In this document: in pieces, positions 1 through 57,563 of the stretch
Position numbering within the stretch: position 1 is the stretch's first letter
Layout of the letters: every line of letters begins with the position of its first letter
NCBI GenBank assembly: GCA_964610055.1
Contig: CAZSUC010000001.1
Coordinates: 157,304-214,866, forward strand
Length of the DNA stretch: 57,563 bases
Origin: an uncultured Candidatus Saccharibacteria bacterium
GTDB taxonomy: Bacteria > Patescibacteriota > Andersenbacteria > UBA10190
Direction: 5' to 3'
Notes under the pieces: generated by a model
Told to the model about the DNA's origin: nothing
The model's database searches: none
The model's input: the letters and a program-made list of their open reading frames with translations, nothing else
Position numbers and translations under genes: made by a program

Positions 1-53
1 AACCCGCGCATTCTCCATGGCAAGGAGACACACTGCCACTGTGCTATACCCGC
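1..53 (-). tRNA. tRNA-Gly(GCC), 3' portion cut off by the window edge
   Basis: The reverse complement reads GCGGGTA-TA-GCAC-AGTGGCA-GTGT-G-TCTCC-TTGCCAT-GGAGA-..GCGGGTT. This gives an acceptor 5' strand, D arm, anticodon stem TCTCC/GGAGA and loop TTGCCAT (anticodon GCC). The T arm runs off the window. Confidence 0.8.
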
Positions 54-100
54 ACAATCTGTATCGTATTTTTACCCAAATTTCTCTTAAAAAACAAGAG

Positions 101-499
101 CTATTTTAACGGCAATCTTTTGCCTCGATATAATTTTACCTCTTTGATAAAAGCCGCGTCGTTCTTTGTGCTATGTTGAATCGCATGGCAATTTGCACAA
201 AGCAAGATGCATTTTTTTAACTCAGACTTGATACTATCCCAGCTTTTATTTGCCGCATTTCCAAGAATAAAATCCTTCTTTTTTGTGTCTATATGGTGAA
301 ATTGAAAGGCTGCTTGATGTCCGATCCAACCACAAAGTTGGCATTTGCCACCCATCATAGTAATAGCTGCTTGTTTTGCGCGATATCTTCTAATCTTAGT
401 ATTACACGCACCGCACCGAGTACGATGTTTATCTTGGTAGTCTTTAAATTTACGACCACATAATCGACAAATTGTCATATATACAGTATAGCAATACAA
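101..499 (-). CDS. HNH endonuclease (N-terminal CxxC..CxxC zinc ribbon plus HNH nuclease motif)
   Basis: 132-aa ORF. Motifs: CRLCG...CGAC, then GGKCQLCGW..FQFHHID...N(x)..LLCANCHAIQH. This is the classical Cys4-bracketed H-N-H pattern. Confidence 0.8.
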   Translation of the reverse strand: MYCYTVYMTICRLCGRKFKDYQDKHRTRCGACNTKIRRYRAKQAAITMMGGKCQLCGWIGHQAAFQFHHIDTKKKDFILGNAANKSWDSIKSELKKCILLCANCHAIQHSTKNDAAFIKEVKLYRGKRLPLK

Positions 500-521
500 G
501 TTCTACCCAGCCAACCAAAAT

Positions 522-549
522 TTGAAAAAAAAAATAAACATGGTATGTT
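522..549 (+). promoter_or_regulatory. Candidate sigma70-type promoter upstream of tRNA-Phe
   Basis: TTGAAA (522-527), a 16-nt spacer, then TATGTT (544-549), about 20 nt upstream of the mature tRNA 5' end at 570. Motif match only, in an AT-rich spacer. Confidence 0.25.
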
Positions 550-569
550 TTACCCACACAACTAAATAT

Positions 570-850
570 GCCGCGGTAGCTCAGTGGTAGAGCATTCGCC
601 TAAGCAATTTGGGCCTTAAAGTAGTAATATTTTAAGCAAACTGGGTGAATTCGGGGGAAACTAAATTTAGCAATCCCGAGCCAAGCCGAGCCGAGTAAAT
701 AAATTAGTTCGGAAGGTGTAGAGACTAGCAAGTGAGCCTCAACAATAATCTTGCACAAGCGCCCAGCCCCTTGAAAAAGGGTGATGAGATAGTCCGGTAA
801 AAAACTGGAAGAGCGAAGTGTCGTCAGTCCGATTCTGACCCGCGGCACCA
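570..850 (+). tRNA. tRNA-Phe(GAA) interrupted by a group I intron; exon 1 570-601, exon 2 808-850, CCA encoded
   Basis: Cloverleaf elements: acceptor GCCGCGG/CCGCGGC, D arm GCTC-AGTGGTA-GAGC, anticodon stem TTCGC (596-600) / GCGAA (813-817), variable loop GTGTC, T arm GTCAG-TCCGATT-CTGAC, A73 plus CCA. Joining 601 to 808 gives a canonical 7-nt loop CTGAAGA, anticodon GAA. Confidence 0.8.
602..807 (+). ncRNA. Group I self-splicing intron (IC3-like, ORF-less, 206 nt) in the anticodon loop
   Basis: Core blocks closely match the Azoarcus/cyanobacterial tRNA introns as I remember them: GAATTCGGGGGAAACTAAA, CCGAGCCAAGCCGAG, GGAAGGTGTAGAGACTAGC, and P7 strands GACTA / TAGTC (GATAGTCC). The internal guide TTTGGGC (608-614) pairs contiguously with the ligated exons GCCT|GAA, including the U.G wobble at the 5' splice site. 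The last intron base is G807. Confidence 0.85.
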
Positions 851-854
851 ATTC

Positions 855-884
855 AAAAACCCCGTTGTAACGGGGTTTTTGTTT
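855..884. terminator. Bidirectional rho-independent terminator between tRNA-Phe (+) and the pilin-like gene (-)
   Basis: AAAAA-CCCCG-TTGTAA-CGGGG-TTTTTGTTT. A GC stem flanked by an A-run and a T-run sits between two convergent genes. Confidence 0.7.
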
Positions 885-896
885 GCTCGAAACAAT

Positions 897-1916
897 TTAA
901 TAATTACACTCACACGCTCCTGTTCCTCCAACATCTTGTAAGCATCCTGCATTGCACGATGGTGTTCCTCCGTTATTCAAACAAGTTGTTACAAAAGTAG
1001 TAAAGTTATCATCATCTACTGATGTTGCGCTGTCACTGACATCGTTTGCTGCGCACGAACAAATAGTCTGCAGCTCAGTTTCTTCTGTGTTTGTTCCGAT
1101 GATAAATGAATGCCAAGCACAACATGCATCTTCTATACTGCTATCCAGCGATCCCCCACAAAAATCCTGACACTGAGTAAATGCGTCTAAAACATAGTTT
1201 GTACCAACTCCGATTTCTACATTAATTTGTGATACCGATGTTTCAGACTCACACATGTTATTAGTTATCATGCGTGGTTGTGCTGACGTTGTTACCAGTG
1301 CTGCTGTTGGATTTTGATCAACATTCGCGTCAACCACTAAATTAATTCGCACTAATTGCACTTCTGACAATTGGTCATAAGTTAAATCGGATAATCCGTT
1401 ATTAATCTCAATCGGGTCAGCACCTCCCTGTTTGAAATACTCAAATAAAGCTTGTTTACTTTCTCTGTTTCTAACGTCCTTCAGAATTGACGCTGTCTCT
1501 TCGCTAGTTTCCTCACAGCCAGTACTACTAAGTTGTGCTACCTGTCGCATTAGCTGTCCGTCTGAGTTTAAATAGTACGATACTCGCTCTGGATCGTCGT
1601 CATCATCAACATTCGTTCGAAATGATATTGCATATTTATTCGCCCCCAAAACCCATCGTTCTGGCGGTGGCCCGTATGACTCCACCACTCCATTCTCGTT
1701 ACAATCAACATATCGCCCATTCTTTACTGTGTCTCCAATCCGCTGTAATTGAATTCTAGCGTCTTCTGTAATTTGAACCTGCTCAAATTGCTCTCGTTTT
1801 AGTTGGAATGATCTGCCAACGAACATCGTAATTGCAACTATTAAAATACCGCTTACGGCGATAACAACTAACATCTCTGCGACTGAAAATCCTTGCTGAA
1901 ATTTTGGTTTGTGCAT
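897..1916 (-). CDS. Prepilin-type N-terminal cleavage/methylation domain protein with a Cys-rich C-terminal domain
   Basis: The N-terminus MHKPKFQQG|FSVAEMLVVIAVSGILIV has the G/F-x-x-x-E class III signal followed by a hydrophobic helix. The C-terminal ~110 aa holds about 19 Cys (CCAWHS, CSCAAND, CNAGC, CECNY). Confidence 0.75.
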   Translation of the reverse strand: MHKPKFQQGFSVAEMLVVIAVSGILIVAITMFVGRSFQLKREQFEQVQITEDARIQLQRIGDTVKNGRYVDCNENGVVESYGPPPERWVLGANKYAISFRTNVDDDDDPERVSYYLNSDGQLMRQVAQLSSTGCEETSEETASILKDVRNRESKQALFEYFKQGGADPIEINNGLSDLTYDQLSEVQLVRINLVVDANVDQNPTAALVTTSAQPRMITNNMCESETSVSQINVEIGVGTNYVLDAFTQCQDFCGGSLDSSIEDACCAWHSFIIGTNTEETELQTICSCAANDVSDSATSVDDDNFTTFVTTCLNNGGTPSCNAGCLQDVGGTGACECNY

Positions 1917-1926
1917 AGTGCTCTCT

Positions 1927-3576
1927 TTATGAAGGATTTGGAGTAGCTGTCCCCGTATTTGTTGGTAAAGGTGTAGATGTTATATCTGGCGTGCGTGTCG
2001 GATATGAACAGTTACATCCGTCACACGTACCATATGTCCCCGTAGACGCGTTATAACAATCCGACGGTGAATCACACTCGCATAATGGTGTTGCTGTCGG
2101 ATACGAGCAGTTACACCCATCACATAAGCCATATGTTGCTGTCGATGCGTTATAACAATCCGACGGTGAATCACACTCGCATGATGGTGTCGGTGTCGGA
2201 ATAAACGGTGTGATGTAAATAATCGGCGTCGGTGTTGGTGTTGGTCCGCATGTGCCTACTGTAATTGTGGCATAACATCGAATTGACTCCGGGTTACACA
2301 CATCGCTGCTATCCTTTTGCTCATAATGAATCGTAATTGAAGTACCGTTCAAACATACATAGTAATCAGGTAAACATGGCTCAGCCGCTAAACATAATCC
2401 ATCATAACAATCCGTGTATCCTGTCGGACAGCCACATGATCCATCAGGATGTTCTTGTTGTCCCGCCGGACAAACGCCGACTTCATCTTCATCATCCTCT
2501 TCGTCTTCTCCGCTTCCACTACTTGGTGAAGATACATGATTAGTTGACATTGGTATTCCTGATGAAGATTCTGGTGAAGTACTTACTGATGCTGTTGGTT
2601 GTGGTGATACCTCTGAGCTTGTTGTGGGGCTGGTAGAGCTGCTCGCGTCCGGTGAACTACTGGTCGTCCCTGAGGTTGCTGTTGCGCTGCTGTCTGGACT
2701 ACTGCTTGTTCCGCTAGTCGGAGTTGGTGTGACCGTTGGCGTGACAGTTGGACTAGTTGAATTAGCTGGATCACTGGAAGTACTGCTTGGCGTCGGCGTT
2801 ACTGTGGTGCTTGCTGACACGCTTTCTGAAGCACTTGGGCTAGGAGTCAAAGATGGCGTCGGTGTTAAACTTGGGCTAGGAGTCAAAGATGGGGATGGTG
2901 ATTCCGTTGGAATTGGTGTCGGTGTTGGCGGCGGGCACTCGCATTCATCCACGCAAGCAATGTCAGTTCCACACGTTCCTTCCGTACATGCCGTTCGGCA
3001 AAAACCGTCACAACACGCTTCCCCGTCTTCACATACACTCGGATCGTCGCTGCACGGTGCTCCATCTGGCACCACTACAAATCCAATTTGCGAATTAACT
3101 ACTGAATTCTCGTCTGTTGAAGTTCCAAAAGTCGCTCCTGAAGGCGTTTCCACCGTCACCACGATCTGTTTATAATCTGCATCACTCTCTTGTAACGGCG
3201 TTTCTTCTGTTCCGTTCTCTGGATCGTCAACCAATTCAATATATGTCTGTACTGTATATAACTGATTGTAATTTCTTAATATCTTTTCTTCTCGCATGAT
3301 CAAACCATCCGGCTCACATTTTTCGTCATCGTCATTACATGTAACCGGATCAGTATATCCCACATCGTTATAATGCATGAGCCGAATTTCTTCTGCTCGT
3401 TGATTAGCTAAACCTAAAGCAACCGTTCTTTGCTCATTAACAGATGCTGTGCGAGTACTTAATGTAGCCAATCCCCCAATCGAAATTGTCAGCGTTGCCA
3501 ATATAAAAACACCGACTAAAGCCTCTACGACCGAAACTCCTGCCTGCCATTTAAACATACTGCCATTATAGTACAT
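1927..3576 (-). CDS. Prepilin-type N-terminal domain protein with a P/T/S-rich linker and Cys-rich modules (start may be Met7 at 3558)
   Basis: MFKWQAG|VSVVEALVGVFILATL fits a prepilin signal with Glu at +5. It is followed by a long PT/S low-complexity stretch, an acidic patch GEDEEDDEDE, and C-terminal repeats of CECDSPSDCYNAST.TYG.CDGCNCSYPT. Confidence 0.7.
   Translation of the reverse strand: MYYNGSMFKWQAGVSVVEALVGVFILATLTISIGGLATLSTRTASVNEQRTVALGLANQRAEEIRLMHYNDVGYTDPVTCNDDDEKCEPDGLIMREEKILRNYNQLYTVQTYIELVDDPENGTEETPLQESDADYKQIVVTVETPSGATFGTSTDENSVVNSQIGFVVVPDGAPCSDDPSVCEDGEACCDGFCRTACTEGTCGTDIACVDECECPPPTPTPIPTESPSPSLTPSPSLTPTPSLTPSPSASESVSASTTVTPTPSSTSSDPANSTSPTVTPTVTPTPTSGTSSSPDSSATATSGTTSSSPDASSSTSPTTSSEVSPQPTASVSTSPESSSGIPMSTNHVSSPSSGSGEDEEDDEDEVGVCPAGQQEHPDGSCGCPTGYTDCYDGLCLAAEPCLPDYYVCLNGTSITIHYEQKDSSDVCNPESIRCYATITVGTCGPTPTPTPIIYITPFIPTPTPSCECDSPSDCYNASTATYGLCDGCNCSYPTATPLCECDSPSDCYNASTGTYGTCDGCNCSYPTRTPDITSTPLPTNTGTATPNPS
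2048..2182 (-). repeat. In-frame tandem duplication, period 99 nt (33 aa), with 36-nt identical cores at 2048-2083 and 2147-2182
   Basis: GCGTTATAACAATCCGACGGTGAATCACACTCGCAT occurs twice, 99 nt apart. It encodes the duplicated CECDSPSDCYNAS module. Confidence 0.85.
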
Positions 3577-3600
3577 CCCTAACCAGATTTGTACACAATG

Positions 3601-3673
3601 TGGGCGGTGAGGGATTCGAACCCCCGACCTACTGAATGTAAGTCAGTTGCTCTACCAACTGAGCTAACCGCCC
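3601..3673 (-). tRNA. tRNA-Val(TAC)
   Basis: The reverse complement reads GGGCGGT-TA-GCTC-AGTTGGTA-GAGC-A-ACTGA-CTTACAT-TCAGT-AGGTC-GGGGG-TTCGAAT-CCCTC-ACCGCCC-A. CCA is not encoded. Confidence 0.9.
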
Positions 3674-3674
3674 T

Positions 3675-3761
3675 TGGTGCGGACGAGAGGACTTGAACCT
3701 CCAAGGGCTTGCGCCCACAGCCACCTCAAGGCTGCGCGTATACCAATTCCGCCACGTCCGC
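3675..3761 (-). tRNA. tRNA-Leu(GAG), class II with a long variable arm, CCA encoded
   Basis: The reverse complement reads GCGGACG..CAGCC-TTGAGGT-GGCTG-TGGGCGCAAGCCCTT-GGAGG-TTCAAGT-CCTCT-CGTCCGC-ACCA. Confidence 0.9.
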
Positions 3762-3782
3762 GCTGCCCCACAGAATACCCAA

Positions 3783-4364
3783 CTACTCCTTTTTTATCAA
3801 TTCCAATACTTTAGGGATCTTCTGAAAATCAGCCGCCAGTACTGTCCGCAAGCTCCCGTTATACAACGCTGCCGCCGGATGATAGACCGGAAAAATGACT
3901 CGTCCGTCTCGCCGCTTTGGCTGTCCATGTATCTTAGTAATCGAAAATCCCGGTCCCAGCATATATTCCATCGAAAATCTTCCCAAAGTTACCACTAATA
4001 AAGGATCAATTATTTCTATTTGCTCTGCCAGCCATGGCGCATAAGCCTCAATCTCCTCTGGCAATGGATCGCGATTTCCCGGGGGTCGATGTTTAATCAC
4101 GTTAGCGATAAATATCTCTTCGCGCTTGAATCCAGCTAACCCAATCAATTCATCCAAAAATTTGCCTGCCGCACCCACAAACGGCCGTCCCTGCTGGTCC
4201 TCATTTTTGCCGGGTGCTTCCCCAATAAACAACACCTCTGTGTTCGCGTTCCCTTCCCCCGGCACCGTATGCAAAGCCGTTGGTTTTAGTGGTAAATCTT
4301 TCGCTTCCCACTCCTCGTTCAGAATTCGCAATGCTTCTTCTTTTTCCTCGCGCGTTGGCTTCAT
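3783..4364 (-). CDS. Uracil-DNA glycosylase, family 4
   Basis: Motifs FIGEAPGKNEDQQGRPFVGAAGKFLD and HPAAALY are typical of family-4 UDG. Confidence 0.9.
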   Translation of the reverse strand: MKPTREEKEEALRILNEEWEAKDLPLKPTALHTVPGEGNANTEVLFIGEAPGKNEDQQGRPFVGAAGKFLDELIGLAGFKREEIFIANVIKHRPPGNRDPLPEEIEAYAPWLAEQIEIIDPLLVVTLGRFSMEYMLGPGFSITKIHGQPKRRDGRVIFPVYHPAAALYNGSLRTVLAADFQKIPKVLELIKKE

Positions 4365-4368
4365 TAAC

Positions 4369-5202
4369 CTAATCCTTCCGGTTTTGCTTCAAAAAATCAA
4401 TATCAGCCGCCAAACCATCATCATGTTTTGTTTCTAATATCCAATTCGCCTGACTAAAAATCGGATCTTTTAGCAATAACTTAAACCCGCTTGCGCCAAT
4501 TTGTCCTTGACCAATATGCGCGTGCCGATCTTTATGCGAATCTAAGTCACCCAACGAATCATTGGCATGGATTAATTTCAAATGCTCCTCACCAATCTGT
4601 TCTTTTAATATTGCCGTCGTCGCTTTAATTCCCGCTTCATCCCGCAAATCATATCCAGACGCGAATAAATGGCATGTATCCAAACAAACATGCATATCAT
4701 CTCGTCCAACCGCACGCACGATTTCTCCTAATTCTTCCAGTGAATCCCCCATCACCGCGCCTGCTCCTGCTGAAATCTCTAACAACAGTTCAGTCGTAAA
4801 TTCACCTTGGGTATAAATCTCCCGTACGCCGTTAATTACTTGCTCTAACGCCTCTGATCGCTCCGTCCATTCCCGCGCGCTTCCCAAATGAGTCATCACA
4901 TACTTCACCCCCAACAAACTTCCCCGTTCCAACTCTTCCCGCACAATTCTAATTGACGCCTTCGCAATCGCCGGTTTTTTGGACGCAAAATTAATGTAAT
5001 ATGGCGTATGGATATAACTTTCCAAACCATACTCAGCCGCTTTTGCCTTAAACTCATCCGCTATCTCTGGCGTAATCTTAGGCGCCGACCCGCCGCGCGG
5101 GCTGCGTGAAAAAAATTGAAAACATTCCAACCCCAACTCATGCGCTCGTTCTGGCACTAATTGCAGTCCTCCTGCGGCTGACACATGCGCACCTACTCTC
5201 AT
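4369..5202 (-). CDS. nfo: Deoxyribonuclease IV (AP endonuclease family 2)
   Basis: The N-terminus MRVGAHVSAAGG, HANDS...GS..DRHAHIGQGQIG, and the TIM-barrel length (277 aa) fit endonuclease IV. Confidence 0.9.
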   Translation of the reverse strand: MRVGAHVSAAGGLQLVPERAHELGLECFQFFSRSPRGGSAPKITPEIADEFKAKAAEYGLESYIHTPYYINFASKKPAIAKASIRIVREELERGSLLGVKYVMTHLGSAREWTERSEALEQVINGVREIYTQGEFTTELLLEISAGAGAVMGDSLEELGEIVRAVGRDDMHVCLDTCHLFASGYDLRDEAGIKATTAILKEQIGEEHLKLIHANDSLGDLDSHKDRHAHIGQGQIGASGFKLLLKDPIFSQANWILETKHDDGLAADIDFLKQNRKD

Positions 5203-5214
5203 ATTTTTATCTTA

Positions 5215-6744
5215 TCACCTCGCCTTTGCTTCCGCTCGGGTTTCTCTGATCACATTCACTTTAATATCCCCTGGATACTGCAATTCTTGTTCAATCTGCT
5301 TAGCGATTTCCTGCGCCAACTTAATTGCCTGCAAATCATCTATTTCACTGGGCGTGACAAACACACGGATTTCCCGTCCCGCGTGAATTGCGTACGCCTT
5401 TTCTACTCCGGTATGGCTGGTCGCGATATTCTCCAAGTCCTCCATCCGCTTCAAATACTGTTCAATGTTTTCTCGCCGCGCTCCTGGTCGTGCCGCCGAT
5501 ACCGCATCCGCGACCTGCACAATAATCGACTCCACCGTATCAAAAGGATAATCCCCGTGATGCGCTCGCGCCGCTTCAATTATTTGCTCGTCAATTCCAA
5601 ACTTGCGCATGATCTTCTCTCCAATCTCCACGTGGTTTCCCTCAACGTCATGATCAATCGCCTTGCCAATATCATGCAAAAGCGTTGCCCGCTTCGCCAC
5701 ATTTACATCTGCGCCTAATTCTTCCGCTAACATTGTCGCCACGTGCGCCGCTTCCCAGCTATGCTTCAGCATGTTTTGGCGATAACTTGTTCGGTACTTT
5801 AATCGTCCAATCAGCTGCACTAACTTTTCCGGCAAATCCATAATTCCTAAATCAAACACCACTGCTTCTCCGGCTTCCTTAATATCATCGTTGATTTTCT
5901 TTTTTGCTTCTTCCACCACCTCTTCAATCCGACCCGGATGAATACGGCCGTCTTTAAGCAACTGTTCCAACGCCCGCTTCGCCACCTGTCGTCGAATCGG
6001 ATTAAACCCAGAAATCGTAATTGTATTCGGCGTTTCATCAATAATAATCTCGCATCCCGTTAACCGTTCCAAATGCTGAATGTTTCGTCCTTCCTTCCCA
6101 ATCACCCGCCCAATCAAACTCTCATCCTCCACCGTCACATGGCTCGTGGTCGTCTCCGCCACCTGTGAGGAAGCATACCGTTGAATAATATTCGCTAAGA
6201 TCACATGCGCTTTTTCTTCTAGCTGCTTCACTCCTTCTAATTCCAATTTCTTAAGCCGCCGCACAATCTCATCCTTCGTCCGTGTTTCCGCTAACTCCAT
6301 CACTCTTTTTTCCGCCTGCTCACTCGTTAAGCCGGAAATCTCCGCCATCTTCGTTTCCTCTTCTGCCATCAGCCCCTTTAATTTTTCCTTTTCTGTCTCT
6401 AATACAGTTTTCTCTTGCGCTAATTCCTTTTCGCTCGTCTCAATCTTTTCTAATTTTGTCCCTAATTTTTCCTCTCGGTCTGCAATCCGTTTCTCCAATT
6501 CCAAAATTTGCTTGCGCCGGCTGTCCATCTCCTCTTCGCTTGACCGCCGTACTCGCGCCGCTTCTTCTTCCGCGTCCCGTTTTAATTTCGTCAGCTTGTC
6601 TTTCGCCGTCGCTAACTTCTCATTAATCTTTTTTTCCAGCGACTCGGCCTTTTTCGTAGCCGCTTGTTGCCGCCAAACATACCCTCCGGCCGCTCCGACT
6701 CCCGCCGCCAGCGCCAATCCTATAAATCCGCCCACAGTTACCAT
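5215..6744 (-). CDS. rny: Ribonuclease Y
   Basis: N-terminal TM helix, long charged coiled coil, KH domain (IGRVIGKEGRNIQHLERLTG), and HD domain (LLHDIGKA..HHGD). Confidence 0.95.
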   Translation of the reverse strand: MVTVGGFIGLALAAGVGAAGGYVWRQQAATKKAESLEKKINEKLATAKDKLTKLKRDAEEEAARVRRSSEEEMDSRRKQILELEKRIADREEKLGTKLEKIETSEKELAQEKTVLETEKEKLKGLMAEEETKMAEISGLTSEQAEKRVMELAETRTKDEIVRRLKKLELEGVKQLEEKAHVILANIIQRYASSQVAETTTSHVTVEDESLIGRVIGKEGRNIQHLERLTGCEIIIDETPNTITISGFNPIRRQVAKRALEQLLKDGRIHPGRIEEVVEEAKKKINDDIKEAGEAVVFDLGIMDLPEKLVQLIGRLKYRTSYRQNMLKHSWEAAHVATMLAEELGADVNVAKRATLLHDIGKAIDHDVEGNHVEIGEKIMRKFGIDEQIIEAARAHHGDYPFDTVESIIVQVADAVSAARPGARRENIEQYLKRMEDLENIATSHTGVEKAYAIHAGREIRVFVTPSEIDDLQAIKLAQEIAKQIEQELQYPGDIKVNVIRETRAEAKAR

Positions 6745-6977
6745 ATAATTTTTCCCTTCTTTTGTTTCTTTTTTAACCTAATTCAGTTGCGTAATTTAGA
6801 AACAAATACTAATCAATAAATTAGAGAAAACCGGTCACATAAGCCCTTTCCTCGCCCTAAACAACCATTTCCTGCGTTTTGGCTCTCTCTATCTCACATC
6901 CTACCCTCTCTCGTTAACTTTTTCCACTCGCTTCTGCGATCCTTCAGTAAGTCGGACTCTGACCGTGGTATCATGCT

Positions 6978-7562
6978 TCAGGCCTTTTCTACAATACTAT
7001 CCACAATCCCATAATCCCGCGCTTCCTGAGCGGACATGTAATAATCTCGGTCGCTGTCTTTCTCCAATCTTTCCAGCTTCTTTCCCGTATGCTTCGCCAG
7101 AATCCCATTTAAGCTCTGCTTTAATTTCAGAATATGCCGCGCGCTGATTTCAATGTCAGACGCCTGTCCTTCCGCGCCACCCATCACTTGATGAATCATC
7201 ACTTCCGCGTTCGGTAAGATTAAACGTTTCCCTTTAGCTCCCCCCGCTAGTAACACTGCTGCCATGCTCGCCGCCATCCCAATACAAATAGTCGAAATAT
7301 CCGGCCCTACAAACTGCATCGTATCGTAAATAGCCAAGCCAGCCGTCACTGATCCTCCCGGTGAATTTATATACACCTTTATATCTTTCTTCGGATCCTC
7401 ATGCTCTAAGAAAATCATTTGTGCGATGATTAAATTCGCCATGTCGTCGCTTACCGGCCCACCCAAAAAGATAATCCGTTCTTTTAATAGTCGGGAATAA
7501 ATATCATACGCCCGTTCTCCAAACTGAGATTTTTCTAAAACGGTTGGGATTAAATAAGACAT
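6978..7562 (-). CDS. clpP: ATP-dependent Clp protease proteolytic subunit
   Basis: [19 protein letters not shown], catalytic Ser context [11 protein letters not shown], and MIHQ; 194 aa. Confidence 0.95.
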
Positions 7563-7627
7563 AAAGACACATTAAAAAACAAACTACCCCTATCATACCT
7601 AATCTCCCGTCCCTGCTCTAGTTGTTT

Positions 7628-8491
7628 TTAATTGCAATCGCCTGCTTTTTCAAAGCCCGCTGCTGCCGCTTCGTCCTCTGAACAAAACCATTGTCCACCC
7701 TGGCTTGGTAAAACAATTGTCTTGGCGTACAACCGACACTCATCTGTTCGGTACACATTCTTGCCCATCACGCTCTTTGTGCCTTTTATTACGCACTTGG
7801 TAAGTTCGTTTGTAACTAATAAATCCGAGTCATTTTTTGTCACTTCGCACTGTTTCCAAAGTCCCTTACTGGTCGCGCTGGCATACCGCGCCGCTGACAA
7901 TAACCGATCTGCCAAAATCACGTCTTCTGACACTAATGGGAACCCAAAACCGCCTTCTAAGATTCTCTCGTTTATTAGAATTTCATCCTCCGCTTGAGGC
8001 GGTAAGAGATCCGGTGTGGGCGTAACTTCCGGCATCGTCATTTCTGGCTCCGTTGTCTCCGTCTCTTTTGCTTCTAGCTCTTCTTTCTTTTTATCATCCA
8101 CCATGTACACATATCGTACCCATGCACCGTCAGACGCTCGTTCCAAAGCCGGGTCAATCGCCATCCGCACTTCTTTTCCGATAATCGCTTCCTGCGCCGC
8201 TAAAACTTCGCGGCCGAAGCACTCTACCTTGCTTTGCACGCCCGGCACTCGCACACCTAAATATCGGATCACATGGCCATCCTCTAATTTAATCGTAATC
8301 CCATCAATTATTTCCGCCACCACGCCTCGCTCTGCCGGCGGCGTGTCATTCGGATTTGGAGTTGGACTCATTTCTTCCGTAAAAGATGTTTCTTGAGCCA
8401 AATCCTGCCTTAACCAAATCCCCAATCCAACCACCGCACACACTAATGCGCCTGTCGCCAATCCGCCCCAAAATCCAGCCTTTCCTATCAT
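7628..8491 (-). CDS. Membrane-anchored SNase-like (thermonuclease-fold) protein with non-canonical active-site positions and a C-terminal Cys-containing domain
   Basis: N-terminal TM helix. The SNase-like block is IDGITIKL..IRYLGVRVPG..GREV..GKEV..WVRYVYM...NERILEGGFG. An acidic insert follows. The C-terminal CVIKG...VYRTDEC..Y......WFCSEDEAAAAGF resembles the small domain annotated 'sunset' in Firmicutes nucleases (from memory). Confidence 0.6.
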   Translation of the reverse strand: MIGKAGFWGGLATGALVCAVVGLGIWLRQDLAQETSFTEEMSPTPNPNDTPPAERGVVAEIIDGITIKLEDGHVIRYLGVRVPGVQSKVECFGREVLAAQEAIIGKEVRMAIDPALERASDGAWVRYVYMVDDKKKEELEAKETETTEPEMTMPEVTPTPDLLPPQAEDEILINERILEGGFGFPLVSEDVILADRLLSAARYASATSKGLWKQCEVTKNDSDLLVTNELTKCVIKGTKSVMGKNVYRTDECRLYAKTIVLPSQGGQWFCSEDEAAAAGFEKAGDCN

Positions 8492-8517
8492 AGCTTCCTA
8501 ATATATCAAAACTTCCT

Positions 8518-11500
8518 TTAGTCCGCCCAGAGGAATCCTTTCTCTGTCTCGTCCATGAAGAACTCACCGTGTCGCATGACTTGATCCGTCGTTGGTCGCG
8601 TCTCCAGCTTCATATATCCATCTGCGTTATAAGTACTCAGGACTGTTCCGTCCGTTTCCACCACTCGGAAACAATATGTCTTTGCTCCCGTCGCCCCGTT
8701 ATGCTCTAAGTGAAAGTCATACTCAATGTCATCTCCAGCGCTCGCCCCATTCGGATTATTCTGCGGCGACGCTTTCGAACTCACATAATTTTCCTTTACT
8801 GTCGTCGTACTAATCAAACTGCTCGTCAAAGCATCACCGTCCGTCAGCGACGCATCCGTTCCGTACCGCCAAATCTCGCTTGTTCCCGTATCATCCACAT
8901 CCGTCCATGTTAAGCCGCTATCCGTGCAGCTTCCGCCTGTCCCCGCTTCCGAATATTGCACTTTGAACGCCACCTGCTCCGGTAACAATGCACACGCTCC
9001 CGTCACTTCCAAATTCACCCGGGCGCGTAATTCATCGCCCTTCTGCGCCGTGTCATTTGATGCCGGCAACACACTCATCAATTCATTCTCATCCAAATTC
9101 GGATTTCCCCATGGATCCGTCGGCGTCTGCAAACTGTTATCCACGTACCAGCGCCAATCATTTTGCGTTAATTCAATTCCCGAAATCGTCCAATTCGTGT
9201 TGTTGTCATTCGGCGCAATCACTAATCCATCGCACGAAGTAATCGAACCATTGGCAATAGCCGTATCCCGCACTTCCGCATACTCCACATTTCCCGATCC
9301 CGTATTATCCAAATCCAACGTCCACTGCGTCCCATCCTCGGTTGAAGAAATATTCACCCGGTCATAAATTCCCGATCCATGCACATAAAATGTATTAGTT
9401 ACCGTTTGCGTCTTGCCCGCTTCAAACTCCATCTCCCGATCCGTGCTGTCTGCCACCGCGTCATTCTTCGTGAAGTTGTAGAAGGAAGACGTCCCATATA
9501 CGGTCTGATCCGTCCCATCAAACGTCACCGTGCTATTCTGCGGCACATACGTTCCTTCGTTATACCAATCACCCGCTACATTCATGTTATATGTCGAAAT
9601 ATCCAAACTTCCATCCGCAATCATCAAGTCATTGTTAATATCCAAGCTATTCCCCGCGGTATATGTTCCCGTCGCATCCGGCGTATGCTTCATCGCACCC
9701 ATGTATAAGTGTCGCATTTCTTCGGTGGATAATGCGCGATTGTAAATGCGGACTTCGTCTATTTTGCCGTTAAACCAACTGGCTGTATGGCTTGTACCAA
9801 AACGCTGTATTGTAATAGTGCCTGAATCGGATATAGCTCCGGTTGAAGACTCCGTATTATTTAAGTACACTCGCACGTTATTAGTATTGCGAGTGATGCA
9901 TAGGTACTGCCAAGCTGCTGCTGAGTTTGGCAAAGAATAAGTACGAATTACGTCTACACTTGTTCTTACAGTAAACGTGGTCGAGTTTGCTTCGAAGCGA
10001 TACACTTGTTCGCCACCTACGCCCGCGTTTCCTCCCCAGACTCCGTGAAGCGCGCTAGAGTTATCACGGTATATCCAAGCACATAAGCTTACATCACCTG
10101 TAAAAGTACTAGTAGAAGCGAGCGGTACATAATCATCCGTCCCATCAAAATCCAACGCATACGAATTTGTATAATTCGTCACGGGCAAACTAGAATTCGT
10201 CCACGTTGGCCCATTCGTTAACGTCCCCGTATTCCCATTCCCTGATGAATCCGCCGCACTCGTTCCTGTTCCTTCGTCCAACTTCCAATATCCCACTAAC
10301 CCATACTTCAGCGAATCGCCAAACGAAACATCATACAAACTCTCGTCAATTCCAAACGTATGATTATCTGTATCGTCCACCGTAACCTTGCTCGAATTTG
10401 GCGTAAACGTCCCCGCCGTCTCTAGCAAACCAGCGTAAATATTCCAGTTATGCGACGAATCCGTATCCAGCGTCCCCGCCGTCTGCGCCACAGTCTCATC
10501 CGCGTACAAATGATCCGCCAGCGTCCGGCTGCCATCCGCCACAGTCAAGTTATTAAACGGCTCGCCTCCCGTCTGAATCTCGTAACCAGTCGACGCTCCC
10601 GATAACGTCACCGTTCCGCTCTGCGCCGTAAACTCACCCCCGTCATTCTCCCAATCATTCGCCACATCCACCCCATAATTAGATGATGACACATCCAATG
10701 TTCCGGAAGACAAAATCAATGATCCGTTCACATCCAAACTATCCGCCAGCGTGTATGTTCCCGTTCCCGTCCGTGGCATTGACCCCGAAGCCAACCGCGC
10801 AATCTCTTCCGCTGACAGCGCGCGGTTATATATCCTCACATCGTCCAGTGTCATGTGCTGCGAAGATGATCCTCCTAATTTCCATATTCCATCAGGAACT
10901 AACGGGGTGCCGGATCCTGCTTGTTGATATCCGCCAGAATCAACGTTCACACTATTGACGTAAAAATTATGACTTGATGAAGAAGTAAAATTCCCATTAT
11001 AAGTCAATACAACATTTTGCCACGTATTAAGCGAGAAATCACTAGAACCGGTTCTGTCATAGAGCAATGTTGAACTGCTGAACCATCGAAAAACGAGTTC
11101 CCCTGAAGACTCATCATACACACCAACTTTTATGGCAGTACTCCCACTACTAGTATTTGCTAGCAAAATACTGTCATATCTTGTTTGATCACTAGGGTAA
11201 TACCAAAAACTCAAAGAAAATGCTTGATGTGAATCAAAAACAGGAGATGCAAATTCCACATAATCATTCGTCCCGTCAAAATCCAACGCATATGGACTAT
11301 CAAAATCTAATCCACTCGGTACCGTCGTCGTCCACTCATCCCCATCGCTATTCGTTAATGTCCCCGTATTCCCATACCCTGACGAGTCATTGATTGTTGT
11401 TCCTGTCCCTTCATCAAACTTCCAGTATCCTACCAACCCATCATTGATATACAAATCATTAAAGCTCTCACCATCGCTCGTAATCGTCTCCGCCCCTGTT

Positions 11501-14500
11501 CCATTCATCACCACTCGCCCCGTCGTCGTCACGCTTCCACCCGTCGCGTCCCACGATCCAGCCACATACGCCGTATTCGCTTCCAAATTCAAAGTTCCAT
11601 TAATATCAACATCCGCCACATCAATCGTCCCCCCCGGCGTCATACTGTAATTCTCGGGTATAAACAATTCATTATTTTTATCTCCTCCCGCCAACGTCGC
11701 AATCTCATCTGCCGATAATGCGCGATTATATACTTGTACATCATCAATCTGACCATTGAATGGCCTAACTGATGCACTGCCATTTTCAGAGCCAACTCCC
11801 CAAGCAGTTGTTCCTTTGTCAAAACTCACATCTCCAGCATCAGATTCTCTTAAAGCTCCATCAACATATAATTGTCTCTGTGTTGCGCTACTATCGTCAT
11901 ATATAGCCGTGACATGATACCAGGTATCTTTCACGATTGAACGATACCCATCGCCAGTTTTTGGATTATCAGATGATACTGCAAATTGAAACGCGTCCCC
12001 ATTCGTATCGTCATTATCAAACCATAACAACACACTCGTTCCATCCGCTGCTGTACCTCTATGCCCTATGACTGATCCGTCTGTTGTATCAACATCTATT
12101 TTAACCCAAGCAGACAATGTAAATGATCCATTCGTTGGAATATTTTGATTTCCAATTGATACATAATCATTACTTCCATCAAAATCCAACGCATACGGGT
12201 TCGTAAAGTTAATCTCATCCGGTACCGTCGTCGTCCATGTCGTTCCGTTCGTTAACGTCCCTGTATTTCCGCTTCCCGAAGAGTCCGCTGTTGAAGTTCC
12301 TGTTCCCTCATCAAACTTCCAATAACCTATTAATCCATCATTGAAATCACCGTACATTTGTAACGTTCCGCTCTCGACTGTATACATTCCCGTCACGTCA
12401 CTATCATTTGATCCGGCACTCGTATCCGCCGTATCCAGCTGCGTATTCGTAATCGACCCGTAATTATCGTGTCGCGCAATCAGTCGATTTTCATACACAT
12501 TCAAATCCGTAATGTTTACTCCGTCCGTTACTGACACCGTGACTCCGTTCTCCGGCTCATCATCCAAATAGATCGTCAAAATATCATTGCTGTACACCGT
12601 TAGATCCGCAATCGCAAACGCGCCGCTTTCATCTGTCTCGTCCGTCGTTCCGTGTTTCGTTCCGTTCACCGCCACCGCTACCGTTTTATTCGCCCCAATA
12701 TTTGTTGTCCCCTCATCCGTATACACTACTCCCGATACCGCACATAACTGCCAGATCGTCCAAGCCGTGTTTCCGCCGGAATCGTACACTTCGCAAGCCA
12801 CTATATTCGCTCCCGACACGTTGTTTGAGTCTTTCACGTCTGCTTTTGAGATACTATGATACGAAGCGATTGGCGTCCCATCAATGTCTATAATCCAAGC
12901 GGTATCCGTCACTGATGAGCGCAAATTCACGCGGTCGCTGTCATCAATCCCCGTAATCGTGAATACTCCGCCGGAAGCTATGGTCTGTGTTTTCTCCGCT
13001 TCAAACGTTAACGTTTCATCCGTATCGTCATTCACATCATCCGTCTTCGTGAAGTTATACCATGTTGTATTTCCGTTCACTGCCTGGTCTCCGCCATCAA
13101 ATGTTACGGTTGAATCCGCGTAAGTAAACGTCCCCGTATTACTCCAATCCCCACCCAAGTTAATCATCGTTAGATCACCCTCCCCATCATCCGTCGCATC
13201 CAACGTCCCAATCACCGTTATATCATTCGTAATATCCAAATCATACCCATTGGTATTTAACACATCTCCCGTATTAACTGTTACTGACGTTGCTACCATA
13301 TCTGACGCCAAATCCGTCGTATCCGGCGAAGTTCCTATCGCCACATCTCCCATATCTTGCTTCGTTGTCCCCTCATCCGTAAACGTTAAGTCTCCGTCAA
13401 ACGTTAGTTGTGATCCATTGGTTGATTTGGTGAAGGTGGCGCCGTTGCTTATCGTAAAGTCACCCGCCGCATTTAAGGTGTAATCACTTTGCGCGAATGT
13501 GCCTGACTGTAATTGGAACTCTTCATTCACGTCCGCCGCCGCGCCTAATTGGAATGTATCTAAACCCGCGCTGTCACTAATCACCACATTCTTATACTCC
13601 GTCGAGAAATCAGTAATCGTATGTGTGCTTCCGGTTCCATCCCCGTAAAACTGCACCGTTGATCCGCTCTGCAAATCCAGCGTGCTTCGCGTCACACTCT
13701 CGCTTCCTTGCATCTTTAACGTGTCAGTAACAGTTAAGACATTGGTAGATAGTGCATTCCCCGCCAAATCCAACGTCCCCGCCGTCAACGTCACATCTTG
13801 CGATGTCGCATTCCAATCCGCACTTGAAGCCAACGTCACCGTCCCTCCCGTCTTATTAATTGTTATATCTCCATTCGGTTCATTTCCACCTGCATCCGTA
13901 TATGTTTGGTCGTTTGTCCCTGTGAACTGGAGAAGAGCTGTCCCTCCATCAAACCCAGAGTCCACGGTAACATCTCCTTGAGCCTGGATAGTACCGGTGT
14001 TCACATAACCATTTGTCAAGGTTAATGTATTGGCAATCACAATCGAATCACCACTTAAATTCACCCACCGGGTATTATCCATTGTATTTACCGTCAGGTT
14101 ATAAAACGTCTCCGTCGTTGCCACATTTACATATTGTCTATTACCAGTGAACGCTACTGTTCCGTTATTATGATTAAATGTTCCAGTTCCTGAAGTATGT
14201 GTAAAACCATCATTTGATCCTGAACCTTGATCTGTTCCTATAAAAGTAAGAGTACCAGTAGTTGATGTAACCGTTCCATTCTGCAAATTCAAACCTTCAA
14301 TACTAACATTTGCACTATCAGCAAAACTAATTGTTGTAGTGGAATTATCTAAATAAACCATTGGCAATATAGCACCATCAGGCACTTCAAAACTTTGATC
14401 GCCAGACCCATCAATCTTTAGTACACCCGTTGAACCTCCTCCTGATGTTGAAGCAATTGAAATTGCTCCTTTCGCATTAATTGTGCCGTTATATATAGTT

Positions 14501-17500
14501 CCTTGTGTAAATGTAAATAAATTATTTACAACCAGTGAATCACCACTTAAATTCACCCACCGGGTATTATCCATTGTATTTACCGTCAGGTTATAAAACG
14601 TCTCCGTCGTTGCCACATTTACATATTGTCTATTACCAGTGAACGCTACTGTTCCGTTATTATGATTAAATGTTCCAGTTCCTGAAGTATGTGTGAAATC
14701 GTCCTTGCCATCATCTTGGCCAATAATTGTTAATATTCCAGAAGTCGATGTAAACGTTCCTAATGTTAATGCAAAAGTTGTGCTAATCGTTATCGCCCCA
14801 CTCCCCCCCGTAAAGGTTCCGTCTGCCTGATCCCATCCTGAAGTTCCTATCGTAATTGTGTAACTGGTATCTTGCGTAATCGTTCCTGTATATCCGCTGT
14901 TTATATCAATTCCTGCCACGTTTATATTCGCGTTAATCGTCACATCTTTCGTGCTAGTACTGTCAAATGTCGCAATGTCACTGCTTGTTGGCGCTGTATC
15001 GTTCGTCCAGTTAGCTGCTTCTGACCAGTTATTTGTGCTACCGCCGCCATCCCATGTCACCACCGCATCCGAAGCCAGTTGCCACGCTCGCGGTTCTGTC
15101 CAATCGCCCACCGTTAACTCACCTAAGAGGTAAAACTCTGGACTCTTATCCGGTGCGTTAAATGTATATGACAACGTTGTGCTTTCTCCGGCCTTAATCG
15201 CTACGTTAGTCCATGTAATTTGATTTTCTTGTACGCTGATTATTGGCTCTTCATTCCCGATTGTTTCAACTGTTTCAACAGTTTTCTCCACTTCCTCTAC
15301 TTCTTCTGTGTCTTCTGTATCAGCTTCTTCTTCCTCTTCCTCTATCACTTCTTCTTCAATCTGCGTTTCCGGTGTTGGTTCAATTGACGGACTTGGACTT
15401 ATAGACGAATCTATTTCCTCCACTCCTTCTGTGTCTTCTGTATCAGTCGCTTCTTCCACTTCCTCTACTTCTTCTGTTGCTTCTTCCTGAGCCGCTTCTA
15501 CTGCCGCTGTCATTTCCTCTTCTGCTTCTTCATCCGGCCCCCCGACCGCATTCATTAAATCGTTTAATCCGCCATTAATCACAAAATCAGCCGGAATTTG
15601 CTCTGTTACTGTGCCGTTAAAATCTTCTGCGGCTGTTACTTTTATTGCTACTGTATAATCTTCAACCGGATAAATTCGAGTTGCCGCCGTTCGCTCCACC
15701 ACAAACGGCGCACTTTCTGTTACTTCAAAAGATTGTGCCATTGTGCGTGCGCCATTCTCGTTCACCGCTGTGACTACTACCATGTACTGGCCGTTTTCCG
15801 CTGTCGTGTATGCTGCTTTATAATCCGGTTCATCTGTGACGGAAACGCGCGAACAGCTTTCTGATCGCGTTATTCCCGCTTCTTCCGTCTCTTCAGTTTG
15901 TTCTTCTTCTTGCTCTTCTCCCTCCGCCTCTTCTACTTCACCTTCTTCGCTTTCTTCTTTTATTTCCGCTGTTTCTAACACTGTTTTTGCCCCGGAAGGA
16001 CTGGTAATTTCTAACGTCACATCCGCATCACATACCGTGTGCCCCCAGTCATCCAAAACACCAATGCCAATTTCCGCTGTTTCGCCTGATTTATACGTTG
16101 ATTTGTCCAAATTCATCGCTAAAACACCCCACGTAAAGTCTTGCTCAAATGTAACCGCTTCATTTTCGTTAATTGCATCGGTTAATTGCACGCGCAACGT
16201 ATATTTACCTGGCCGAAAATCTTGCTCCGGCTTTGGCACTTCAATAACCGTCTCTCCGTCTTCGTTATTCAGTAAAATTGGCCGAATATTTGTTTCTTCG
16301 CCCTCTGGATCTAACACCACCGCTCCCATAATCGTCTCTGCTGCTGTTTCTTCGTACGCCGCTTGTGCCTCCGACCCCACTATGCTACTAACCAGATCTA
16401 GTCCCCATTCTAACCAGCCATCCGGGTTTTCTGTGTCTTCAGTTTCTTCCACTTCTACCTTAAATTCCTGAGTTTCTCCCGCTTTTTCCGGATCTTGCGG
16501 CGTTAACTTTACTTTCTTCGCCTCTTTATCTGTTTCCAGATGGAATTGAACTGGTTCATTTGCATTAAACTGCACTAATTCTTCCGCTACCAATCGAATA
16601 TCGCTTTCTTCCGCTTTTGCCGCTTCGTCCGTTTCTTCGGCTTCATCATTACTGTCTGTATCCTGATTAACTGTGCTTAAAGGCGGCAATAATCGGCCGA
16701 TTGATACTTCCGGCAAAGTAATACCATTCTCTGCTAACGTCTCATTTGCCTTATTTAACGCACTTTCCGCTGATTCTGCGGGATCCAAATCTAATTCCAA
16801 AGTTACTGGTTCTGGTTCCGGCAATGCAACTGCCGCTGTCATTTCTGCAAAATCATTCCAACCGCTTGTTCCGCCTGATTCATAGCAATAGTCATCACAA
16901 GTCACCTTTTTCGGACTCACATTCAGGATATCTTCAAACAATACGTATTGCAGGTCAGTCGCTCCGCGCGGATCCAACATTGCCGGTTCGCCTGAACTGC
17001 TGGCTGCAACTGTTAACAAATTCTCCGTTCCTACCCCAGCCACCACTGGTGCTCCTCCTTTTAGTGACAATGTTCCCTTCACTGTCAGCGTGCTGCCGGA
17101 TTGAATGGTGAGCGTCTGTCCGACCTGAGCAATTTTACTTAGGTTATTAAATGTCGCCGTGCCTGATACCAACTGTCCGATCCCGTTCAAACTTACTGTT
17201 CCATTGTTGTGTTCAAACTCTCCCGCGATCAATGCCAAATTTCTCTTCACGCTTAAGGTTCCACTAGTCGCGATAAACTTTCCTCCCAGCAGAGTGAATG
17301 ACCCCAGCACTTCCATTGGTGATGGGCCTGATTCAAATGTGCCACCGTCTTGGCGAAAACCTTCCAGTCCAATTGTAATACGCTTCCCCGATCTAACTTC
17401 TATTTTGCTTGGGTATTCACTGCGAATATCTAAACCAGCAACGCTTACGTCCGTATCAATTACGACATCGTGATCGCTTGTTTCGTCAAAAGTCGCAATA

Positions 17501-18057
17501 TCATCAGCTGTTGGCACTATATCATCACTCCAGTTAGCAGCCGTGCTCCAGTTATTATCCGCTCCGCCGCCATCCCAGGTCTTAACTGACGCTTTTGATG
17601 ATAACGCGCCCCATAATTTAATTGGATCAATGCTTGGTAAAATCGGGCTAAATACCATCACAAATACCAGAACGGAGCTAACTGCTGCTCTGAACTGGTA
17701 GCCATGATCTGCTTTTATCACCCATATAATCGTTTGGACAGCTTCATTTAAAGCTGGAAACTCGCGTTTTGCATCTTTCCAAACCGCTCTAAAATAGCGG
17801 TTTACCTGGGTTTCTTTCTTTTTCTTTGCTTTTTTGTAATGTAGACCCGGTACGTTAGCTGCCTGAATGTGATGTAATACCTCCGCAATCCCTTTATTAA
17901 CCTGTTTTCGGTTAAATAATGCGCTTAATCGTCCGATTAAAATGTCCTGTGTTTCGGCTACCTTCTCATCCCACGCATACCAAAACTTGCTGCATATCCG
18001 CACTATTTGGCGGATATACGTCAAAAAAGACTTAAATGAAGGAAGTCTTAAAAACAT
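8518..18057 (-). CDS. Giant (3179 aa) membrane-anchored surface protein with beta-helix-like repeats and three LamG/concanavalin-like modules
   Basis: Uninterrupted 9.5-kb ORF with a hydrophobic anchor at aa ~123-141. Two TWDGGG..NW....D(I)ATFD heads are each followed by G/T/N-rich repeats. Three modules read GL[IV]GYWK[FL]DEGTGT..DSSG.GNTGTL...YALDFDG..DYV....D[DE]V[QR][IV]YNRALS..E. There are also E-rich spacers. Confidence 0.9.
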   Translation of the reverse strand: MFLRLPSFKSFLTYIRQIVRICSKFWYAWDEKVAETQDILIGRLSALFNRKQVNKGIAEVLHHIQAANVPGLHYKKAKKKKETQVNRYFRAVWKDAKREFPALNEAVQTIIWVIKADHGYQFRAAVSSVLVFVMVFSPILPSIDPIKLWGALSSKASVKTWDGGGADNNWSTAANWSDDIVPTADDIATFDETSDHDVVIDTDVSVAGLDIRSEYPSKIEVRSGKRITIGLEGFRQDGGTFESGPSPMEVLGSFTLLGGKFIATSGTLSVKRNLALIAGEFEHNNGTVSLNGIGQLVSGTATFNNLSKIAQVGQTLTIQSGSTLTVKGTLSLKGGAPVVAGVGTENLLTVAASSSGEPAMLDPRGATDLQYVLFEDILNVSPKKVTCDDYCYESGGTSGWNDFAEMTAAVALPEPEPVTLELDLDPAESAESALNKANETLAENGITLPEVSIGRLLPPLSTVNQDTDSNDEAEETDEAAKAEESDIRLVAEELVQFNANEPVQFHLETDKEAKKVKLTPQDPEKAGETQEFKVEVEETEDTENPDGWLEWGLDLVSSIVGSEAQAAYEETAAETIMGAVVLDPEGEETNIRPILLNNEDGETVIEVPKPEQDFRPGKYTLRVQLTDAINENEAVTFEQDFTWGVLAMNLDKSTYKSGETAEIGIGVLDDWGHTVCDADVTLEITSPSGAKTVLETAEIKEESEEGEVEEAEGEEQEEEQTEETEEAGITRSESCSRVSVTDEPDYKAAYTTAENGQYMVVVTAVNENGARTMAQSFEVTESAPFVVERTAATRIYPVEDYTVAIKVTAAEDFNGTVTEQIPADFVINGGLNDLMNAVGGPDEEAEEEMTAAVEAAQEEATEEVEEVEEATDTEDTEGVEEIDSSISPSPSIEPTPETQIEEEVIEEEEEEADTEDTEEVEEVEKTVETVETIGNEEPIISVQENQITWTNVAIKAGESTTLSYTFNAPDKSPEFYLLGELTVGDWTEPRAWQLASDAVVTWDGGGSTNNWSEAANWTNDTAPTSSDIATFDSTSTKDVTINANINVAGIDINSGYTGTITQDTSYTITIGTSGWDQADGTFTGGSGAITISTTFALTLGTFTSTSGILTIIGQDDGKDDFTHTSGTGTFNHNNGTVAFTGNRQYVNVATTETFYNLTVNTMDNTRWVNLSGDSLVVNNLFTFTQGTIYNGTINAKGAISIASTSGGGSTGVLKIDGSGDQSFEVPDGAILPMVYLDNSTTTISFADSANVSIEGLNLQNGTVTSTTGTLTFIGTDQGSGSNDGFTHTSGTGTFNHNNGTVAFTGNRQYVNVATTETFYNLTVNTMDNTRWVNLSGDSIVIANTLTLTNGYVNTGTIQAQGDVTVDSGFDGGTALLQFTGTNDQTYTDAGGNEPNGDITINKTGGTVTLASSADWNATSQDVTLTAGTLDLAGNALSTNVLTVTDTLKMQGSESVTRSTLDLQSGSTVQFYGDGTGSTHTITDFSTEYKNVVISDSAGLDTFQLGAAADVNEEFQLQSGTFAQSDYTLNAAGDFTISNGATFTKSTNGSQLTFDGDLTFTDEGTTKQDMGDVAIGTSPDTTDLASDMVATSVTVNTGDVLNTNGYDLDITNDITVIGTLDATDDGEGDLTMINLGGDWSNTGTFTYADSTVTFDGGDQAVNGNTTWYNFTKTDDVNDDTDETLTFEAEKTQTIASGGVFTITGIDDSDRVNLRSSVTDTAWIIDIDGTPIASYHSISKADVKDSNNVSGANIVACEVYDSGGNTAWTIWQLCAVSGVVYTDEGTTNIGANKTVAVAVNGTKHGTTDETDESGAFAIADLTVYSNDILTIYLDDEPENGVTVSVTDGVNITDLNVYENRLIARHDNYGSITNTQLDTADTSAGSNDSDVTGMYTVESGTLQMYGDFNDGLIGYWKFDEGTGTSTADSSGSGNTGTLTNGTTWTTTVPDEINFTNPYALDFDGSNDYVSIGNQNIPTNGSFTLSAWVKIDVDTTDGSVIGHRGTAADGTSVLLWFDNDDTNGDAFQFAVSSDNPKTGDGYRSIVKDTWYHVTAIYDDSSATQRQLYVDGALRESDAGDVSFDKGTTAWGVGSENGSASVRPFNGQIDDVQVYNRALSADEIATLAGGDKNNELFIPENYSMTPGGTIDVADVDINGTLNLEANTAYVAGSWDATGGSVTTTGRVVMNGTGAETITSDGESFNDLYINDGLVGYWKFDEGTGTTINDSSGYGNTGTLTNSDGDEWTTTVPSGLDFDSPYALDFDGTNDYVEFASPVFDSHQAFSLSFWYYPSDQTRYDSILLANTSSGSTAIKVGVYDESSGELVFRWFSSSTLLYDRTGSSDFSLNTWQNVVLTYNGNFTSSSSHNFYVNSVNVDSGGYQQAGSGTPLVPDGIWKLGGSSSQHMTLDDVRIYNRALSAEEIARLASGSMPRTGTGTYTLADSLDVNGSLILSSGTLDVSSSNYGVDVANDWENDGGEFTAQSGTVTLSGASTGYEIQTGGEPFNNLTVADGSRTLADHLYADETVAQTAGTLDTDSSHNWNIYAGLLETAGTFTPNSSKVTVDDTDNHTFGIDESLYDVSFGDSLKYGLVGYWKLDEGTGTSAADSSGNGNTGTLTNGPTWTNSSLPVTNYTNSYALDFDGTDDYVPLASTSTFTGDVSLCAWIYRDNSSALHGVWGGNAGVGGEQVYRFEANSTTFTVRTSVDVIRTYSLPNSAAAWQYLCITRNTNNVRVYLNNTESSTGAISDSGTITIQRFGTSHTASWFNGKIDEVRIYNRALSTEEMRHLYMGAMKHTPDATGTYTAGNSLDINNDLMIADGSLDISTYNMNVAGDWYNEGTYVPQNSTVTFDGTDQTVYGTSSFYNFTKNDAVADSTDREMEFEAGKTQTVTNTFYVHGSGIYDRVNISSTEDGTQWTLDLDNTGSGNVEYAEVRDTAIANGSITSCDGLVIAPNDNNTNWTISGIELTQNDWRWYVDNSLQTPTDPWGNPNLDENELMSVLPASNDTAQKGDELRARVNLEVTGACALLPEQVAFKVQYSEAGTGGSCTDSGLTWTDVDDTGTSEIWRYGTDASLTDGDALTSSLISTTTVKENYVSSKASPQNNPNGASAGDDIEYDFHLEHNGATGAKTYCFRVVETDGTVLSTYNADGYMKLETRPTTDQVMRHGEFFMDETEKGFLWAD
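14045..14202 (-). repeat. Copy 1 of a 158-nt perfectly identical intragenic repeat
   Basis: Base-for-base identical to 14537-14694, with a 492-nt (164-aa) offset. Encodes ..HTSGTGTFNHNNGTVAFTGNRQYVNVATTETFYNLTVNTMDNTRWVNLSGDS. Confidence 0.9.
14537..14694 (-). repeat. Copy 2 of the 158-nt perfect intragenic repeat
   Basis: Identical to 14045-14202. The flanking sequence is diverged at the DNA level although the protein repeat unit extends further. Confidence 0.9.
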
Positions 18058-18311
18058 AGGACGTACGTGATTGAATTATAGCAGAAAAACACCGCCGATT
18101 GTGGAATTTATTTCTGTTATTTTTCCGCTATCTTAGCCCTAAATTAGCAGTCAAAAAATAATTCAAATATTATTCACAGCCCCTCCAAATCACCAATAAA
18201 ATTAGTGCAAAATCGTCAAGTTGTTTGCTGTGCAAATATTGTTCTAATTTCTATAACTATGTTCCACAAGACCTTTTTCTGGCCTTTTAACCACTGTACA
18301 AAAAAATTGTT

Positions 18312-18710
18312 CTAAACTACTGGAGGAATTTCGTTCCTTGTGTACCCTGCTAAAATCCCTTTCACAATATCAACAATCTCTTTAGGATTGTGCTCACTCT
18401 TTACAATGTACTTAACCGCCCCTTTTGCTAACACCTCTTCCGCGTCATGCTCCCCTGCTAAATTAGTCAGTACGATTACTGGAATGTCTTTTGTTGTCTC
18501 ATCTTTCTTTAAATGATCCAAAACTTCTAATCCATTCATTTCTGGCATCATAATATCCAGCAAAATTAATGTTGGCTTATTCTGTTTTACTGCGTCTAAT
18601 CCTTCTCGTCCATTATGTGCAACATCAACCTCATAACCTTCAAATCCGAACGCTTTTTCGTATAAGCGAGCAATTAACTCATCATCTTCAACAATTAATA
18701 TTTGTGGCAT
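18312..18710 (-). CDS. Single-domain response regulator (CheY-like receiver, no output domain)
   Basis: ILIVEDDE, LILLDIMMPEMNG (phospho-Asp context), VIVLTN, KYIVKS; 132 aa in total, so there is no room for an effector domain. Confidence 0.9.
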   Translation of the reverse strand: MPQILIVEDDELIARLYEKAFGFEGYEVDVAHNGREGLDAVKQNKPTLILLDIMMPEMNGLEVLDHLKKDETTKDIPVIVLTNLAGEHDAEEVLAKGAVKYIVKSEHNPKEIVDIVKGILAGYTRNEIPPVV

Positions 18711-18728
18711 AGGCCAATCATAGCATAA

Positions 18729-19787
18729 TTACGGCTTATTTGCGGCTGGCAAGACTAGCAAAAACGTACTGCCTTGCCCTACTTCTGATCGTTCTAGCGT
18801 TAATGTTCCTCCCATCCCTTTAGCTAATAGCTTAGATATATACAATCCCATACCAGTCCCTCGAGTCATATCTCGGGCTAGAACCTTATCCCCTGCTTGC
18901 TGAAATTTTCTAAACAATAAGCGTTGATTTTCCAGTGAAATCCCTGGTCCTGTGTCTGTTACTCGGATTTCAACCTTATCTTCATTTTGCTCCGCTGCAA
19001 TCACAATTCCGCCTTCATGCGTAAACTTTACGGCATTTGCTGCCAAATTCATTATCACCTGATGTACTCGTAATGGATCAGCTAGCGCCCCAATACTCTC
19101 CCCTTCTACTGGCTCAAACCCTAATACTATCTTCTTGGCCGTCGCTTCAATCTCTAATTCATGCACGACTTGTCTAATCTCCTTCATCACGTCAACTTTT
19201 GTTTTCTCAAATTTCATCTTGCCCAGCTCTAGTTTTGACACATCCAAAAAGTCATTTACGATTGTAATCAGGCGCACGCTTGATTCATAAATATCATGAA
19301 TCATTTGTGCTAAATCCTCATGTCCATGTAAAACGCTGCCATAATACTGCAAAATCATATCCGCACTGCTGCGTATCGCAGTCAATGGGGTTCGTAATTC
19401 ATGGGAAGCAATTACAAAAAATTCTTCTCTTGTTCGCTCTAAAATGCGTCTTTCCGTAATATCTTCCATCAGCACCACAACTCCGTGTGCTTCTTGATCA
19501 GATATGATCGGCGTTAATAACAAGCGGATATATTGAGATTTAGTCTGAATCTCTTTGGGCTTACATTCCTTACTCAAATTATTCATGCATTCCTTGCATA
19601 GTCTCCCCAAGTCAAAAAACTCATTTAATTGCGATACTACGCTTTTATTCGAATCATACTCAAACATCCGAAATAGCTGCCGATTAGTCATTAATGGCTC
19701 ACCTTCTGCACTCATCATGACTAATCCCAAAGGTAAACTATCAATCAAGGCCGCTAACCGCAGTTGGGCTGTATTATCATCTATCAT
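18729..19787 (-). CDS. Cytoplasmic PAS-domain sensor histidine kinase (HisKA plus HATPase_c, no TM segment)
   Basis: H-box ASHELRTPLTAI, N-box MNLAANAVKFT, G1 VTDTGPGIS, G2 GTGMGLYISK. The N-terminal ~110 aa is PAS-like. Confidence 0.9.
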   Translation of the reverse strand: MIDDNTAQLRLAALIDSLPLGLVMMSAEGEPLMTNRQLFRMFEYDSNKSVVSQLNEFFDLGRLCKECMNNLSKECKPKEIQTKSQYIRLLLTPIISDQEAHGVVVLMEDITERRILERTREEFFVIASHELRTPLTAIRSSADMILQYYGSVLHGHEDLAQMIHDIYESSVRLITIVNDFLDVSKLELGKMKFEKTKVDVMKEIRQVVHELEIEATAKKIVLGFEPVEGESIGALADPLRVHQVIMNLAANAVKFTHEGGIVIAAEQNEDKVEIRVTDTGPGISLENQRLLFRKFQQAGDKVLARDMTRGTGMGLYISKLLAKGMGGTLTLERSEVGQGSTFLLVLPAANKP

Positions 19788-21442
19788 CGCACTTGCCGGC
19801 TAATAAACGAAGCTATGACGTATGAGGGCAAGAGTGACAGTGCGATTAAAATTACACTCACTACAAAAGTTAACTGCACCGCTTCACCTACTGCTTTGAC
19901 GATAGTGTCATATGTTGTTCCGACCCACAAAAACCCTGCTATATCCTTATTCACGTCCTCTAAAGGCAAATATGATCCCAGAAATTGTTGATTCAAAATA
20001 TTTGTTATTTTGTTTACTGGCTCTGTGCGATGTTCAGTGATTGTCGCTCTTAAATCATCATCTCCTAAATCAGTTCCAATCCACCTTCCGTCCTCACCAA
20101 CCACTGTGACAGACGATGCCGATAATTGTGTGCCCGCTAAAACCGCCGCATCTAATCCTGTCGATCGTTTAATCCCGTCTACAAACGCATTATCTAATGT
20201 ATTTCCTGCCCAGATAATCGCAAACACCTGATCGTCTATCATAATTGGTGCTGTTGATCGGATTGATAATTGATCAGCTAACGGGCCTGACTGTTTCCAT
20301 ATTCCAGCCGATGATCGTCTTTCTTGTGCGGCTTTAACCAAAGGATCATCTGACCACGATGTCCCCTTCTCTTCCGGATTATCTCCGCTCGCTAATACTA
20401 TCCCTGAGCTATCAAGCACTGCTAATTCTGAAGCTTGTTGGTTAGTTAAATATTCTTGCGCAAAAGTCGCTAACTCACCTTCGTTCCCTTGTTTAATTGC
20501 TTCAACCCATCTCTGATCTTGCGCAATCAATTGGGTAAAATCGGCTAATTCATCCGTTTTCACCTCAAGTAAATAACTCAAGGCTTGCGCGTCAGTTTGT
20601 AATCGACTAACTGCCGAATTTTGTAAGTATCGCAATGCAAATCCGCTAAAAGTTACAGTTGTAATTAAGAAAATAGCCAAAGATACGCTCGTAAATGCCA
20701 AAATTAATTGTGTTTTTAGTCGTCGCAATAAATAACGAACTACCCAAATGACTAACCAAATACTTGCTGCCGTTAAAATCACATGTTCTATCATCCAAGC
20801 CGACCCAAAAGCTGCTCCTAGTTTGTACCATGTCGGATTAACAGAATCGCGCCATAATCTGGCCAACCATACCACTTCATATCCAGCTAACAATGTAAAT
20901 ACCGGTACAGCGTGCCAAACATGCCTTTCTAGCCCTCTTGTTGCTCGTCTGAAATATGCGCTTGCTACTAACAAGGCGGTTATTGCCGGTCCAAGCATGG
21001 TAATCCATGGGCCTGTAATTCCCAGTGGCCATACCGCTGTTAATGGCTTCATATCAAATACTGGTTTTTCTTCCGGTTTTGGTTGCGGCTTGTCTTGCAA
21101 TGTTTCTGGTACCAAGCCTTTTACTTTTGGCTTTTTAAAAATTGGTTGCAACCAAATTGAAGCCGCTAACAGTAAATATCCTGCTGTTCGGACTAATGGC
21201 AACATCGCTGTAAATACTTGGCGCGGTATATTTAACGGCAGTGTTTGGGACAATTCCACGTTTGCCGCGCCAATAAAAAATGATAGTGCTAACAATCCCC
21301 AGCCCAACAATCCCATCATTTTTCGTGGCACAAAGCTTAATCCCCAAGCATCTAAATACAGCCATAATCCCGACAATGAGGCTAACGCTGCTAACAGATA
21401 AACTGCAAAATGGACATTCTCCCAAGCTAAATACATCCACAT
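19784..21442 (-). CDS. Polytopic membrane sensor protein (N-terminal multi-TM region plus TM-flanked Cache-like extracytoplasmic domain), no kinase domain
   Basis: Several hydrophobic helices in aa 1-260. An ~250-aa soluble segment lies between two TM helices. The ORF stops right after the last TM helix, and its stop overlaps the start of the kinase gene (ATGA). Confidence 0.7.
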   Translation of the reverse strand: MWMYLAWENVHFAVYLLAALASLSGLWLYLDAWGLSFVPRKMMGLLGWGLLALSFFIGAANVELSQTLPLNIPRQVFTAMLPLVRTAGYLLLAASIWLQPIFKKPKVKGLVPETLQDKPQPKPEEKPVFDMKPLTAVWPLGITGPWITMLGPAITALLVASAYFRRATRGLERHVWHAVPVFTLLAGYEVVWLARLWRDSVNPTWYKLGAAFGSAWMIEHVILTAASIWLVIWVVRYLLRRLKTQLILAFTSVSLAIFLITTVTFSGFALRYLQNSAVSRLQTDAQALSYLLEVKTDELADFTQLIAQDQRWVEAIKQGNEGELATFAQEYLTNQQASELAVLDSSGIVLASGDNPEEKGTSWSDDPLVKAAQERRSSAGIWKQSGPLADQLSIRSTAPIMIDDQVFAIIWAGNTLDNAFVDGIKRSTGLDAAVLAGTQLSASSVTVVGEDGRWIGTDLGDDDLRATITEHRTEPVNKITNILNQQFLGSYLPLEDVNKDIAGFLWVGTTYDTIVKAVGEAVQLTFVVSVILIALSLLPSYVIASFISRQVR

Positions 21443-21449
21443 AGTCTTC

Positions 21450-24068
21450 TTAGTATATCATCTTCAACCAAGCACTGAGCGTGTTGGTATTGGTTAAACC
21501 TGTTTTGCTTTGCACTATTTGCCCTTTTTCATCAATCACTAGCTGCATTGGCACTGTATCAGCATGTAAAGCCGTCGCTGTTTCTCCAGTTGGATCCGCA
21601 TAGATTGGTATTTGGTAATTTCCTTTAATTTTTAAGGCGTGCGCTCTTATCGCTGATGCTTGCACTAAAATCGGAATAACTCTTTCTTGTTCCTCGGCTG
21701 ATAAATTATTTAAGTAAGATAATTGCTCCCCTGCTTGCGGCGCCCAATCAACTAAGAAACTTATTATTACCGTTTCTCCTTGTTGTAATTCTGCTAAAGT
21801 TTTTACTCCTTCATCACCCCAGACTTGCAATTGCGCCCAATCCAACGTTACTGGGCTATTTTCTTCTGCTACTGCTATGTCCGTAGTTTCTGTTACAGTT
21901 TCATCTGTTTTTTGAATTGAAACTGTCTCTTTCCAAAACTTTGGCGGCACTGGAATATGAAATATGCCCCAATCAATGTATTTTTGCTTTTGCACCGGTA
22001 TTTCAATCTGTAATGCGACGCTTTCCGTTAAAGTGAAAATCTCTGTCTGAACCGGATGAATACGCGGCGCTGTAACTGTTACGTAATAAGTTCCTGGCGG
22101 TAACATATACCTAAATTCTCCCTTCTCTCCCGTCGTTTGCGGATTAATTTGTTGAAATACTTCTGCTGACCAAGGCTCAAAGTAACCCACTGCCGCTTCT
22201 TTGATCCAAATAGTAACTTCTGCGCCTTCCACTGGCTCTCCATCCATCAGCACCTGGCTCCCGGTAATCGCTTTAATTCGTTGAATTACCCTTTCTGTCA
22301 CGTTATTCGCACCATCTTGTGCTCGAAAAGTTAATTCATATTCTCCTGTCATGGACAAGCTAATGGTTCCTGACCATAATCCCGACTCTTCGTTTTTTGT
22401 TAAAGCAAAAACTTGTTCTTCTCCTCCGTTTATTGGCCGAGCAATCACTTCAATCTTAATTGCTCCACCAACTGCTGATACCGTAATCTCTTGATCTAAT
22501 CCGGCCACCACTGCTGTAATTCCAACTGCTTCATCAGTTAGTAATTGTGCCCCAGTCGTATATACTGCTGAACCAACTGCTGGCGGAATTGTATCTAAGA
22601 CCAAAGTGTATGTTTGTGAAAACCCGACATTTCCACTGCTGTCGATAGCTCGCAAGCGCAACGCATAATTATCATCATCTTTTATAACCGGAGTAAATGA
22701 AAATGTTGCTGTTCCTGTTCCTAATCCACGTGCTCCTTGAATACCTATCCAGTTCTTCCCGTCATCTAATGAATACGCCACGCTTCGAACACTAATGTTA
22801 TCCTTAGCAATGCCTGTTAAGGTCGGAGCCTGCGCATAAACCTGCTCCCGCGTACTTGTTAAGCTAATGCTTGGCGGAGTAGTGTCCTGTACAACTCCAA
22901 CTACTGGTTCTGCATCACCTTCGCTGTTACTGCTGGTCGTTCCGCCATTGCTTTTTGTTGTTGCGCTTGATTGTGTCGCTGTATTTGTGGTCGTTGTGCT
23001 GCTGCTCGTATCGCTATCATCTCCTCCTCCACCGCCTCCTCCCCCACTATCTCCGTCATCTGAGCTAGTTTCCGTACTAGTCTTAAATGTATTATCACCA
23101 CTTTCCGCAGACGCTGTCGTCGTGCTGCTTTTAGCTTTAAAATGATATGTTGTGTTAGCACTCAAGCCAGTTAACGTTACGCTGTGACTGGTTGTTAGTG
23201 TGCTGTTAGTGTAATTGCCGCCGTACCCACTTGTTAATCCGTATTCCAATACTGTGCTTGCAGCTAACGTTGTTGTCCACGTAATTGTTGCGCTGCTCGT
23301 AGACACATTTGTTGTACTGACATTGGAAATCGCTAAGGTTGTGCCTGCTTCCGCGGTTGTAAACACTTTGTCATTTGAGGTACTAGTATTTCCCGTTCCG
23401 TCTCGACTTTCTACCTGATAATGATATATCGTTCCCGCTGTTAATCCGGTTACAGACATAGTGTGACTTGTTGTTAATGAGCTGCTTTGCTTGGTAGTGC
23501 CATACGTCGTACTGGTGCCGTATCTGACAACTGTTGTCGCTGCTTCATCTGTTGTCCAAGTGATGCTTGCGCTGGTTTGTGTGACATTTGTTGCTGTGAC
23601 TGCTGAGATAGCCGGCGGAGTTGTATCTCCTCCAATACTCACCGCCGTATCTCCCGAGCAGCTCGTTGCCCCCGACCCATCTCCTGTATCCGCTACCAAT
23701 ACTTCCCAACTGGCTGCTTCTTGAGGAGTTACTCCTGTCTGCACGCTGACATTAAAAGTTTTACTTTCCCTTCCCGCCAACACTCCACCGGTAAACTCAG
23801 CTGTCTGACTCGTACTCTCAACACTCCAGCCACTGCTATTACCGCCTAATACCTGAAAATTATCCGAAGGCGCCGTAATTTTTACCCAAATTGCATCACT
23901 TTCTCCTTCATTGCTTACCGCAAAAGCCAATGTCCCGGTTAAATTTGCATTCATCGATGTTGGACTAACTGACGCTGTGCATCCTGAAACATCCGCTTCT
24001 GCTCGTTGGATCGGCCCAATTAAACCTGTTATTACCGTTACGAGCGTAAATAAAGCTACTTTCTTCAT
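21450..24068 (-). CDS. Secreted multidomain protein: signal peptide, 2 x FN3, S/T/G linker, Ig-like / carboxypeptidase-regulatory-like domains, C-terminal thioredoxin-like (TlpA-like) fold lacking CXXC
   Basis: Signal peptide MKKVALFTLVTVITGLIGPIQRAEA. Two ..TPP.IS.V..TNV...SA.ITWTT...A.T...YG.. FN3 units. GGGGGGG/S/T linker. GEFRYMLPPGTYYVTVTA. C-terminal VIISFLVDWAPQAGEQL...IPIYADP....Y.....P..LVIDEKGQIV. Confidence 0.8.
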   Translation of the reverse strand: MKKVALFTLVTVITGLIGPIQRAEADVSGCTASVSPTSMNANLTGTLAFAVSNEGESDAIWVKITAPSDNFQVLGGNSSGWSVESTSQTAEFTGGVLAGRESKTFNVSVQTGVTPQEAASWEVLVADTGDGSGATSCSGDTAVSIGGDTTPPAISAVTATNVTQTSASITWTTDEAATTVVRYGTSTTYGTTKQSSSLTTSHTMSVTGLTAGTIYHYQVESRDGTGNTSTSNDKVFTTAEAGTTLAISNVSTTNVSTSSATITWTTTLAASTVLEYGLTSGYGGNYTNSTLTTSHSVTLTGLSANTTYHFKAKSSTTTASAESGDNTFKTSTETSSDDGDSGGGGGGGGDDSDTSSSTTTTNTATQSSATTKSNGGTTSSNSEGDAEPVVGVVQDTTPPSISLTSTREQVYAQAPTLTGIAKDNISVRSVAYSLDDGKNWIGIQGARGLGTGTATFSFTPVIKDDDNYALRLRAIDSSGNVGFSQTYTLVLDTIPPAVGSAVYTTGAQLLTDEAVGITAVVAGLDQEITVSAVGGAIKIEVIARPINGGEEQVFALTKNEESGLWSGTISLSMTGEYELTFRAQDGANNVTERVIQRIKAITGSQVLMDGEPVEGAEVTIWIKEAAVGYFEPWSAEVFQQINPQTTGEKGEFRYMLPPGTYYVTVTAPRIHPVQTEIFTLTESVALQIEIPVQKQKYIDWGIFHIPVPPKFWKETVSIQKTDETVTETTDIAVAEENSPVTLDWAQLQVWGDEGVKTLAELQQGETVIISFLVDWAPQAGEQLSYLNNLSAEEQERVIPILVQASAIRAHALKIKGNYQIPIYADPTGETATALHADTVPMQLVIDEKGQIVQSKTGLTNTNTLSAWLKMIY

Positions 24069-24073
24069 CTCTC

Positions 24074-27000
24074 TTAGTTATTCGACAGATAATTCAAATT
24101 AATTTCACCTACTTGAACTGAATCGCTCTGGTCGGCTGTCATATGGACCTGAATGGTCACATATTCACCTGCCGTATATGTCCCGGTCGGTGTATCTGAT
24201 AATTGCGTCCAAGTACTAGCTGTTCCTGCTGCTTCTGCCGCAGTAATTCCCGCATCAGCTGCGTTGTTTGTGTCATAAAATGACACTTGAACGCTGCCAT
24301 TCGTCGCATCGGTACGTCGGCCGTAAACTTGTACTGGATTACTAGCTGCCCAACTGTCAAAATTATCCGGTACTCTCCATCTAATCCAAATGTCGTAGTC
24401 TTGGCTCGTTGATTCCGTAGTTGTCCAACTGTAATAGCTGTGCGTATCGCTCGTTCCGCAATATGACGTATTTACCGCCGGAATCCCGTTAGTTGCGTCA
24501 TTATCACAGAAATCACTTGTCATCGTTCCGCTATTGCTTGATCCGTCTCCTGATAAGGAAGCACCTTCATATTCCGGCGATAATGTCTCTTGTCGCGTTG
24601 GTCGAGCATTACCGCTGTAAGTCACTGCTTCTGTGAATTCAGACGCTGATTGGATGTATAAGCCGCGATCCCAGTTTGCTCCAATTACTAACGCGTATTC
24701 TGTCGCATCTGATCCAGCCGCCAATCCTGCGATATTAACCCCATATAACGTATCACCGCTGTCCCCGGAAGACGTCATTGCCAAGTTGATTCCCATATTT
24801 GTGTCTCCGCTAGCAGAATCACTGGCCGCGGTGTAGTTAATTTGCAAACCATCCGCTGAGCTCGTTGCGCCGTAACTCGCATTTGTAATTGTTACCATAT
24901 CGCTCGTTGGCGCTTCTATCGCCGCAATCGACAAATCCTCTCCTGCTCCTAATGACCAGTCGACATCATCATAAAATGTTGTTTTCCCATCCGCATCCAC
25001 TTTCACCACATCACTACCACCATCTTGGATCGCAAATTCTCCCGTCGAATCCAGGTTTATATCATAATCATAGGCGCCCAATACCATACTGGTTGAATTA
25101 TCCAAGTTCAAAGTATCTTCTAAATGGCTGAAATCCAGGCTATCTGCCATGACCGAGGCGCTCACCGTGTTAGTTGCCGCCACCGCCAAGTCAATCGTGC
25201 TTGTATCCGCAAATGTAATTGTTTCTCCGTCATCAATCGTTTGCGTCGTTGGCACCGTTTCATCGTCTGAAATAATGAAACTAGAGAATGCACTGCTACA
25301 ATCTGTCCATTCCATCTTTCCGGAAGTATCGCTCCATTTTAAGCAATATCCATCAACTGCCGACCCGCTAATATCCAAATCACTTTCATCGACTGCTTCA
25401 TCTGCGATTGTAACTGCTCCCGTTCCGTCCAATGAAACATCCCCGCTCATGGCTACTGGATTATAATTTGTCCCGTCCGCCACCAGGATATATCCCGCTG
25501 TATTGGTTGCCATGTATAAATCATCGCCTGAAATCGCTAAATCATCCGCAATCGTGGTTTTTGTGCCGGTATTATCAATCGTCAAATTACCGGAAGAATC
25601 AACCGTAAACCGTGAATCAACCGAATCATCCGTGTATGTAAGGCGCAGCTGCTCGGTCGTAGATAAAATTTCCAATTTCGCGTCAGGCGATGTATCGCCA
25701 ATACCTAAACTTCCGCTGCTTAAAATTGTCATCTTCGCCGCGTCTGACGGACCAATCATTAAACTATTATCTACTGCGTTAGTAATGCCGCGGCCAAATA
25801 TAAATGCACCTGTTGTTGCTGTTAATGTGTTACTAGCTCCAAATACACCATTATATGTGTGCTGAACCGCCCCACTAATAGTATTATCAGATCCAAATAT
25901 TGAGTTTCTACTAGAGTTTGTACTGCCAGAAAACGAATTATTATATCCAACAATAGAGTTTCGTTGTCCACTATTATTCACATTATCCGTATTATTAGTA
26001 CCAAAAATTGAATTCAAGTTACTAGCTGCAGAAGAACCAGTATTACCACTACCGACAGCTACCTGATTCAGCGTTAATGCTCCACCTGACGATAAGCTAG
26101 CTACTGTTGTGGTGCCATTAACAAAAGATAAGCCATTAGTTGATGCTAGAGATTTAATAAACCATGTATCTGCAGTATCATCACCGTCATCCGCATCAAG
26201 CACTAATACAGCATCGGTTCCTTCTGCTCCTTGTATCTCAAAAAGATCCTCTGGTGTCGCGGTTCCAACGCCTACCTTATTTTCATACCCACTTGCATTT
26301 ACCGCTAGCGTACTCGTGTCCACCACTAAACTGCCCAAAGTAGCCAATCCGGACGTTGTGAAATCTCCTGTTTGTCCCGAAGCTCCTAATAATGCCACAG
26401 TTCCACTCAAATTCGGCAGCGTGATTGTCTTGTCGCTTAAAGTTGCATCTGCCGCTACCAAAATTATCTCATAATCGTCTGCGGTCGCTCCTTCAAAATA
26501 CAGCGAATAATCACTCGTGTCGGCGGCCGTAAAACATGCCCCGCTCTCACATGTTCCTACTGTCTCAATATCAGCGCTCGCTAAATTAGAAATATCTGTC
26601 CAGGCCAATGTCCCGTCAGTTTGTGTGGTCAAAACATAGTCGTTGCCGCCAATCGGGCCGCTTGGCCATGTATAAGTCAGTGAATTAAACGTTGTTGTGC
26701 CTTCTACGGTTAAACCACCAGTCATACTTAAGCTGCCAGTCGTTCCATCGTCTGTTAATGTCAGTAACGTATTTGTCCCGTCATCAAAAACCAAAGTTGC
26801 TGAATCCAAGGTAATTGCATCTGCTAATTCCGTTCCGTCCACCACATCTGCAGCAATAGTTAAAGCCGTCGTGTTATTTGCTCCTAACGTCGCTGTCACA
26901 TCTCCCGTAAACGTATGTCCTGACACAATAATCGTTCCGTCTGCATCAGGTAATGTCCAAGTTCTGCCCGCTACCGCCGTTAAATCAGCAATTTGTAGTG

Positions 27001-30000
27001 TTCCGTCCCCAGTTGCATCGTTAAAGACTAAATAAGTGCCACTCGTGCCATTAAAGCACTCGCCTGTCGTGCAATCACCCACTGCTGCAATATCGCCTGC
27101 CATGCTTTCCCAAGTTAATGTCCCGCTTCCATCACTGGTTAGGACTTGCCCATCTGTGCCGTCATCCGTTGGCCACGTGTAAGTCCCTCCTCCAAACGTT
27201 GTTGTCCCGCCAACTGTTATATTCCCGCTCGCATCAATCACAAACGGCGTCGTATCCCCACTCTCATCATTCACCACCAACGAATTACCCGTCCCCGTAT
27301 TAGTAATTGAAAACACATTTGATCCTGTTACCGCTATATCTGTAGAAGCGTCTAAGGTTAAGGAATCAGCCAAATCGCTGAATCCTAACGAATCGGCCGC
27401 AATGTCTAATGTGACGGCTAATTCCTCTCCGCCCGTTCCGTTGGTAACTGTAATCTTTCCTGCTCCTGCATCTGCAATTGATCCTACATAGTCTCCTGTC
27501 GTGTCTGTACCCAAAGCCACTGTATTAGCGCCAATTGTTGTGACTCCAGCATTGCTAATTGTAATATCTCCACTCATCGCTACGCTTTCCCATGAATCTC
27601 CGTCCGCAATCAATACATTTGCATCAGTCGCTGTCGTTGTCCCTAACGTTGCTCCATTAATCTTGGCCACAGTTAGCGCCGTACTGCCGTCAGTATCTAA
27701 TGTACCGGTAGCATCGCCCGTAAATGTGTGTCCCGATAAAATCACCGTTCCGTCCGCATCTGGTAATGTCCAAGTACGATTACCCGACATGCTCGCCGAT
27801 ATAGCTAACTGTCCCGTGCCGCCATCGTCATAAAATGTTAGGTATGATCCGCCGTCTGAAGTCCCGTCAAAACAGTCTCCAGTGTCACAATTGCCAACTT
27901 TTGTCACATCTCCTGTACCGGCTCCAACACCTGTTACTGCTTGCCAGGTTAAATTCCCTGCTCCGTCCGTCACTAACACTTGTCCGCTTGATCCTCTTCC
28001 GTCCGGCCAAATATATCCGTATTGGTTAAAATACACTTTCCCGTTTGATCCCGAATCATCTTCAACTGCAAATAAGATATTCCCGCTCGGATCTTTAATT
28101 GATAGTTGAGAACCGTCCGCAATATTCAAATTTGGAGTCGTTCCTGAGAAATATAGCGTTGTCCCGTGAGTTACGTTGCCAGTTACATCAAAACAATCTC
28201 CGCTCGTACAATCTCCAACTGTATTAATGTCTCCGGCAATCCCCCCTCCTGTTATATTTGCCCAAGCCAAAGTGCCGTCTGTTTGAGCCGTTAACACGTA
28301 ATTATTACTTCCGATTGTCGTCGGCCAAGTGTAAGTTAAGCTGTTTAAGGTTGTGGTTTGACCAGTTGCAACCATTAAATCGCCGCCAACAGTCACGTCT
28401 CCAGCGCTATCAACCACAAATTCAGTTCCATTGGCATTTACTGTAAACGAATCCTCGCTGCCAGTATTCACCACGCTAATATCCGCTCCGGCTACTAACG
28501 ACGTGCCAGTTGTTGAATTGCCTACTGTCAGTGTATTGGTATCCGTTACTCCGATGGTTGTCGCCGCATCCAAAGCTAATGCGTCCTTTAACTCAGTGAA
28601 ATCAAGGCTATCAGCCGTAATATCAACCGTAATAGCTGCTCCCTCTGTTCCAGAATTATTCACTGTAATCCGGCTTGTACCGCTCACGGGTGTAATTGTT
28701 GCCACGTAATTACCTGTTGTATCAGTGCTCAGTGTTACCGAATTTGGCTGTATAGTCGTTAATCCAGCCTGCGTTAAGCTTATATCACCTGTTATTCCTC
28801 TCGTCTGCCAACTACTGCCATCACCAATCAAAATATTTCCCGCCGTTGCCGTAGCGCTGCCAATCGTAACATTCTTAATTTTATTCACTGTGACGTTGGA
28901 TAAGTACCCGGATACATCACCAGCCACACTTAAAGCGCCTTCCAAAGTACTTACTGTCGTTGAATTAACTGTTGTGACGTCATTTAAGGCACCTACGCTA
29001 ATACTTGTTAATCCGACCAGATCCGCATCCAAATTAAAGTGATTAGTGCCGTCTAGTGTAATATTTGTACCGCCATAATATGTTGGCGCTTCCGTTTCGC
29101 TTGAACATGCCCACACCGCATTTGTATCATCCCATCGTAATATCTGATCATCCGCGCATGTTCCTAACAGTTGTAATCCATTCGCTGTTAACGCCATTCC
29201 TGATGCTGTTTGCGTTTCTGTGTCGTTTACACCTGTTAATAATTGAATTGCTAAACTGCCTCCGCTCGTATCTAAGCCATTGCCTGTGTTGACTGCAATT
29301 GTCGGCGTGGCTCCTTCTCCGCTGCCGCCAGTTACCGTAATGCTGTCGTCTGCTGCGCTTAATGACGCCACGTAATTACCCGCCGTTTGCGTACCTAAAT
29401 CAATCGCATCGTTGGCAATTGTGATACTTGTTGAGCCTGTTGTTCCTAAAGTCGTGGTAGTTACTTCTCCGGTTAATTGTTGACCGCTCAAAATGATAGT
29501 TCCACTCGAATTAGGCAAAGTCCACGTTCGGTTAGACGACATTGATGATGAAATTTGAAGAGTACCCGTTCCGCCGTCATCATAAAACGTCAAAGCCGTG
29601 CCACCGTCCGAAGTCCCGTCAAAACAATCCCCGCCGGCACAATCTCCAACGCTACCCACGTCTCCAACTAATCCAGCTTCTGTTGCTGTCGACCAATTCA
29701 AAGTACCATCACCATTGCTAATTAATACTTGATTAGATGTTCCGTAAGTTGACGGCCATTCATACTCCACTGAATTTAAAGTCACGTGATTTGCTCCGCT
29801 TACATACTCTGCGCCAAATAAGATATGTCCGCTCGCGTCTTTAACATAAAAAGTAGAATTATCCGCTACTGTTAATGTTGTCCCTGATCCTGCTGCTGTG
29901 AAACAATCACCGGACGCGCAGTCTCCAACTGCTGAAATATCACCTAATCCCATTGAACCCGGATTACCCCATGTTAATCCACCTGCTCCATCAGTAGTTA

Positions 30001-33000
30001 AGAGATAATCTTCTCCTCCTGCATCGCCTGGCCAAGTGTATGTTTGGCCATTTAATGTTGTTGTGCTCCCAAAAGTTACACTTCCTGCCGCATCAATCAC
30101 AAACGGCGTCGTATCCCCACTCTCATCATTCACCACCAAAGAATTACCCGTCCCCGTATTAGTAATTGAAAACACATTTGATCCCGTTACCGCTATATCT
30201 GTAGAAGCGTCTAGGGTTAAAGCGTCTTTTAATTCACTAAAATCTAATCCGTCCGCCGTCACTGCCACTCCACTACTGCCCACAGTTAAGGTTGAATCAG
30301 CCGCTGTCACCGCTACCCCACTTGAAGTTACGCTAATACCATTACCGGCCTTAACCGATAATGTTGGCGTTGAGCCATGTGCTGGCGCGCTAATTGTATT
30401 TAAACCATTCCCGGCTGTAATACTAGCAACATAATTTCCACTCGTATCAACACTCAAAGATACCGATCCATCCGTAATGCTTGTTACTCCAGCAGACGAT
30501 AATTCCAAAACACCCGTTACTGGCACAGAGCTAAATCCAGTCCCGTCAGCTACCAAAATATTTCCGCTGTCGTTGCTGCTCATTTTAATCTGAGCCCCGA
30601 CTGTCACGTTCCCCGCTGCGTCAATTATAAAAGGTGTTGAATCACCTGATTCATCGTTCACTGTTAAGGAGCTTCCTGTTCCAGTATTAGTAATTGTTAG
30701 CGCGCTTCCTGATCCACTTTTTGCAATTGTCAGCGTATTGGCATCGGCGGCCGTTATTGTTGTTGGCGCGTCCAATGTTAATGCGTCCGCAATTTTAGAA
30801 AAATTCAAACTATCATCTGCTATCTGCAATGTCGTCCCAGATAGTTGTAATATCGATCCGTCCGGTGTACGCCATGCTGTCTGCTGAGTAGTGCCGTCCC
30901 AAGCCAATAATTGGGATGTCGAAGGGCTTGAAGGTACACCTGCTTCTAGAGAAAAAGTTACTGTATCAGTCGCTGATACAGCCGTCGCTAAACCAGTGCC
31001 TGCCACAAAAGTTAGTTCGTCATTACTGTCAATATCTTCACTCGTTGTTCCGTCTGTTATTGAAAAGCCTTGAAAGCCTGTCGCGTTACAGTCTTGCCAA
31101 GTAAATCCTCCAGTTGAGCTATTGTAAATTAAACAATAACCATTTGACGGAGAGTTAGAGGCTAATAGCATTGATTCTTCAATTGCATCTGCTTGAATTG
31201 TTAATGCTCCAGACGTACTAATAGTTGCATCTCCGCTTACTACGGCTGAATTCCATTGGCTTCCATTTCCAACTAATACCGCGCCACTACTAGCAGTTGT
31301 TGTACCTAACGTTGCGCCGTTTATTTTTGCTACACTAACTGACGTACTCCCGCTCGTTGATAAGGTGCCAGTTAAATCTCCAATTAAATTATGTCCTGAT
31401 AAAATAACTGTTCCGCTCGCATTTGGTAATACGATATTTCGATTTGCGTCTGCATCGGCTGAAGACAGATTAATTGTATAACTGCCTGCTGAAGGACCTT
31501 TAAAGTACAAACTATCCGAACCAGTTGCATCAACCGTAAAACAACTACCCGTATCGCATGTCCCAACATCGCGAATATCTCCCGTCACACCCGCTGCGCT
31601 TGGATTTATCCATGTTAATTGTCCTGAACCGTTAGTTGCTAATATGAAGTTATTGTCTCCGCTCGCTGCTGGCCAAGTATAGGTTAAATTATTTAATGTT
31701 GTTGTGCCTCCAACCGTTAAATCACCGTCTTCATCTATTTCAAATACCGATGTATTACTTGTTGGTGTCCCTTTCGCTATCCCGAACAAAGCCTGATTAG
31801 CGCTTGGTGTAGCCCCAACTAAAACTTCAAACATTGGAATATTAACATTTGAAGAAGATGTATTTTCTGTTTGAAAAACTAATCTGCTATTGCTATCTTT
31901 CCCGTATTCAATGCTCCAATCTGCATCGCTCCCTAAGTTTAAAGCCACATCATCAGCAATTGTCCATTCGCCTGTTATTGTTTCTGCGTCATCGTCAAAA
32001 ATAGCCGCTTCAATCGTATTTTCAGTGGTTGCATCTATTGTTGTGAGTCCATTTATAGCTGTAACGGAATTTAATTCGCTTGCAATCGAAAATTCAGTTC
32101 CGTCCAGTTCTAAGTCATCCCCGGCCGTATAGGCTGTATCGGTGCTACTAATAGTTAAAGTTCCGGTAGTCTTATTCAAAGATACCGTTGTAGCGCCTTC
32201 TGAGGCGACTGTCAGCACTTCATCGGCACTATTAGCAGTAAATGTATCTGTGCCAACTTTAATTGCTTGTAGGGCATTCTGAGGCGTTATATCTTGCCCC
32301 ATTGCTGTGTTGCTAATGGTTAATCCATTAATCTCAATTCCTTCACCTGCTTGAAATTGGATATCTCCAGTTTGTCCTTGTACGGAATTTACGACATTAG
32401 ACGCAAAAATTCGTCCATTACCCAGATTTATATCAATTCCTTCACCAGTAACATTGCCTTGTAACGTTAACTCGCCCTCCACTTGCATTTGATCATTGAT
32501 TAACGTTGGAACGTTAACTTCAAAAAATCTATCCAGTTCTTCTGTTGTTAAAGCCAAAACTCTAGGATTTTTATTATTCTCATCGCCATATGCCAAACGA
32601 GTTTCTTCTGTTGGAATCATCTCTTCCTCTAATCCAAACCACTCATTCAAATAAGATAATTTATTGCTAAATGAAGCACCGGATAGCTTCATTAAATGCA
32701 ATGAAGTCGTTACTAATATTCCAATCGCAAATAAAGACAGTACTGCTGGAGCTAATCGTAAGCGATGATGGGCAGTCGTTGCTGGTATTTGCCGATGATA
32801 TTTCTGATTTACTTCATTCTCATTAAAAGGTGAATAATATGTCTTAGTTTGATACTTACTTTGAGCAACCGTCTCATTAGCTAAAATAGGATCATTATTA
32901 CTGGTCTGTTTCTGCCAAGTTGCTAGATACGTCGGTGAGAACACTACTAAATCATCTTCAACTTTCGATAAAGATTTAATTTTTTGGTTAGACTCCTGCA

Positions 33001-33433
33001 ATGCTGTTTCTATAGGCAAAATTTCCTTTGAAATATTTTCCTCTTTGAGCGGTATTGCCTGTTCTGTTGTCTTCTCTGGATTTAAAAATGCCTCTAAAAC
33101 TGTCTGCGTATAAAGTCTTTCTCCATTATCATCTCTTAACGGAGATATTTTTCCTTGCGTTTCATATCTACGCAAAGTACTAGTTGAGATATTTAACTGT
33201 TTTGCCGCCTCAGAAATAGTAAGAGGGCGGTTATTTTTGTACCTTTCTAATTCAATTACGGAAAATAATCTGTGTCCGCCATCTGATCGTTGAGCTGTAA
33301 TTATCCCCTTTTTCTCCCATCTTCTTACAGTATCCACAGATACACCTAAAATTTCGGCAGCGCGCCGAATTGAGACAAAATCGCCCTTTAATGGTGTTTC
33401 TTGGGGCATGAAGGAAGGATTAATCCTAGGCAT
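24074..33433 (-). CDS. Giant (3119 aa) protein: two N-terminal MerR/excisionase-type HTH domains, one TM helix, ~2870-aa repetitive ectodomain
   Basis: aa ~19-66: VSIRRAAEILGVSVDTVRRWEKKGIITAQRSDGGHRLF. aa ~71-116: LTISEAAKQLNISTSTLRRYETQGKISPLRDDNGERLYT. TM LAPAVLSLFAIGILVTTSLHLM at aa ~226-247. Then come repeated modules (..TYTWP....G..L.....G.L.W, VG[DT]C..G.CF, TLP..[SD]GT[IV]). The ORF is uninterrupted over 9.4 kb. Confidence 0.9.
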   Translation of the reverse strand: MPRINPSFMPQETPLKGDFVSIRRAAEILGVSVDTVRRWEKKGIITAQRSDGGHRLFSVIELERYKNNRPLTISEAAKQLNISTSTLRRYETQGKISPLRDDNGERLYTQTVLEAFLNPEKTTEQAIPLKEENISKEILPIETALQESNQKIKSLSKVEDDLVVFSPTYLATWQKQTSNNDPILANETVAQSKYQTKTYYSPFNENEVNQKYHRQIPATTAHHRLRLAPAVLSLFAIGILVTTSLHLMKLSGASFSNKLSYLNEWFGLEEEMIPTEETRLAYGDENNKNPRVLALTTEELDRFFEVNVPTLINDQMQVEGELTLQGNVTGEGIDINLGNGRIFASNVVNSVQGQTGDIQFQAGEGIEINGLTISNTAMGQDITPQNALQAIKVGTDTFTANSADEVLTVASEGATTVSLNKTTGTLTISSTDTAYTAGDDLELDGTEFSIASELNSVTAINGLTTIDATTENTIEAAIFDDDAETITGEWTIADDVALNLGSDADWSIEYGKDSNSRLVFQTENTSSSNVNIPMFEVLVGATPSANQALFGIAKGTPTSNTSVFEIDEDGDLTVGGTTTLNNLTYTWPAASGDNNFILATNGSGQLTWINPSAAGVTGDIRDVGTCDTGSCFTVDATGSDSLYFKGPSAGSYTINLSSADADANRNIVLPNASGTVILSGHNLIGDLTGTLSTSGSTSVSVAKINGATLGTTTASSGAVLVGNGSQWNSAVVSGDATISTSGALTIQADAIEESMLLASNSPSNGYCLIYNSSTGGFTWQDCNATGFQGFSITDGTTSEDIDSNDELTFVAGTGLATAVSATDTVTFSLEAGVPSSPSTSQLLAWDGTTQQTAWRTPDGSILQLSGTTLQIADDSLNFSKIADALTLDAPTTITAADANTLTIAKSGSGSALTITNTGTGSSLTVNDESGDSTPFIIDAAGNVTVGAQIKMSSNDSGNILVADGTGFSSVPVTGVLELSSAGVTSITDGSVSLSVDTSGNYVASITAGNGLNTISAPAHGSTPTLSVKAGNGISVTSSGVAVTAADSTLTVGSSGVAVTADGLDFSELKDALTLDASTDIAVTGSNVFSITNTGTGNSLVVNDESGDTTPFVIDAAGSVTFGSTTTLNGQTYTWPGDAGGEDYLLTTDGAGGLTWGNPGSMGLGDISAVGDCASGDCFTAAGSGTTLTVADNSTFYVKDASGHILFGAEYVSGANHVTLNSVEYEWPSTYGTSNQVLISNGDGTLNWSTATEAGLVGDVGSVGDCAGGDCFDGTSDGGTALTFYDDGGTGTLQISSSMSSNRTWTLPNSSGTIILSGQQLTGEVTTTTLGTTGSTSITIANDAIDLGTQTAGNYVASLSAADDSITVTGGSGEGATPTIAVNTGNGLDTSGGSLAIQLLTGVNDTETQTASGMALTANGLQLLGTCADDQILRWDDTNAVWACSSETEAPTYYGGTNITLDGTNHFNLDADLVGLTSISVGALNDVTTVNSTTVSTLEGALSVAGDVSGYLSNVTVNKIKNVTIGSATATAGNILIGDGSSWQTRGITGDISLTQAGLTTIQPNSVTLSTDTTGNYVATITPVSGTSRITVNNSGTEGAAITVDITADSLDFTELKDALALDAATTIGVTDTNTLTVGNSTTGTSLVAGADISVVNTGSEDSFTVNANGTEFVVDSAGDVTVGGDLMVATGQTTTLNSLTYTWPTTIGSNNYVLTAQTDGTLAWANITGGGIAGDINTVGDCTSGDCFDVTGNVTHGTTLYFSGTTPNLNIADGSQLSIKDPSGNILFAVEDDSGSNGKVYFNQYGYIWPDGRGSSGQVLVTDGAGNLTWQAVTGVGAGTGDVTKVGNCDTGDCFDGTSDGGSYLTFYDDGGTGQLAISASMSGNRTWTLPDADGTVILSGHTFTGDATGTLDTDGSTALTVAKINGATLGTTTATDANVLIADGDSWESVAMSGDITISNAGVTTIGANTVALGTDTTGDYVGSIADAGAGKITVTNGTGGEELAVTLDIAADSLGFSDLADSLTLDASTDIAVTGSNVFSITNTGTGNSLVVNDESGDTTPFVIDASGNITVGGTTTFGGGTYTWPTDDGTDGQVLTSDGSGTLTWESMAGDIAAVGDCTTGECFNGTSGTYLVFNDATGDGTLQIADLTAVAGRTWTLPDADGTIIVSGHTFTGDVTATLGANNTTALTIAADVVDGTELADAITLDSATLVFDDGTNTLLTLTDDGTTGSLSMTGGLTVEGTTTFNSLTYTWPSGPIGGNDYVLTTQTDGTLAWTDISNLASADIETVGTCESGACFTAADTSDYSLYFEGATADDYEIILVAADATLSDKTITLPNLSGTVALLGASGQTGDFTTSGLATLGSLVVDTSTLAVNASGYENKVGVGTATPEDLFEIQGAEGTDAVLVLDADDGDDTADTWFIKSLASTNGLSFVNGTTTVASLSSGGALTLNQVAVGSGNTGSSAASNLNSIFGTNNTDNVNNSGQRNSIVGYNNSFSGSTNSSRNSIFGSDNTISGAVQHTYNGVFGASNTLTATTGAFIFGRGITNAVDNSLMIGPSDAAKMTILSSGSLGIGDTSPDAKLEILSTTEQLRLTYTDDSVDSRFTVDSSGNLTIDNTGTKTTIADDLAISGDDLYMATNTAGYILVADGTNYNPVAMSGDVSLDGTGAVTIADEAVDESDLDISGSAVDGYCLKWSDTSGKMEWTDCSSAFSSFIISDDETVPTTQTIDDGETITFADTSTIDLAVAATNTVSASVMADSLDFSHLEDTLNLDNSTSMVLGAYDYDINLDSTGEFAIQDGGSDVVKVDADGKTTFYDDVDWSLGAGEDLSIAAIEAPTSDMVTITNASYGATSSADGLQINYTAASDSASGDTNMGINLAMTSSGDSGDTLYGVNIAGLAAGSDATEYALVIGANWDRGLYIQSASEFTEAVTYSGNARPTRQETLSPEYEGASLSGDGSSNSGTMTSDFCDNDATNGIPAVNTSYCGTSDTHSYYSWTTTESTSQDYDIWIRWRVPDNFDSWAASNPVQVYGRRTDATNGSVQVSFYDTNNAADAGITAAEAAGTASTWTQLSDTPTGTYTAGEYVTIQVHMTADQSDSVQVGEINLNYLSNN
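27230..27361 (-). repeat. Copy A of a 132-nt near-identical (129/132) dispersed intragenic repeat
   Basis: Aligns to 30089-30220 at a fixed offset of 2859 nt, with mismatches only at 27281, 27326 and 27355. Encodes LTLDASTDIAVTGSNVFSITNTGTGNSLVVNDESGDTTPFVIDA. Confidence 0.85.
30089..30220 (-). repeat. Copy B of the 132-nt near-identical intragenic repeat
   Basis: See copy A. The surrounding repeat units are much more diverged at the DNA level. Confidence 0.85.
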
Positions 33434-34010
33434 TGGTTGCTTAAAAATATAAGCAAACCTATGTCATGCATAATTATATCATATCTAAATCCCTAAATTA
33501 ATAACTCAATCATAACAACTAATCCTGGTATTTAATCCAACTTTTGTTGGTAATAAATATTAATTTTTAAGTAGTTATATTTGTTTATATCTCTCATTCT
33601 TCGCGGTTTTAATAGGCAATTAACATTGTCCGCACTTTAATTTAATTATCGCTTAATCTCTTCTTGGTTATTCTTGTTCCTCCTTAAGACAGATAAAAAA
33701 ACAGTCATGGTTACATAAGCTGGTATAGCTATAATTTAATCGTCATCAGCTTGATCTCTGTAATGTATAATTATGTTTCTATTTGATTTCGCCCAAGCCT
33801 GTTTTTTACTAACGACTAGACCGAACCAAAACTAGGCATTAGTTATCACTCTTTCTAAAATATATGCAAATGCATACCAAATAAGCTATGCATAAATTGT
33901 CAGATGCCAAAATATCTTGCGGACACAAAAATTACTCACTGGTTTTACTGCTAATAAATAATATTATTGGCGCATTATCTTTTATATCCAGGAAAGATTA
34001 TAATATACAC

Positions 34011-34811
34011 ATGAAATCCTTCGTGCGGATCTTTGGTGTTTATTTCACTCTCGCAGTTGTTTTAGGGCTTGCACCGTGGTTGGTAAAAGCTCAAGTTTTA
34101 CGCGGGTTACCCGGTTTAGCTGAATACGTTAACCTTGAAGAAAGTGACGTTCAAAACGGCTATTTAGTCGCTCTAAATGAGGGCAAGTATCAACTCGCTT
34201 CCGAAGAATACTCTCCCTATCTTTATGGCGTTGTTGCGCTTAATCCTGCTGTCGCTGTTAGTCAAATCGGTCATCAAAATGCTTATCCGGTCGTTACGTC
34301 TGGGTCATCAGAAGTCATAGTTTCAGCTGCTAACGGCACTATTGCTCCTGGTGATTACATTACTAGCTCTACTACGCCTGGCGTTGGAATGAAAGCCAGT
34401 GAAGCCGGATTCGTTATTGGGATCGCCCAAGCTGAATATACTAACACTAATGAGCCAGGACTAATTACAGTTGTTATTGATTCAAAGTTTATTAGTTCAT
34501 TAAGCAATGAACAGCTCTCAGCTCGAGCCTTTGCTGCTCAATTTCAAAATGCCTTCTCTATTGGTATGCGCGCCGCTGCTAGCGAACCTAATACCGCTTT
34601 ACGATATGGGGCCGCCGCTTTAGTTCTTATTATTTCAATTACAGTTGGTTTTCTAGTTTTTGGCCGAGCTGCTACTAACGGCATTGTTGCCGTCGGCCGC
34701 AATCCTCTGGCGCGCAAATCAATCTTCTTAGCCATTGCTTTTAATATTGGTATTACTGTTGTTTTTGCTGCTGTTGGTCTCATACTGGCTCTCATTATTC
34801 TCGCGCTGTAA
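34011..34811 (+). CDS. Signal-peptide protein with an extracytoplasmic beta-rich domain and a C-terminal two-helix hairpin resembling an F-ATPase c subunit (RNP loop, no acidic residue)
   Basis: The start was chosen at MKSFVRIFGVYFTLAVVLGLAPWLVKAQ (signal-peptide-like); the track ORF begins at 33888. The C-terminus is ..AALVLIISITVGFLVFGRAATNGIVAVGRNPLARKSIFLAIAFNIGITVVFAAVGLILALIILAL. It is the first gene of the atp cluster, 9 nt upstream of the next gene. Confidence 0.6.
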   Translation: MKSFVRIFGVYFTLAVVLGLAPWLVKAQVLRGLPGLAEYVNLEESDVQNGYLVALNEGKYQLASEEYSPYLYGVVALNPAVAVSQIGHQNAYPVVTSGSSEVIVSAANGTIAPGDYITSSTTPGVGMKASEAGFVIGIAQAEYTNTNEPGLITVVIDSKFISSLSNEQLSARAFAAQFQNAFSIGMRAAASEPNTALRYGAAALVLIISITVGFLVFGRAATNGIVAVGRNPLARKSIFLAIAFNIGITVVFAAVGLILALIILAL

Positions 34812-34820
34812 AATATCTTT

Positions 34821-35561
34821 ATGAATCGTATGTCTGATACATCCAGTTCCGCTCAAGAAGCTGCTGATAAGTTATCGCGCAATCTTGCTGGTATGGAACA
34901 AGATATTCGCACTGCTTTTGAATCAGCTTTGGGCCGTGTTTTAGATGATTTACAAACCAGCACTAATGCACGTGTTGACCGAGCTCTTTCTCGCTATGAG
35001 CAAGAGCTATCTTCTACCGTTGCTGCTGCTAAAGCAAAAATATTAGGCCAGGCTGAATCTTTTTCAACAGATGCACAGTCTCGTATTGTGTCTATTGAAC
35101 GAACTGCCTCTGATCGTATTGAGGAAGCAACTGCTGGTTTTGAAAAAACACTTCAACGAATTCAGACGTTACTCTCAACCTATTCTCAACAATTAGACGA
35201 GCATGCTCAAAAACAAGTTGAAATCGTCTTAAAAGACTTCCAATCTCACCTTTTGGACACTTTAAAGCAAGTCGATGCCCATACTGACACTGAAATCACT
35301 ACTTTTATTGAAGCCGCTAAAGAACAAACTATTAATCTCGAAAAAACTGCTCATGAACAATTTGCTCAAGAAGCTCAAAAATACGCCTCCTCACTTCTTA
35401 CTGCCAAAAACGACATTCTAGCTAAATACGAAAATCATTTACAACAAGCCTTACCTCAAACAATTTCTGATTCCTTACGTAAAACGCTTACTCCGCAACA
35501 ACAACAAGAACTTGTTATGGATGCTCTTAATCAATTAAAACAGGATTCATGGGCGCAGTAG
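34821..35561 (+). CDS. Soluble all-helical coiled-coil protein in the operon position of ATPase subunit b (no TM helix)
   Basis: 246 aa, rich in A/Q/E/K/L/T with heptad-like character throughout and no hydrophobic segment. Overlaps the delta gene by 13 nt. Confidence 0.65.
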   Translation: MNRMSDTSSSAQEAADKLSRNLAGMEQDIRTAFESALGRVLDDLQTSTNARVDRALSRYEQELSSTVAAAKAKILGQAESFSTDAQSRIVSIERTASDRIEEATAGFEKTLQRIQTLLSTYSQQLDEHAQKQVEIVLKDFQSHLLDTLKQVDAHTDTEITTFIEAAKEQTINLEKTAHEQFAQEAQKYASSLLTAKNDILAKYENHLQQALPQTISDSLRKTLTPQQQQELVMDALNQLKQDSWAQ

Positions 35562-36019
35562 CTGACCAAATCCTCCCCTTTCGGGTTATTCTGGCTGCTG
35601 ATGCCACTTTTTTTTCCGTTCGCTTAGATCAAGCCTATAACGCTCTCTTCTCTTTAAAAAAAGATTGGCGCCCGGTAATTGCTGATTTATTCTCTGTTAG
35701 TGAATATCAGCATATTTTTCGTAATTTAAATATTACTGATAAAACTTCTCCTTCCGAAGTCGTAGACGTTATTCAAAACATGCAGTCGGCCCTAGCAGCT
35801 TTGCCGGTCATTGATCTAAAACTCGCTTTTTTGCCCTCTCGATCATTCTCTGAGCAATTAGTAGATTGGTTTGATCAGTATGGTCCTGGGCCCGGACGTT
35901 TAAATTTAATTTTTGATCCTACCCTAATTGGCGGTCTGTCAGTTGGTTATCTTGGACGCTTATACGACTATTCCCTATCCAAACATCTTTCTTATGATGG
36001 ATTATCAACAATATCGTAA
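35549..36019 (+). CDS. atpH: F-type ATPase subunit delta (OSCP-like), short and divergent
   Basis: The C-terminal signature ..LIFDPTLIGGLSVGYLGRLYDYSLSKHL matches the V.DP.LIGG..V..G....D.S....L motif of delta/OSCP. The gene sits directly before alpha. Confidence 0.7.
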   Translation: MGAVADQILPFRVILAADATFFSVRLDQAYNALFSLKKDWRPVIADLFSVSEYQHIFRNLNITDKTSPSEVVDVIQNMQSALAALPVIDLKLAFLPSRSFSEQLVDWFDQYGPGPGRLNLIFDPTLIGGLSVGYLGRLYDYSLSKHLSYDGLSTIS

Positions 36020-37472
36020 AGAATCAAGCGAATACGGAGTTTTAGCAGAGCTTAAGCATCCGCTCGCTTTTGTTCGCGGATTACCAGAGGTCGCGGTTGG
36101 AGAAGTCGTGGTGTTTGAAAATGGTATTACTGGGCAGGTAACCGCTTTGCAAGCTGAATTTGTGGAAGTGCTGGTGTTGTCCAGCGGTCGTCTCGTGCCC
36201 GGAACAGAAGTCGTTCGCACTAATACTCAGCTTTCTGTTAAAGTTGGCCAATATCTTCAGGGTGCAGCCATTAATCCCCTCGGACAATCCTTATTTCCTG
36301 ATAATCCTGTTGTGGTATCCGACGATGCCACTGACCGTGTAACTGATATCAATCCTCCTCATATTAGCCATCGTACCGCTATTAAAACACCATTTTTAAC
36401 CGGTACTAGTGTTACCGACCTACTTTTACCTCTCGGACGTGGTCAACGTCAAGCCGTTCTTGGTGATCCTACAACTGGAAAAAATTCATTCTTATTAACT
36501 ACAGTTAAAGCTCACGCCACTCACGGCAAGGTTGTTTACGCTATGATTGGCAAGCCGTGGAATGATATTCGCAAAGTATATAATTTCATTGCCGAATCGC
36601 CTAATAAAGACAACATCACGTTAGTTGCAACAAGCGCGGAAGATATTATTAGCCTTATTTGCCAAACTCCGTTTACTGCTATGACTATTGCGGAATATTG
36701 GCGCGATCAAGGCGAAGATGTTGTCATTATTTTCGACGATTTATCCACGCACGCGCGTTTTTATCGAGAAGTTGGCTTATTAGCACGTCATTTCCCGGCT
36801 CGTGAGTCTTACCCTGGTGATATTTTCCATTTGCATGCTCGTCTTCTGGAGCGCGGCGGTAATTTTATTCATCCTGACAAAGGCGAATCCTCCATTACTT
36901 GCTTGCCTGTTGGCGAGACTGTGCGCGGAGAATTAACTGGTTACATTGTTTCTAACTTAATTGGTATTACAGACGGCCATCTTCTGTTTGATGAAACTAT
37001 TTTTAGCCAAGGACGTCGCCCTGCTATCGATGTTTCTTTATCTGTTACTCGTGTTGGTGGACACACTCAAAGTCCTTTAATTCGTGCTTTGCACCGCAAA
37101 TTAGTGGTTTTAATGAATAAACATGAAGAAGCTCAAGGATACACCCATTTTGGAGCTGAATTACCGGAAGCCATGCAACGCATTCTTGATGCTGGTGATT
37201 GTTTGTTAGAGTTCCTTTCACAACCGCTCTTCTTTACTGTTCCCTACTCTGTGCAAGTGGTTTTCTCTGCCATGATTTGGATGGGCTGGATGAATCAGCA
37301 TAAAACTGAAATCCCCGCTTGGCGAAATAACCTATCTGCTGCCTATAATCAAGATGGAAATAAACAAATACTAGATGCTCTGCTAGAGCCTAAATCATTA
37401 GATGAATTTGTCCAAAAACTTGCCGCGAGTCGCGAGCACCTTCTGGGGCTATGCCAGGCGTCCAAGACATAA
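35994..37472 (+). CDS. atpA: F-type ATPase subunit alpha (Walker A variant GDPTTGKN)
   Basis: LLPLGRGQRQAVLGDPTTGKNS, IFDDLSTHARFYREV.LL..R.P.RE.YPGDIFHLHARLLER, ITDGHL.F, SLSVTRVGG. The start was placed at the MM codons 35994/35997; the track ORF starts at 35928, inside atpH. Confidence 0.9.
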   Translation: MMDYQQYRKESSEYGVLAELKHPLAFVRGLPEVAVGEVVVFENGITGQVTALQAEFVEVLVLSSGRLVPGTEVVRTNTQLSVKVGQYLQGAAINPLGQSLFPDNPVVVSDDATDRVTDINPPHISHRTAIKTPFLTGTSVTDLLLPLGRGQRQAVLGDPTTGKNSFLLTTVKAHATHGKVVYAMIGKPWNDIRKVYNFIAESPNKDNITLVATSAEDIISLICQTPFTAMTIAEYWRDQGEDVVIIFDDLSTHARFYREVGLLARHFPARESYPGDIFHLHARLLERGGNFIHPDKGESSITCLPVGETVRGELTGYIVSNLIGITDGHLLFDETIFSQGRRPAIDVSLSVTRVGGHTQSPLIRALHRKLVVLMNKHEEAQGYTHFGAELPEAMQRILDAGDCLLEFLSQPLFFTVPYSVQVVFSAMIWMGWMNQHKTEIPAWRNNLSAAYNQDGNKQILDALLEPKSLDEFVQKLAASREHLLGLCQASKT

Positions 37473-38317
37473 GCAATGAGATTGTTTTTGTTAAGAACCT
37501 TCAGCGGCTAGTTTCGGCCTATGAAGAAATTGCTGTTATGCGCATCGAAAAAGTGCGTCAAAATGTTATTGCCGCCCGTTTTTTTCGCGAAGGTTTGTCT
37601 AACGTTTTTTCTGAAATTCAACTCTCCCACCAACGTGACATAGCTGTTCAGCTAGAAAAAAAGAAAAAACATCTTATCCCTCGGCAAGCCGTCGTACTTA
37701 TATCCACTAACACTCGTTTAGCTGGTTCTATCACCGCTCGAGTTACTCAAAGTTTTATTAAATATGTGAATAGTAATGATGCCGATGCCGTCGTTTTAGG
37801 GCAAATTGGTAAAGAATATTTAGCTCAAGCTGGATTTAAGCGCGAAATTGCCTTTTTCCCTCTCTTAAAAGATCAGCCTGATATGGCCGATCTCAAGCCT
37901 TTAGTTGATCATATCCTCAAGTATCAAGCTGTTACTGTGTTCTTTGGTCACTTTGAAAATCTCGTGACTCAAAAACCAGCGCAAGTAGAGTTAGGTAGCC
38001 GTCAAATATTAGACGAACTTTCTAAAATTACTTCCAAATCACCTAAAAACATTGATACTTACCTTTTTGAGCCGTCTTTAGACGAAATTATTCGGTTTTT
38101 TAATGATCAGATCTTCGGCACGCTGGTCAAAATGACCATGAGCGAGTCGTGGTTGTCTTTGCTTGGGTCTCGTATTACTGCTATGGAGCAAGCCTCTGGT
38201 AATGTTGTTAAGCGTATTCATGTTCTTGAACAGGAACATCGTCAAGCTGCTCGTCGTTTGCAAAATACTAAGCAGCGCGACCGTCTCAGTGGCATTACTT
38301 TATGGCATAATACATAG
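37451..38317 (+). CDS. atpG: F-type ATPase subunit gamma
   Basis: The N-terminal ..I..V.N.Q.....E.IA..R..K helix and the C-terminal RITAMEQASGN..K....L....RQAARRLQNTKQ pattern resemble gamma. 288 aa, between alpha and beta. Confidence 0.85.
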   Translation: MPGVQDISNEIVFVKNLQRLVSAYEEIAVMRIEKVRQNVIAARFFREGLSNVFSEIQLSHQRDIAVQLEKKKKHLIPRQAVVLISTNTRLAGSITARVTQSFIKYVNSNDADAVVLGQIGKEYLAQAGFKREIAFFPLLKDQPDMADLKPLVDHILKYQAVTVFFGHFENLVTQKPAQVELGSRQILDELSKITSKSPKNIDTYLFEPSLDEIIRFFNDQIFGTLVKMTMSESWLSLLGSRITAMEQASGNVVKRIHVLEQEHRQAARRLQNTKQRDRLSGITLWHNT

Positions 38318-38318
38318 T

Positions 38319-39770
38319 ATGGAAATCACCGGATACATCACTTCTGTTCAGGGGCAGGTTGCTCGAGTTAAATTTGAAAATCGGCGTCCTACTCGTCATG
38401 ACATTCTCATTACTCAAAATGACCACCCATCTCTTTTAGAGGTCATTGCTTCTGACACTCCGGAAACATTCTATTGTTTTATCTTAAATCCCGAACATAA
38501 TCTAGCCCGTGGCGTCGTTGTTAAAAGCCAAGGAGAGTCTCTCATGATTCCTGTTGGGCCAGGTGTTTTAGGTCGCGCCTTTGATATTTTTGGCTCCCCG
38601 CACGATGAATTAGGCGAAATTAAAAGCGATCAGCATCGTCCCCTCTTCGCCCCTCGACAACAAAATTTGAATAATATTCAAACTCCCGAAGAAGTCGTTG
38701 AGACCGGTATCAAAGCCTTAGATTTTTTTACGCCAATATTTCGTGGTGGCAAAACTGCTTTTGTCGGCGGCGCTGGTGTGGGTAAAACCGTTATTCTAAC
38801 CGCTATCATCAATCGTCTCGTTGTAGAAGCAAAATCAGATCAGAAAACTGTCGCGGTTTATAGTGCTGTTGGTGAGCGTTCCCGTGAGGCTCAAGAATTA
38901 CATTCTGATCTAAAAGAGGCCAATGCTTTGCCATATACCAGCCTTATCCTGGGTCAAATGGGCGAAAATCCTGCTTTGCGTTTTCGTACCGCTTATGCTG
39001 GTGCGACCATTGCTGAGTATTTTCGGGATGACATGTCCACCAATGTTCTCTTTTTCATGGATAATGTTTATCGCTTTGCTCAAGCTGGCCATGAATTAGC
39101 CACTATTATGGGACAAATCCCATCCGAAGATGGTTATCAACCAACTTTGTCCTCGGAAATGGCTGAGCTTAATGAGCGTCTCGTTTCTACAAAAAATGCT
39201 AGTATCACCTCCTTTTTAGCCGTTTTCGTTCCGTCCGATGATCTAACTGATTATGGAGTACGCTCTGTCTTCCCTTATATCGATAGTATTATTATCTTGT
39301 CTCGTGAAATTTTTCAGTCCGGTCGCTTACCTGCTATTGACCTTTTACGATCTACCTCTGCCGCGCTTAATCCTCTGACCATTGGCGAAAAACACTACTC
39401 AACCTATATTCGCGCTAAACAGATTATGGAAAAAGCCACTGATTTAAAGCGTATAGTATCGTTGGTCGGTGAAAGCGAACTTTCTCAGGAAAACCAGTTA
39501 GTTTATCGGCGTTCTCAGTTGATTACAAACTTTATGACACAAGATTTGTTCGTTGGCTCAACTATTTCTGAATCAGTCCGAGAGTTTATTGGACGTGAAG
39601 AAACCGTCGATGCTATCAGTGATATTATTGACGGTAAATATGACGAATTACAGCCCGATCAGTTACTTTATATCGGTAGTATCAAGAACTTAGGTAAACA
39701 AAATAAAGATCTCAAAGAAAAAGCTATTCAGCAACAAGCTGACCAAGAATCAGTCCGCACTTCTTCGTAA
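38319..39770 (+). CDS. atpD: F-type ATPase subunit beta (catalytic; intact Walker A/B)
   Basis: GGKTAFVGGAGVGKTV, VGERSREAQEL, LFFMDNVYRFAQAGHE, GYQPTL, VPSDDLTDY, GRLPAIDLL.STS. The DELSEED region is degenerate (GESELSQENQ). The start MEITGYITSVQG is at 38319, one nt after the atpG stop. Confidence 0.95.
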   Translation: MEITGYITSVQGQVARVKFENRRPTRHDILITQNDHPSLLEVIASDTPETFYCFILNPEHNLARGVVVKSQGESLMIPVGPGVLGRAFDIFGSPHDELGEIKSDQHRPLFAPRQQNLNNIQTPEEVVETGIKALDFFTPIFRGGKTAFVGGAGVGKTVILTAIINRLVVEAKSDQKTVAVYSAVGERSREAQELHSDLKEANALPYTSLILGQMGENPALRFRTAYAGATIAEYFRDDMSTNVLFFMDNVYRFAQAGHELATIMGQIPSEDGYQPTLSSEMAELNERLVSTKNASITSFLAVFVPSDDLTDYGVRSVFPYIDSIIILSREIFQSGRLPAIDLLRSTSAALNPLTIGEKHYSTYIRAKQIMEKATDLKRIVSLVGESELSQENQLVYRRSQLITNFMTQDLFVGSTISESVREFIGREETVDAISDIIDGKYDELQPDQLLYIGSIKNLGKQNKDLKEKAIQQQADQESVRTSS

Positions 39771-40031
39771 TTAAGTAACTAGGCCGACAAAAACATTGAC
39801 CTTATTGTTCCGGCACATCAAGACGCCACGATCAAGTTTAACTTCTTTAACGTGTCGCTTATCTGGTCGGATCATCAAATTATCCTTGATGAGAGAAATA
39901 AAATTAGCGTGTTCCGGTAATATATCGAACTTGCCCGCGTCGTTAACCGCACTCAAAGCTACCGCTCTCCCCTCAAACAATACACCTTCCGGAGCTACTA
40001 CCGACACATCCATTTGGGGATAATCGGCCAT
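39771..40031 (-). CDS. atpC: F-type ATPase subunit epsilon, N-terminal beta-sandwich domain only (86 aa)
   Basis: MDVSVVAPEGVLFEGRAVALSAVNDAGKFDILPEHANFISLIK...I......KEVKLDRGVLMCRNNKVNVFV aligns by eye along the whole E. coli epsilon N-terminal domain (LDVVSAE..MFSG.V..I.V.G.EGELGI.PGHAPLLTAIKPG.I.I...........L.GG.LEVQP..VTVLA). Confidence 0.8.
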   Translation of the reverse strand: MADYPQMDVSVVAPEGVLFEGRAVALSAVNDAGKFDILPEHANFISLIKDNLMIRPDKRHVKEVKLDRGVLMCRNNKVNVFVGLVT

Positions 40032-40048
40032 TCAAGATTATTATTCAA

Positions 40049-40639
40049 TTACGGAGCCACTGGTACCGTATCTTCAGAACCAGGTACTGGAGTTTCGTCT
40101 AACATCATTGGTGGTACTTCTTCCCCACCCATATCTTGTGGTACTACTGGCGTTGGAGTCACTTCAGCATCGCTAGTCGTAATTCTAACTGGCACAACAT
40201 CAAGAATCATATCGCGGTCAGAATCATATAAAATTGCTCTCTTTTCCGTGATAATCAAATGATCACCGTTTTTTGCCGGCTTATAAAATTCATTTGAAGC
40301 CTTTAATTTTTCTACATCCGTAATCGTTGCCACTGTCGGAGCTGGGTCAGTTGGAATATCCAAATGACGTCGTACTTTTGCCAAAATCTCTTCTGCCAAA
40401 GCCGATCCAGCTTGCTCCGAATTCTGTTTAGCAGCCTGTAACTCATTCGCAGTTTGCTCTAATTGCTGTTGCACTGTTCGGCGATCTTTTTCTGCCTTAA
40501 CGAACATAACGACAACTGCAATAATTGCAATTAAAAGCACGATATTTAGAAAACGTGCCATTCCGCCTCCGCGTTTGCGCGGCATACGAGTTTCTTTTGG
40601 TGTAATAGTAGATGGTTTTTCATTCATACTCACCATCAT
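40049..40639 (-). CDS. Hypothetical membrane-anchored protein (N-in single TM, coiled coil, C-terminal P/T/V-rich tail)
   Basis: RKRGGGMARFLNIVLLIAIIAVVVMFV anchor. No recognisable catalytic motif. Packed between tig and atpC. Confidence 0.6.
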   Translation of the reverse strand: MMVSMNEKPSTITPKETRMPRKRGGGMARFLNIVLLIAIIAVVVMFVKAEKDRRTVQQQLEQTANELQAAKQNSEQAGSALAEEILAKVRRHLDIPTDPAPTVATITDVEKLKASNEFYKPAKNGDHLIITEKRAILYDSDRDMILDVVPVRITTSDAEVTPTPVVPQDMGGEEVPPMMLDETPVPGSEDTVPVAP

Positions 40640-40651
40640 ACCAAACTTATC

Positions 40652-41953
40652 CTAAGACTGTAAATGCACAACTTTAACCTGTTCTTCTAACCAATCCAGC
40701 GCCTTCTGGCTACGCAATGATCCAGTGACATGACGACGCAATTCATCCGTATCCACTTCTTCTGCCGCTTGTTTAATATTCTTATATCTCGCTAAATATT
40801 GATCGATTTGTTTGCCCACTTCTTTTTCATCCGCTTCAATTTTCTGTTCTTCTACAATTTGTCGAATCGCTAAGTTAGCTCTCACTGCTTTTTCCGCTGT
40901 TTCTCGTAAGCTTTCACGAACTTCAGCCAAAGTTTTCTTTTGTTGCGCCAAATAATCATCCAGTGTTTTCTGCTGATATGCCAACATTTGCGCTAATTCA
41001 TACAATCTCCGGTCAATCTCCGCATTCACTAAAGATTCTGGTAAGGGGCCAAATTTAGATGATTCAACTAATTTATCTAATATTTCCCCACGTAAACGCT
41101 CGGACTCCTTCTGTTCTTTTTCAGTAGTCAAATTTTTCTGTAATTCTGATCGCAATTGCTCCAAAGTCTCAAACTTACCCACTTTTTGCGCAAACTCATC
41201 ATTTAATTCCGGGATCACCCTTTTTTGCACAGCATGCACTTTAACTTGAATTTTTGCGGTTTTATTACGCAAATTCTCTTGCGCGAAGTCTTCTGGAAAA
41301 GTAATTTCAAACTCTTTTTCTTGTCCCGCTGTTACACCTAAGAGCTGATCTTCGAATCCGGGTACAAAATGCCCCTCCCCTAAATGCACCGGATGATTTT
41401 TGCTTTCCCTATTCTCAATAATTTGACCATCAACCGAAACCGCAAAATCAATCACAACTGTGTCATTCTTTTCGGCCGGACGAGTCACTTCTAAATGAGT
41501 ACTACGCATTTTCGCTAAATACTGTAATTCTTCAGTTACTTTATCGTCGGTAACTGTAGCTTTTCGTTTCTCAGCCTTTATTTTGCTGGGATTACCTAAA
41601 GTAACTTCCGGCATTACATCAACAATGCTTTCAAACTCAATCCCTTCCGTTATTGACGCCTTGGTCACAGTCGTTGCTGGTTGTCCTAATGCTTCTACGT
41701 CTTTCGCTACCACTGCTTCCACAAACATTTGTGGAATTGCCTTATCTAAAGCCTGATTTACAACCGCTTCTTGGCCTAAGGCATCCGCTGCCACCTTAAC
41801 TGAGGCCTTTCCTGGTCTAAATCCTTTAATCGGGTGTTTCTTAGATAATTGTCTGGCTGCTTTTTCCAAGAACGGCGCAAAATCCTCCGCTCCAGCCTTA
41901 ATTTGTACTTTTACTTGCGATTTATCCGCAATCGGTTCAATCAAAATATCCAT
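40652..41953 (-). CDS. tig: Trigger factor
   Basis: The ribosome-binding motif GFRPGKAS near the N-terminus, a central FKBP-like segment and a helical C-terminal arm; 433 aa. Confidence 0.9.
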
Positions 41954-41956
41954 AAC

Positions 41957-43954
41957 TTACAGCAATGGCGCAATAATCAAAGCCACGATACTCATTAACT
42001 TAATCAAGATATTTAACGCTGGGCCCGCTGTATCCTTAAATGGATCACCAACTGTATCGCCAATTACGGCTGCTTTATGCACATCTGATCCTTTTCCACC
42101 TAAATTACCGGCTTCCACATATTTCTTTGCGTTATCCCAAGAACCTCCGGCGTTGGCCATCATAACCGCTAATAAGAATCCCGTTACAATACCGCCAGCT
42201 AATAATCCACCTAACGCTTCCGCTCCTAAGGTAAATCCAACTACTACTGGCACTAAAATCGCCAAAATACCAGGTAATACCATTTCATGTAACGCTGCTG
42301 TGGTAGCAATATCCACACTTTTCCCATAATCAGGCTTGTTTTGTCTCTCCATAATCCCCGGGATTTCTCTAAATTGACGTCGTACTTCTTCTACCATTTT
42401 CATAGCTGATTTTCCGACCGCTTCCATCGCAAAAGCCGAAAAGATAAATGGCAAAGTGCCACCTAAGAATAATCCCACCATAATTTTAGGCTGCATGACG
42501 TCAATCATCGAAATATGAGCCATTTCCTTGAAGCTCACCAATAACGCTAATGACGTTAATGCTGCTGATCCAATCGCAAAACCTTTACCAATTGCAGCCG
42601 TTGTATTTCCCACTGCGTCTAACGATTCCGCTCTTTGACGAGTTTCACTTCCCATACCAGCCATTTCAGCAATTCCCGCCGCATTATCAGCCACAGGGCC
42701 ATATGTATCTGAAGCCAATGTAATTCCTAAAGTTGATAACATTCCCACTGCTGCAATCGCAATTCCATACATGCCATCCAGCCAAAATGACAGCAAAATT
42801 GCCGCCACTACCACTAATATCGGTACTGCTGTCGACATCATTCCTAACGCCAACCCACTAATAATATTTGTTGCTGGGCCAGTTTGAGCTGCTTCTGCTA
42901 CTTTTCGAGTCGGGGTTTTTTCGTGACTCGTGTAATATTCCGTCACTAATCCAATTGCCACCCCCGCCACTAATCCCGTCACTACTGCCCAAAACTTCGA
43001 CCAATCATTTGCAAATAGGTGATTAGTCCACCACCAGCTACCTAAAATCATCACTACTCCCGCTAAAATAGTTCCTTTATTGAAACTACTGCTAATTTTA
43101 TGCTCGTCATTCGTTCTGACAACCGAAATACCAACTAAACTTGCAACTACCCCAATTGCTGCTAAACCAAGCGGATAAATCGCTCCTGCATCCGCAAATG
43201 TTTTCAAAGCTACCGATGAAATACCAAGTACCATTGCGGCGATCAAAGTATCCACATAACTTTCAAACAAATCTGCTCCCATACCAGCCACATCGCCTAC
43301 GTTATCACCAACATTATCGGCAATTACAGCTGGATTACGAGGATCATCTTCTGGAATTCCTTTTTCTACCTTACCCACTAAATCGGCACCTACATCCGCT
43401 GCTTTGGTGTAAATTCCACCACCGACTCGTGCAAATAAAGCTACTGCCGATGCTCCAAAACCAAATCCATACACTAAACTTGGGTTTCCCGTCCAAATCC
43501 AAAGCAAAGTTACGCCTAATAATCCTAGACCTACTACTGACATTCCCATAACCGCTCCTGAGCTAAAAGCAACTGATAATCCTTGTGCTACACCCTTTTT
43601 CGCTGCTTCCGCCGTACGAACGTTCGCTAATGTCGCAATTCTCATACCAATATTTCCGGCCACCACTGATAACACTGCTCCAATTAAGAACGAAATAATC
43701 GTTTCGTTGGCCACTGTCTGCTCTGGCGTGCCCCAGAAACGAGTTAACCATAACAATGCCGCTGCTACCGCGACCACAATCACTAACACCCGATATTCTC
43801 GGTTTAAGAAGGCCATCGCGCCTTCTCTGATTGCATTTGCAATGCCCTTAGCCTCTTGGTTTTCTACCTTGCGGCTTGTTATTGACTTAGCTTGCCAGGC
43901 GGCATAGCCCAAAGCTAATACCCCCGCGGCTAGAATCCATGTTTCGTACTGCAT
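41957..43954 (-). CDS. hppA: Membrane-integral pyrophosphatase (K+-dependent-type signature)
   Basis: [56 protein letters not shown]; about 16 hydrophobic helices; 665 aa. Confidence 0.95.
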
Positions 43955-44028
43955 AAGGTTTTACTAATTAAACAAAAGGTAATTGCCTATTATGTAGCTC
44001 GGTTAGCCATTTTTGGCAAGGAGCTAAT

Positions 44029-45216
44029 CTACTTTTCTTCTCCTGTCGTCACTTCTTCTGTCTCCGGTGTTATTTCGGTGGCCTGATGTTCTGTTTCCGT
44101 TTCCGTCACTACTTCATCGGGACTAGCTCCAGCTTCAACTGCACTGGCCTCTTCTCCCATTTTTACTATATCAATTCTCCAACCGGTTAATTTAGCGGCT
44201 AAACGCACATTTTGGCCTCTTTTACCAATAGCCAAACTCAATTGTTGTTCATCTACATGTGCCACTGCTCGTTTTTCTTCTTCGAATAAATCAACCGCAA
44301 TCACTCGTGCCGGAGACAAAGAATTGGCTATATATCGCGCTGGATCATCATTCCATTGAATAATATCAATTTTTTCTCCGGACAATTCCGCGATAATAAT
44401 TTGAATTCTAGTTCCGCGCTGTCCAATACAAGCTCCGACCGGGTCGATTCCTTCTTCTTTAGCCGAAACTGCCACTTTTGAGCGTTCTGACGCTTCGCGT
44501 GCAATGCCCTTGATTTCAACGCTACCCGCAAAAATTTCCGGTACTTCCAACTCAAATAAACGCCGCAACATACCTGGATGGCTGCGAGACAACACTATTT
44601 CCGGCCCTCTGGCTGATAATTGGACTTTAACTACATATACCCGAATTCTTTGGTTAACACGGTACCGTTCGCCACGTACTTGCTCACTTGGGAATAATAT
44701 TCCGGTCGTTCGGCCAATATCGACAAACACTGTATCACCTTCAATCCGCTGGACGATACCCGAAATAATTTCTCCTTCTTTATCTTGATATTCAGTATAA
44801 ATTGCTTCTCTTTCCGCTTCTCTGATTCTTTGAATAATAACCTGTTTGGCTGTTTGAGCGGCCACACGGCCATAATTTGGATCTTTTGGTGTAACTTCTA
44901 TCACATATTCTTTGCCTATTTCCGCCTCAGGATCATTTTTCTTAGCTTCTTCTAAAGTAATTTCCGCTGCTGGATTTTCCAGAGCCTCATCTTCCACTAC
45001 TGTTGTAACTTGAAAAATTCGAGACGAACCATCTTCTTCATTAAATTCAGCTCGAATATCTTGCCCTTTTTCGCCATAATCTTTGCGATATGCGGCCGTT
45101 AATGACGCTTCAATCGTTTCCAAAACCTTGTCTTTACTAATTCCTTTTTCAGCCACAATTTGGTCAATCGCGCTGCCAAAACTTAGTTCGTCTTCCATAA
45201 TTAGCTTAATTAACAA
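44029..45216 (-). CDS. nusA: Transcription termination/antitermination factor NusA
   Basis: N-terminal RNAP-binding domain, S1 domain (GEIISGIVQRIEGDTVFVDIG), two KH domains (GACIGQRGTRIQ, LAIGKRGQNVRLA), acidic tail. Confidence 0.95.
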   Translation of the reverse strand: MLIKLIMEDELSFGSAIDQIVAEKGISKDKVLETIEASLTAAYRKDYGEKGQDIRAEFNEEDGSSRIFQVTTVVEDEALENPAAEITLEEAKKNDPEAEIGKEYVIEVTPKDPNYGRVAAQTAKQVIIQRIREAEREAIYTEYQDKEGEIISGIVQRIEGDTVFVDIGRTTGILFPSEQVRGERYRVNQRIRVYVVKVQLSARGPEIVLSRSHPGMLRRLFELEVPEIFAGSVEIKGIAREASERSKVAVSAKEEGIDPVGACIGQRGTRIQIIIAELSGEKIDIIQWNDDPARYIANSLSPARVIAVDLFEEEKRAVAHVDEQQLSLAIGKRGQNVRLAAKLTGWRIDIVKMGEEASAVEAGASPDEVVTETETEHQATEITPETEEVTTGEEK

Positions 45217-45232
45217 TTAATCTCACCTGGGT

Positions 45233-45259
45233 AAAAAAATCCCGCGGTCTCACCGCGGT
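45233..45259 (-). terminator. Rho-independent terminator after yraN
   Basis: The minus-strand RNA reads CCGCGG-UGAGA-CCGCGG followed by GAUUUUUUU. It lies between the yraN stop and the nusA start. Confidence 0.7.
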
Positions 45260-45307
45260 AATCTGATACTTTTACTATACTCTTTCTGCCCCTATTTTGT
45301 CAATAAT

Positions 45308-45658
45308 TTAAATTGCGTCCTGAATATGCTCCCATAACCACTGCCCTTCTCTTTTACTTGCCCCTATAACGTCAATTCGCACCTCTCCCCAATATCCTTT
45401 CGCCTGCTGATAAGCATAAACTGCTCGTTTCAACTTATTCTGTTTCGCCTGATTTACGCTGTCCAAAGCATCTCCGTACCTGCTATTGCTCCTTATTCTC
45501 ACTTCCACAAAAACCAATGTCCCTCCGTCTCGCATAATTAAATCAATTTCCCCTAAACGACATCGCCAATTGCACGCCACATATTGGTATCCTTTCCGCT
45601 CCAAATATTGCCGCGCTAAATCCTCGCCCGCTTGACCTATATCCTGGGTCTTGCCCAT
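45308..45658 (-). CDS. yraN: YraN-family (UPF0102) endonuclease-like protein
   Basis: GEDLARQYLERKGYQYVACNWRCRLGEIDLIMRDGGTLVFVEVRIR is the typical YraN core; 116 aa. Confidence 0.85.
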   Translation of the reverse strand: MGKTQDIGQAGEDLARQYLERKGYQYVACNWRCRLGEIDLIMRDGGTLVFVEVRIRSNSRYGDALDSVNQAKQNKLKRAVYAYQQAKGYWGEVRIDVIGASKREGQWLWEHIQDAI

Positions 45659-48309
45659 GTCATTAAACTTTTGCGCATATCAATTACTATCACGACAATC
45701 AGGGCTAATCCAGCAATTATTCCCCAATCACTCCATGCTAACGGTACCGTTTCAAACCAACGTTGAAACATCGGTACATATAAAGCCACACATTGTAAGG
45801 CCAAAGAAAAGGCAGCCGAAATCAATAGCCATGGATTTCCTCGCCACCCTTGTTTGAAAAATGATACTTGTAATGATCGATAACTCCACGTTGAAAGCAG
45901 ACACGCCACCGCTACAAACGTAAAAATCATTGTCCGAATATAATTAAGCTCAATGTTTGTTTGTTGGACTAAGTACCAATATAAGCCAATCGCTCCTATC
46001 GTCAGCGCTAATCCCGACAAGAGCATATGCCAGCTAATTTCTTTGTTTAATAGAGGCGCTTGCGGATTTTCCGGTTTACGCTGCATAACCCCGCGTTCTG
46101 CCGGTTCCATGGACAAAGCTAAATCCGACGTGCCGTCAGTTACCAAATTAATCCACAAAATTTGGGCGGGCACCATTGGTAACGGCAATTTCATTGCTAA
46201 ACTAACCACAAAAATCGCAACTTCCGCGATATTCGTCGATAACAGAAAAGTAATCACCTTCCTAATATTGTCTCGAATTACTCGTCCTTCCTTTATTGCC
46301 GCCACAATCGTCGCAAAGCTGTCGTCTAAAAGCACTAAATCAGCCGCATCTTTTGCAATATCTTTGCCTGAGCCCATTGCTACGCCAATATCAGCGCTTT
46401 TCAAAGCCACTGCGTCATTTACTCCATCTCCGGTCATTGCCACTATCTCGCCTCGCTTTTGTAGTGCTTTTACGATTCTCTGTTTATCAATTGGGTTAAC
46501 TCGGGCGAACACTGTTATTTCATCAATCCTGTCTTCCAGCTCACGGTCACTCATGCTTTCCAGGTCAGAGCCATCTAATACTTTTTCATCGTTAACGCTT
46601 AATCCTACTAATCTCGCAATTCCACGCGCTGTTATCGCATAATCACCCGTAATAATTTTTACCGCTACTCCTGCCGCCTGACTTTCCGCAATTGCCCGGG
46701 TTACCTCTGGCCGGATCGGATCACTCATTGTTAAAATGCCCAAAAAGGTTAAATCATGCACATCACCGCGCGTAATGGCCGATTGGCGTATGTTTTTCCG
46801 CATCGCTATGCCAATAATCCTGTCTCCTTGGTCAGCGTGTTGTCGCCATTCTGCTTGGATTTCATGCCGACGTCGATCACTTAATTCCTCTTCTCCCTCT
46901 AATCCCATGATTTTTGCGCTTCTTTCCAGTAAAATTTCAGGCGCTCCTGTTACAAAAAGAATTTGTGCTGGATTTGTCGGGTGATTATATAAACTAGCAG
47001 CGTATTTCCAATGCGAATCAAACGCTAAAGCATCTCTTTTTTGCCATTTTCGCTTTAATTCTGCCGTATCATACCCCAATCCTTGTACAAATTCAGATAT
47101 TCCTCTTTCCGTAGCCGATCCTAGTTCTGTGGTTGCACCTAAAGCTAATCCCAAGGCAAACATTGGTATTTCTGGTTTTTTTATTTCCTTCCCTGCTAGA
47201 AATTTTGTCCCATCACTGCCGTAAAATGCCTCTGGCTTAATATGCCCTAGGGTTAAAGTGCCTGTTTTATCAGTACATATTACTGTTGCTGCTCCCAGTG
47301 ATTCTCCAGCCGCTAATTCTCGCACTAATCCGCGTTGCTTTAATATTCTGCTTACCCCAATTGTTAGTGCGACTGTCAAAATAACCGTTAAATCTTCCGG
47401 AATCGCGCTTACAATCAATGCCACCGCTGTTCTAATACTAGTTGTCCAATCATTTTGTCCAATTAAACTAATCCCCATTACGACTAAAACTAATCCAACT
47501 GTTATCCATGCAATCATCATGCCTGTTTGATTTAGCTTTTTCCGTAACGGTGAAACCGGAGAGCTTTGTGTCTTTAACATTTGTGCGATCTTACCAAACT
47601 CTGTCCTGGCTCCTGTTTGTGTGACCACCGCCCATCCCTGCCCTTCTGTCACTGTTGTCCCCAGAAACACCATATTAGCTCTATTTCCTAATGGTGACCG
47701 ATTAATCAGCGTGTGAATATTTTTATCAACATCGTCAGCCTCGCCAGTTAACGCACTCTCTTTCATACGTAATCCCTGACTCGTAATTAAACGCGCGTCA
47801 GCGGGAATTCTTTCTCCAGCTCGAAAACCAATAATATCGCCCGGAACTAAATTAATCGCATTAATTTGTTTTACTTTTCCGTTTCTCTTAACGCGCGCTG
47901 TTTGTCGTAAATGTTTTCTTAATCGCTCTAATGTCCTTTCCGTCCGCCACACTTGCACATATGAGAGAGAGGTATCCAGCATGATTGCTAATCCAATAAT
48001 TATCGCATCCCCCACGCGATTCATGACTAGCGAGATTATGGCAGCTGCTGTCAAAAACAAGACTAATCCGTCCTTAAAACGATCTAAAAAAATAAATATC
48101 GGAGACCGTGTCTTGTGCTGCGGAATTACATTTAATCCAAATGTTATTTGTCTTTTTTGCGCTTCCGATTCTGATAAACCATTATCTGTCCGTACTCGCC
48201 AAGATTTTGTCACCTCTTTAATTGGTAATAAATATGCTGGCTTCATCGCCCCTAAAAGATCAGATTCATTGCGACGATAATTGCTTGTGCTTAATACATG
48301 ACCTGACAT
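45637..48309 (-). CDS. Cation-transporting P-type ATPase (P2-like; substrate not assignable from sequence alone)
   Basis: ICTDKTGTLT (phospho-Asp), TGDGVNDAVALKSADIGVAMG, TGEADDV, a TM4 IPEDL motif, an N-terminal cation-ATPase-N-like segment; 890 aa. The 3' end overlaps the yraN start by 22 nt. Confidence 0.9.
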   Translation of the reverse strand: MSGHVLSTSNYRRNESDLLGAMKPAYLLPIKEVTKSWRVRTDNGLSESEAQKRQITFGLNVIPQHKTRSPIFIFLDRFKDGLVLFLTAAAIISLVMNRVGDAIIIGLAIMLDTSLSYVQVWRTERTLERLRKHLRQTARVKRNGKVKQINAINLVPGDIIGFRAGERIPADARLITSQGLRMKESALTGEADDVDKNIHTLINRSPLGNRANMVFLGTTVTEGQGWAVVTQTGARTEFGKIAQMLKTQSSPVSPLRKKLNQTGMMIAWITVGLVLVVMGISLIGQNDWTTSIRTAVALIVSAIPEDLTVILTVALTIGVSRILKQRGLVRELAAGESLGAATVICTDKTGTLTLGHIKPEAFYGSDGTKFLAGKEIKKPEIPMFALGLALGATTELGSATERGISEFVQGLGYDTAELKRKWQKRDALAFDSHWKYAASLYNHPTNPAQILFVTGAPEILLERSAKIMGLEGEEELSDRRRHEIQAEWRQHADQGDRIIGIAMRKNIRQSAITRGDVHDLTFLGILTMSDPIRPEVTRAIAESQAAGVAVKIITGDYAITARGIARLVGLSVNDEKVLDGSDLESMSDRELEDRIDEITVFARVNPIDKQRIVKALQKRGEIVAMTGDGVNDAVALKSADIGVAMGSGKDIAKDAADLVLLDDSFATIVAAIKEGRVIRDNIRKVITFLLSTNIAEVAIFVVSLAMKLPLPMVPAQILWINLVTDGTSDLALSMEPAERGVMQRKPENPQAPLLNKEISWHMLLSGLALTIGAIGLYWYLVQQTNIELNYIRTMIFTFVAVACLLSTWSYRSLQVSFFKQGWRGNPWLLISAAFSLALQCVALYVPMFQRWFETVPLAWSDWGIIAGLALIVVIVIDMRKSLMTWARPRI

Positions 48310-48323
48310 ATGCTTATTCTAAC

Positions 48324-48560
48324 ATGCCCAAGCTTAATCGACATGAATCAGAGCGCTATATTTTTTCGGACTTTATTCGTCTGATAGTCACAATTATTAT
48401 CGTTAGTATTTTTATTGTGATCATGCGCAATAGTGAGCAGCATTACCGTATTGTGGAACAATGGTTTAGCTCCAGTGATACAGCCAGTGACACAACTTCT
48501 GCTCCTACAAACACTATAGAAGCTACCGCCGAGCCTACAGTTACTCCTGAATCTGAATAG
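48324..48560 (+). CDS. Possible small membrane protein (78 aa); weak call
   Basis: ATG at 48324 followed by one hydrophobic helix FIRLIVTIIIVSIFIVIM and an S/T-rich tail. No other support. The 3' end overlaps the convergent gene by 20 nt. Confidence 0.3.
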   Translation: MPKLNRHESERYIFSDFIRLIVTIIIVSIFIVIMRNSEQHYRIVEQWFSSSDTASDTTSAPTNTIEATAEPTVTPESE

Positions 48561-49764
48561 CCGCGTATACGGTTAGTCCGAATGCTATTACCCCTGGCTG
48601 CCGCAAAAAATAATAATCAAAAAACAACAATGGTAGTAAAGCTGCCAAAAACCATTTTTCTCTTGGGTTAATTTTAATGAACACATAAATTACCCCTAGA
48701 GTGAACACTAAAAATTCAAGCCATCCAAGCTCGATTAACATTAATAATGGAACCGAATGTACTGGCTCTATTTCCCAGTCAGCATATTTAACGTCTTCTT
48801 TGTTCCACAAGTCGTACAAGTAATTTTCGTATTGACCTGGGCCAATACCAAATAAAGAGTGATCTCGTAAAAATATTGCTTGTGCCGCATCGATTCCTTT
48901 TAATCGTGCCGCAACTGCTTGGTCTTCAACGTCTTTCATCCTGCCTGCTACTAACGGTAATAAAACAAGTAAAATTAAACCTATAATACCCGTCATCTTT
49001 ATAAAATCTTTTCTTTGCAGTTTATTTTTTTGTAATATCAGCAAACATATTCCTGCTATAACTAATCCGATCCAGCCACTGCGGGAGAATGTCAGAAAAA
49101 TGCCTAAGGATAAAATTGGTAAAGTTAAAAAATCATAATTACGCACTTGCCCGCGTCGATATATAAGCACTAAGTTTGCCACCACTCCTAACAGCAATGC
49201 TCCCGCTAAAATATTCGGATGCGCATCTGGTCCGTAAGCACGAATTAATTTCAACGATGTTTCTGGCATTAAAAACTTAGCTACTCCAGCTATGTCATTC
49301 CGAAGTAATGATTCACCGATTTTCTCAAAACCCAAGTTTCTTTGCCAGGAAAACTGCAGCACCCCCCATATAGACTGCAAGACAGAAATTAAAACTACAG
49401 TTTGTAACACCAATTCTTTGCCGGTACTTTTAATAGTAAATTTTAATAATGGCCAAGACGCTAAAGCCATCAAATAAAGCATAAAAACTCTCCAGGCTTG
49501 ATGACTTGGCTGATTAGAAAAAAAGGAAATTAACAAAAGAATGATTACGCTAATTGTCCAAGATAACGTCAACAAATTTTTTGAACAATGTATGTACACA
49601 TCATTGAACACATACAAAATCAAAAGAACACATACATAAATAGTCCCCCAAAAGTTCCATGCCTGACCCCAAAAATGACTCAAATTAGGGGAGTGGATCA
49701 TTAGCGACAGCGGTAACAATGTCAGCGCTAAGGCAGTAATAATTAAAGTATTAAATCTCATCAT
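48541..49764 (-). CDS. O-antigen ligase/polymerase-like polytopic membrane protein
   Basis: About 10 TM helices with the LTFSRSGWIGLVIAG motif and a larger loop, typical of the Wzy_C/O-antigen ligase family. Confidence 0.7.
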   Translation of the reverse strand: MMRFNTLIITALALTLLPLSLMIHSPNLSHFWGQAWNFWGTIYVCVLLILYVFNDVYIHCSKNLLTLSWTISVIILLLISFFSNQPSHQAWRVFMLYLMALASWPLLKFTIKSTGKELVLQTVVLISVLQSIWGVLQFSWQRNLGFEKIGESLLRNDIAGVAKFLMPETSLKLIRAYGPDAHPNILAGALLLGVVANLVLIYRRGQVRNYDFLTLPILSLGIFLTFSRSGWIGLVIAGICLLILQKNKLQRKDFIKMTGIIGLILLVLLPLVAGRMKDVEDQAVAARLKGIDAAQAIFLRDHSLFGIGPGQYENYLYDLWNKEDVKYADWEIEPVHSVPLLMLIELGWLEFLVFTLGVIYVFIKINPREKWFLAALLPLLFFDYYFLRQPGVIAFGLTVYAAIQIQE

Positions 49765-49851
49765 TAAAGTATTATTCTAAAATCGCATGTTAGCCAACCG
49801 CCTATTGTCATCCTCATATGCTCGGGATATACTATCCCTACTTTTCATTCC

Positions 49852-49924
49852 GGGCCCATAGCTCAGTTGGTAGAGCGCTTCCATGGCATGGAAGAGGTCA
49901 GCGGTTCGAACCCGCTTGGGTCCA
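49852..49924 (+). tRNA. tRNA-Ala(GGC)
   Basis: GGGCCCA-TA-GCTC-AGTTGGTA-GAGC-G-CTTCC-ATGGCAT-GGAAG-AGGTC-AGCGG-TTCGAAC-CCGCT-TGGGTCC-A. The G3:U70 Ala identity pair is present. Confidence 0.9.
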
Positions 49925-49934
49925 CCGAGTTATT

Positions 49935-50007
49935 GGGCCTGTAGCTCAGCTGGTAGAGCGCCACATTCGCATTGTGGAGGTAAGCGGTTCGAGTCCGCTC
50001 AGGTCCA
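49935..50007 (+). tRNA. tRNA-Ala(CGC)
   Basis: GGGCCTG-TA-GCTC-AGCTGGTA-GAGC-G-CCACA-TTCGCAT-TGTGG-AGGTA-AGCGG-TTCGAGT-CCGCT-CAGGTCC-A. G3:U70 is present. Confidence 0.9.
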
Positions 50008-50009
50008 CA

Positions 50010-50082
50010 CGGAGCGTAGCGCAGTGGCTAGCGCGCAGCGTTCGGGTCGCTGAGGTCGTGGGTTCAAATCCCACCGCTCCGA
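50010..50082 (+). tRNA. tRNA-Pro(CGG)
   Basis: CGGAGCG-TA-GCGC-AGTGGCTA-GCGC-G-CAGCG-TTCGGGT-CGCTG-AGGTC-GTGGG-TTCAAAT-CCCAC-CGCTCCG-A. The C1:G72 pair is typical of bacterial tRNA-Pro. Confidence 0.9.
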
Positions 50083-50127
50083 CACAAAATGGAAAAACAA
50101 AAATGTGTAAATCGTTTGACGATTATT

Positions 50128-50158
50128 AAAAGACCCGCTTTTTTAAGCGGGTCTTTTA
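50128..50158. terminator. Bidirectional rho-independent terminator between the tRNA cluster (+) and rpsA (-)
   Basis: AAGACCCGCTT-TTTT-AAGCGGGTCTT is a perfect 11-bp stem flanked by A and T runs. Confidence 0.8.
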
Positions 50159-50172
50159 ACTTTAAGCTGGTG

Positions 50173-51399
50173 TTAAGCTTTCTTCTTCGTTTTTTCTGCT
50201 TTCTTTTTGGTCTTTTTCTTTTCTTTCACTTCTTCTTTTTCTTCCTTCTTTTCTGTTAAAGCAGTAACACTCAAACCTAGACGATGTTCACGTGGCTCCA
50301 GAGAAATAATGCGAAACTCTTGCATCTTGTTAGCATGTAAGACAGTGCTTGGTTCGTTGCGAGACTCCTCAGGTAACTCGGAGATATGAACTAACCCGTG
50401 AATATCATTATCTAACTTTACGAATCCACCAAAAGGAGTAACCTTCAAAACTTCTCCCTCAACAATGTCTCCCACCTTATACTTGTTCTCAACTTCATTC
50501 CAAGGATCATCGCGTAATTGCTTTATCGAAAGTGAGATGCGTAACCCATCTACTCCGATGACTTTAGCTTTAACTTTTTCATTAACCTGAACAATATCGG
50601 CTGGGTTATCAATTCTTTGCCAGGCTAATTCTGAAATGTGAACCAGTCCCTCTAGCTCTTGGTCATCCACTTCAAACTTAACAAAGACTCCAAAATCAGC
50701 TACACCGCTAACTGTTCCTTCAATAACACTGCCTTCTTTAAGCTTTCCTAAAATCTCACTTAACTCATCTCCAATTGCCGCCTTCTCGGAAAGAATCAAT
50801 TTCTCGCCATCTCGTTCCGCGGTGATCACTTTAACTTTGAATTGTTGCCCAACGTAACTCTTTAAGCGATCCAAAATTTGGTTTCGATCACCACCCTCAA
50901 CTCGGGGATAGTGATCAGGAGCTAATTGCGAAACTGGTAAGAATCCCATCACGCCATTAACTCGCATAATGAGTCCACCTTTATTAGCGTCTAAGACATC
51001 GGCCATAAAGATATCGCCTTCACCTAATTTTCGCTCTAGCTCTTCCCAGCTACGTTCTCTGGTTGCTGATCGTAATGATAATTCTATGTATCCATCTTCA
51101 TTTTCGACATCAGTAATTGTTGCCTGAATTGGATCACCAATCTTGGCGGTTTTGTAAGTATCTAGATCGTCAAACAATTCACGACCATAAATAACGCCAA
51201 CGCCAAAATTACCTAAATCCAGGTACATGACATTCTTACCTTTGTCTAAAATGTGCCCAGTCACAATTTCACCTGTTACTGGTGTTTGCAGAAGATCATC
51301 ATGCTCTTCCACTAATTTATCCATTGCGCCGGACTTTATCTCTTGCCCCTCTTCTTTATTAATAGTTAAGTTTTTCATATGGCCTAGATAATGCCACAT
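50173..51399 (-). CDS. rpsA: 30S ribosomal protein S1 (four S1 domains, Lys-rich tail); the true start may be an internal Met
   Basis: Repeated S1/OB motifs (G.IV.G.V......G..V.L.....G..H.SEL) occur four times. The C-terminus is KKEEKEEVKEKKKTKKKAEKTKKKA. Confidence 0.9.
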   Translation of the reverse strand: MWHYLGHMKNLTINKEEGQEIKSGAMDKLVEEHDDLLQTPVTGEIVTGHILDKGKNVMYLDLGNFGVGVIYGRELFDDLDTYKTAKIGDPIQATITDVENEDGYIELSLRSATRERSWEELERKLGEGDIFMADVLDANKGGLIMRVNGVMGFLPVSQLAPDHYPRVEGGDRNQILDRLKSYVGQQFKVKVITAERDGEKLILSEKAAIGDELSEILGKLKEGSVIEGTVSGVADFGVFVKFEVDDQELEGLVHISELAWQRIDNPADIVQVNEKVKAKVIGVDGLRISLSIKQLRDDPWNEVENKYKVGDIVEGEVLKVTPFGGFVKLDNDIHGLVHISELPEESRNEPSTVLHANKMQEFRIISLEPREHRLGLSVTALTEKKEEKEEVKEKKKTKKKAEKTKKKA

Positions 51400-51469
51400 A
51401 ACTAGTCCCTATGCAAGTTATATTATCTAGTTATTGCGTTAACCCCCAAAGACCGTGTATTCTTCTTTC

Positions 51470-52099
51470 ATGCATATAACTTGGCACGGACAATATACTG
51501 TCAAAATTCAAACTAATGACACTACTCTAATCTTAGATCCTTATTCTCCTGCGACCGGGTTAAATCCCTTTCGTAGCCGAGCCGATATTGTTGCTCTAAC
51601 TAACCCATCGGATCCTGACATGTCTCACTTGCCGGGTATTCAAGGTGAGCTGCAGATCATTAATACTCCTGGCGAATATTCTTTACGAGGACTCACTCTT
51701 AACGCCATCAGCTGGCACGACGAAAACAACAATCAACATAGTCTGCATCTTTGGAATATCGAACAGATGACTATTTTGCATCTCGGAGCATTAAATCGAG
51801 AGCCTACTGATACTGAACATCAGCAGTTAGAAAAAACTGACATTGATATTCTTCTGTTACCTATTGGCAATGGCAATGGTTTGTCTACTAAACAAGCTCT
51901 ACACATCCTCACCATGATTGAACCTCGCATAGTTATTCCTATTCACTATGCTCTTCCTAAGCTATCAGAAAAGTTAGACCCGGTTACTCAATTTGCTGAA
52001 GAGATGGGTGTTAATCCAAAGCACGTTGAAAGTAAAGTCATCCTGAAGGCTAATAAACTTCCTCAAGACGAAATGAACGTTATTTTGCTCGCCCCGTAA
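51470..52099 (+). CDS. MBL-fold (UPF0173-like) protein lacking the HxHxDH metal motif
   Basis: MHITWHGQ..V.I......ILIDPY... resembles the metallo-beta-lactamase-fold UPF0173 family. Where HGHGDH is expected the sequence reads TNPSDPDMSH. The ATG at 51470 is preferred over the GTG at 51455. Confidence 0.55.
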   Translation: MHITWHGQYTVKIQTNDTTLILDPYSPATGLNPFRSRADIVALTNPSDPDMSHLPGIQGELQIINTPGEYSLRGLTLNAISWHDENNNQHSLHLWNIEQMTILHLGALNREPTDTEHQQLEKTDIDILLLPIGNGNGLSTKQALHILTMIEPRIVIPIHYALPKLSEKLDPVTQFAEEMGVNPKHVESKVILKANKLPQDEMNVILLAP

Positions 52100-52118
52100 A
52101 AAAGCCTATAATAAGGAT

Positions 52119-52499
52119 GTGATAAAACGCATCCGCTCCAAAATTGAATATTTACGTACGCAACCCGAACCAGTTCGTCTCCGGGCTGCCACTACTTGGA
52201 CTATTGTTTCTGGCAGTATTATCTCTTTGCTCTGGGTTACTCTCTTATTACCTATGGAGATTAAGCATAATCGCAATAGTCACCAAGCCAGTGACACTAC
52301 TGCTCCTAAAAGTAGCGTTGCTGGTATAATTACATCCGCCACTCCCACTCCTTTAATTACCAGTAATCGTTTTGTTACTCAGCCTAACTCTGTTCTTAAG
52401 ACGACCTCGTCCATAGCCCCGTCTATTCCTTCTGTTGTCTTGCCGACACCATCAGCTTCTCCTGAACCAAATTTTATTCCCGTTGCCACGCCTCAATAA
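52119..52499 (+). CDS. Hypothetical single-pass membrane protein (GTG start)
   Basis: 126-aa ORF with one TM helix (WTIVSGSIISLLWVTLLLPM) and an S/T/P-rich tail. No recognisable motifs. Confidence 0.4.
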   Translation: MIKRIRSKIEYLRTQPEPVRLRAATTWTIVSGSIISLLWVTLLLPMEIKHNRNSHQASDTTAPKSSVAGIITSATPTPLITSNRFVTQPNSVLKTTSSIAPSIPSVVLPTPSASPEPNFIPVATPQ

Positions 52500-52571
52500 A
52501 TCTGCTTGCGGTCATACCCTGAATCCAGATATGATAATATCCTAGGATTTTAGCCGTTGTCTTTTACTATT

Positions 52572-55067
52572 ATGTCTACAAAATCAGATCAAACTGCTCC
52601 CGATAATATTGGTAAGCTAATTAAACAGGGGATTACTGAGCAAATTCAAACTAGCTATTTGGATTACGCCATGAGTGTTATTGTTCAGCGCGCTTTACCT
52701 GATGTGCGTGACGGTTTAAAGCCAGTCCAAAGACGTGTCCTTTATTCTATGTGGAAGCAAGGACTTCGTTCTAGTTCTCGATTTCGTAAGTCAGCTCATG
52801 TCGTTGGTGATGTAATTGGTAAATACCATCCGCATGGAGACATGGCTGTGTACGATGCCTTAGCTCGTTTAACTCAAGATTTCTCTTTACGTTATCAACT
52901 CATCGCCGGGCAAGGTAACTGGGGAAGTATTGACGGTGACTCACCAGCTGCTATGCGTTATACCGAAACAAAGCTCGCCAAAATCTCCGATGAGATGATG
53001 CAGGACATCGAAAAAGAAACGGTAAACATGAGAGACAACTACGATGGTACTCGCAAAGAACCTGTCGTTCTGCCCTCTCGACTGCCTCAATTTTTAATCA
53101 ACGGAACTCTCGGCATTGCTGTCGGCATGGCCACAACCTCACCTCCTCATAATCTGAATGAAGTTTGCGATGCCTCCATCCATTTAATTGATCATCCTGA
53201 TGCCACGATTGATGATCTAATGAAGTTTGTGCAAGGGCCGGATTTCCCAACTGGCGGCGCTATCTATAATAAACAAGAAATTCGCCAAGCCTACACTACC
53301 GGTAAAGGTAGTATTGTTATGCGCGCTTTGGCTGATATAGAAGAGTATAAAACTGGAACTCATCGCATTATCGTGCGTCAAATACCTTACATGGTTAATA
53401 AAGCCATGTTGATTTCCAAGATTGCTGAACATGTTAAAAATAAACGTATCGAAGGTATCAAAGACATTCGCGATGAATCCGATAAAGATCAGGCTATCCG
53501 TATCGTCATTGAACTGAAGAAAGATGCATATCCGAAAAAAGTTTTAAATCGTCTTTTCTCTTTAACTGACCTTCAGAAAACATTTCATGTAAACATGATT
53601 GCTTTGGTCGATCATGGACAACAACCCAAACTCTTATCTCTCAAAGAAGCTTTACAAGAACATATTCTTCATCGACAAGATGTTATTGTCCGACGTACTC
53701 AATATGATTTAGATCGAGCTCGTGAACGTGCTCATATTTTAGAAGGTTTGAAGAAAGCTCTTGATCACATTGATGAAATAATTGCCACCATCAAACGTAG
53801 TCGCACTCGCGAAACCGCTCACTTGAATTTACGCAAAGATTTTCGTTTGTCTGATGCCCAAGCTACTGCCATTCTTGAGATGCGCCTTCAAACTCTGTCT
53901 GGATTAGAGCGTAAAAAAATTGAAGACGAGCTCAAAGAAAAGAAGCGTTTAATCAAAGAATACGAAAGCATTCTTAAAGATCCTAAAAAAGTCTTAGCGA
54001 TTATTAAATCTGATTATCAAGATATAAAAAAATTATACGGCGATGAAAGACGTACACGAGTCTTTGCCCAGCCAGTTGGAGAGTTTTCACAAGAGGATTT
54101 AGTACCTGACGATCCTACTATTGTTACTGTCACTCGTGGTGGTTATGTTAAACGTTTAGCCACGTCCTCTTATCATGTCCAAGGTCGCGGTGGTAAAGGT
54201 GTTCGGGGAATGACAACAAAAGAAGAAGACATGGTAGATATCTTCTTAGCTGCCACCACACACGCTGAATTACTCTTTTTCACTAATCAAGGTCGCGTCT
54301 TCTCTATTCGGGCTTACGAAATACCCGCGAGCACACGTCAGACAAAAGGTCAGGCCTTACCTAACTTCTTGGAATTAGCTACTAATGAAAAAGTTACCGC
54401 AGTCCAAGCCTTGCCTGCTGATGTTAGTGACGCCGCGTATCTATTTATGACTACTCGTAATGGTCTAGTTAAAAAAACAGCACGTGAAGATTTTGCTAAT
54501 ATTCGTCGTTCTGGATTAAAAGCAATCACCTTAAAATCAGGTGACGCCTTAGAATGGGTATCTATGTGTTCTGGGCAAGACGAAGTTATGATTGTTACAA
54601 AACGCGGTGCTTCTATCCGCTTCTCAGAAAAGAACGTACGTTCCATGGGTCGTACCGCTGCTGGTGTACGCGGCATCAATCTGAAAAAGAGCGATGAGGT
54701 CGTCGCCATGCACATTATTCCTAAAAGCCAGGCCGGAGCCAAAGAATTAATAGTGATCTCTGAAGAAGGATTTGGAAAACGCACTGACATTAAAGCATAT
54801 CGCCAGCAAGGACGCGGTGGCTCCGGAATCAAAGCTGCAAAAGTAACTTCTAAAACTGGACCAATCGTTAATGCTGCTATTGTGCCTAGTACTAATATCA
54901 AAAACACTGACTTATTTATCATCTCCACTAAAGGGCAAGTGATTCGTATTGATGCCGGCAATGTTAGTAAACTACGTCGTGATACTCAGGGTGTTCGAGT
55001 TATGCGACCATCCGTTCATAGTGGTAAAATTTCAACCTTTACTCTTTGGGCTGAAGAAGAGGAATAA
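52572..55067 (+). CDS. gyrA: DNA gyrase subunit A
   Basis: SYLDYAMSVIVQRALPDVRDGLKPVQRRVLY, HPHGD, the active-site Tyr context AAMRYTE, and C-terminal beta-pinwheel repeats. The ATG at 52572 is preferred over the TTG at 52557. Confidence 0.95.
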   Translation: MSTKSDQTAPDNIGKLIKQGITEQIQTSYLDYAMSVIVQRALPDVRDGLKPVQRRVLYSMWKQGLRSSSRFRKSAHVVGDVIGKYHPHGDMAVYDALARLTQDFSLRYQLIAGQGNWGSIDGDSPAAMRYTETKLAKISDEMMQDIEKETVNMRDNYDGTRKEPVVLPSRLPQFLINGTLGIAVGMATTSPPHNLNEVCDASIHLIDHPDATIDDLMKFVQGPDFPTGGAIYNKQEIRQAYTTGKGSIVMRALADIEEYKTGTHRIIVRQIPYMVNKAMLISKIAEHVKNKRIEGIKDIRDESDKDQAIRIVIELKKDAYPKKVLNRLFSLTDLQKTFHVNMIALVDHGQQPKLLSLKEALQEHILHRQDVIVRRTQYDLDRARERAHILEGLKKALDHIDEIIATIKRSRTRETAHLNLRKDFRLSDAQATAILEMRLQTLSGLERKKIEDELKEKKRLIKEYESILKDPKKVLAIIKSDYQDIKKLYGDERRTRVFAQPVGEFSQEDLVPDDPTIVTVTRGGYVKRLATSSYHVQGRGGKGVRGMTTKEEDMVDIFLAATTHAELLFFTNQGRVFSIRAYEIPASTRQTKGQALPNFLELATNEKVTAVQALPADVSDAAYLFMTTRNGLVKKTAREDFANIRRSGLKAITLKSGDALEWVSMCSGQDEVMIVTKRGASIRFSEKNVRSMGRTAAGVRGINLKKSDEVVAMHIIPKSQAGAKELIVISEEGFGKRTDIKAYRQQGRGGSGIKAAKVTSKTGPIVNAAIVPSTNIKNTDLFIISTKGQVIRIDAGNVSKLRRDTQGVRVMRPSVHSGKISTFTLWAEEEE

Positions 55068-55131
55068 TCATTACAAAAGCGGCCTCAGATTCTTGTTTCA
55101 TTGCCGCTTCAAATTGTGCTAAATTAGTGGT

Positions 55132-55680
55132 ATGGAAAACTCCACATCATCCTTCATCCGGCCTGATGAATTTTGGCGCAGTTTGGGATTACAAGCCGGA
55201 CAAACAGTTGTGCATCTTGGCTGCGGCGCTGGGTTCTATCTAATTCCAGCTGCAAAATTAGTTGGTCGCATGGGCAAAGCTATTGGCATTGATTTGATGC
55301 CTAATATGCTGGCTGAAACTGAGAACCGAGCTCGTCGAGAAAATATTAGCGATATTATTCAAACTATTCGGGCTAATCTTGAAAACCCATCCGGTAGTAC
55401 ATTATCTAATGACGTTGCTGACTGGGTTTTAGTAGCCAATATCTTGCATCAATCTAATCCGGAAGCAATCTTAACCGAAGCTAAGCGCTTAGCCAAAGAT
55501 ACTGGTAAAATTGTTGTTATTGAATGGGATGTTATTGCTACTCCGCTTGGCCCTCCTCCTAGTCGTCGCATTCCAAAAGATCAAGTAAAATCCGTTGCTG
55601 TATCCTTAGGTCTTAATCCTATCCAAGACTTTTCTCCTAGTCCTTATCATTACGGTATTATCTTTACTGAAAAAGCTTAA
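55132..55680 (+). CDS. Class I SAM-dependent methyltransferase
   Basis: Motif I VVHLGCGAGFY followed by the acidic post-I GIDL; 182 aa. Confidence 0.8.
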   Translation: MENSTSSFIRPDEFWRSLGLQAGQTVVHLGCGAGFYLIPAAKLVGRMGKAIGIDLMPNMLAETENRARRENISDIIQTIRANLENPSGSTLSNDVADWVLVANILHQSNPEAILTEAKRLAKDTGKIVVIEWDVIATPLGPPPSRRIPKDQVKSVAVSLGLNPIQDFSPSPYHYGIIFTEKA

Positions 55681-55682
55681 TT

Positions 55683-56957
55683 ATGGTTAGATCCTTCCGT
55701 CGCCATCTGTCCCTATTGTTACTTGTTATTATAAGTGCCTTTTCCCTAACCGGGTTTGGTTGTCGTGAAAAATCAATTATTTCCAATGGCGGATCTATAA
55801 CTGTTTGGGGGTTATGGCAAAGCAGTGAAGCCATGGAACCTGTACTCGAAGCTTTTGAATCCGAAACAGGTATTACTGTTAATTACAAACTAATTGATTC
55901 GGTCTCTTCTTACGAGCAGCAGCTTTTAGAAGCCTTAGCTGAAAACCAAGGACCAGATGTCTTTGTCATTGATCATACTTGGGTTGACGACAAAATGTCT
56001 CTCATAAGCCCTGCATCTGATAGTATCGTTACCGCTCGGCAAGTTGAGGACGAGTTTGTTGATGTTGTTGCTGATGATGTGATTCGTAATGGCCAAGTCT
56101 ACGCTCTGCCAACCTCAGTCGATACTTTAGTCATGTATTACAACAAAGACATTCTGAACTCTAATAGTATTGCTCAAGCCCCGAAAACATGGACTGATTT
56201 TCAAGAAATGGTCGAGCGTATCACTAGCGTTGATCGTCTTGGTAATTTGCAACAAAGCGCTGCCGCTCTTGGGACGGCTGCTAACATTAATCGCGCTTCT
56301 GATATTCTCGAACTCTTGCTTATGCAGAGTGGTCTTCCTATCTATAACGAAAGCCAGTCAGAAATCCAAATCAATAATGAAGTCGGGCAACGCGCCTTAA
56401 CTTTTTATACTGATTTTGCTAATAAATCCAAAAGCGTTTACACCTGGAATCTCCAATCCGATTATTCTATCGATGCTTTTGCGGAAGGAGACACTGCGGT
56501 GATGTTTAATTATTCCTATCACGTCTCTACGGTCAGTGCGAAAAATCCTCGCTTAAACTTTGCGATTGCGCCTATGCCGCAAATCGCGGGAACCGCCGAC
56601 ACTAATCGCGTTAATTTTGCTTCTTACTGGCCTTTCGTTGTCTCTAAGCAATCTCAAAATCAAACCGCCGCCTGGCAATTTATTCGATATCTAACCAACG
56701 CCAACGCTTCCCAAACAATCAATGCCGCTATTAGCGCGCCTCCTGCCCGCCGGGATTCCGTGGTACAATTTCAGAATGATTCGGTTTTGGGCGTCTTCTC
56801 TGAACAATCACTTACTGCTGCGACTTGGCGTCGTAAGGCAGGTACCGCTGTTGATTCAATCTTTAATACTGCCATTGATGATGTGGCTAACGGTTCAGCC
56901 ACTGTTGCTGATGCCATCCGGCGCGCTGAAGAGCAGCTAGATAATTTATATGAATAA
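55683..56957 (+). CDS. Extracellular solute-binding lipoprotein (ABC-type, family 1, sugar-like)
   Basis: Lipobox LTGFGC after a hydrophobic signal. ITVWGLW....EP.L.AFE..TGI.V.Y is typical of the SBP_bac_1 N-terminus. No permease or ATPase genes are adjacent. Confidence 0.8.
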   Translation: MVRSFRRHLSLLLLVIISAFSLTGFGCREKSIISNGGSITVWGLWQSSEAMEPVLEAFESETGITVNYKLIDSVSSYEQQLLEALAENQGPDVFVIDHTWVDDKMSLISPASDSIVTARQVEDEFVDVVADDVIRNGQVYALPTSVDTLVMYYNKDILNSNSIAQAPKTWTDFQEMVERITSVDRLGNLQQSAAALGTAANINRASDILELLLMQSGLPIYNESQSEIQINNEVGQRALTFYTDFANKSKSVYTWNLQSDYSIDAFAEGDTAVMFNYSYHVSTVSAKNPRLNFAIAPMPQIAGTADTNRVNFASYWPFVVSKQSQNQTAAWQFIRYLTNANASQTINAAISAPPARRDSVVQFQNDSVLGVFSEQSLTAATWRRKAGTAVDSIFNTAIDDVANGSATVADAIRRAEEQLDNLYE

Positions 56958-57563
56958 AACTTTTATCAAAAAAATAACACTTATATTGCTGGTAATAGTT
57001 TTTGTTCCTTTTTATGTTTACGCTCAAAGTCAAACTGGCATTCAAAATCCTATCGCGGGAGGAGCCGATACGATTGACGATCTGATCACCAATGCCATTC
57101 AATGGATGCTTAGTATTATTGGTCTTCTGTCTGTCTTAGCTATAGTCGGTGCCGGCATAATGTATGTGACTGCTTTCGTTGACGAAGGTCAGACCCAAAA
57201 AGCCAAAAAAATTCTCATCTGGGCTATTGTTGGGCTCATTTTAGCTGGAGCTTCTTATGCGATTTTGAGTCTTGTTAGCACAAAAATTCTTAATACTAGC
57301 ACAAATAATAGCCAAAATACTTCGTTAAGAATTATTCATATATCCTCTCCTTTTACGATGCACCCTGCCTTAGCCAGTGATTCTGATTCAGAATCAAGTT
57401 TTCAATCAGGGCTAGACAAAGCTCAAGCAGTCGATACTATTGTTGGCGGAAATTCTATTGACAGTATATTGAAAAGAACTATTTCAACAATATTGGCATA
57501 TGCCGCCGTCATTGGTGTCCTTGCTGTTGTTATTGGCGGCATAATGTACATTACGGCTTTAGG
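56950..57563 (+). CDS. TrbC/VirB2-like (T4SS-type) pilin with two tandem hairpin modules; 3' end beyond the window (absent from the ORF track)
   Basis: My own translation from the ATG at 56950 is open to the window end: MNKTFIKKITLILLVIVFVPFYVYAQS..DTIDDLITNAIQWMLSIIGLLSVLAIVGAGIMYVTAFVDEGQTQKAKKILIWAIVGLILAGASYAIL... then ...SIDSILKRTISTILAYAAVIGVLAVVIGGIMYITAL. The start overlaps the stop of the preceding gene by 8 nt. Confidence 0.7.
   Translation, partial: MNKTFIKKITLILLVIVFVPFYVYAQSQTGIQNPIAGGADTIDDLITNAIQWMLSIIGLLSVLAIVGAGIMYVTAFVDEGQTQKAKKILIWAIVGLILAGASYAILSLVSTKILNTSTNNSQNTSLRIIHISSPFTMHPALASDSDSESSFQSGLDKAQAVDTIVGGNSIDSILKRTISTILAYAAVIGVLAVVIGGIMYITAL

Follow-up and report, generated by a model that had tools for sequence, protein, structure and literature searches.

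Evidence for an IC3-like group I intron between U33 and G34 of tRNA-Phe(GAA) in a Patescibacteria genome, beside a free-standing HNH endonuclease gene

We asked whether the segment at 570-850 of a bacterial DNA stretch is a working tRNA-Phe gene interrupted by a group I intron, where such an intron would be cut out and whether the endonuclease gene next to it has a part in its mobility. The 57.5-kb stretch analysed (hereafter, the window) is Andersenbacteria-like, from a member of the Patescibacteria (CPR), and its RNase Y showed 67-73% identity to those of Andersenbacteria and other Patescibacteria metagenome-assembled genomes (MAGs). ARAGORN run without introns reported no tRNA at 570-850, and the Rfam tRNA model also missed the split gene. 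When introns were allowed, ARAGORN called tRNA-Phe(gaa) i(33,206). The initial annotation had proposed, from the letters alone, that a complete cloverleaf appears on removal of 206 nt (602-807). This was borne out, as ARAGORN assigned the spliced sequence to a class I tRNA-Phe(GAA) of 75 nt; the perfect cloverleaf was also the MFE structure of the spliced sequence (-30 kcal/mol, z = -2.64), and all four stems were perfect.

The 5' exon (570-601, + strand) covers tRNA positions 1-33 and comprises the acceptor strand (570-576), the D arm (579-593), the 5' strand of the anticodon stem (595-599), C32 (600) and U33 (601); it was delimited by ARAGORN on spliced and unspliced sequence, the MFE cloverleaf and stem covariation in the family described below. 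The 3' exon (808-850, + strand), delimited by sequence, ARAGORN, the MFE fold and family covariation, begins with G34-A35-A36 (808-810) and continues with the 3' strand of the anticodon stem (813-817), the variable loop (818-822), the T arm (823-839), the acceptor strand (840-846), A73 (847) and an encoded CCA (848-850). The sequence read directly gave the predicted anticodon loop, CUGAAGA, and contained U20, G44, U45, U59, U60 and A73, which we take to be the bacterial tRNA-Phe identity set. The tRNA body matched the intron-less tRNA-Phe(GAA) genes of relatives almost base for base.

One feature of the tRNA departs from the usual pattern. The T-loop reads TCCGATT (828-834), as the initial annotation had remarked, so that position 55 is C (829) rather than the near-universal U, and the conserved U54-U55-C56 is replaced by U54-C55-C56 (828-830). 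A C at this position would fit a decaying copy, in which the intron no longer splices or the tRNA does not work and an uninterrupted tRNA-Phe outside the window is used instead; we consider this explanation improbable. C55 was present in 7 of the 105 family members, in several lineages (one member has G55), so we read it as an uncommon variant that is tolerated, and not as evidence of decay. The explanation also draws on the view being confined to 57.5 kb, in which neither ARAGORN nor Rfam found a further tRNA-Phe. Small CPR genomes would usually carry a single gene per tRNA, which speaks against a second copy, and this locus is probably the only tRNA-Phe gene of the organism.

The removed segment (602-807, + strand) is a 206-nt group I intron without an ORF, ending in omega-G807. 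Rfam RF00028 matched 592-808 (+) over the full model (1-253) with 66.3 bits and E = 1e-14, the gathering score being 50 bits. The core blocks that had been pointed out were found in place, namely GAAGGTGTAGAGACTAG at 712-728, CCGAGCCAAGC at 676-686 and the two P7 strands GACTA (723-727) and TAGTC (790-794). Likewise, the guide TTTGGGC (608-614) pairs with the ligated junction GCCT|GAA as described. Both splice sites are fixed by the U33.G611 wobble in P1, the terminal G807 and the P10 pairing with G34-A35-A36. Under the group I rules that U ends the 5' exon and G ends the intron, 602-807 was the sole deletion that yields a 7-nt loop and tRNA-Phe(GAA).

A real intron with another junction would give a mature tRNA of different anticodon or identity, and ARAGORN did accept further deletions, e.g., Leu(aag) and Ser(gga) with shifted ends. 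These alternatives break the group I rules, produce loops of other than 7 nt or weaken a stem. In addition, the U33.G wobble was present in 55 of 55 homologues, the guide covaried with tRNA positions 30-32, its UU(C/U) part pairs with GAA, and the tRNA body is that of the relatives' tRNA-Phe(GAA). We therefore regard a different junction as hardly credible.

To gather homologues, we searched with a core pattern and applied a template that required a complementary anticodon stem and G|GAARA. This selection accounts in part for three regularities, namely that omega-G and GAA do not vary and that the anticodon stem is 100% paired. Helix covariation was assessed in an alignment of 55 homologues. 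Overall, 97.8% of helix cells paired, compared with 34-48% when the partners were slid, and none of 500 shuffles reached the observed pairing values. Every column invariant in the alignment is retained in the window, and the intron lies at the short end of the family length range (200-454 nt). Together, the Rfam E-value and the covariation exclude chance. The insertion of a group I intron between U33 and G34 of tRNA-Phe(GAA), as originally suggested, is thus supported by Rfam, ARAGORN, P1/P10 and covariation.

P1 (598-614, + strand) joins exon G30-C31-C32-U33 and intron A602-A603 to guide positions 609-614 around a loop at 604-608. It was 100% paired, with the U.G wobble (U601.G611 in the window) in 55 of 55 sequences and covariation at the three exon pairs (GC/CG, AU/CG and CG/UA). 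The exon and guide classes among 105 introns were GACU/GGUC, CCCU/GGGG, GCCU/GGGC and GAUU/GAUC; that is, the guide changes with host anticodon-stem positions 30-32 while the wobble stays constant. In P10, the 5' part of the guide (UUU, 608-610) pairs with G808-A809-A810. Of the P10 cells in the family, 99.4% paired (U-A, U-A and C-G/U.G), the GAA side being set by the selection template and the guide side being free.

P2 (616-635, + strand; 616-623 with 628-635) is closed by a GNRA tetraloop, GUAA (624-627). Compensatory changes occurred in all seven inner pairs, 94% of cells paired, and the loop was kept as G-N-A-A. P3 (641-647 with 760-766) was 100% paired with three covarying pairs (UA/CG, UA/CG and GC/AU), and P4 (651-656 with 674-679, within 651-679) was 100% paired with two covarying pairs. 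P4 encloses a short P5 (661-663 with 668-670), which we placed by eye, for the window alone, and which lies outside the covariation test because the MAFFT register was shifted there for the window. P6 (680-682 with 715-717) is uninformative for covariation owing to its invariant GCC/GGU, while in P6a (686-691 with 707-712; P6 and P6a together 680-717) 6 of 6 pairs covaried and 99.7% of cells paired; the P6a loop (692-706) contains G693-A694-G695. P7 is the guanosine-binding helix of the group I core. Its 5' strand follows J6/7 (718-727), with G721 and 723-727 pairing with 790-795 and A722 bulged. P7 was paired in 55 of 55 sequences and is consistent with the fold, yet it lacks covariation support since it is invariant and its 5' strand was part of the search pattern. 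P8 (767-783) has a GAAA-type loop; all five of its pairs covaried and 88% of cells paired. The 3' strand of P7 (790-795) leads into a short tail (796-807) ending at omega-G807, as read from the sequence and the alignment. The intron thus has a P3-P8 core with a P3/P7 pseudoknot and a P7 with a bulged nucleotide.

Three traits of this structure could be read as decay: a real P9 hairpin is absent, P5 is minimal and, in the family register, C768 stands opposite U782 as a mismatch in P8. However, lack of a P9 is widespread among the introns of the family. Pairing in P1 and P10 is perfect, the invariant core and the four tRNA stems are whole, and a tertiary contact of a rarer type, described next, is intact on both sides.

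A hairpin at 728-754 (+ strand) lies between P7 and the 3' strand of P3, with a stem of 728-732 and 750-754 and a conserved 17-nt loop (733-749) holding C738-U739-C740. It is not part of the Rfam consensus and was counted by Rfam as a 30-nt insertion. Stem pairs 3 and 4 covaried (GC 26 : AU 25 and GC 29 : AU 22, respectively). The G693-A694-G695 of the P6a loop is a proposed 3-bp kissing partner of C738-U739-C740. For the middle pair of this contact, 48 sequences had GC and 6 had AU, and mismatches did not occur. An alignment-free test showed that, in 100 of 102 introns, the P6a loop carries the exact complement at its 5' end. The triplets were CCC/GGG, CUC/GAG (8 of 8), UCC/GGA, CCU/AGG, GUC/GAC and GCC/GGC, comprising five compensatory variants; the window carries the rarer GAG/CUC form. 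We propose that this loop-loop contact is specific to the family and stabilises the fold.

The same hairpin bears on the class of the intron. In the Azoarcus and Anabaena introns, the 5' strand of P7 is joined almost directly to the 3' strand of P3, with no insertion in J7/3. In the window, a 27-nt hairpin and a linker (728-759) occupy this place. Because the J7/3 hairpin is conserved and covarying, the intron is best named IC3-like. The core itself is shared with IC3 introns: the window 17-mer GAAGGUGUAGAGACUAG (J6/7-P7) retrieved, besides Phe, introns of tRNA-Leu(UAA), Arg(CCU/UCU) and Met/Ile(CAU) from Proteobacteria, Acidobacteria, Cyanobacteria and others. We conclude with high confidence that the element is a real group I intron, IC3-like, located between U33 and G34 of tRNA-Phe(GAA) and presumably spliced by the standard pathway.

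The steps of that pathway are those of the standard group I mechanism. The precursor would be transcribed from approximately 550 to the terminator hairpin at approximately 880. The guide (608-614) would pair with G30-C31-C32-U33 to form P1, placing the U33.G611 wobble at the splice site, and an external guanosine held in P7 would attack the 601|602 bond. Omega-G807 would then enter the guanosine site while UUU (608-610) holds G34-A35-A36 in P10, and the 3'-OH of U33 would attack the 807|808 bond, joining the exons into the 75-nt tRNA with the loop CUGAAGA. The P2 GNRA loop and the contact of GAG (693-695) with CUC (738-740) may stabilise the fold. The intron is predicted to be active and the locus to be expressed.

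Putative transcription signals lie on both sides of the gene. A promoter-like site, TTGAAA-16-TATGTT with an upstream TG (522-549, + strand), was found by consensus scan only and lies 20 nt 5' of the tRNA start. Motifs of a similar type (TTGCAA-17-TAnTAT) were seen by eye upstream of tRNA-Phe at three other loci (L311, L313 and L314). Downstream, direct reading of the sequence revealed a terminator-like hairpin (855-885, + strand) with a CCCCG/CGGGG stem (860-864 with 871-875), a TTGTAA loop and flanking A- and T-runs, which matched Rfam terminator-containing sRNA models weakly. This hairpin escaped the promoter/terminator scan, most probably because the A/T extension of the stem uses up the T-run. 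An 83-aa ORF on the minus strand (600-851) overlaps the intron and was dismissed as a mechanical ORF. The 5' part of a tRNA-Gly(GCC) gene (1-53, - strand), cut by the window edge, gave a partial Rfam tRNA match (35.3 bits), and its anticodon loop reads UUGCCAU. The Phe-Gly synteny is present in relatives, and the interrupted gene sits at their syntenic tRNA-Phe position; like the flanking promoter-like site and hairpin, this argues against a decaying copy. We also considered a phage or plasmid origin of the intron and dropped it, as a chromosomal setting is indicated by the genes on either side (RNase Y, sensor kinase, tRNA cluster) and by the shared gene order in CPR MAGs.

The host and insertion site had been called unusual at the outset. 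This holds against the classical literature. It does not hold in genome data, as two genome scans recovered this intron, likewise at 33/34, from at least 105 further genomes at species level, nearly all of them Patescibacteria, and the element is therefore a member of a widespread family and not a one-off. The 33/34 site was also occupied in tRNA-Met(CAU). A survey for intron-less alleles, proposed in the initial annotation, found them: among the closest relatives of the window, the syntenic tRNA-Phe was intron-less in six genomes and carried the intron in one (L241), where Rfam confirmed it at 62.3 bits. The intron family is resident in Patescibacteria tRNA-Phe, and its presence and absence among close relatives are as expected for an element that may have been gained and lost. 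For host assignment, we used rule-based enumeration of splice sites followed by a strict sequence template. ARAGORN with introns was rejected as a host classifier since five loci that it called 'Phe' proved to be tRNA-Leu(UAA), having a class II body. The Pro and Ser host labels that arose from tie-breaking in the enumeration were spurious; these loci also permit Phe(gaa).

A gene for a free-standing HNH endonuclease of 132 aa (101-499, - strand) occupies the spacer between tRNA-Phe and tRNA-Gly, 70 bp upstream of tRNA-Phe and divergent from it. It matched PHROG phrog_2255 (E = 2.7e-26) and Pfam HNH (22.5 bits, cut-off 21.4). Full-length homologues were 60-69% identical. All 12 close homologues adjoin tRNA-Phe in divergent orientation, in otherwise different neighbourhoods; the adjoining tRNA-Phe had the intron in 9 of 12 and none in 3 of 12, a small sample that is not phylogenetically independent. 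The arrangement of the HNH gene beside an intron-bearing tRNA-Phe recurred in eight other genomes.

Two relations between the endonuclease and the intron were weighed. The gene may be a DNA-level mobility partner, i.e., a free-standing homing endonuclease whose target is the tRNA-Phe gene or its vicinity; we hold this tentatively and somewhat against the balance. Alternatively, it may be unrelated to the intron, an independent selfish endonuclease homing into, or tolerated in, the tRNA-Phe spacer, and we place this reading at about even. Free-standing endonucleases of phages likewise occur near tRNA genes. Independence agrees with the three close homologues beside intron-less tRNA-Phe and with approximately 90% of intron-bearing tRNA-Phe loci, which had no such HNH gene within the flanks fetched. 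T4 SegB also provides a precedent, being a free-standing endonuclease that targets a region of tRNA genes (PMC13565253). Against independence stands the constant divergent placement beside tRNA-Phe, with the intron in nine cases. Moreover, the three intron-less tRNA-Phe genes beside the HNH gene (L311, L313 and L314) have unusually divergent D and anticodon stems, which fit target-site immunity. Finally, distant HNH homologues are encoded antisense within group I introns that occupy the 33/34 site of tRNA-Met(CAU), indicating that this endonuclease lineage is tied to these introns. Three of the loci concerned (L077, L014 and L162) appeared as orphan ribozymes, for which a local splicing search gave the neighbouring tRNA-Gly alone; a search for the acceptor-stem complement beyond the HNH gene recovered the 5' exon of tRNA-Met(CAU).

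If the mobility-partner reading is taken further, the HNH gene and the ORF-less intron could form a collaborative-homing pair. The endonuclease would cut an intron-less tRNA-Phe at or near 33/34, and the intron would be copied in during repair together with the endonuclease gene. The 33/34 introns of tRNA-Met(CAU) with an antisense HNH gene could represent this process at the stage where the two are fused and fully mobile, and the loop-loop clamp could mark a new subclass. We regard this joint proposal as unlikely. If it were true, two natural stages would be available of the route by which a free-standing endonuclease is proposed to give rise to a mobile intron. The contact of the P6a loop with the extra hairpin would be a peripheral clamp new to the literature, and small tRNA introns that have it would form a structural subclass of their own.

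The findings have practical consequences. Because ARAGORN without introns and the Rfam tRNA model miss the gene, annotation that does not model group I introns will report tRNA-Phe as missing here and in over 100 other Patescibacteria genomes; ARAGORN with introns labels some tRNA-Leu genes as Phe. For RNA biology, the family provides a very small ribozyme in more than 100 natural versions, a clean series of covariation between P1 and the anticodon stem, and a covariation-supported tertiary contact that is easily testable. For the study of mobile elements, free-standing and intron-encoded HNH genes at one tRNA site in reduced genomes offer a compact system in which to study the assembly and upkeep of mobile introns. 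The tRNA-Phe family leaves the general understanding of group I introns as it was.

The classical literature on tRNA group I introns covers cyanobacteria and alpha- and beta-proteobacteria (PMC11408192). For CPR genomes, Lui et al. reported a full tRNA set only after recognising tRNAs with group I introns (PMC8172020). A 2025 preprint by Nakagawa et al. (cited in PMC12641178) concerns a novel tRNA insertion site in Patescibacteria; by its title alone, it shares with our case the phylum, the kind of element and a non-classical insertion site. The classical small IC3 introns are those of Azoarcus pre-tRNA-Ile(CAU), Agrobacterium tRNA-Arg(CCU), cyanobacterial and plastid tRNA-Leu(UAA) and tRNA-fMet (Reinhold-Hurek & Shub 1992; PMC11408192, PMC3984707). 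The window intron resembles them in its size (approximately 200-250 nt), lack of an ORF, anticodon-loop location, U.guide-G pair at the 5' exon end, 17-nt J6/7-P7 block GAAGGUGUAGAGACUAG and P2 GNRA loop. It differs in its host, tRNA-Phe(GAA), and its site, 33/34, whereas the classical introns lie at 34/35 (Leu) or after position 36 (CAU, CCU). Its family also has the extra hairpin between P7 and the 3' strand of P3, whose loop pairs with the P6a loop, and the P9 of the window is cut down to a short tail.

With respect to the collaborative homing model, the presence of related endonucleases inside related introns of tRNA-Met(CAU) is the progression that the model proposes. However, the intron here interrupts a tRNA gene in the genome of a CPR cell, whereas there the setting is a phage protein-coding gene; the enzyme here is of the HNH family, known from sequence, and some of its homologues lie beside intron-less genes. 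A further comparison is I-Ssp6803I, an enzyme of the PD-(D/E)XK family. It is encoded in the group I intron of Synechocystis tRNA-fMet (Bonocora & Shub 2001; PMC3984707); in that case as well, a homing endonuclease goes with a group I intron that interrupts a tRNA anticodon loop. In contrast to this intron-encoded enzyme, the genes described here are of the HNH type and are either free-standing beside tRNA-Phe or antisense within tRNA-Met(CAU) introns.

The Rfam group I intron model RF00028 matched the window over its full length at 592-808 (+), with 66.3 bits against a gathering score of 50 (E ~1e-14), in agreement with the initial annotation, which had proposed a 206-nt group I intron at 602-807 (+) in the tRNA-Phe(GAA) gene at 570-850. 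ARAGORN in normal mode reported no tRNA at this locus; with introns allowed, it placed a 206-nt intron in a tRNA-Phe(gaa). After deletion of 602-807, ARAGORN called a tRNA-Phe(GAA) of 75 nt with an encoded CCA, and the minimum-free-energy structure of the spliced sequence was a perfect cloverleaf (-30 kcal/mol, z = -2.64), as had been claimed for the tRNA after removal of this segment. Alternative deletions broke the group I rules, gave a loop of other than 7 nt or weakened the anticodon stem. The sequence blocks quoted in support of the intron, including the guide TTTGGGC at 608-614, were all in place. Judged from its sequence, the window very probably contains a true group I intron of the self-splicing type that appears intact; it interrupts what is probably the sole tRNA-Phe gene of an Andersenbacteria-like bacterium.

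Both splice sites had been said to be pinned by P1, with its U.G wobble, and P10. In P1, G598-C599-C600-U601 (tRNA positions 30-33) and A602-A603 are paired with 609-614, and the 5' splice site carries the U601.G611 wobble. G807 is the last intron nucleotide, and UUU 608-610 can form P10 with G808-A809-A810. Across 105 homologous introns, the wobble was constant and the guide followed the host anticodon stem (GACU/GGUC in 53, CCCU/GGGG in 34, GCCU/GGGC in 11 and GAUU/GAUC in 4). P1 pairing was 100% in a 55-sequence alignment, with three pairs covarying, and P10 was paired in 99.4% of cells. Together, the wobble, the guide covariation and P10 establish 601|808 as the junction and GAA as the anticodon, in agreement with that claim.

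The remaining fold, all on the + strand, comprises P2 (616-623/628-635, with a GUAA tetraloop), P3 (641-647/760-766), P4 (651-656/674-679), a short P5 assigned by eye only (661-663/668-670), P6 (680-682/715-717), P6a (686-691/707-712), P7 (721 and 723-727/790-795, with A722 bulged), P8 (767-771/779-783) and a 3' tail at 796-807 in place of a real P9, which is absent. In the pair-count test, 97.8% of cells were paired, compared with 34-48% when the 3' partners were slid by 1-3 columns. Compensatory change was found in 38 pairs, and the observed value was reached by 0 of 500 shuffles on any measure. P6 and P7 are consistent with the fold but uninformative because they are invariant. The family was collected by a core pattern and a template demanding anticodon-stem complementarity and G|GAARA; therefore, the constancy of the terminal intron G (omega-G) and of GAA, as well as the complete (100%) pairing of the anticodon stem, arise partly by construction, whereas the covariation on the guide side of P1 and in P2, P3, P4, P6a and P8 is independent of the selection. 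In many family members lacking P9 (e.g., L176, L189 and L199 from the database scans), the final 8-10 intron nucleotides include a short copy of the 5' strand of the anticodon stem (columns ~345-368 of the family alignment), which could pair with the stem strand of the 3' exon, e.g., CAGC...|GAAGAGGCUG. This copy is absent from the window intron.

The 5' strand of P7 and the 3' strand of P3 are separated by an extra hairpin (stem 728-732/750-754, 17-nt loop 733-749, +), which the Rfam model handled as a 30-nt insertion. Classical introns of the Azoarcus type are not known to have such a hairpin. In the family alignment, its stem covaries at two pairs (GC 26 : AU 25 and GC 29 : AU 22) and its loop is strongly conserved. 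CUC 738-740, the triplet preceding the conserved AAC of this loop, exactly complements GAG 693-695 at the 5' end of the P6a loop; the middle pair was G-C in 48 aligned sequences, A-U in 6 and mismatched in 0. An alignment-free test found the complement of the extra-hairpin triplet in place in 100 of 102 introns. It lay near the 5' end of the P6a loop for CCC/GGG (extra hairpin/P6a) in 87 of 88 (deeper in the loop in the remaining one), CUC/GAG in 8/8, UCC/GGA in 2/2, CCU/AGG in 1/1, GUC/GAC in 1/1 and GCC/GGC in 1/2. The CUC/GAG variant spans no fewer than three distinct anticodon-stem lineages. We interpret this complementarity as a loop-loop tertiary contact of 3 bp, which would clamp the extra hairpin onto P6a; it may or may not be new.

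Host and site had been described as unusual. Among the matches listed for the 17-nt window core, tRNA group I introns occurred in many phyla; most were in tRNA-Leu(UAA), and others were in Arg(CCU/UCU), Met/Ile(CAU) and a few more putative hosts. Five loci called tRNA-Phe(gaa) by ARAGORN with introns allowed (L018, L075, L083, L098 and L106) proved on alignment to be class II tRNA-Leu(UAA) split at the usual U|AA site, a mislabelling that can mislead automated surveys of intron hosts. For the subfamily pattern, which extends into the first part of the extra hairpin, the matches listed were nearly all from Patescibacteria MAGs. Of 117 subfamily loci listed, 101 fitted the strict template of tRNA-Phe(GAA) split at 33/34, and 4 from the first scan gave a family of at least 105 members, with intron lengths of 200-454 nt (median 241) among the matches listed. 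Subfamily members with the extra-hairpin signature were also seen in other putative tRNA hosts (L216, L234, L173 and other non-Phe loci), one of them an apparent tRNA-Asn(GUU) whose anticodon would contain the junction. ORF-less group I introns split tRNA-Met(CAU) at 33/34 in L031 (Paceibacterota), L087 (Planctomycetia) and L088 (Accumulibacter), so the site is confined neither to tRNA-Phe nor to CPR. Host and site are thus unusual only against the classical literature; in genome data, at least 105 other genomes share both. Group I introns frequently split the tRNAs of CPR bacteria, which makes these tRNAs hard to detect (Lui et al. 2021, PMC8172020). We count the window intron as a known type because the family is abundant in public genomes and a 2025 preprint deals with a novel tRNA insertion site in this phylum (cited in PMC12641178). 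It is ordinary as a single instance; the family has features worth an experiment.

RNase Y (5215-6744, -) was 67-73% identical to proteins from Candidatus Andersenbacteria and other Patescibacteria MAGs, and the next-best group was ~40% identical. In these relatives, the genes after RNase Y are tRNA-Leu(GAG), tRNA-Val(UAC), tRNA-Phe(GAA) and tRNA-Gly(GCC). The window holds the same set: the Leu and Val genes occupy 3600-3761, and the Gly gene is partial (1-53). A survey for intron-less alleles, as initially suggested, found the syntenic tRNA-Phe uninterrupted in six relatives and split at the same site in one (L241; 236-nt intron, Rfam 62.3 bits). Such variation among relatives at a single syntenic locus is the trace expected of an element that is acquired and lost. 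The T-loop TCCGATT has C at position 55 (C829), as noted initially. TCCGATT or TCCGATC occurred in 7 of 105 family members, which differ in their T and anticodon stems, and G55 in one further member; the other window tRNAs have U55. C55 is a recurrent and apparently tolerated variant.

Between tRNA-Phe and the Leu/Val pair, where the tRNAs of relatives are tightly packed, lies ORF 897-1916 (-), whose N-terminus carries a prepilin-type methylation motif (Pfam N_methyl, 22.6 bits). A GC-rich hairpin at 855-885, flanked by an A-run and a T-run between this ORF and the convergent tRNA-Phe, might terminate transcription in both directions; it was not among the calls of the terminator scan. Two giant ORFs were observed at 8518-18057 (-; 3179 aa) and 24074-33433 (-; 3119 aa). 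GC skew was below zero in every 4-kb bin of 1-57563 (-0.04 to -0.33), and the minus strand holds the majority of long ORFs.

A 132-aa HNH endonuclease ORF (101-499, -; PHROG phrog_2255, E = 2.7e-26; Pfam HNH barely above the cut-off) occupies the spacer between the divergent tRNA-Phe and tRNA-Gly, which is empty and 1-80 nt long in intron-less relatives. Eleven other Patescibacteria genomes encode full-length homologues (60-69% identical), all of them 39-75 nt upstream of tRNA-Phe and divergent from it, in differing wider neighbourhoods. Counting the window, 9 of the 12 genomes with a close HNH have the intron; the other three (L311, L313 and L314) have none, and the D and anticodon stems of their tRNA-Phe genes diverge to an unusual degree. 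The majority of intron-bearing tRNA-Phe loci are without such an HNH gene in the flanks covered. Distant homologues (29-45% identical) lie antisense inside group I introns of ~620 nt, past the 5' splice site and ahead of the ribozyme core; each of these introns splits tRNA-Met(CAU) at 33/34 (L077 ~524-1220; L014 ~4760-5440, -; L162 ~7145-7840). Neither ARAGORN nor the Rfam tRNA model detected these three split tRNAs. In L162, the HNH-bearing intron directly adjoins an intron-containing tRNA-Phe. Both HNH arrangements, the free-standing one and the intron-encoded one, could be new or already described. The HNH gene might be functionally linked to the intron, a link that we put forward tentatively and consider somewhat less likely than not. 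In this small sample, the arrangement of HNH genes beside or inside tRNA introns resembles the 'collaborative homing' of phages, a route to mobile introns (PMC3984707).

Follow-up and report, generated by a model that had tools for sequence, protein, structure and literature searches.

Single-pass transmembrane transcription regulators such as ToxR, CadC and TcpP are widespread, according to a survey (Demey et al. 2023, PMC10269533) that does not refer to MerR or to Patescibacteria in its text. In these regulators, a DNA-binding domain at the cytoplasmic N-terminus is joined through a single helix to an extracytoplasmic domain, an arrangement also seen in a giant protein encoded in the window (the whole 57,563 nt stretch of DNA analysed here). 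Their DNA-binding domain is of the OmpR/PhoB type, whereas the head of the giant, predicted to bind DNA, consists of two tandem MerR/BldC-like winged helix-turn-helix (HTH) domains, and in the family of the giant the ectodomain can reach thousands of residues of fibrous repeats.

BldC from Streptomyces and RacA from Bacillus are MerR-like proteins that have the DNA-binding domain only. Each HTH unit of the giant superposes on them and, as in BldC and RacA, has neither an effector domain nor a long dimerisation helix, but the giant fuses two such units in one chain that is tethered to the membrane. BldC binds direct repeats, while the candidate site of the giant is a palindrome. Membership of the BldC family is not supported, as the giant scores 31 bits against NCBIfam HTH_BldC (NF033787), far under the cut-off of 77, despite the high structural similarity. 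Two MerR-type HTHs that act as a pseudo-dimer within a single chain have a precedent in the HspR fused-homodimer type (NCBIfam NF047377). However, the giant scores only 33 bits against this model, far under the cut-off of 300, and HspR is a soluble heat-shock repressor, unlike the membrane-bound giant.

LuxP-LuxQ, TorT-TorS, HbpS-SenS and YycH/I-WalK are two-component systems with an extracytoplasmic accessory protein. The four genes that follow the giant gene resemble them, as an exported protein adjoins a PAS/Cache-type membrane sensor that would feed a HisKA kinase, here closest to the PnpS, PhoR and WalK models. They differ in three respects: a cysteine-less thioredoxin fold closes the FN3/Ig chain of the accessory protein, no transmitter is present in the Cache sensor and the regulator is always receiver-only. 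Like CheY, DivK and Spo0F, the receiver stands alone with an intact pocket, and its output must necessarily go via protein contacts or phosphotransfer, but its conserved neighbours in loci with the Cache gene include no chemotaxis, flagellar, Hpt or cell-cycle partner. The thioredoxin domain is related in fold and sequence to ResA, DsbE/CcmG and TlpA. However, all 54 members examined in the FN3 family have a conserved W-x-P-x-x-x-E-Q where CxxC would be expected, and the domain is thus not a redox enzyme.

Organization of the five-gene block

The host genome is that of a small member of the Patescibacteria (CPR), with Candidatus Andersenbacteria as its nearest relatives. Five ORFs with junctions of exactly 5, 7, -4 and 18 nt were listed on the minus strand of the window (Table 1), reproducing the tight co-directional packing reported in the original prediction, which had read the block as one module made up of an HTH-HTH-TM giant, an FN3 protein, a Cache sensor, a soluble PAS histidine kinase and a receiver-only regulator. 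Pfam and hydropathy agreed with all five domain readings, with the PAS domain of the kinase weakly supported. When all five proteins were searched with Pfam, no DNA-binding domain was found besides the two HTHs of the giant, as predicted, and the antisense ORFs had zero Pfam matches.

Internal promoters or terminators, which would split the block, were not detected. Promoter-like and terminator-like matches in the block did not exceed the shuffled expectation, and none fell at a junction. The tight packing makes co-transcription of the five genes likely in this genome. With a junction of 5 nt between the giant and FN3 genes and no sign of an internal promoter, the giant gene and the four genes after it probably form one transcript here, and may be functionally linked.

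Table 1. Features of the five-gene block and its surroundings in the window
Feature	Position	Strand	Basis or remarks
Giant, single-pass membrane protein, 3119 aa as ORF	24074..33433	-	ORF and translation
Two tandem MerR/BldC-like winged HTHs, aa 20-118	33080..33376	-	Pfam, AF2, Foldseek; cytoplasmic
Sole TM helix of giant, aa 227-247	32693..32755	-	Hydropathy, translation
Giant ectodomain, ~2870 aa	24077..32692	-	Composition, repeats; no Pfam domain
Exported FN3 protein, 872 aa (cassette gene 1)	21450..24068	-	Pfam, AF2, conserved next to Cache gene
Thioredoxin-fold domain of FN3 protein	21453..21827	-	W-x-P-x-x-x-E-Q in place of W-C-x-x-C
Cache membrane sensor, 552 aa (cassette gene 2)	19784..21442	-	Pfam, hydropathy, relatives
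Soluble histidine kinase, 352 aa (cassette gene 3)	18729..19787	-	Divergent PAS, HisKA, HATPase_c
Receiver-only response regulator, 132 aa (cassette gene 4)	18312..18710	-	Response_reg only (Pfam)
Giant2 (context), 3179 aa	8518..18057	-	One membrane helix aa 121-148; three Laminin_G_3; no HTH
Palindrome right half AACCAATGCCTAGGAT, candidate operator	33421..33436	-	Contains ATG at 33433
TATAAT -10-like hexamer (33473-33478) and TATGCATGACATAGGT (33457-33472)	33457..33478	-	Read from sequence

A giant membrane protein with a tandem-HTH head

The true start of the giant is probably Met9 (ATG 33409-33407), giving 3111 aa, because homologs begin there and the ATG at 33433 falls inside a conserved upstream DNA element. 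Pfam matched two MerR/HTH_17 units at aa 20-115 (MerR 1.1e-25, 89.6 bits over two stretches; HTH_17 7e-16), revealing a MerR-type N-terminal winged HTH, and AF2 modelled the tandem stretch with a pLDDT of ~90. In Foldseek comparisons, an HTH unit superposed on BldC with an rmsd of 1.4 A over 46 aa and 32% identity. Foldseek and profile searches also matched the head to DNA-bound BldC, to the RacA-DNA complex and to MerR-family DNA-binding domains, and PDB profile and fold matches to CueR, NmlR, MtaN and CadR were returned. The giant has no MerR coiled-coil dimerisation helix or effector-binding domain. Instead, the second HTH, which stands in for the dimer partner, is followed by a linker of ~100 aa predicted to be disordered (AF2 pLDDT <50) and the membrane helix.

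With a cytoplasmic N-terminal DNA-binding-type domain, one membrane helix and an extracytoplasmic C-terminal part, the giant has a ToxR-like arrangement. As its head is of the MerR/HTH_17 type and Pfam found no match to Trans_reg_C, the OmpR/PhoB-type winged helix, it is analogous to ToxR and not a ToxR family member. The ectodomain, in which no Pfam domain was found, is rich in T, G, S, A and D and contains seven repeats of a Y-x-W-P ... G-x-C-x-x-G-x-C-F module, whose paired cysteines are confined to the C-terminal part of the giant.

When the N-terminal 330 aa of the giant were used as a query, matches were returned in 1712 representative clusters. We sampled the best 150 of these matches and four giant homologs, 152 proteins in all, of which 118 have exactly one membrane helix, located at approximately aa 125-280 in nearly all of the 118. 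Total length in this sample ranges from 96 to 5145 aa. The recognition-helix residues of the head are nearly invariant across the family, and the ectodomains are hypervariable, extending from almost nothing to ~5000 aa. Three giant homologs (P0121, P0122 and P0124) share the same N-terminal HTH Pfam domains. Two HTHs joined to one membrane helix, as originally described for the giant, are thus a real and recurrent architecture in Patescibacteria, and the giant is a member of a very large Patescibacteria family of predicted single-pass membrane proteins. This family looks undescribed.

A palindrome at the 5' ends of tandem-HTH genes

Tandem-HTH genes carry a conserved palindrome of ~30 bp, ACCTATGCAnnGGTTAACCnnTGCATAGGT, between the promoter and the start codon. 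At least one half-site was found within -120 to +30 in 36/46 family genes, with the element at fixed positions, -34 and -17. The half-site density in that interval is 9.9 per kb, compared with 0.14 elsewhere in the same loci (a ~70-fold enrichment) and 0.05 in loci anchored on the Cache gene, although the motif was derived from the very upstream set in which enrichment was measured. In other loci, the element occupies -34 to -5 relative to the ATG, and TTGACA boxes occur 70-80 nt upstream. No conserved RNA structure was found in the element.

The window's palindrome is degenerate, with an intact right half and a displaced left half. The right half, AACCAATGCCTAGGAT, is the only match to CCTATGCATAGG at two or fewer mismatches in the 57.5-kb window, and a second, degenerate copy of the element, TATGCATGACATAGGT, directly follows the TATAAT-like hexamer, which the promoter scan missed because the -35 is weak. 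The window element runs from after the TATAAT-like box to the start codon, and does not occupy a 19-20 bp -35/-10 spacer as a MerR operator does.

The position of the palindrome at the family's own 5' ends suggests autoregulation, and its conservation, together with the fold of the head, leads us to infer that the head binds DNA. Most likely, the giant would be a membrane-tethered one-component regulator of ToxR/CadC-like logic, with its MerR-type head binding the palindrome as its own operator. Further copies of the palindrome were found in intergenic DNA 0.4-1.8 kb upstream of tandem-HTH genes and, in the two loci where tRNA genes were found (L021 and L026), the extra copies lie within ~250 nt of a tRNA gene. 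The element may therefore not be purely autoregulatory.

Two other explanations of the head and its palindrome were considered. The head might be a DNA-to-membrane tether and not a transcription regulator. It could act either in RacA-like chromosome anchoring or by holding its own gene at the membrane during synthesis and export of a long ectodomain. A tether would be in keeping with the RacA-DNA complex being matched in profile and fold searches and with the palindrome adjoining the gene's own start codon, and a nearly invariant head on wholly different ectodomains suits generic anchoring better than signal-specific regulation. However, the ectodomain is tiny in many members of the family (96-300 aa total), which need no tether during export, and the element covers the transcription start, the 5' UTR and the ribosome-binding site, the classic place for a repressor operator. 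As no polar-anchor partner is evident either, we consider a tether unlikely.

We regard as quite unlikely that the palindrome has nothing to do with the HTH head and is either bound by a different factor or is a repeat, mobile or associated with recombination, that travels along, leaving the head to bind other targets or none. The additional upstream copies, two sets of them near tRNA genes, could be accounted for in this way, as could the degenerate state of the window's copy, and other MerR-type and HTH_17 genes do occur in the same neighbourhoods. Against this, the enrichment is seen at fixed distances from the start codon, in one family and across several Patescibacteria classes, while the element is rare in Cache loci of the same phylum, and a palindrome suits a protein that has two similar HTH units.

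A conserved four-gene signalling cassette

The FN3 protein begins with a signal-like helix detected by hydropathy, followed by a beta-sandwich, two FN3 domains, a low-complexity linker, Ig-like domains and a cysteine-less thioredoxin fold, an order supported by the AF2 model (mean pLDDT 78.8). Pfam matched fn3 and Pur_ac_phosph_N, with Redoxin falling just below the cut-off (25.5 versus 26.6 bits), and the thioredoxin domain had weak NCBIfam matches to dsbE, ResA and StoA. AF2 modelled this domain at aa 748-871 (pLDDT ~85-90) as beta-alpha-beta-alpha-beta-alpha-beta-beta-alpha. The window sequence has W-A-P-Q-A-G-E-Q in place of W-C-x-x-C, and across 54 family members the aligned motif stretch is free of cysteine, confirming that the fold lacks its active-site cysteines, as had been proposed.

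In the Cache protein, approximately seven helices are followed by an extracytoplasmic dCache_3 domain (45.7 bits, cut-off 25.7; sCache_3_3 41.2), a last helix and the stop codon. Hydropathy placed the membrane helices that flank the Cache fold before aa 272 and at aa 520-545. There is no transmitter or output domain, as the chain stops 7 residues past the last helix, and seven aligned relatives stop at the same place. All 51 full-length metagenome relatives are 500-570 aa. Given the shared length and end, the missing transmitter is not a frameshift artefact, and the description of this protein as a Cache-type membrane sensor was correct.

The start of the kinase gene overlaps the stop of the Cache gene by 4 nt. 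Its product contains HisKA (56.7 bits) and HATPase_c (89 bits) with intact boxes (H129 in SHELRTP, N-box at 247, G1 at 278 and G2 at 310), and hydropathy found no membrane helix in either the kinase or the receiver. The original designation as a soluble PAS histidine kinase held for the solubility and the HisKA/HATPase_c domains, while the PAS domain is weakly supported. Five PAS families match aa 10-114 below threshold, a region that is also spanned by full-length alignments with the PnpS, PhoR and WalK models. In the receiver, Response_reg is the only Pfam domain and the phospho-acceptor pocket is intact (D9, D10, D52, T82 and K104), in agreement with its designation as receiver-only. All 77 family members share D9, D52 and K104.

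We examined 74 metagenome loci from Patescibacteria that were anchored on the Cache protein, 70 of them non-duplicate. The FN3/thioredoxin gene was co-directional and upstream of the Cache gene in 39/47 loci, a kinase gene was within six genes of it in 31/33 and a receiver-only gene was present in 29/33, with kinase and receiver co-occurring in 28/33. The receivers were 121-178 aa in 69/71 complete genes. Beyond the four core families, no protein family was found in more than 10 Cache loci. In all six neighbourhoods examined, the FN3 homolog adjoins Cache, and the genes upstream of it are unrelated (T2SSE, glycosyltransferases, lipases, spermine synthase). We conclude that the FN3/pseudo-thioredoxin, Cache, kinase and receiver genes are a conserved four-gene cassette, always with a predicted stand-alone receiver as output. 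This cassette looks undescribed.

For signalling, we infer contacts of the Cache protein with both the FN3 protein and the kinase. The exported FN3/Ig protein, with its redox-dead thioredoxin fold serving as a binding module, may assist the output-less 7TM-Cache sensor outside the cytoplasm, as an accessory protein or by presenting a ligand. The sensor would hand the signal to the kinase, which would phosphorylate the stand-alone receiver, and the receiver would contact other proteins or serve as an intermediate in a phosphorelay, and would not act on DNA. As the kinase in the window's lineage is soluble and translationally coupled to the sensor, the pair could be a split sensor kinase. In most relatives, the kinase is itself a full membrane sensor with HisKA_7TM, HAMP or dCache_1, and this reading is consequently limited to the Andersenbacteria-like lineage.

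Relationship between the giant and the cassette

Approximately 120 related loci, anchored on either the Cache gene or the tandem-HTH gene, were compared. A tandem-HTH protein was found in none of the 70 non-duplicate Cache-anchored loci, and neither a Cache nor an FN3 protein in any of the ~47 tandem-HTH-anchored species-level loci, all from Patescibacteria. Any kinase plus receiver within 10 kb was seen in only two of these ~47 loci; for giants longer than ~3300 aa, the 10-kb flank stops short of the downstream genes. No two-component system was found downstream of the giant homologs P0121, P0122 and P0124.

In the closest syntenic relative, locus L011, a homolog of giant2 (41% identity to the window's giant2 over 256 aa, E 1e-49) begins 5 nt after the HTH-giant gene, with no cassette between them, and the divergent ATP-synthase operon adjoining the HTH-giant is retained. 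As the HTH-giant is followed directly by a giant2 homolog in L011, the cassette lies between the two giants only in the window genome. The five-gene order is therefore not conserved in related genomes. Of the predicted five-gene module, four genes (FN3, Cache, kinase and receiver) are conserved together and the giant is not part of the set. We consider it likely that two independent units, the HTH-giant and the four-gene cassette, were juxtaposed in this lineage specifically to give the block.

The originally suggested control of the giant's HTH end by the receiver is unsupported by the comparative data, as giant and cassette were not seen together in any of the loci compared. Control of the HTH end by ectodomain engagement, the other original suggestion, would be a matter of the giant family alone. 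That the five genes are one module, in which the phosphorylated receiver docks on the HTH end as its DNA-binding output, would accord with the tight junctions free of terminator-like sites, with DNA-binding domains borne by the giant alone, with a receiver that lacks an output domain here and in every relative, and with four of 47 Cache loci (L096, L118, L123 and L165) in which the FN3 gene closely follows a large co-directional gene for a surface protein, truncated at the N-terminus by the contig or locus end such that an HTH head is possible, but it is very improbable given the mutual absence of the two units in the loci compared, the three giant homologs without a downstream two-component system, the L011 synteny showing the cassette inserted between giant and giant2, and a receiver family that stays with the cassette where the giant is absent and so must have another partner.

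Under the juxtaposition of two units, the cassette would have come to separate the HTH-giant from giant2, the ancestral partner downstream of it, and probably depends on the promoter of the giant gene for its transcription. If there is a regulatory link, its direction would then be from the HTH head to expression of the two-component system, and not from the receiver to the head. A broader proposal, speculative and rather unlikely, is that tandem-HTH proteins provide surface-to-DNA signalling throughout Patescibacteria, with engagement of the ectodomain altering occupancy of the shared ~30 bp palindrome by the head. If so, engagement, for example host-cell contact, might act by clustering, tension or proteolytic release of the head, and all paralogs would feed one common operator code. 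The same operator would also drive the cassette here, and a second sensing layer would be activated upon host contact. Giant2, a second giant surface protein encoded 254 nt downstream of the receiver gene, has its own TATAAT-like box.

Composition of the five-gene block

The original prediction described five co-directional genes, encoding an HTH-anchored giant surface protein, an exported FN3/Trx protein, a Cache sensor, a histidine kinase and a receiver-only regulator, as a single surface-sensing module. ORF calling reproduced this arrangement exactly, with junctions of 5, 7, -4 and 18 nt, and the domain readings of all five proteins were borne out by Pfam. The giant contains two MerR/HTH_17 units (aa 20-115), the second protein fn3, Pur_ac_phosph_N and a near-threshold Redoxin match, the third dCache_3, the fourth HisKA and HATPase_c, and the fifth Response_reg with no other domain. 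For the PAS domain assigned to the kinase, support is limited to sub-threshold matches and full-length alignments with the PnpS, PhoR and WalK models. By hydropathy, the giant has a single membrane helix (aa 227-247), the FN3 protein has a signal-like helix, and the Cache sensor has approximately seven helices ahead of the Cache domain and one behind it; the kinase and receiver have none. The catalytic residues of the kinase and receiver are intact. Promoter-like and terminator-like matches did not exceed the shuffled expectation and none was at any junction. ORFs antisense to the five genes have no family matches and were set aside.

For the FN3 protein, Cache sensor, kinase and receiver, the best homologs come from Candidatus Andersenbacteria assemblies and from other Patescibacteria. 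The window also includes housekeeping genes (ClpP, RNase Y, ATP synthase, trigger factor, H+-PPase, NusA and tRNAs), and probably belongs to a small CPR chromosome. Sequencing runs SRR8925806 and SRR8925775 contain this locus as well. A second copy of the two-component system at the left end of the window was considered and rejected; three ORFs there (549, 339 and 132 aa) resemble the two-component genes in length and are unrelated to them, having no Pfam match or encoding an N_methyl pilin-like protein and an HNH protein, respectively. A group I intron at 592-808 (+; Rfam 66 bits against a gathering score of 50) adjoins the HNH-endonuclease-like ORF (101-499, -) and a partial tRNA at the window edge (1-53, -).

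Features of the window and of related loci
Feature	Location	Strand	Description
Giant	24074-33433	-	ORF calling, 3119 aa
FN3/Trx protein	21450-24068	-	ORF calling, 872 aa
Cache sensor	19784-21442	-	ORF calling, 552 aa
Histidine kinase	18729-19787	-	ORF calling, 352 aa
Receiver-only regulator	18312-18710	-	ORF calling, 132 aa
Second giant (giant2)	8518-18057	-	3179 aa, three Laminin_G_3 domains, weak TafC-fimbrial match
Palindrome right half AACCAATGCCTAGGAT	33421-33436	-	Intact; contains the ATG called as the giant start (33433)
TATAAT box, then degenerate second element copy	33457-33478	-	Read from sequence
Large upstream surface-protein gene, L096	3-7142		Co-directional with FN3/Trx
Large upstream surface-protein gene, L118	1-1566		Co-directional with FN3/Trx
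Large upstream surface-protein gene, L123	1-5871		Co-directional with FN3/Trx
Large upstream surface-protein gene, L165	3-5249		Co-directional with FN3/Trx

Conservation of gene order

Gene order was compared using three anchors, namely homologs of the FN3 protein, the Cache sensor and the giant. In 6/6 neighbourhoods of high-coverage FN3-protein homologs, the FN3/Trx gene is followed directly by a Cache gene, and the genes upstream of the pair are unrelated in every case (a T2SSE ATPase, glycosyltransferases, GDSL lipases, or a spermine-synthase-like or beta-lactamase-like gene). A 2744-aa protein encoded 1.6 kb upstream in locus L010 was rejected as an HTH protein, as it has a short N-terminal tail, then a membrane helix, and no HTH.

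When a profile built from seven Cache sensors was used to query metagenome contigs, 74 loci were returned, 70 of them non-duplicate, and their ORFs were called and searched with the window proteins. An FN3/Trx gene is upstream and co-directional in 39/47 Cache loci, a kinase is no more than six genes away in 31/33, and a receiver-only gene is present in 29/33, with kinase and receiver found together in 28/33. A tandem-HTH protein was found in 0/70 Cache-anchored loci, and all-against-all clustering revealed no fifth family in more than 10 of the Cache loci. Only four giant homologs were detectable, three of which share the N-terminal HTH domains, and none has a two-component system downstream.

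As the neighbourhoods of none of the three anchors keep the order beyond the window's genome, the five-gene module fails the gene-order test that the original prediction had set. Four of its genes are conserved together as a cassette, of which the giant is not part, and on present evidence the block as proposed is not a real functional unit. In a single streamlined genome, tight packing of genes into an operon is no evidence that they function together, and here the block dissolves once relatives are compared.

A caveat comes from four Cache loci (L096, L118, L123 and L165), in which a large co-directional surface-protein gene lies directly upstream of FN3/Trx, with the N-terminus of the product beyond the contig or locus end. 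The contigs with such upstream ORFs are Ga0214473_10007161, Ga0182027_10023139, Ga0182027_10001090 and JACCDR011735694.1. The protein in L096 is collagen-like, and those in L096, L123 and L165 show weak similarity by blastp to the C-terminal, tail-fibre-like region of P0124, one of the giant homologs. The large upstream ORFs in Cache loci have no similarity to the window giant, and were rejected as its relatives.

A probable insertion between two giant genes

The closest homolog of the giant is P0121 (3260 aa), found in L011. L011 and the window have the same divergent neighbours, three small genes and then ATP synthase alpha. In L011, a gene for a 1091-aa protein follows P0121 after a 5-nt gap. 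This protein was rejected as a homolog of the FN3 protein (E 0.43), and is homologous to the second giant of the window (41% identity over 256 aa and 38% over 264 aa; E 1e-49). The common arrangement is therefore ATP synthase, a divergent HTH-giant and a giant2-like gene. From this comparison, the four-gene cassette appears to be an insertion between the two giants that is present in the window's genome only. A separate 254-nt region that includes a perfect TATAAT precedes the gene for the second giant, a protein with repeated W-D-G-G-G-x-x-N-x-W-S...N-W modules.

The tandem-HTH family

A word-indexed search with the N-terminal 481 aa of the giant returned no matches; short HTH scores fall under the database-wide E-value threshold. 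An exhaustive HMMER search of representatives with aa 1-330 was used instead; 1712 representative clusters matched at E <= 1e-3, of which 358 reached E <= 1e-10. The match lies at the extreme N-terminus in almost every one of the best 150. Exactly one membrane helix, nearly always within approximately aa 125-280, is predicted in 118 of 152 family proteins examined (the best 150 matches and the four giant homologs), which range in total length from 96 to 5145 aa. Their ectodomains nearly all lack Pfam matches, with sporadic Collagen, LVIVD, beta-propeller and LytR_C domains. The ectodomain of the window giant is rich in T, G, S, A and D, and its seven repeats contain paired cysteines, consistent with a position outside the cytoplasm.

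In a profile scan covering one genome per species, approximately 47 tandem-HTH loci were found, all in Patescibacteria (Daviesbacteria, Woesebacteria, Andersenbacteria, Chisholmbacteria, Pacebacteria and Saccharibacteria), and matches outside Patescibacteria had one HTH only. For the longest giants in these loci, the 10-kb flanks examined stop short of the genes downstream. A phage origin was rejected, with only 9 weak matches among 2.9 million viral contigs.

In the AlphaFold2 model, the head comprises two winged HTH units (pLDDT approximately 90), with a disordered linker after them. Both units can be superposed on DNA-bound BldC (rmsd 1.4 A), RacA and MerR-family domains, and the recognition-helix residues, S-[IV]-D-T-[VI]-R-R-W and S-x-S-T-L-R-R, are almost invariant across the family.

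A palindromic element upstream of tandem-HTH genes

K-mer counting on 46 regions upstream of tandem-HTH genes singled out CCTATGCATAGG and its variants. A match with no more than two mismatches is present inside the 300 nt upstream of 24/46 genes (approximately 1.2 expected from the density in the same loci), and a looser half-site pattern matches between -120 and +30 in 36/46, at 9.9 per kb versus 0.14 per kb in the rest of the same loci and 0.05 per kb in the 74 Cache loci, an enrichment that is optimistic because the same genes served for both discovery and testing of the motif. The two-mismatch matches are mostly at fixed positions, -34 and -17, and this fixed spacing, together with the independent negative set, makes a chance origin unlikely.

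When aligned, the element is an approximately 30-bp palindrome, ACCTATGCAnnGGTTAACCnnTGCATAGGT, located just upstream of tandem-HTH membrane-protein genes across Patescibacteria (L016-L060, and 33407-33480, -, in the window). It ends a few bases ahead of the start codon, overlapping the ribosome-binding site, and TTGACA boxes are found 70-80 nt upstream. A Saccharibacteria variant, ACTATGCATAAGCTTTCTTAACAG, is at approximately -73. An RNA hairpin sequestering the ribosome-binding site was considered and rejected. RNAalifold found no consensus pairs in 18 aligned 5' regions, and a protein-binding DNA site is therefore the better reading; there was no Rfam match at the palindrome region. The true start of the giant is probably at 33409, because its homologs start at the residue corresponding to Met9 and share the M-P-x-x-x-P-(x)5-V-S-I spacing with it. 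A start over-extended into the upstream element is also seen in L027.

Extra near-perfect copies of the palindrome are found in intergenic positions 0.4-1.8 kb upstream of HTH genes in L016, L021, L024, L026, L027, L029, L030, L031, L036, L037 and L045. In L021 and L026, loci in which tRNA genes were found, copies are within approximately 250 nt of a tRNA-Arg or tRNA-Pro gene, and in L024 a copy is just past a PIN toxin/HTH_17 antitoxin-like gene pair. The extra copies may mark a wider regulon. We infer that the giant head would bind the candidate operator and autoregulate.

The four-gene cassette

In the model of the FN3/Trx protein (mean pLDDT 78.8), a signal helix comes first, then a beta-sandwich, a pair of FN3 domains, a low-complexity linker and Ig-like domains, with a thioredoxin fold (aa 748-872) at the end. 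The thioredoxin domain had been called redox-dead, and its motif, W-A-P-Q-A, indeed lacks the active-site cysteines. Cysteine is absent at the CxxC position in 54/54 family members, most of which have a conserved W-x-P-x-x-x-E-Q. The fold has been retained in a role other than that of a redox enzyme. Foldseek with the whole model returned only generic multi-Ig/FN3 chains with low TM-scores.

The N-terminal membrane domain of the Cache protein has no Pfam match and is strongly conserved (H-F-A, W-L-Y-x-D-A-W, R-A-T-x-G-L-E-x-H and Y-L-L-K-R). Its cytoplasmic loops carry the motifs RATRGLERH and YLLRRL, and the Cache domain itself covers aa 274-510. This seven-helix domain is unrelated to the HisKA_7TM of neighbouring kinases (hhalign probability 0.4%). 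As the Cache protein always ends right after the last helix, it is not a frameshifted kinase. Its downstream neighbour varies among relatives, and may be a HisKA_7TM-PAS, HAMP or dCache_1-HAMP kinase, a periplasmic binding protein or a CHASE-PAS protein. Nearly all loci also have one or two receiver-only proteins (121-178 aa), in which D9, D52 and K104 are invariant. A short, soluble kinase (352-367 aa) is found in the window and its Andersenbacteria relative, and the window kinase gene overlaps the Cache gene by 4 nt, suggesting a split sensor kinase in this lineage.

The original prediction had allowed for a different partner for the receiver. No pilus, motility or Hpt gene is conserved with the receiver in the clustered Cache loci. 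In the closest relative, a gene for an MshEN-T2SSE (PilB-like) ATPase is just upstream of the cassette (L003 5195-6865; L004 1849-3519), and the pilin-like ORF of the window is at 897-1916; across other loci, no consistent pilus link with the cassette was seen.

Small genes for 23S_rRNA_IVP/bAvd-like four-helix bundles are found inside the cassette in L003 (11152-11532) and L007 (12251-12619), in the FN3-Cache or Cache-kinase gap, and small ORFs of 121-150 aa occupy the same position in L102, L117, L130 and L150-L152. In the Andersenbacteria relative, the cassette is closely followed by an apparent diversity-generating retroelement (L003 13660-19270) comprising an FGE-sulfatase/CLec-type target protein, a Bro-N protein, bAvd and an RVT_1 reverse transcriptase.

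Two probably independent units

The best-supported reading is that two independent units, the giant and the cassette, are juxtaposed in the window's genome. They would probably be co-transcribed, and any regulatory link would lead from the HTH and operator of the giant to expression of the cassette. The HTH head could be a tether, RacA-like or holding its own gene at the membrane during export, and the invariance of the head, while the ectodomains vary without limit, is in its favour; we consider this a serious but unlikely alternative. That the receiver acts on the HTH end of the giant, as originally proposed, is very improbable because the giant HTH and the cassette partners never co-occur elsewhere.

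Patescibacteria (CPR) make up a large part of bacterial diversity, have tiny genomes and are thought to live on other cells. To our knowledge, almost nothing is known of contact sensing and gene regulation in them. The locus points to two recurrent, apparently undescribed parts of their signalling repertoire. One is a membrane-tethered DNA-binding head that occurs in over 1700 sequence clusters, is fused to surface domains ranging across all sizes and has a candidate operator in common. In the other, the four-gene cassette, a redox-dead thioredoxin-fold protein and a transmitter-less Cache sensor are beside a kinase with a stand-alone receiver as its sole output. Both are open to cheap experiments, such as EMSA on a defined 30-bp site (ACCTATGCATTGGTTAACCAATGCATAGGT), phosphotransfer assays and pairwise interaction tests.

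Relationship to known systems

The cassette resembles accessory-protein-assisted two-component systems such as LuxPQ, TorTS and HbpS-SenS, and differs from them in its cysteine-less thioredoxin fold, Cache sensor without a transmitter and receiver-only output. A stand-alone receiver as output would be analogous to CheY, DivK and Spo0F. The giant differs from the ToxR family in the type of DNA-binding domain, and is thus not a member. Nor is it a classical MerR regulator, as it has no coiled coil or effector domain and its operator position differs, and it fails the curated BldC model. Its architecture is that of a transmembrane transcription regulator as defined by Demey et al. 2023 (PMC10269533). 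That general survey was the nearest work found in the full-text literature, in which no description of the giant family or the cassette was found, and both are apparently undescribed. A 2026 preprint on a CPR pilus proved unrelated to either unit.

Several of the loci used here, including L016, L017, L019, L021-L023 and others from 'binchicken'/SRP-coassembly MAGs, are labelled 'uncultured Gammaproteobacteria'. Their gene content and homologs are those of Patescibacteria, and they seem to be mislabelled; CAYFQP010000003.1, for example, and L012 are one and the same contig.

Follow-up and report, generated by a model that had tools for sequence, protein, structure and literature searches.

How could a DNA-binding module come to sit on the cytoplasmic end of a giant bacterial surface protein, and is it used there to bind DNA? 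This question is raised by an open reading frame (ORF) of 3,119 residues at 24074-33433 on the minus strand of the window, a stretch of 57,563 nucleotides from a probable Patescibacteria (CPR) bacterium. An earlier note, made from the sequence alone, described tandem MerR/excisionase-type helix-turn-helix (HTH) domains joined through a single transmembrane (TM) helix to an ectodomain of about 2,870 residues, and called this an architecture that could not be placed. That observation is confirmed: the reading frame contains no stop or frameshift, and profile searches support both HTH units. The interpretation offered with it is only partly supported, and the architecture proved to be neither unique to this ORF nor tied to giant size. 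One correction concerns the start codon. Both orthologues (loci L085 and L088) and the family profile begin at the residue equivalent to M9 (ATG at 33409-33407), indicating that M9 rather than M1 is probably the true start.

Pfam searches with residues 1-250 returned MerR (PF00376) at E=3.4e-28 and 97.6 bits (cut-off 28.2) in two stretches, the best at 72-108; MerR_1 (PF13411) at E=3.2e-20 and 72.4 bits (cut-off 21.6), also in two stretches; and HTH_17 (PF12728) at E=1.5e-18 and 67.2 bits (cut-off 27), best at 21-69. The NCBIfam 'excise' domain model TIGR01764 scored 54.1 bits against a cut-off of 28.8. Both units thus belong to the MerR superfamily, which is marked by a T-x-R-x-(Y/W)-E...G recognition helix and a G-x-R-x-(Y/F) wing. 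AlphaFold2 with an 80-sequence alignment predicted two winged-HTH units at residues 19-125 with pLDDT >93, the strand-helix-helix-hairpin-helix pattern appearing twice. Unit 1 (residues 19-69; 33227-33379, minus strand) is BldC/excisionase-like: the family profile matches BldC (6ama) at E=5e-7, the best PDB match of this unit, and Foldseek superposes it on BldC with an rmsd of 1.2-1.9 A over 45-50 residues. Unit 2, with two short helices at 110-125 (residues 71-125; 33059-33223, minus strand), is closest to the classical MerR/CueR DNA-binding domains. The MerR model is covered end to end (38/38 positions), the family profile matches CueR at E=4e-6, and CueR and NmlR are matched in sequence and fold.

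Of the nine BldC side-chain DNA contacts K26, T27, T29, R30, W31, K33, H46, R47 and R48 (PMC5859096), six are identical in unit 1, where T35, R38, W39, K41, H54 and R55 equal T27, R30, W31, K33, H46 and R47, whereas K26, T29 and R48 are replaced by D34, R37 and L56. Across the family, invariant or near-invariant residues cluster on the recognition helices and wings (S32, D34, T35, R37, R38, W39, R49, R55, S83, R88, R89, R100, R106 and Y108), with T35, R38, W39 and R55 invariant, and the mean charge of the head is +8.4. Multi-head members also exist, P0023 with 4 double heads plus a TM and P0024 with 2. The relative orientation of the two units is predicted with only moderate confidence (pTM 0.60), and no solved structure was found by Foldseek that matches both as one rigid body (TMq <=0.44). 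TraN of plasmid pIP501 (4p0z), a small soluble protein (114-117-residue chains) that binds double-stranded DNA through two HTH motifs forming an internal dimer, aligns over 112-114 columns spanning both units, but the superposition is poor (rmsd about 11 A, TM 0.38) with 15-16% identity.

The head is followed by a linker (residues 126-223; 32765-33058, minus strand) predicted to be disordered, with pLDDT of about 45-57 over residues 126-225. This cytoplasmic linker evolves fast and varies in length across the family, the gap from head to TM ranging from 20 to 150 residues in related loci. The single TM helix (residues 224-251; 32681-32764, minus strand) is the only hydrophobic segment and the only Kyte-Doolittle peak above 1.5 in the whole protein, and residues 228-251 are modelled as a helix with pLDDT >90. 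No N-terminal signal peptide is present, and the helix is read as a type II signal anchor with the N-terminus inside. For this protein alone the flanking-charge evidence is weak (3 versus 2 K/R). Nevertheless, N-in topology is supported across the family, with a mean K+R of 3.4 on the N-flank and 2.0 on the C-flank and N>C in 88 of 118 proteins. Composition agrees, K+R being 2.1% in the ectodomain and 11-16% in the head and linker. The topology inferred in the earlier note is therefore supported, as are its two HTH units, long linker, single TM helix and extracellular remainder.

The ectodomain (residues 252-3119; 24077-32680, minus strand) is acidic (net charge -288), Cys-paired, Thr/Ser/Gly-rich and repetitive, and holds all 22 cysteines of the protein. 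At least 7 copies of a module carry 'TYTWP...G.G.L.W...GDI..VG[DTN]C..G.CF'. No Pfam or PHROG family matched beyond the head, and Pfam and PHROG searches of 42 family members gave almost no families (2 Collagen, 2 Peptidase_S74, 1 LytR_C and 1 CelD_N). The best relatives in a full-length search are the proteins P0019, P0020 and P0022, all with the same head; three of the four full-length relatives carry it, and the C-terminal domain of roughly 170 residues is shared with P0020.

The possibility that an assembly or sequencing error joined a small MerR-like regulator gene to a surface-protein gene had been named in advance as a refuting condition. The exact protein is not on record elsewhere, and a word-indexed search with residues 1-330 found only IS607 transposase heads, which might have favoured this view. 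Whereas, two independent assemblies carry orthologues (L085 and L088) with the same fusion in the same genomic position, divergent from the F-type ATP synthase operon, and an artificial fusion is excluded for practical purposes. An exhaustive HMMER search found 358 cluster representatives (E<=1e-10), and almost all of the best 150 are composed of the head plus one TM at about residue 140-260. Lengths run from about 200 to 5,145 residues, or from 96 if short entries are included, and most representatives carry Patescibacteria labels. About 38 GTDB species representatives carry the head. The window ORF scores 152 bits (E=1e-46) over positions 1-116 of the head profile. Identity to the orthologues is 57-65% for the head, 11-23% for the linker and 22-58% for the ectodomain, and the membrane-proximal ectodomain is shared by only 11 of 106 members, indicating that the head of about 105 residues is the constrained part while ectodomains are interchangeable. 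A double MerR-type head, a single TM helix and a variable ectodomain define this family. Literature searches found nothing on this architecture, and its members are currently labelled 'MerR family transcriptional regulator', 'adhesin' or 'hypothetical protein'.

Compared with known proteins, the window protein departs from each in a different way. Classical MerR-family regulators (MerR, CueR, SoxR, BmrR, NmlR) possess a long C-terminal antiparallel coiled-coil helix (alpha-5) that makes the homodimer and an effector-binding domain for metal, drug or redox signals. Here MerR_1 matches only profile positions 2-45 of 69, disorder is predicted after residue 125, no effector domain was found in Pfam or NCBIfam, and CueR, ZntR, SoxR, MerR and the other equivalog models score 27-41 bits against cut-offs of 117-417. 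As with merR, however, the gene is transcribed divergently from a neighbouring operon in this lineage. BldC of Streptomyces, founder of the DNA-binding-domain-only MerR-like family, likewise lacks coiled coil and effector domain, and works as head-to-tail multimers on DNA (PMC5859096), which a covalent tandem could mimic. Nevertheless, BldC is a soluble protein of 68 residues that binds direct AATT-N4-C repeats, and its model (NF033787) scores 39.3 bits against a cut-off of 77; in the window protein two non-identical units are fused and membrane-tethered, and the element associated with the family is an inverted repeat with CTATGCA half-sites. The fused-homodimer HspR model (NF047377) scores 42.2 bits against a cut-off of 300. 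The closest analogue for how the protein would work is provided by the membrane-integrated one-component regulators ToxR, TcpP and CadC, in which an N-terminal cytoplasmic DNA-binding domain, an unstructured linker, a single TM helix and an extracytoplasmic C-terminal domain are combined and DNA is bound while the protein stays in the membrane (PMC10629549; PMC6320335). The layout of the window protein conforms to theirs, but no Trans_reg_C hit was found. Their DNA-binding domain is a single OmpR/PhoB-type winged helix and their periplasmic domains are small sensors, whereas here two MerR/BldC-type units are fused, the ectodomain is a repeat fibre of 2,870 residues and ectodomains across the family are unrelated; there is no sequence relationship.

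If the head binds DNA, a candidate target should be sought near the genes themselves. Repeat finding and promoter scans within the window alone found nothing above chance, and k-mer sharing among the three orthologous upstream regions was uninformative; a motif emerged only when many family loci were compared. A 28-bp palindrome, CCTAnGCAnnGnTTAAnCnnTnCATAGG, with the half-site CTATGCA and usually ending 6 nt before the ATG, matches at >=16/22 positions in 21 of 48 family loci, against 3 of 240 shuffles, and starts at -33/-34 in 13 loci. Its core TATGCAW is about 30-fold enriched there, occurring 57 times in the 200 nt upstream of 45 family genes, compared with 8 times upstream of 202 neighbouring genes and 7.8+-2.8 times in shuffles. 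Of 38 hits of the palindrome in 2.24 Mb, 34 lie in family loci, and four of the five exact matches in a 596-Gb genome collection lie directly upstream of a family gene. In loci where a TTGACA-17-TATAAT promoter is visible, for instance L029, the element lies just downstream of the -10, a repressor-type position, which suggests a mode of action other than the distortion of 19-20 bp spacers by classical MerR regulators. The fixed distance from the start codon, and a right arm (TAGG) lying where a Shine-Dalgarno sequence would be, would also fit a translation-level role. An RNA hairpin or Shine-Dalgarno-sequestering element was rejected as the main constraint, though not excluded as a side effect, because pairing is no better than in shuffles (209 of 500 reach 73% paired), the variable pairs are mostly unpaired without covariation, and no Rfam family matched. 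The element thus behaves as a DNA-level palindrome.

The window itself has only a degenerate version of this element, the best match to the consensus being 14/22 at -76 from M9. TATGCAW is under-represented in the window overall (13 found against 25 expected), yet 5 of the 13 lie in the 454-bp region (33434-33887) shared with the divergent atp operon, where about 0.1 would be expected if evenly spread. On the minus strand, an extended -10-like TGATATAAT (33473-33481) is followed directly by TATGCATGACATAGG (33458-33472), a collapsed version of the family palindrome with its two half-sites 3 nt apart; the promoter assignment is inferred, as the promoter scan did not call it. At 33860-33894 on the plus strand, a TATGCAAATGCATA palindrome and a TATGCAT overlapping the atpB start codon (core hits at 33863, 33870, 33887 and 33888) form a candidate second binding site in front of the ATP synthase operon. 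The window's closest relatives have direct TGCATAGAT repeats (L088) or one right-arm copy (L085). The F-type ATP synthase operon (a, b/delta-like, alpha, gamma, beta; 33888-39770, plus strand) is a conserved neighbour, found in L085, L088 and 11 of 45 GTDB loci.

It is proposed, with moderate confidence, that the gene encodes a membrane-tethered, probably autoregulatory DNA-binding protein. What the analysis establishes is the fused double MerR/BldC-type head on a single-pass, N-in protein with a disordered tether and an acidic repeat ectodomain, the family built on this design with interchangeable ectodomains, the conserved basic head retaining most BldC contact residues, and the specific association of family genes with the palindrome. 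It is inferred, from co-occurrence only, that the head binds this palindrome, and from this that the protein controls, most simply represses, its own transcription while remaining in the membrane, so that, like ToxR or CadC, it would pull its own locus to the membrane. In this view two heads, each contributing two different HTH units, would read the outer CTATGCA and inner GTTAAC half-sites; this four-HTH model is our own construction, and the outer half-sites in the 10-bp core CTATGCATAG are too close for two HTH units. In this lineage the motif cluster also lies in front of the ATP synthase operon, which may be co-regulated. Of the three roles suggested in the earlier note, the membrane-bound transcription factor gains real support from the conserved contact residues and the palindromic, operator-like element, while its contact dependence stays hypothetical.

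Alternatively, the head may tether the nucleoid to the envelope without gene-specific regulation, anchoring chromosomal DNA, at the palindromes or non-specifically, at the base of surface structures. This might serve chromosome segregation or positioning in very small cells, or mechanical anchoring of a long fibre. RacA of B. subtilis, RocS of S. pneumoniae and Par of pSK1 all combine a MerR-type winged HTH with a pole or membrane anchor, DivIVA binding for RacA and an amphipathic helix for RocS (PMC4914108; PMC11500499), and RacA is among the best sequence and fold matches. Multi-head members such as P0023, with 8 HTH units plus a TM, look like multivalent DNA binders, and the conserved head with its interchangeable ectodomains is compatible with this view. 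The best GTDB hits all come from different genomes, which hints weakly at a low copy number. However, a generic or centromere-like tether does not predict a palindrome at a fixed, promoter-proximal position of the family's own genes. Those proteins have one HTH, a coiled-coil oligomerisation region and a peripheral anchor, whereas here two HTH units, a disordered linker, an integral TM helix and a huge ectodomain are found, and RacA models score 26.5 and 23.0 bits against cut-offs of 265 and 170. This reading is considered possible but unlikely.

Proteolytic release of the head, the second role suggested in the earlier note, is less likely still. In such a Notch/RsgI-style precursor, contact or load on the ectodomain would trigger intramembrane or juxtamembrane cleavage, and the soluble head would regulate genes. 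The long disordered linker resembles that of regulators controlled by proteolysis, short head-only entries (96-170 residues) exist, and one member (P0049) combines the head with a polytopic membrane domain and an extracytoplasmic sensor-like domain, suggesting a signalling use. Nevertheless, the short entries may be contig-end fragments, the linker and TM have no conserved motif that could be a cleavage site, no protease gene is a recurrent neighbour, and ToxR and CadC act without release (PMC10629549; PMC6320335).

The least supported of the three roles, and a doubtful one, is a protein-docking or sorting module that no longer binds DNA, as the RodZ HTH does with MreB, or a lineage-specific cytoplasmic handle for a secretion or localisation system, the palindrome being bound by something else or acting on translation. 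A conserved N-terminal module on polymorphic exported proteins is typical of trafficking domains, the right arm of the element overlaps the ribosome-binding position, and RodZ has the same overall layout of cytoplasmic HTH, linker, single type II TM helix and extracytoplasmic domain. However, the conserved residues are the canonical DNA-contacting Arg, Thr and Trp of the recognition helices and wings rather than a new surface, the heads are strongly basic, and they co-occur tightly with a palindromic DNA element. In addition, the RodZ HTH is Xre-type with a C-terminal DUF4115, whereas the primary assignment here is MerR-type, and no DUF4115 was found in the scan of all 3,119 residues.

A more speculative view, thought improbable, is that a covalently duplicated BldC-like head reads a dedicated palindrome at the 5' end of its own gene in a class of single-pass membrane proteins found mostly in genomes labelled Patescibacteria. 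As the head is the first part to leave the ribosome, and transcription and translation are coupled, it could act in cis on the very gene copy being expressed, throttling re-initiation and, once the TM helix inserts, holding the locus at the membrane (programmed transertion) while a fibre of several thousand residues is exported. In the lineage of this window the head would also couple cell-surface status to expression of the ATP synthase operon. Patescibacteria make up a large share of bacterial diversity, live attached to other cells and have few recognisable regulators, and almost nothing is known about how they control or anchor their surface proteins. A family present in many of their lineages (by record title) links a predicted DNA-binding head to surface proteins of every size and comes with a candidate operator; if binding holds, it would add a MerR/BldC-type branch to the short list of membrane-integrated DNA-binding proteins. 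The conserved adjacency to the ATP synthase operon suggests a link between surface state and energy metabolism.

Apart from atp, the neighbours of family genes in 34 loci were heterogeneous, and the gene downstream of the window ORF is not homologous to that of L085. Extra copies of the palindrome also occur away from family genes; no convincing ORFs followed them, and two copies in locus L013 lie near tRNA genes.

The window contains one uninterrupted ORF on the minus strand (24074-33433), which encodes 3,119 aa. Pfam finds two MerR-type HTH units in the first 125 residues, with PF00376 at E=3.4e-28, PF13411 at E=3.2e-20 and PF12728 at E=1.5e-18, each with two matched stretches. The domain-level 'excise' model of NCBIfam passes its cut-off, whereas every equivalog model stays far below, including those for CueR, ZntR, SoxR, MerR, HspR, HspR fused homodimer, BldC, RacA and IS607 transposase. 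A hydropathy scan reveals a single hydrophobic segment at aa about 224-250, and everything after it is acidic (net charge -288), poor in Lys/Arg (2.1%) and holds all 22 cysteines. AlphaFold2 with an 80-sequence alignment predicted two strand-helix-helix-hairpin-helix units at aa 19-125 (pLDDT >93), a disordered stretch at 126-225 (pLDDT about 50) and a confident helix at 228-251. The observation of the earlier note, which had described tandem MerR/excisionase-type HTH domains fused through a single TM helix to an ectodomain of about 2870 aa (32693-33433), is therefore real, and its coordinates and description are correct. One correction applies, as the orthologues and the family consensus begin at the residue equivalent to M9, so that translation probably starts at 33409. 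The ectodomain (24077-32680, minus strand) has, at aa 585-2330, at least seven copies of a module with 'TYTWP...(G)QVL..DG.G.L.W' followed about 35 residues later by 'GDI..VG(D/T/N)C..G.CF', a paired-Cys motif consistent with disulfides outside the cell.

A full-length search returned four relatives, three of which (3,260, 1,912 and 2,350 aa) have the same double head, TM and giant ectodomain. The last roughly 170 residues of the window protein ('ARPTRQETLSPEYEGASLSGDGS...') are shared with the C-terminus of one relative, P0020. The closest relative, P0019, lies on a JGI contig in the same position as here, divergent from an F-type ATP synthase operon and followed 5 nt later by another large gene. 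The nearest genome in GTDB (ATP synthase beta 69% identical, next best 44%) has the same arrangement (locus L088). Three independent assemblies thus carry the fusion, and a sequencing or assembly error, which had been named beforehand as a way in which the observation could fail, is excluded for practical purposes. Between orthologues, identity differs sharply by region, being 57-65% for the head, 11-23% for the linker, about 20% for the TM and 22-58% for the ectodomain, indicating that the head is the most constrained part. The organism itself is poorly represented: ATP synthase beta has one relative at 69% identity (a MAG, JAUYKA01), and the giant protein is in no public protein collection searched. 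Context genes encoding RNase Y, ClpP, trigger factor, NusA, GyrA, H+-PPase and a pilin-like N_methyl protein show that the window is a chromosomal segment.

An exhaustive HMMER search of aa 1-330 against 1.84 billion representatives gave 1,712 hits at E<=1e-3 and 358 at E<=1e-10. In the best 150 of these, the roughly 105-aa double head sits at the N-terminus as one unit, and nearly all have exactly one hydrophobic helix at aa about 140-260. Total lengths run from 96 to 5,145 aa, and the few without a TM are mostly very short entries that may be fragments. A head released from the membrane by proteolysis, which the earlier note had listed among possible roles, remains the second of the rival explanations. 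Flanking charges favour N-in topology across the family, with K+R of 3.4 on the N-flank versus 2.0 on the C-flank and N>C in 88 of 118. The ectodomains are unrelated to one another; only 11 of 106 share the membrane-proximal region of the window protein, and Pfam recognises almost nothing in 42 members.

In addition, several variants of this architecture exist: four double heads (8 HTH) followed by one TM (P0023, a complete gene at 2467-4338 of locus L168); two double heads (P0024); twelve MerR-like HTH units in a row without a TM (P0026); a double head fused to a polytopic membrane domain of about 12 TM helices with an extracytoplasmic sensor-like insert (P0049); and single-HTH versions with giant ectodomains (loci L001, L054 and L072). 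Among GTDB species representatives, about 38 loci carry the full architecture, and their record titles name Daviesbacteria, Woesebacteria, Levyibacteriota, Chisholmbacteria, Pacebacteria, Saccharibacteria and 'Patescibacteria group'. Relatives with Saccharibacteria record titles include L008, L017, L019, L024, L025 and L033-L036. Many third-party-annotated MAG records that carry the family gene (L006, L007, L009, L011, L014, L016, L020, L029 and others), one of which is a 915-kb complete chromosome (OZ246414.1), are labelled 'uncultured Gammaproteobacteria bacterium', a title that looks wrong for these genomes. Source names for the proteins are only 'MerR family regulator', 'adhesin' or 'hypothetical', and literature searches together with a targeted reading of the Patescibacteria genetics paper found no description of this architecture.

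By sequence profile, unit 1 of the head is closest to BldC (E=5e-7) and unit 2 to CueR (E=4e-6). Foldseek matches each unit to DNA-bound MerR-type domains, namely BldC at rmsd 1.2-1.9 A, as well as NmlR, RacA, MtaN, CadR, CarH and GlnR. No solved structure was found to match both units together, and TraN, a single-chain double HTH, aligns only at rmsd 11 A. Neither a MerR coiled coil nor an effector domain is present; it is therefore not a classical MerR regulator. A pure DNA-membrane tether like RacA or RocS (PMC4914108, PMC11500499) remains the foremost rival explanation. The residues that never or rarely vary lie on the two recognition helices and wings. Of the nine BldC side chains reported to touch DNA (PMC5859096), six are identical here (T35, R38, W39, K41, H54 and R55), and four of those are invariant in the family. 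Heads are basic, with a mean net charge of +8.4. All of this points to retained DNA binding and to a common target, not one specific to each paralogue. An HTH used for protein docking remains as the last of the three rivals.

Comparison of the regions between family genes and the adjacent atp operon revealed shared 10-mers far beyond shuffles, 3 having support in at least 7 of 8 regions against a mean of 0.01. The core, TATGCAW, occurs 57 times (6.3/kb) in the 200 nt upstream of 45 family genes, with a hit in 32 of 45, but only 8 times (0.2/kb) upstream of 202 other genes in the same loci, with a hit in 7 of 202, and 7.8+-2.8 times in shuffles of the family upstream regions. This core belongs to a 28-bp imperfect palindrome, CCTAnGCAnnGnTTAAnCnnTnCATAGG (as a perfect palindrome, CCTATGCATTGCTTAAGCAATGCATAGG), which is present at >=16 of 22 specified positions in 21 of 48 family loci, against 3 of 240 shuffles. 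In 13 of those loci it starts exactly 33-34 nt before the ATG, and where a TTGACA-17-TATAAT promoter is visible, the element follows the -10. In 2.24 Mb of DNA from many phyla, 34 of 38 hits lie in family loci, and the four-head gene has a perfect copy at -33. In the whole 596-Gb genome collection, a stringent version has five exact matches, four of which lie directly upstream of a family gene. The palindrome shows no compensatory changes, as pairing equals that of shuffles and the variable pairs are mostly unpaired, and it matches no Rfam family; it behaves as a symmetric DNA site, not a selected RNA hairpin.

Single-HTH and atp-downstream members carry a related inverted repeat, ATCTATGCA...TGCATAGAT. 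Extra copies of the 28-bp palindrome lie several hundred bp upstream of family genes, at L013 5082-5109 and 5440-5467 and also at L014 5017, L008 5632/5727, L017 5060, L018 4275/4759 and L010 1420. In L013 one copy lies 35 nt upstream of the 5' end of tRNA-Arg and another between two tRNA genes. The element may mark a small regulon and not only the family gene. Outside Patescibacteria, a 17/22 match (TCTATGCATAATATAATAAATGCATAGA) lies at 6631-6658 of L078, an IS607-type locus of a Pseudanabaena MAG, 25 nt upstream of a 159-aa ORF and next to an HTH_17-type gene. It may be chance, or a hint that related HTH domains use related sites.

The window itself lacks the full palindrome, its best match being 14/22. 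The core motif is nevertheless concentrated in its control region, since five of the 13 TATGCAW in 57.5 kb lie in these 454 bp, although the motif is under-represented in the window overall (25 expected). One copy abuts an extended -10-like TGATATAAT, as TATGCATGACATAGG (33458-33481). The other four lie at 33863-33894, and include TATGCAAATGCATA just upstream of the ATP synthase operon and one overlapping the atpB start codon. Two more TATGCAW motifs (51410-51416 and 51470-51476) flank the 55-bp divergent region between the ribosomal protein S1 gene and a Lactamase_B_3 gene, the only other pair in the window.

The F-type ATP synthase operon (33888-39770, plus strand) is also a conserved neighbour. 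Eleven of 45 GTDB family loci, retrieved with only 6 kb of flank, contain it, in addition to the two orthologues of the window gene (in total L001, L011, L023, L032, L035, L039, L043, L054, L065, L072, L075, L085 and L088). The family gene is either divergent from atpB, as in the window, or just downstream of atpD in the same direction, and no other neighbour recurs comparably. Two different arrangements suggest more than inherited gene order, and there may be a functional or regulatory link.

Taken together, the analysis establishes the parts of the protein, its topology, the family and the association of the motif with family genes, while binding of the palindrome by the head is an inference. 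On that inference, the protein is a membrane-tethered and probably autoregulatory DNA-binding protein that would work like ToxR or CadC (PMC10629549, PMC6320335) but with a covalently doubled BldC-like head. It would act through two heads per 28-bp site, with unit 1 and unit 2 predicted to sit in adjacent major grooves on the outer (CTATGCA) and inner (GTTAAC) half-sites, and repression is the predicted effect. Membrane-integrated DNA-binding proteins are a known kind; the protein here is part of a widespread, unnamed family and now has a concrete candidate DNA target. The interpretation in the earlier note, which had considered a contact-dependent membrane-bound transcription factor, a head released by proteolysis or a protein-docking module, is thus partly supported.

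Three genes follow the giant gene on the same strand (18729-24068, minus strand) and may be co-transcribed with it. An 872-aa fn3 / purple-acid-phosphatase-N / redoxin protein starts 5 nt after it, followed by a Cache-domain protein and a separate HisKA-HATPase protein, which overlap each other by 4 nt, as if a sensor kinase were split in two. A second giant ORF (8518-18057, minus strand; 3,179 aa) has no HTH head, but has its own hydrophobic segment near aa 125-145, three LamG (Laminin_G_3) domains, repeated 'WDGGG..NNWS.AANW' modules and Glu-rich spacers, and a sub-threshold match to the TafC fimbrial protein. The gene downstream of the orthologue in L085 carries a similar 'GGGEDNRWSTPANWSDD' motif.

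Follow-up and report, generated by a model that had tools for sequence, protein, structure and literature searches.

A widespread and apparently undescribed relative of the ATP synthase in Patescibacteria that probably performs mechanical work at the cell surface

Which membrane partner is served by an F1-type ATPase whose operon encodes no subunit a? This question is raised by seven close-packed genes at positions 34011-40031 of the window, which is the whole stretch of DNA that was analyzed, a 57.5-kb part of a 698,565-bp contig. ORF calls on the window reproduced exactly the gene order and the junctions of 9, -13, -26, -22, and 1 nt given in a preliminary description of this DNA. The layout had been regarded there as alien to atp operons, but it is actually the canonical order atpE-F-H-A-G-D-C minus atpB. 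The locus comprises the following features.

33434..34010, no strand: intergenic, AT-rich, presumed promoter region separating the operon from a divergently oriented gene for a giant surface protein
34011-34811, plus strand: c' (gene 1), 266 aa; 9-nt gap before gene 2
34821-35561, plus strand: b' (gene 2), 246 aa; 13-nt overlap with gene 3
35549-36019, plus strand: delta (gene 3), OSCP-like, 156 aa; 26-nt overlap with alpha
35994-37472, plus strand: alpha-like subunit, 492 aa; Walker A GDPTTGKN; 22-nt overlap with gamma
37451-38317, plus strand: gamma-like subunit, 288 aa; 1-nt gap before beta
38319-39770, plus strand: beta-like catalytic subunit, 483 aa; GGAGVGKT, GERSRE, and the Walker B Asp
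39771-40031, minus strand: epsilon, 86 aa; convergent with beta, with 0 nt separating the two stops
40049..40639, minus strand: 196-aa membrane protein, adjoining epsilon

The 577 nt upstream of the operon (33434-34010) had been called non-coding, and no conserved ORF is found there. The GC content of this region is 0.36, and a comparable upstream gap of ~770 nt is present at locus L001. A promoter-consensus scan of the region gave sites no commoner than in shuffled sequence, and an Rfam search of it gave zero matches. A start of gene 1 at the in-frame ATG at 33888, which would add 41 aa, was rejected because the homologues begin at the signal peptide.

The alpha- and beta-like subunits match Pfam ATP-synt_ab (1.7e-55 and 1.3e-63, respectively), the gamma-like subunit matches ATP-synt (2.5e-30), and epsilon, consisting of the N-terminal beta-sandwich only, matches ATP-synt_DE_N (1.8e-12). 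The top NCBIfam match of alpha is canonical alpha with 372 bits vs a cut-off of 554; gamma reaches 84 bits with TIGR01146 (cut-off 194) and beta 404 bits with TIGR01039 (cut-off 463), and no subunit of the operon attains an NCBIfam equivalog cut-off. The core catalytic residues of beta are kept in all 18 sequences of this operon type, and dN/dS is 0.05-0.25 across all operon genes, including those for c' and b'.

Gene 1 had been taken for an unknown protein replacing an absent subunit c. The following features, all on the plus strand, were assigned to its product.

34011-34091: signal peptide, aa 1-27
34116-34493: beta-barrel ectodomain, aa ~36-161
aa 171-191: linker helix
34587-34805: c-subunit hairpin, aa 193-265
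34695-34706: invariant loop G229-R230-N231-P232

The C-terminus of c' is a bona fide c-subunit hairpin, contrary to the earlier reading. The protein matches NCBIfam NF005521 (subunit C, E=1.5e-5), the best PDB sequence match of the hairpin is 4bem, c2 of A. woodii (E=0.044), and the hairpin aligns to canonical c without gaps. In the AF2 model of c' (pLDDT 88), it resembles many F-type c subunits (Foldseek; TM 0.8-0.88, rmsd 1.2-1.7 A), and the HMM of gene 1 also picks up canonical c subunits of 93-95 aa in L026, L027, and L033. The GRNP loop is kept in all 49 family members examined and is likewise present in canonical Patescibacterial c (AIGRNPEA in L037, Wildermuthbacteria); in canonical enzymes this loop is the contact for gamma/epsilon. 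In contrast to canonical c, the position of the ion-binding Glu/Asp is occupied by Val in the window, and this column holds a hydrophobic residue in 49/49 family members and D/E in 0/49. Helix 1 is not Gly-rich either: it lacks the GxGxG packing motif and has a Gly fraction of 0.11 vs 0.23.

Compared with canonical F1Fo, c' further adds a signal peptide and an extracellular beta-barrel of ~130 aa. The ectodomain matches barrels of phage pre-neck appendages and tail fibres (E 6e-12), with a structural match to phi29 gp12 (3suc) and a weak match to Pfam PF11962. The topology of c subunits places the barrel outside the cell, where it may simply be a domain for assembly or oligomerisation.

Gene 2 was earlier described as a soluble coiled coil, with b being absent. 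The window protein indeed has no TM helix, and its AF2 single-sequence model is all-helical (H7-151, H156-214) with low confidence (pLDDT 59). The absence of b did not hold, since 13 positional orthologues aligned with 18 canonical b sequences over the C-terminal 57 columns (hhalign Prob 93%, E=3.3e-7). An N-terminal TM helix is present in 11 of these 13 orthologues and missing in the window and L001. Judged by sequence, gene 2 thus encodes a divergent homologue of b, i.e. of the peripheral stalk, that with 200-275 aa is longer than canonical b and has lost its TM helix in the window lineage, leaving the stator there with no obvious anchor in the membrane. The product of gene 3 matches Pfam OSCP weakly (E=0.021), but the L009 orthologue clears the Pfam cut-off (26.3 vs 22.3) and the family aligns with canonical delta over 113 columns (hhalign Prob 96.9%, E=1.7e-10).

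Statements on subunit a concern genes in cis. Among the 27 larger ORFs scanned in the window, none matches Pfam ATP-synt_A or ATP-synt_C, and searching all six translated frames of the entire window with an HMM of 120 Patescibacterial a sequences gave no match either. The same HMM found subunit a in 8/8 canonical control loci and in 0/20 loci of the present type (358.6 kb). Thus, the absence of subunit a in cis stated in the preliminary description extends to about 20 related loci. A canonical operon, or a stator or channel partner that is not homologous to a, may be encoded elsewhere in the genome. Split atp operons exist, and in an ordinary split synthase the gene for subunit a, and possibly one for a normal c as well, would lie elsewhere, ions would still be moved, and c' would be an odd or minor component of a hybrid ring. 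The match of the hairpin to A. woodii c2, which is a subunit of a hybrid ring, and the abundance of canonical a subunits in other Patescibacteria agree with this explanation. Nevertheless, it is very unlikely: subunit a is missing beside all 20 loci across deep lineages but adjacent in every canonical control, and a pure c' ring would be without a known ion site. As the carboxylate is lost, c' could not use subunit a in the known way, and the presence of a canonical atpBEF elsewhere matters less. Sharing of parts is unlikely as well, because the operon supplies a complete F1 as well as delta and b' of its own, which are only ~40% identical to canonical ones.

A neighbourhood survey bore out the conservation of the two leading genes beside atpH-A-G-D. 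The c'-b' start is found in ~18 further Patescibacterial loci, 14 of which show the operon through beta, and subunit a is absent within 10 kb at all of them. The operon occurs in MAGs of Andersenbacteria, WWE3, 'Saccharibacteria'-labelled and other Patescibacteria (the ultra-small CPR bacteria), and in one SAG. Counted as representatives of 50% identity clusters, the c' family has 1,467 members at E<=1e-30, rising to 10,862 at E<=1e-10, and nearly all are of full length with 250-290 aa. In ORF calls, alpha is split at L023 and L020.

In a tree, betas of this type form a group separate from every canonical beta and from the N-type betas. Their identity to canonical betas is ~40%, against ~60% within the canonical betas, whereas the canonical Patescibacterial betas of L037 and L045 fall with those of other bacteria (60% vs 42% identity). 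Canonical Patescibacterial operons with a, a 78-aa Glu-bearing c, and b are found in L037 and in Southlakia epibionticum, where the order is atpI-a-c-b-delta-alpha-gamma-beta-epsilon (PMC10633639). The order from c to epsilon is common to both operon types, b, delta, alpha, gamma, beta, and epsilon are all homologous, and the catalytic motifs are intact in the present operon. As other Patescibacteria possess the canonical operon, the present one is a second type and not just the result of fast evolution.

That genome reduction has left behind a decaying ATP synthase with no current function is highly improbable. Many pathways have been lost in Patescibacteria, Southlakia can dispense with its canonical ATP synthase, the canonical complex is missing from 30% of sampled CPR genomes, and the two split alpha genes could be signs of decay. 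Against this, none of the seven tightly coupled ORFs is disrupted, catalytic residues are invariant, and the low dN/dS values extend over the whole operon. The full-length c' architecture is maintained in >1,400 clusters of 50% identity, and a signal peptide and an ectodomain represent a gain and not just a loss.

The lack of subunit a, the loss of the proton-binding residue from c', and the outward-facing phage-like domain suggest that the system probably performs mechanical work at the cell surface and not energy conversion. With moderate confidence, it is regarded as a complete, self-contained, Patescibacteria-specific derivative of F-type ATPases that has lost ion translocation and acts as a mechanical actuator at the cell surface. 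The alpha3beta3 hexamer would hydrolyze ATP, and torque would pass from gamma-epsilon to a ring of c' hairpins by way of their GRNP loops, with no movement of ions. The output would be rotation or torsional strain of this ring and its extracellular beta-barrel crown against the b'-delta stator, and the crown could target the cell wall, a surface fibre or pilus, or a host surface. The conditional earlier proposal of an F1 motor coupled to a different membrane partner is upheld in that the partner is not a normal Fo.

Alternatively, the complex might be a non-rotary or translocation-type machine in which the hexamer energizes export or assembly of a substrate through or alongside a ring or pore of c', much as FliI-FliJ serves type III export, with the ectodomain crown forming an outer vestibule. 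F1 alpha/beta are homologous to FliI/SctN, whose models are matched by the window alpha and beta (1e-40 to 1e-56), although with scores far under the cut-offs and under the F-type scores. A hypothesis of this kind was put forward for mycoplasma F1-like clusters by Beven et al. 2012, and the missing GxGxG motif in helix 1 could allow a different ring geometry. However, gamma, epsilon, delta, and b are all kept under purifying selection, which is hard to explain without a rotor and stator, and conserved genes for an export gate or substrates were not found near the loci. A translocation machine is therefore considered unlikely.

The logic of the favoured mechanical actuator would be comparable to that of mycoplasma F1-like ATPases driving gliding or MIB-MIP antibody cleavage. 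The Type 3 'F1-like X0' ATPase (MSC_0618-0624/MMCAP2_0575-0581) is found in mycoplasmas only, is linked to MIB-MIP genes, and is needed for antibody cleavage by MIB-MIP (PMC3369863, PMC12994834). It resembles the present system in having F1-like alpha/beta/gamma/epsilon without a or a normal c and a role other than energy conversion. Its membrane component Protein 5 (MMCAP2_0577) has a c'-like outline, comprising a signal peptide, a large portion outside the membrane, and a pair of TM helices at the C-terminus, but with 87 kDa and no reported c homology it differs from c'. Unlike the present operon, Type 3 has neither delta nor a b stalk, its alpha lacks the delta-binding N-terminus, and two of its proteins, one with 12 TM helices and the other small and cytoplasmic, are absent here. 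Window alpha scores 198 with MSC_0619 (cut-off 520) and beta 362 with MSC_0618 (cut-off 570). The Type 2 or G1-ATPase gliding motor of Mycoplasma mobile (MMOB1660/1670; PMC8406192, PMC11864180) is likewise F1-derived and co-opted for mechanical output at the cell surface, but it forms intracellular dimeric chains without a c-like membrane ring, delta, or b, and window scores with its NCBIfam models are 302 and 326 vs cut-offs of 600 and 850. N-type (alternate F1Fo) ATPases are similar in that they, too, are encoded by a divergent additional F-type operon, which can occur alongside the canonical one. In contrast to the present operon, theirs retains genes for a and for an ion-binding c, contains atpQ/atpR but no delta gene, and has the order beta-epsilon-...-a-c-b-alpha-gamma. 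Presumed N-type betas, assigned by gene order only, are nearer to canonical betas than the operon betas are, and window scores with N-type models are 377 vs 752 and 293 vs 750. A description of a system like the present one was not found in the literature searched.

The 196-aa protein next to epsilon has one TM helix at aa 24-52, followed by a coiled coil and by a C-terminal domain predicted to be extracellular. Its N-terminus follows the positive-inside pattern, suggesting an N-in/C-out topology opposite to that of subunit b. Similarity to b' of other lineages was not found, the gene adjoins epsilon in the window and L001 only, and its membership in the complex is doubtful. No conserved neighbour hinting at a substrate was found around the loci. 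The truncated, convergent epsilon of the preliminary description is present, with 86 aa on the minus strand, where tig and the 196-aa gene lie upstream of it, and its stop codon abuts that of beta. Its arrangement turned out not to be special, as the inversion is lineage-specific and shared with L001, L011, L012, L013, and L091. Epsilon lies on the strand of the operon in 10 of the 16 loci in which its strand is readable (L003, L006, L009, L017, L018, L020, L021, L022, L024, and L092), and it is also short (81 aa) in the canonical operon of L037.

The region 34011-40031 of the window contains six co-directional, tightly packed ORFs with junctions of +9, -13, -26, -22, and +1 nt, and an 86-aa ORF on the opposite strand closes the locus. 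ORF calling and Pfam searches thus agree with the layout and junctions given in the preliminary description. E-values are strong for the Pfam matches to alpha, beta, and gamma and to the N-terminal beta-sandwich of epsilon; the third gene is a weak match to OSCP. Beta (+) and epsilon (-) end in adjoining stop codons at 39768-39773, leaving zero intergenic bases, so that convergent transcripts must overlap or terminate inside the neighboring gene. A terminator-like hairpin was not found at this junction; the nearest consensus match lies on the minus strand at 39742-39728, inside beta. A scan for promoters and terminators revealed no enrichment of consensus sites over shuffled sequence, and a conserved ORF was not found in the 577 nt upstream of the operon. 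An in-frame ATG at 33888 gains no support as the start of gene 1, as the homologs begin at the signal peptide instead. Elsewhere, the window has the ordinary chromosomal content expected for a Patescibacteria-like organism, including the following features:

41957-43954, (-) strand, membrane H+-pyrophosphatase (Pfam, 6e-271)
45637-48309, (-) strand, P-type cation ATPase
window, two surface proteins, each of >3,000 aa
window, RNase Y, ClpP, trigger factor, NusA, GyrA, and tRNAs

Either the H+-pyrophosphatase or the P-type cation ATPase near the operon could energize the membrane without an F1Fo pump.

The first gene, here termed c', encodes a 266-aa protein that begins with a Sec-type signal peptide, continues with a beta-rich domain, and ends in a helical hairpin (AlphaFold2 model, pLDDT 88). 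The hairpin is a genuine c-subunit homolog. Residues 179-264 align to positions 14-98 (of 101) of the NCBIfam model 'F0F1 ATP synthase subunit C' (E=1.5e-5), the hairpin matches the c2 subunit of Acetobacterium woodii in the PDB (E=0.044), and its superposition on dozens of F-type c subunits yields TM-scores of 0.8-0.88 at rmsd values of 1.2-1.7 Å. An HMM of the c' family also retrieves canonical c subunits of 93-95 aa from unrelated bacteria. The ungapped alignment of c' to canonical c subunits includes the 78-aa c subunit (loop AIGRNPEA, Glu in AFAEAI) of L037, a Wildermuthbacteria locus with a canonical atp operon. All 49 members examined of the c' family keep the G-R-N-P sequence of the cytoplasmic loop. 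However, the essential Glu/Asp in the middle of helix 2 of canonical c subunits is missing: across the 49 c' proteins the ion-binding column is occupied by V, L, I, F, A, G, or T without exception, but by E or D in all six canonical c subunits aligned. The Gly-rich motif of helix 1 is also gone from the c' family. As an alternative ion site in helix 2, an Asn at +13 after GRNP was considered and dismissed, since it is present in only 31 of 49 members, the others having V, S, L, T, or further residues. In databases, c' proteins are called 'hypothetical protein' where they are named, apart from two JGI records that say 'subunit c', and neither c' nor the product of the second gene has a match in PHROGs.

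The ectodomain of c' has the fold of C-terminal barrels from phage pre-neck-appendage and tail-fiber proteins. Structural matches in the BFVD reach E-values of 6e-12 to 1e-9 with an rmsd of 2-2.7 Å over about 130 residues, and matches in the PDB comprise gp12 of phi29 (3suc), the gp8.5 base, and capsid decoration proteins. Among Pfam families, PF11962 is matched weakly. Both termini of a canonical c subunit lie on the outer side of the membrane, and a signal peptide followed by an N-terminal domain therefore fits topologically with an extracellular crown on a c-type ring; the c' barrel is consistent with such a crown. A 1543-aa protein from Woesebacteria (P0264, MBN1168904.1) matches the c' ectodomain three times (profile positions 32-176) and lacks the hairpin, which indicates that the barrel is a mobile extracellular module in Patescibacteria.

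The second gene, b', encodes an all-helical protein of 246 aa and is the positional ortholog of proteins with 200-275 aa. The orthologs from 11 of 13 related loci are built like a b subunit, with a single TM helix at the N-terminus ahead of long helices; in the window and in its closest relative, the Andersenbacteria locus L001, the TM helix is absent. A profile of b' aligned with a profile of 18 canonical b subunits at 93% probability (hhalign, E=3.3e-7), and the match covers the C-terminal, delta-proximal end. b' evolves very fast, with 21% identity between the window and L001, and a homolog search returned the query itself as the sole match; the AlphaFold2 run was therefore a single-sequence prediction of low confidence. 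The third gene encodes delta: the ortholog at the related locus L009 exceeds the Pfam cut-off for OSCP, and the gene 3 family aligns with canonical delta at 96.9% probability (hhalign). In canonical F1Fo, delta (OSCP) and a b subunit anchored in the membrane make up the peripheral stalk. A 196-aa protein with a TM helix and a coiled coil, encoded next to epsilon, was rejected as the missing anchored b, being dissimilar to TM-bearing b' proteins and having a positive-inside N-terminus, a topology opposite to that of b; a comparison of neighborhoods located it in the window and in L001 only. Because genes 1, 2, and 3 are homologs of c, b, and delta, the operon reads atpE'-F'-H-A-G-D(-C), which is the canonical order minus atpB only. 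The earlier suggestion that two unknown leading genes replace c and b was thus mistaken.

The absence of subunit a in cis, by contrast, holds up. In canonical F1Fo, this subunit (PF00119, with an essential Arg) forms the ion half-channels. No family match to ATP-synt_A or ATP-synt_C was obtained with Pfam for the 27 larger ORFs of the window, and an HMM of 120 Patescibacterial a subunits detected nothing in its six-frame translation. Across 20 related loci (358.6 kb), the a-subunit HMM gave no hit, whereas it recognized all eight canonical controls, some of which are from distant phyla. PF00119 was not found among the called genes of the comparison loci L001, L003, and L090-L093, and none of the related loci of this type has an a-like gene with multiple TM helices. 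When the a subunit of L037 was used as query against a protein database, the best 120 of 7,799 matches were all Wildermuthbacteria-like. An ordinary split operon, with the remaining Fo genes located elsewhere, is very unlikely in view of the missing carboxylate of c' and of a subunit set that is self-contained and divergent.

Many genomes have the c'-b'-delta-alpha-gamma-beta arrangement, in which the strand of epsilon varies. Carriers are two Andersenbacteria MAGs, a 129-kb JGI contig, a WWE3 MAG, a single-cell genome, four more metagenome contigs, and numerous MAGs labeled Saccharibacteria or 'Patescibacteria group', the taxon labels ('Saccharibacteria', one 'Gammaproteobacteria') being those of the deposited records, which may be loose. 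These loci were sought with single proteins as queries. In all of about 18 further loci c' lies directly upstream of b', which shows the two leading genes to be conserved partners in relatives; 14 loci run through beta, and the others stop at a contig edge. Epsilon is inverted in six of the 16 loci with a readable strand, and its inversion is therefore a lineage-specific rearrangement. The c' family is defined here by a signal peptide, a barrel, and a carboxylate-less c hairpin in a protein of 250-340 aa with invariant GRNP, encoded directly upstream of b'-delta-alpha-gamma-beta. The c' protein of the window has all of these features and aligns end to end with 32 family members. When the c' profile was searched exhaustively, 1,467 representatives of 50%-identity clusters passed E<=1e-30 and 10,862 passed E<=1e-10; nearly all of them have 250-290 aa and match over their full length. 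Conserved neighbors of the operon that might hint at its function or target were not found beyond lineage-level synteny. The Microgenomates locus L023 encodes b'-delta-alpha-gamma-beta of this type with an unrelated 241-aa protein upstream of b', and its alpha is split into two ORFs (L023 coordinates 133-858 and 2062-3529); this could be a variant locus or a copy in decay.

The catalytic motifs of the head are intact. The Walker A Lys/Thr, GER..RE, and the Walker B Asp of beta are invariant in 18 sequences of this type, and together with the Pfam matches this identifies an F-type alpha3beta3 head with a gamma/epsilon central stalk. Pairwise dN/dS ratios are 0.05-0.25 for all operon genes including c' and b', where dS could be estimated. 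A genomic relic is contradicted by the conservation, by this selection, and by the gain of a new domain, and is extremely improbable.

For all subunits the best NCBIfam matches are canonical F1Fo models, yet the scores stay below every curated equivalog cut-off (alpha 372 vs 554, beta 404 vs 463, gamma 84 vs 194, epsilon 42 vs 67, c 25 vs 122). In a distance tree of 72 beta subunits, the 18 c'-linked betas separate from all canonical betas and from presumed N-type betas, which were assigned by gene order only. Canonical Patescibacterial betas (loci L037 and L045) nest with those of other bacteria, at about 60% identity vs about 42% to this type. A canonical operon with atpI, a, a short c, b, and delta is present in other Patescibacteria such as L037, and the gene table of the cultivated Southlakia epibionticum lists exactly one canonical ATP synthase set (PMC10633639). 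Because canonical operons exist in these Patescibacteria, the operon type described here counts as the phylum's second F-type lineage, one of deep divergence, and not as a fast-evolving version of the sole one. In L037, a 224-aa gene with one TM helix (3491-4165) is inserted between alpha and gamma of the canonical operon.

Other relatives of the F-type ATPase differ as well. N-type ATPases have the order atpD-C-Q-R-B-E-F-A-G, an ion-binding c, and no delta, in contrast to the c-b-delta-alpha-gamma-beta order with delta observed here, and scores against N-type models are below the cut-offs (TIGR03305, 377 vs 752; TIGR03324, 293 vs 750). The closest functional precedents are the mycoplasma F1-like ATPases, which contain neither delta nor b and whose membrane partners are different. 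Type 2 powers gliding, and models of its G1-ATPase (MMOB1660/MMOB1670) are not reached (NF045863, 302 vs 600; NF045858, 326 vs 850). Type 3, F1-like X0, is encoded by seven genes, including those for a 12-TM protein, a small cytoplasmic protein, and an 87-kDa protein with a signal peptide and two TM helices, and is linked to and required for the MIB-MIP antibody-cleavage system (PMC12994834, PMC3369863). It has neither delta nor b, whereas the window operon has delta and b'; in the ORFs and loci scanned, a 12-TM gene and MIB/MIP genes are not present, and scores remain below the Type 3 cut-offs (MSC_0618, 362 vs 570; MSC_0619, 198 vs 520). Nevertheless, the 87-kDa protein of Type 3 shares the outline of c', i.e., a signal peptide, a large domain, and two C-terminal TM helices. 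Finally, FliI/SctN is a homo-hexameric ATPase from a single gene with a FliJ-like stalk, whereas alpha and beta are separate here and are accompanied by gamma, and FliI/SctN models score 140-190 bits vs cut-offs of 380-700. A non-rotary machine of the export type would leave the retention of the whole rotor-stator set unexplained and is considered unlikely.

Taken together, the operon encodes a novel form of F-type ATPase that is widespread in Patescibacteria. Its F1 is catalytically competent and is accompanied by a central stalk and a putative delta/b' stalk. The c-type hairpin keeps the stalk-contact loop, lacks the ion-binding residue, and carries a barrel predicted to be extracellular, and no subunit a is encoded in cis. 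Most likely, the operon works as a non-ion-translocating, ATP-driven surface motor. ATP hydrolysis would turn gamma-epsilon and the putative c' ring, and since both elements of the ion path are absent from the operon, the work done would be mechanical, with the c' ring and the crown on its outer side rotating or twisting against the stator. It is conceivable, with doubt still prevailing, that this represents a new class of prokaryotic rotary machine, in which a phage-like barrel crown exposes the rotor ring at the surface and ATP spins or torques an extracellular structure in wall-bearing, ultra-small episymbionts.

Rotary ATPases are among the best-understood molecular machines, and to our knowledge departures from the a/c ion turbine are few, namely Types 2 and 3 of mycoplasmas. 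The family described here is large and branches deeply, with thousands of sequence clusters across Patescibacteria; it retains the complete rotor-stator set, lacks subunit a in cis as well as the c carboxylate, and adds an extracellular domain to the rotor subunit. A description of the c'-b'-F1 architecture was not found in the full-text literature searched. It has been reported that 20 F/N-type ATPases have c subunits without Glu/Asp (PMC11738941), and surveys scoring ATP synthase put incomplete sets down to gene loss or to incompleteness of the genomes (PMC10656485, PMC11738941). Reviews regard it as an open puzzle that Patescibacteria without respiratory chains encode 'ATP synthases' (PMC11665869), and the ATP synthase of S. 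epibionticum is dispensable (PMC10633639). If the rotor is indeed surface-exposed, part of the 'F-type ATP synthase' counts in Patescibacteria would not be energy-converting, which would help to explain why such genes persist in organisms without a respiratory chain. This bears on the reading of surveys that score ATP synthase by alpha/beta/gamma and on the reuse of F-type motors for mechanical work.

Two further features of the window lie outside the operon. At about 570-850 (+), a tRNA gene is split in the anticodon loop by a group I intron (RF00028, 592-808, 66.3 bits vs a gathering threshold of 50). ARAGORN missed the gene on the raw window and identifies tRNA-Phe(GAA) when the intron flanks are joined at approximate splice sites. 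Giant repeat-rich surface proteins (3,100-4,700 aa) are encoded at 24074-33433 (-) and 8518-18057 (-) and also in related loci (L001, 1-3657; L090, 1-4155; L093, 5374-6315). The product of 24074-33433 starts with MPRINPSF...SIRRAAEILGVSVDTVRRWEKKG, which reads as a probable helix-turn-helix, and Pfam marks MerR/HTH_17 in its counterparts in L001 and L090. MerR-headed giant genes adjoin the ATPase operon in several unrelated loci, a linkage that may be coincidence; the fusion of a helix-turn-helix to a huge extracellular protein is odd.
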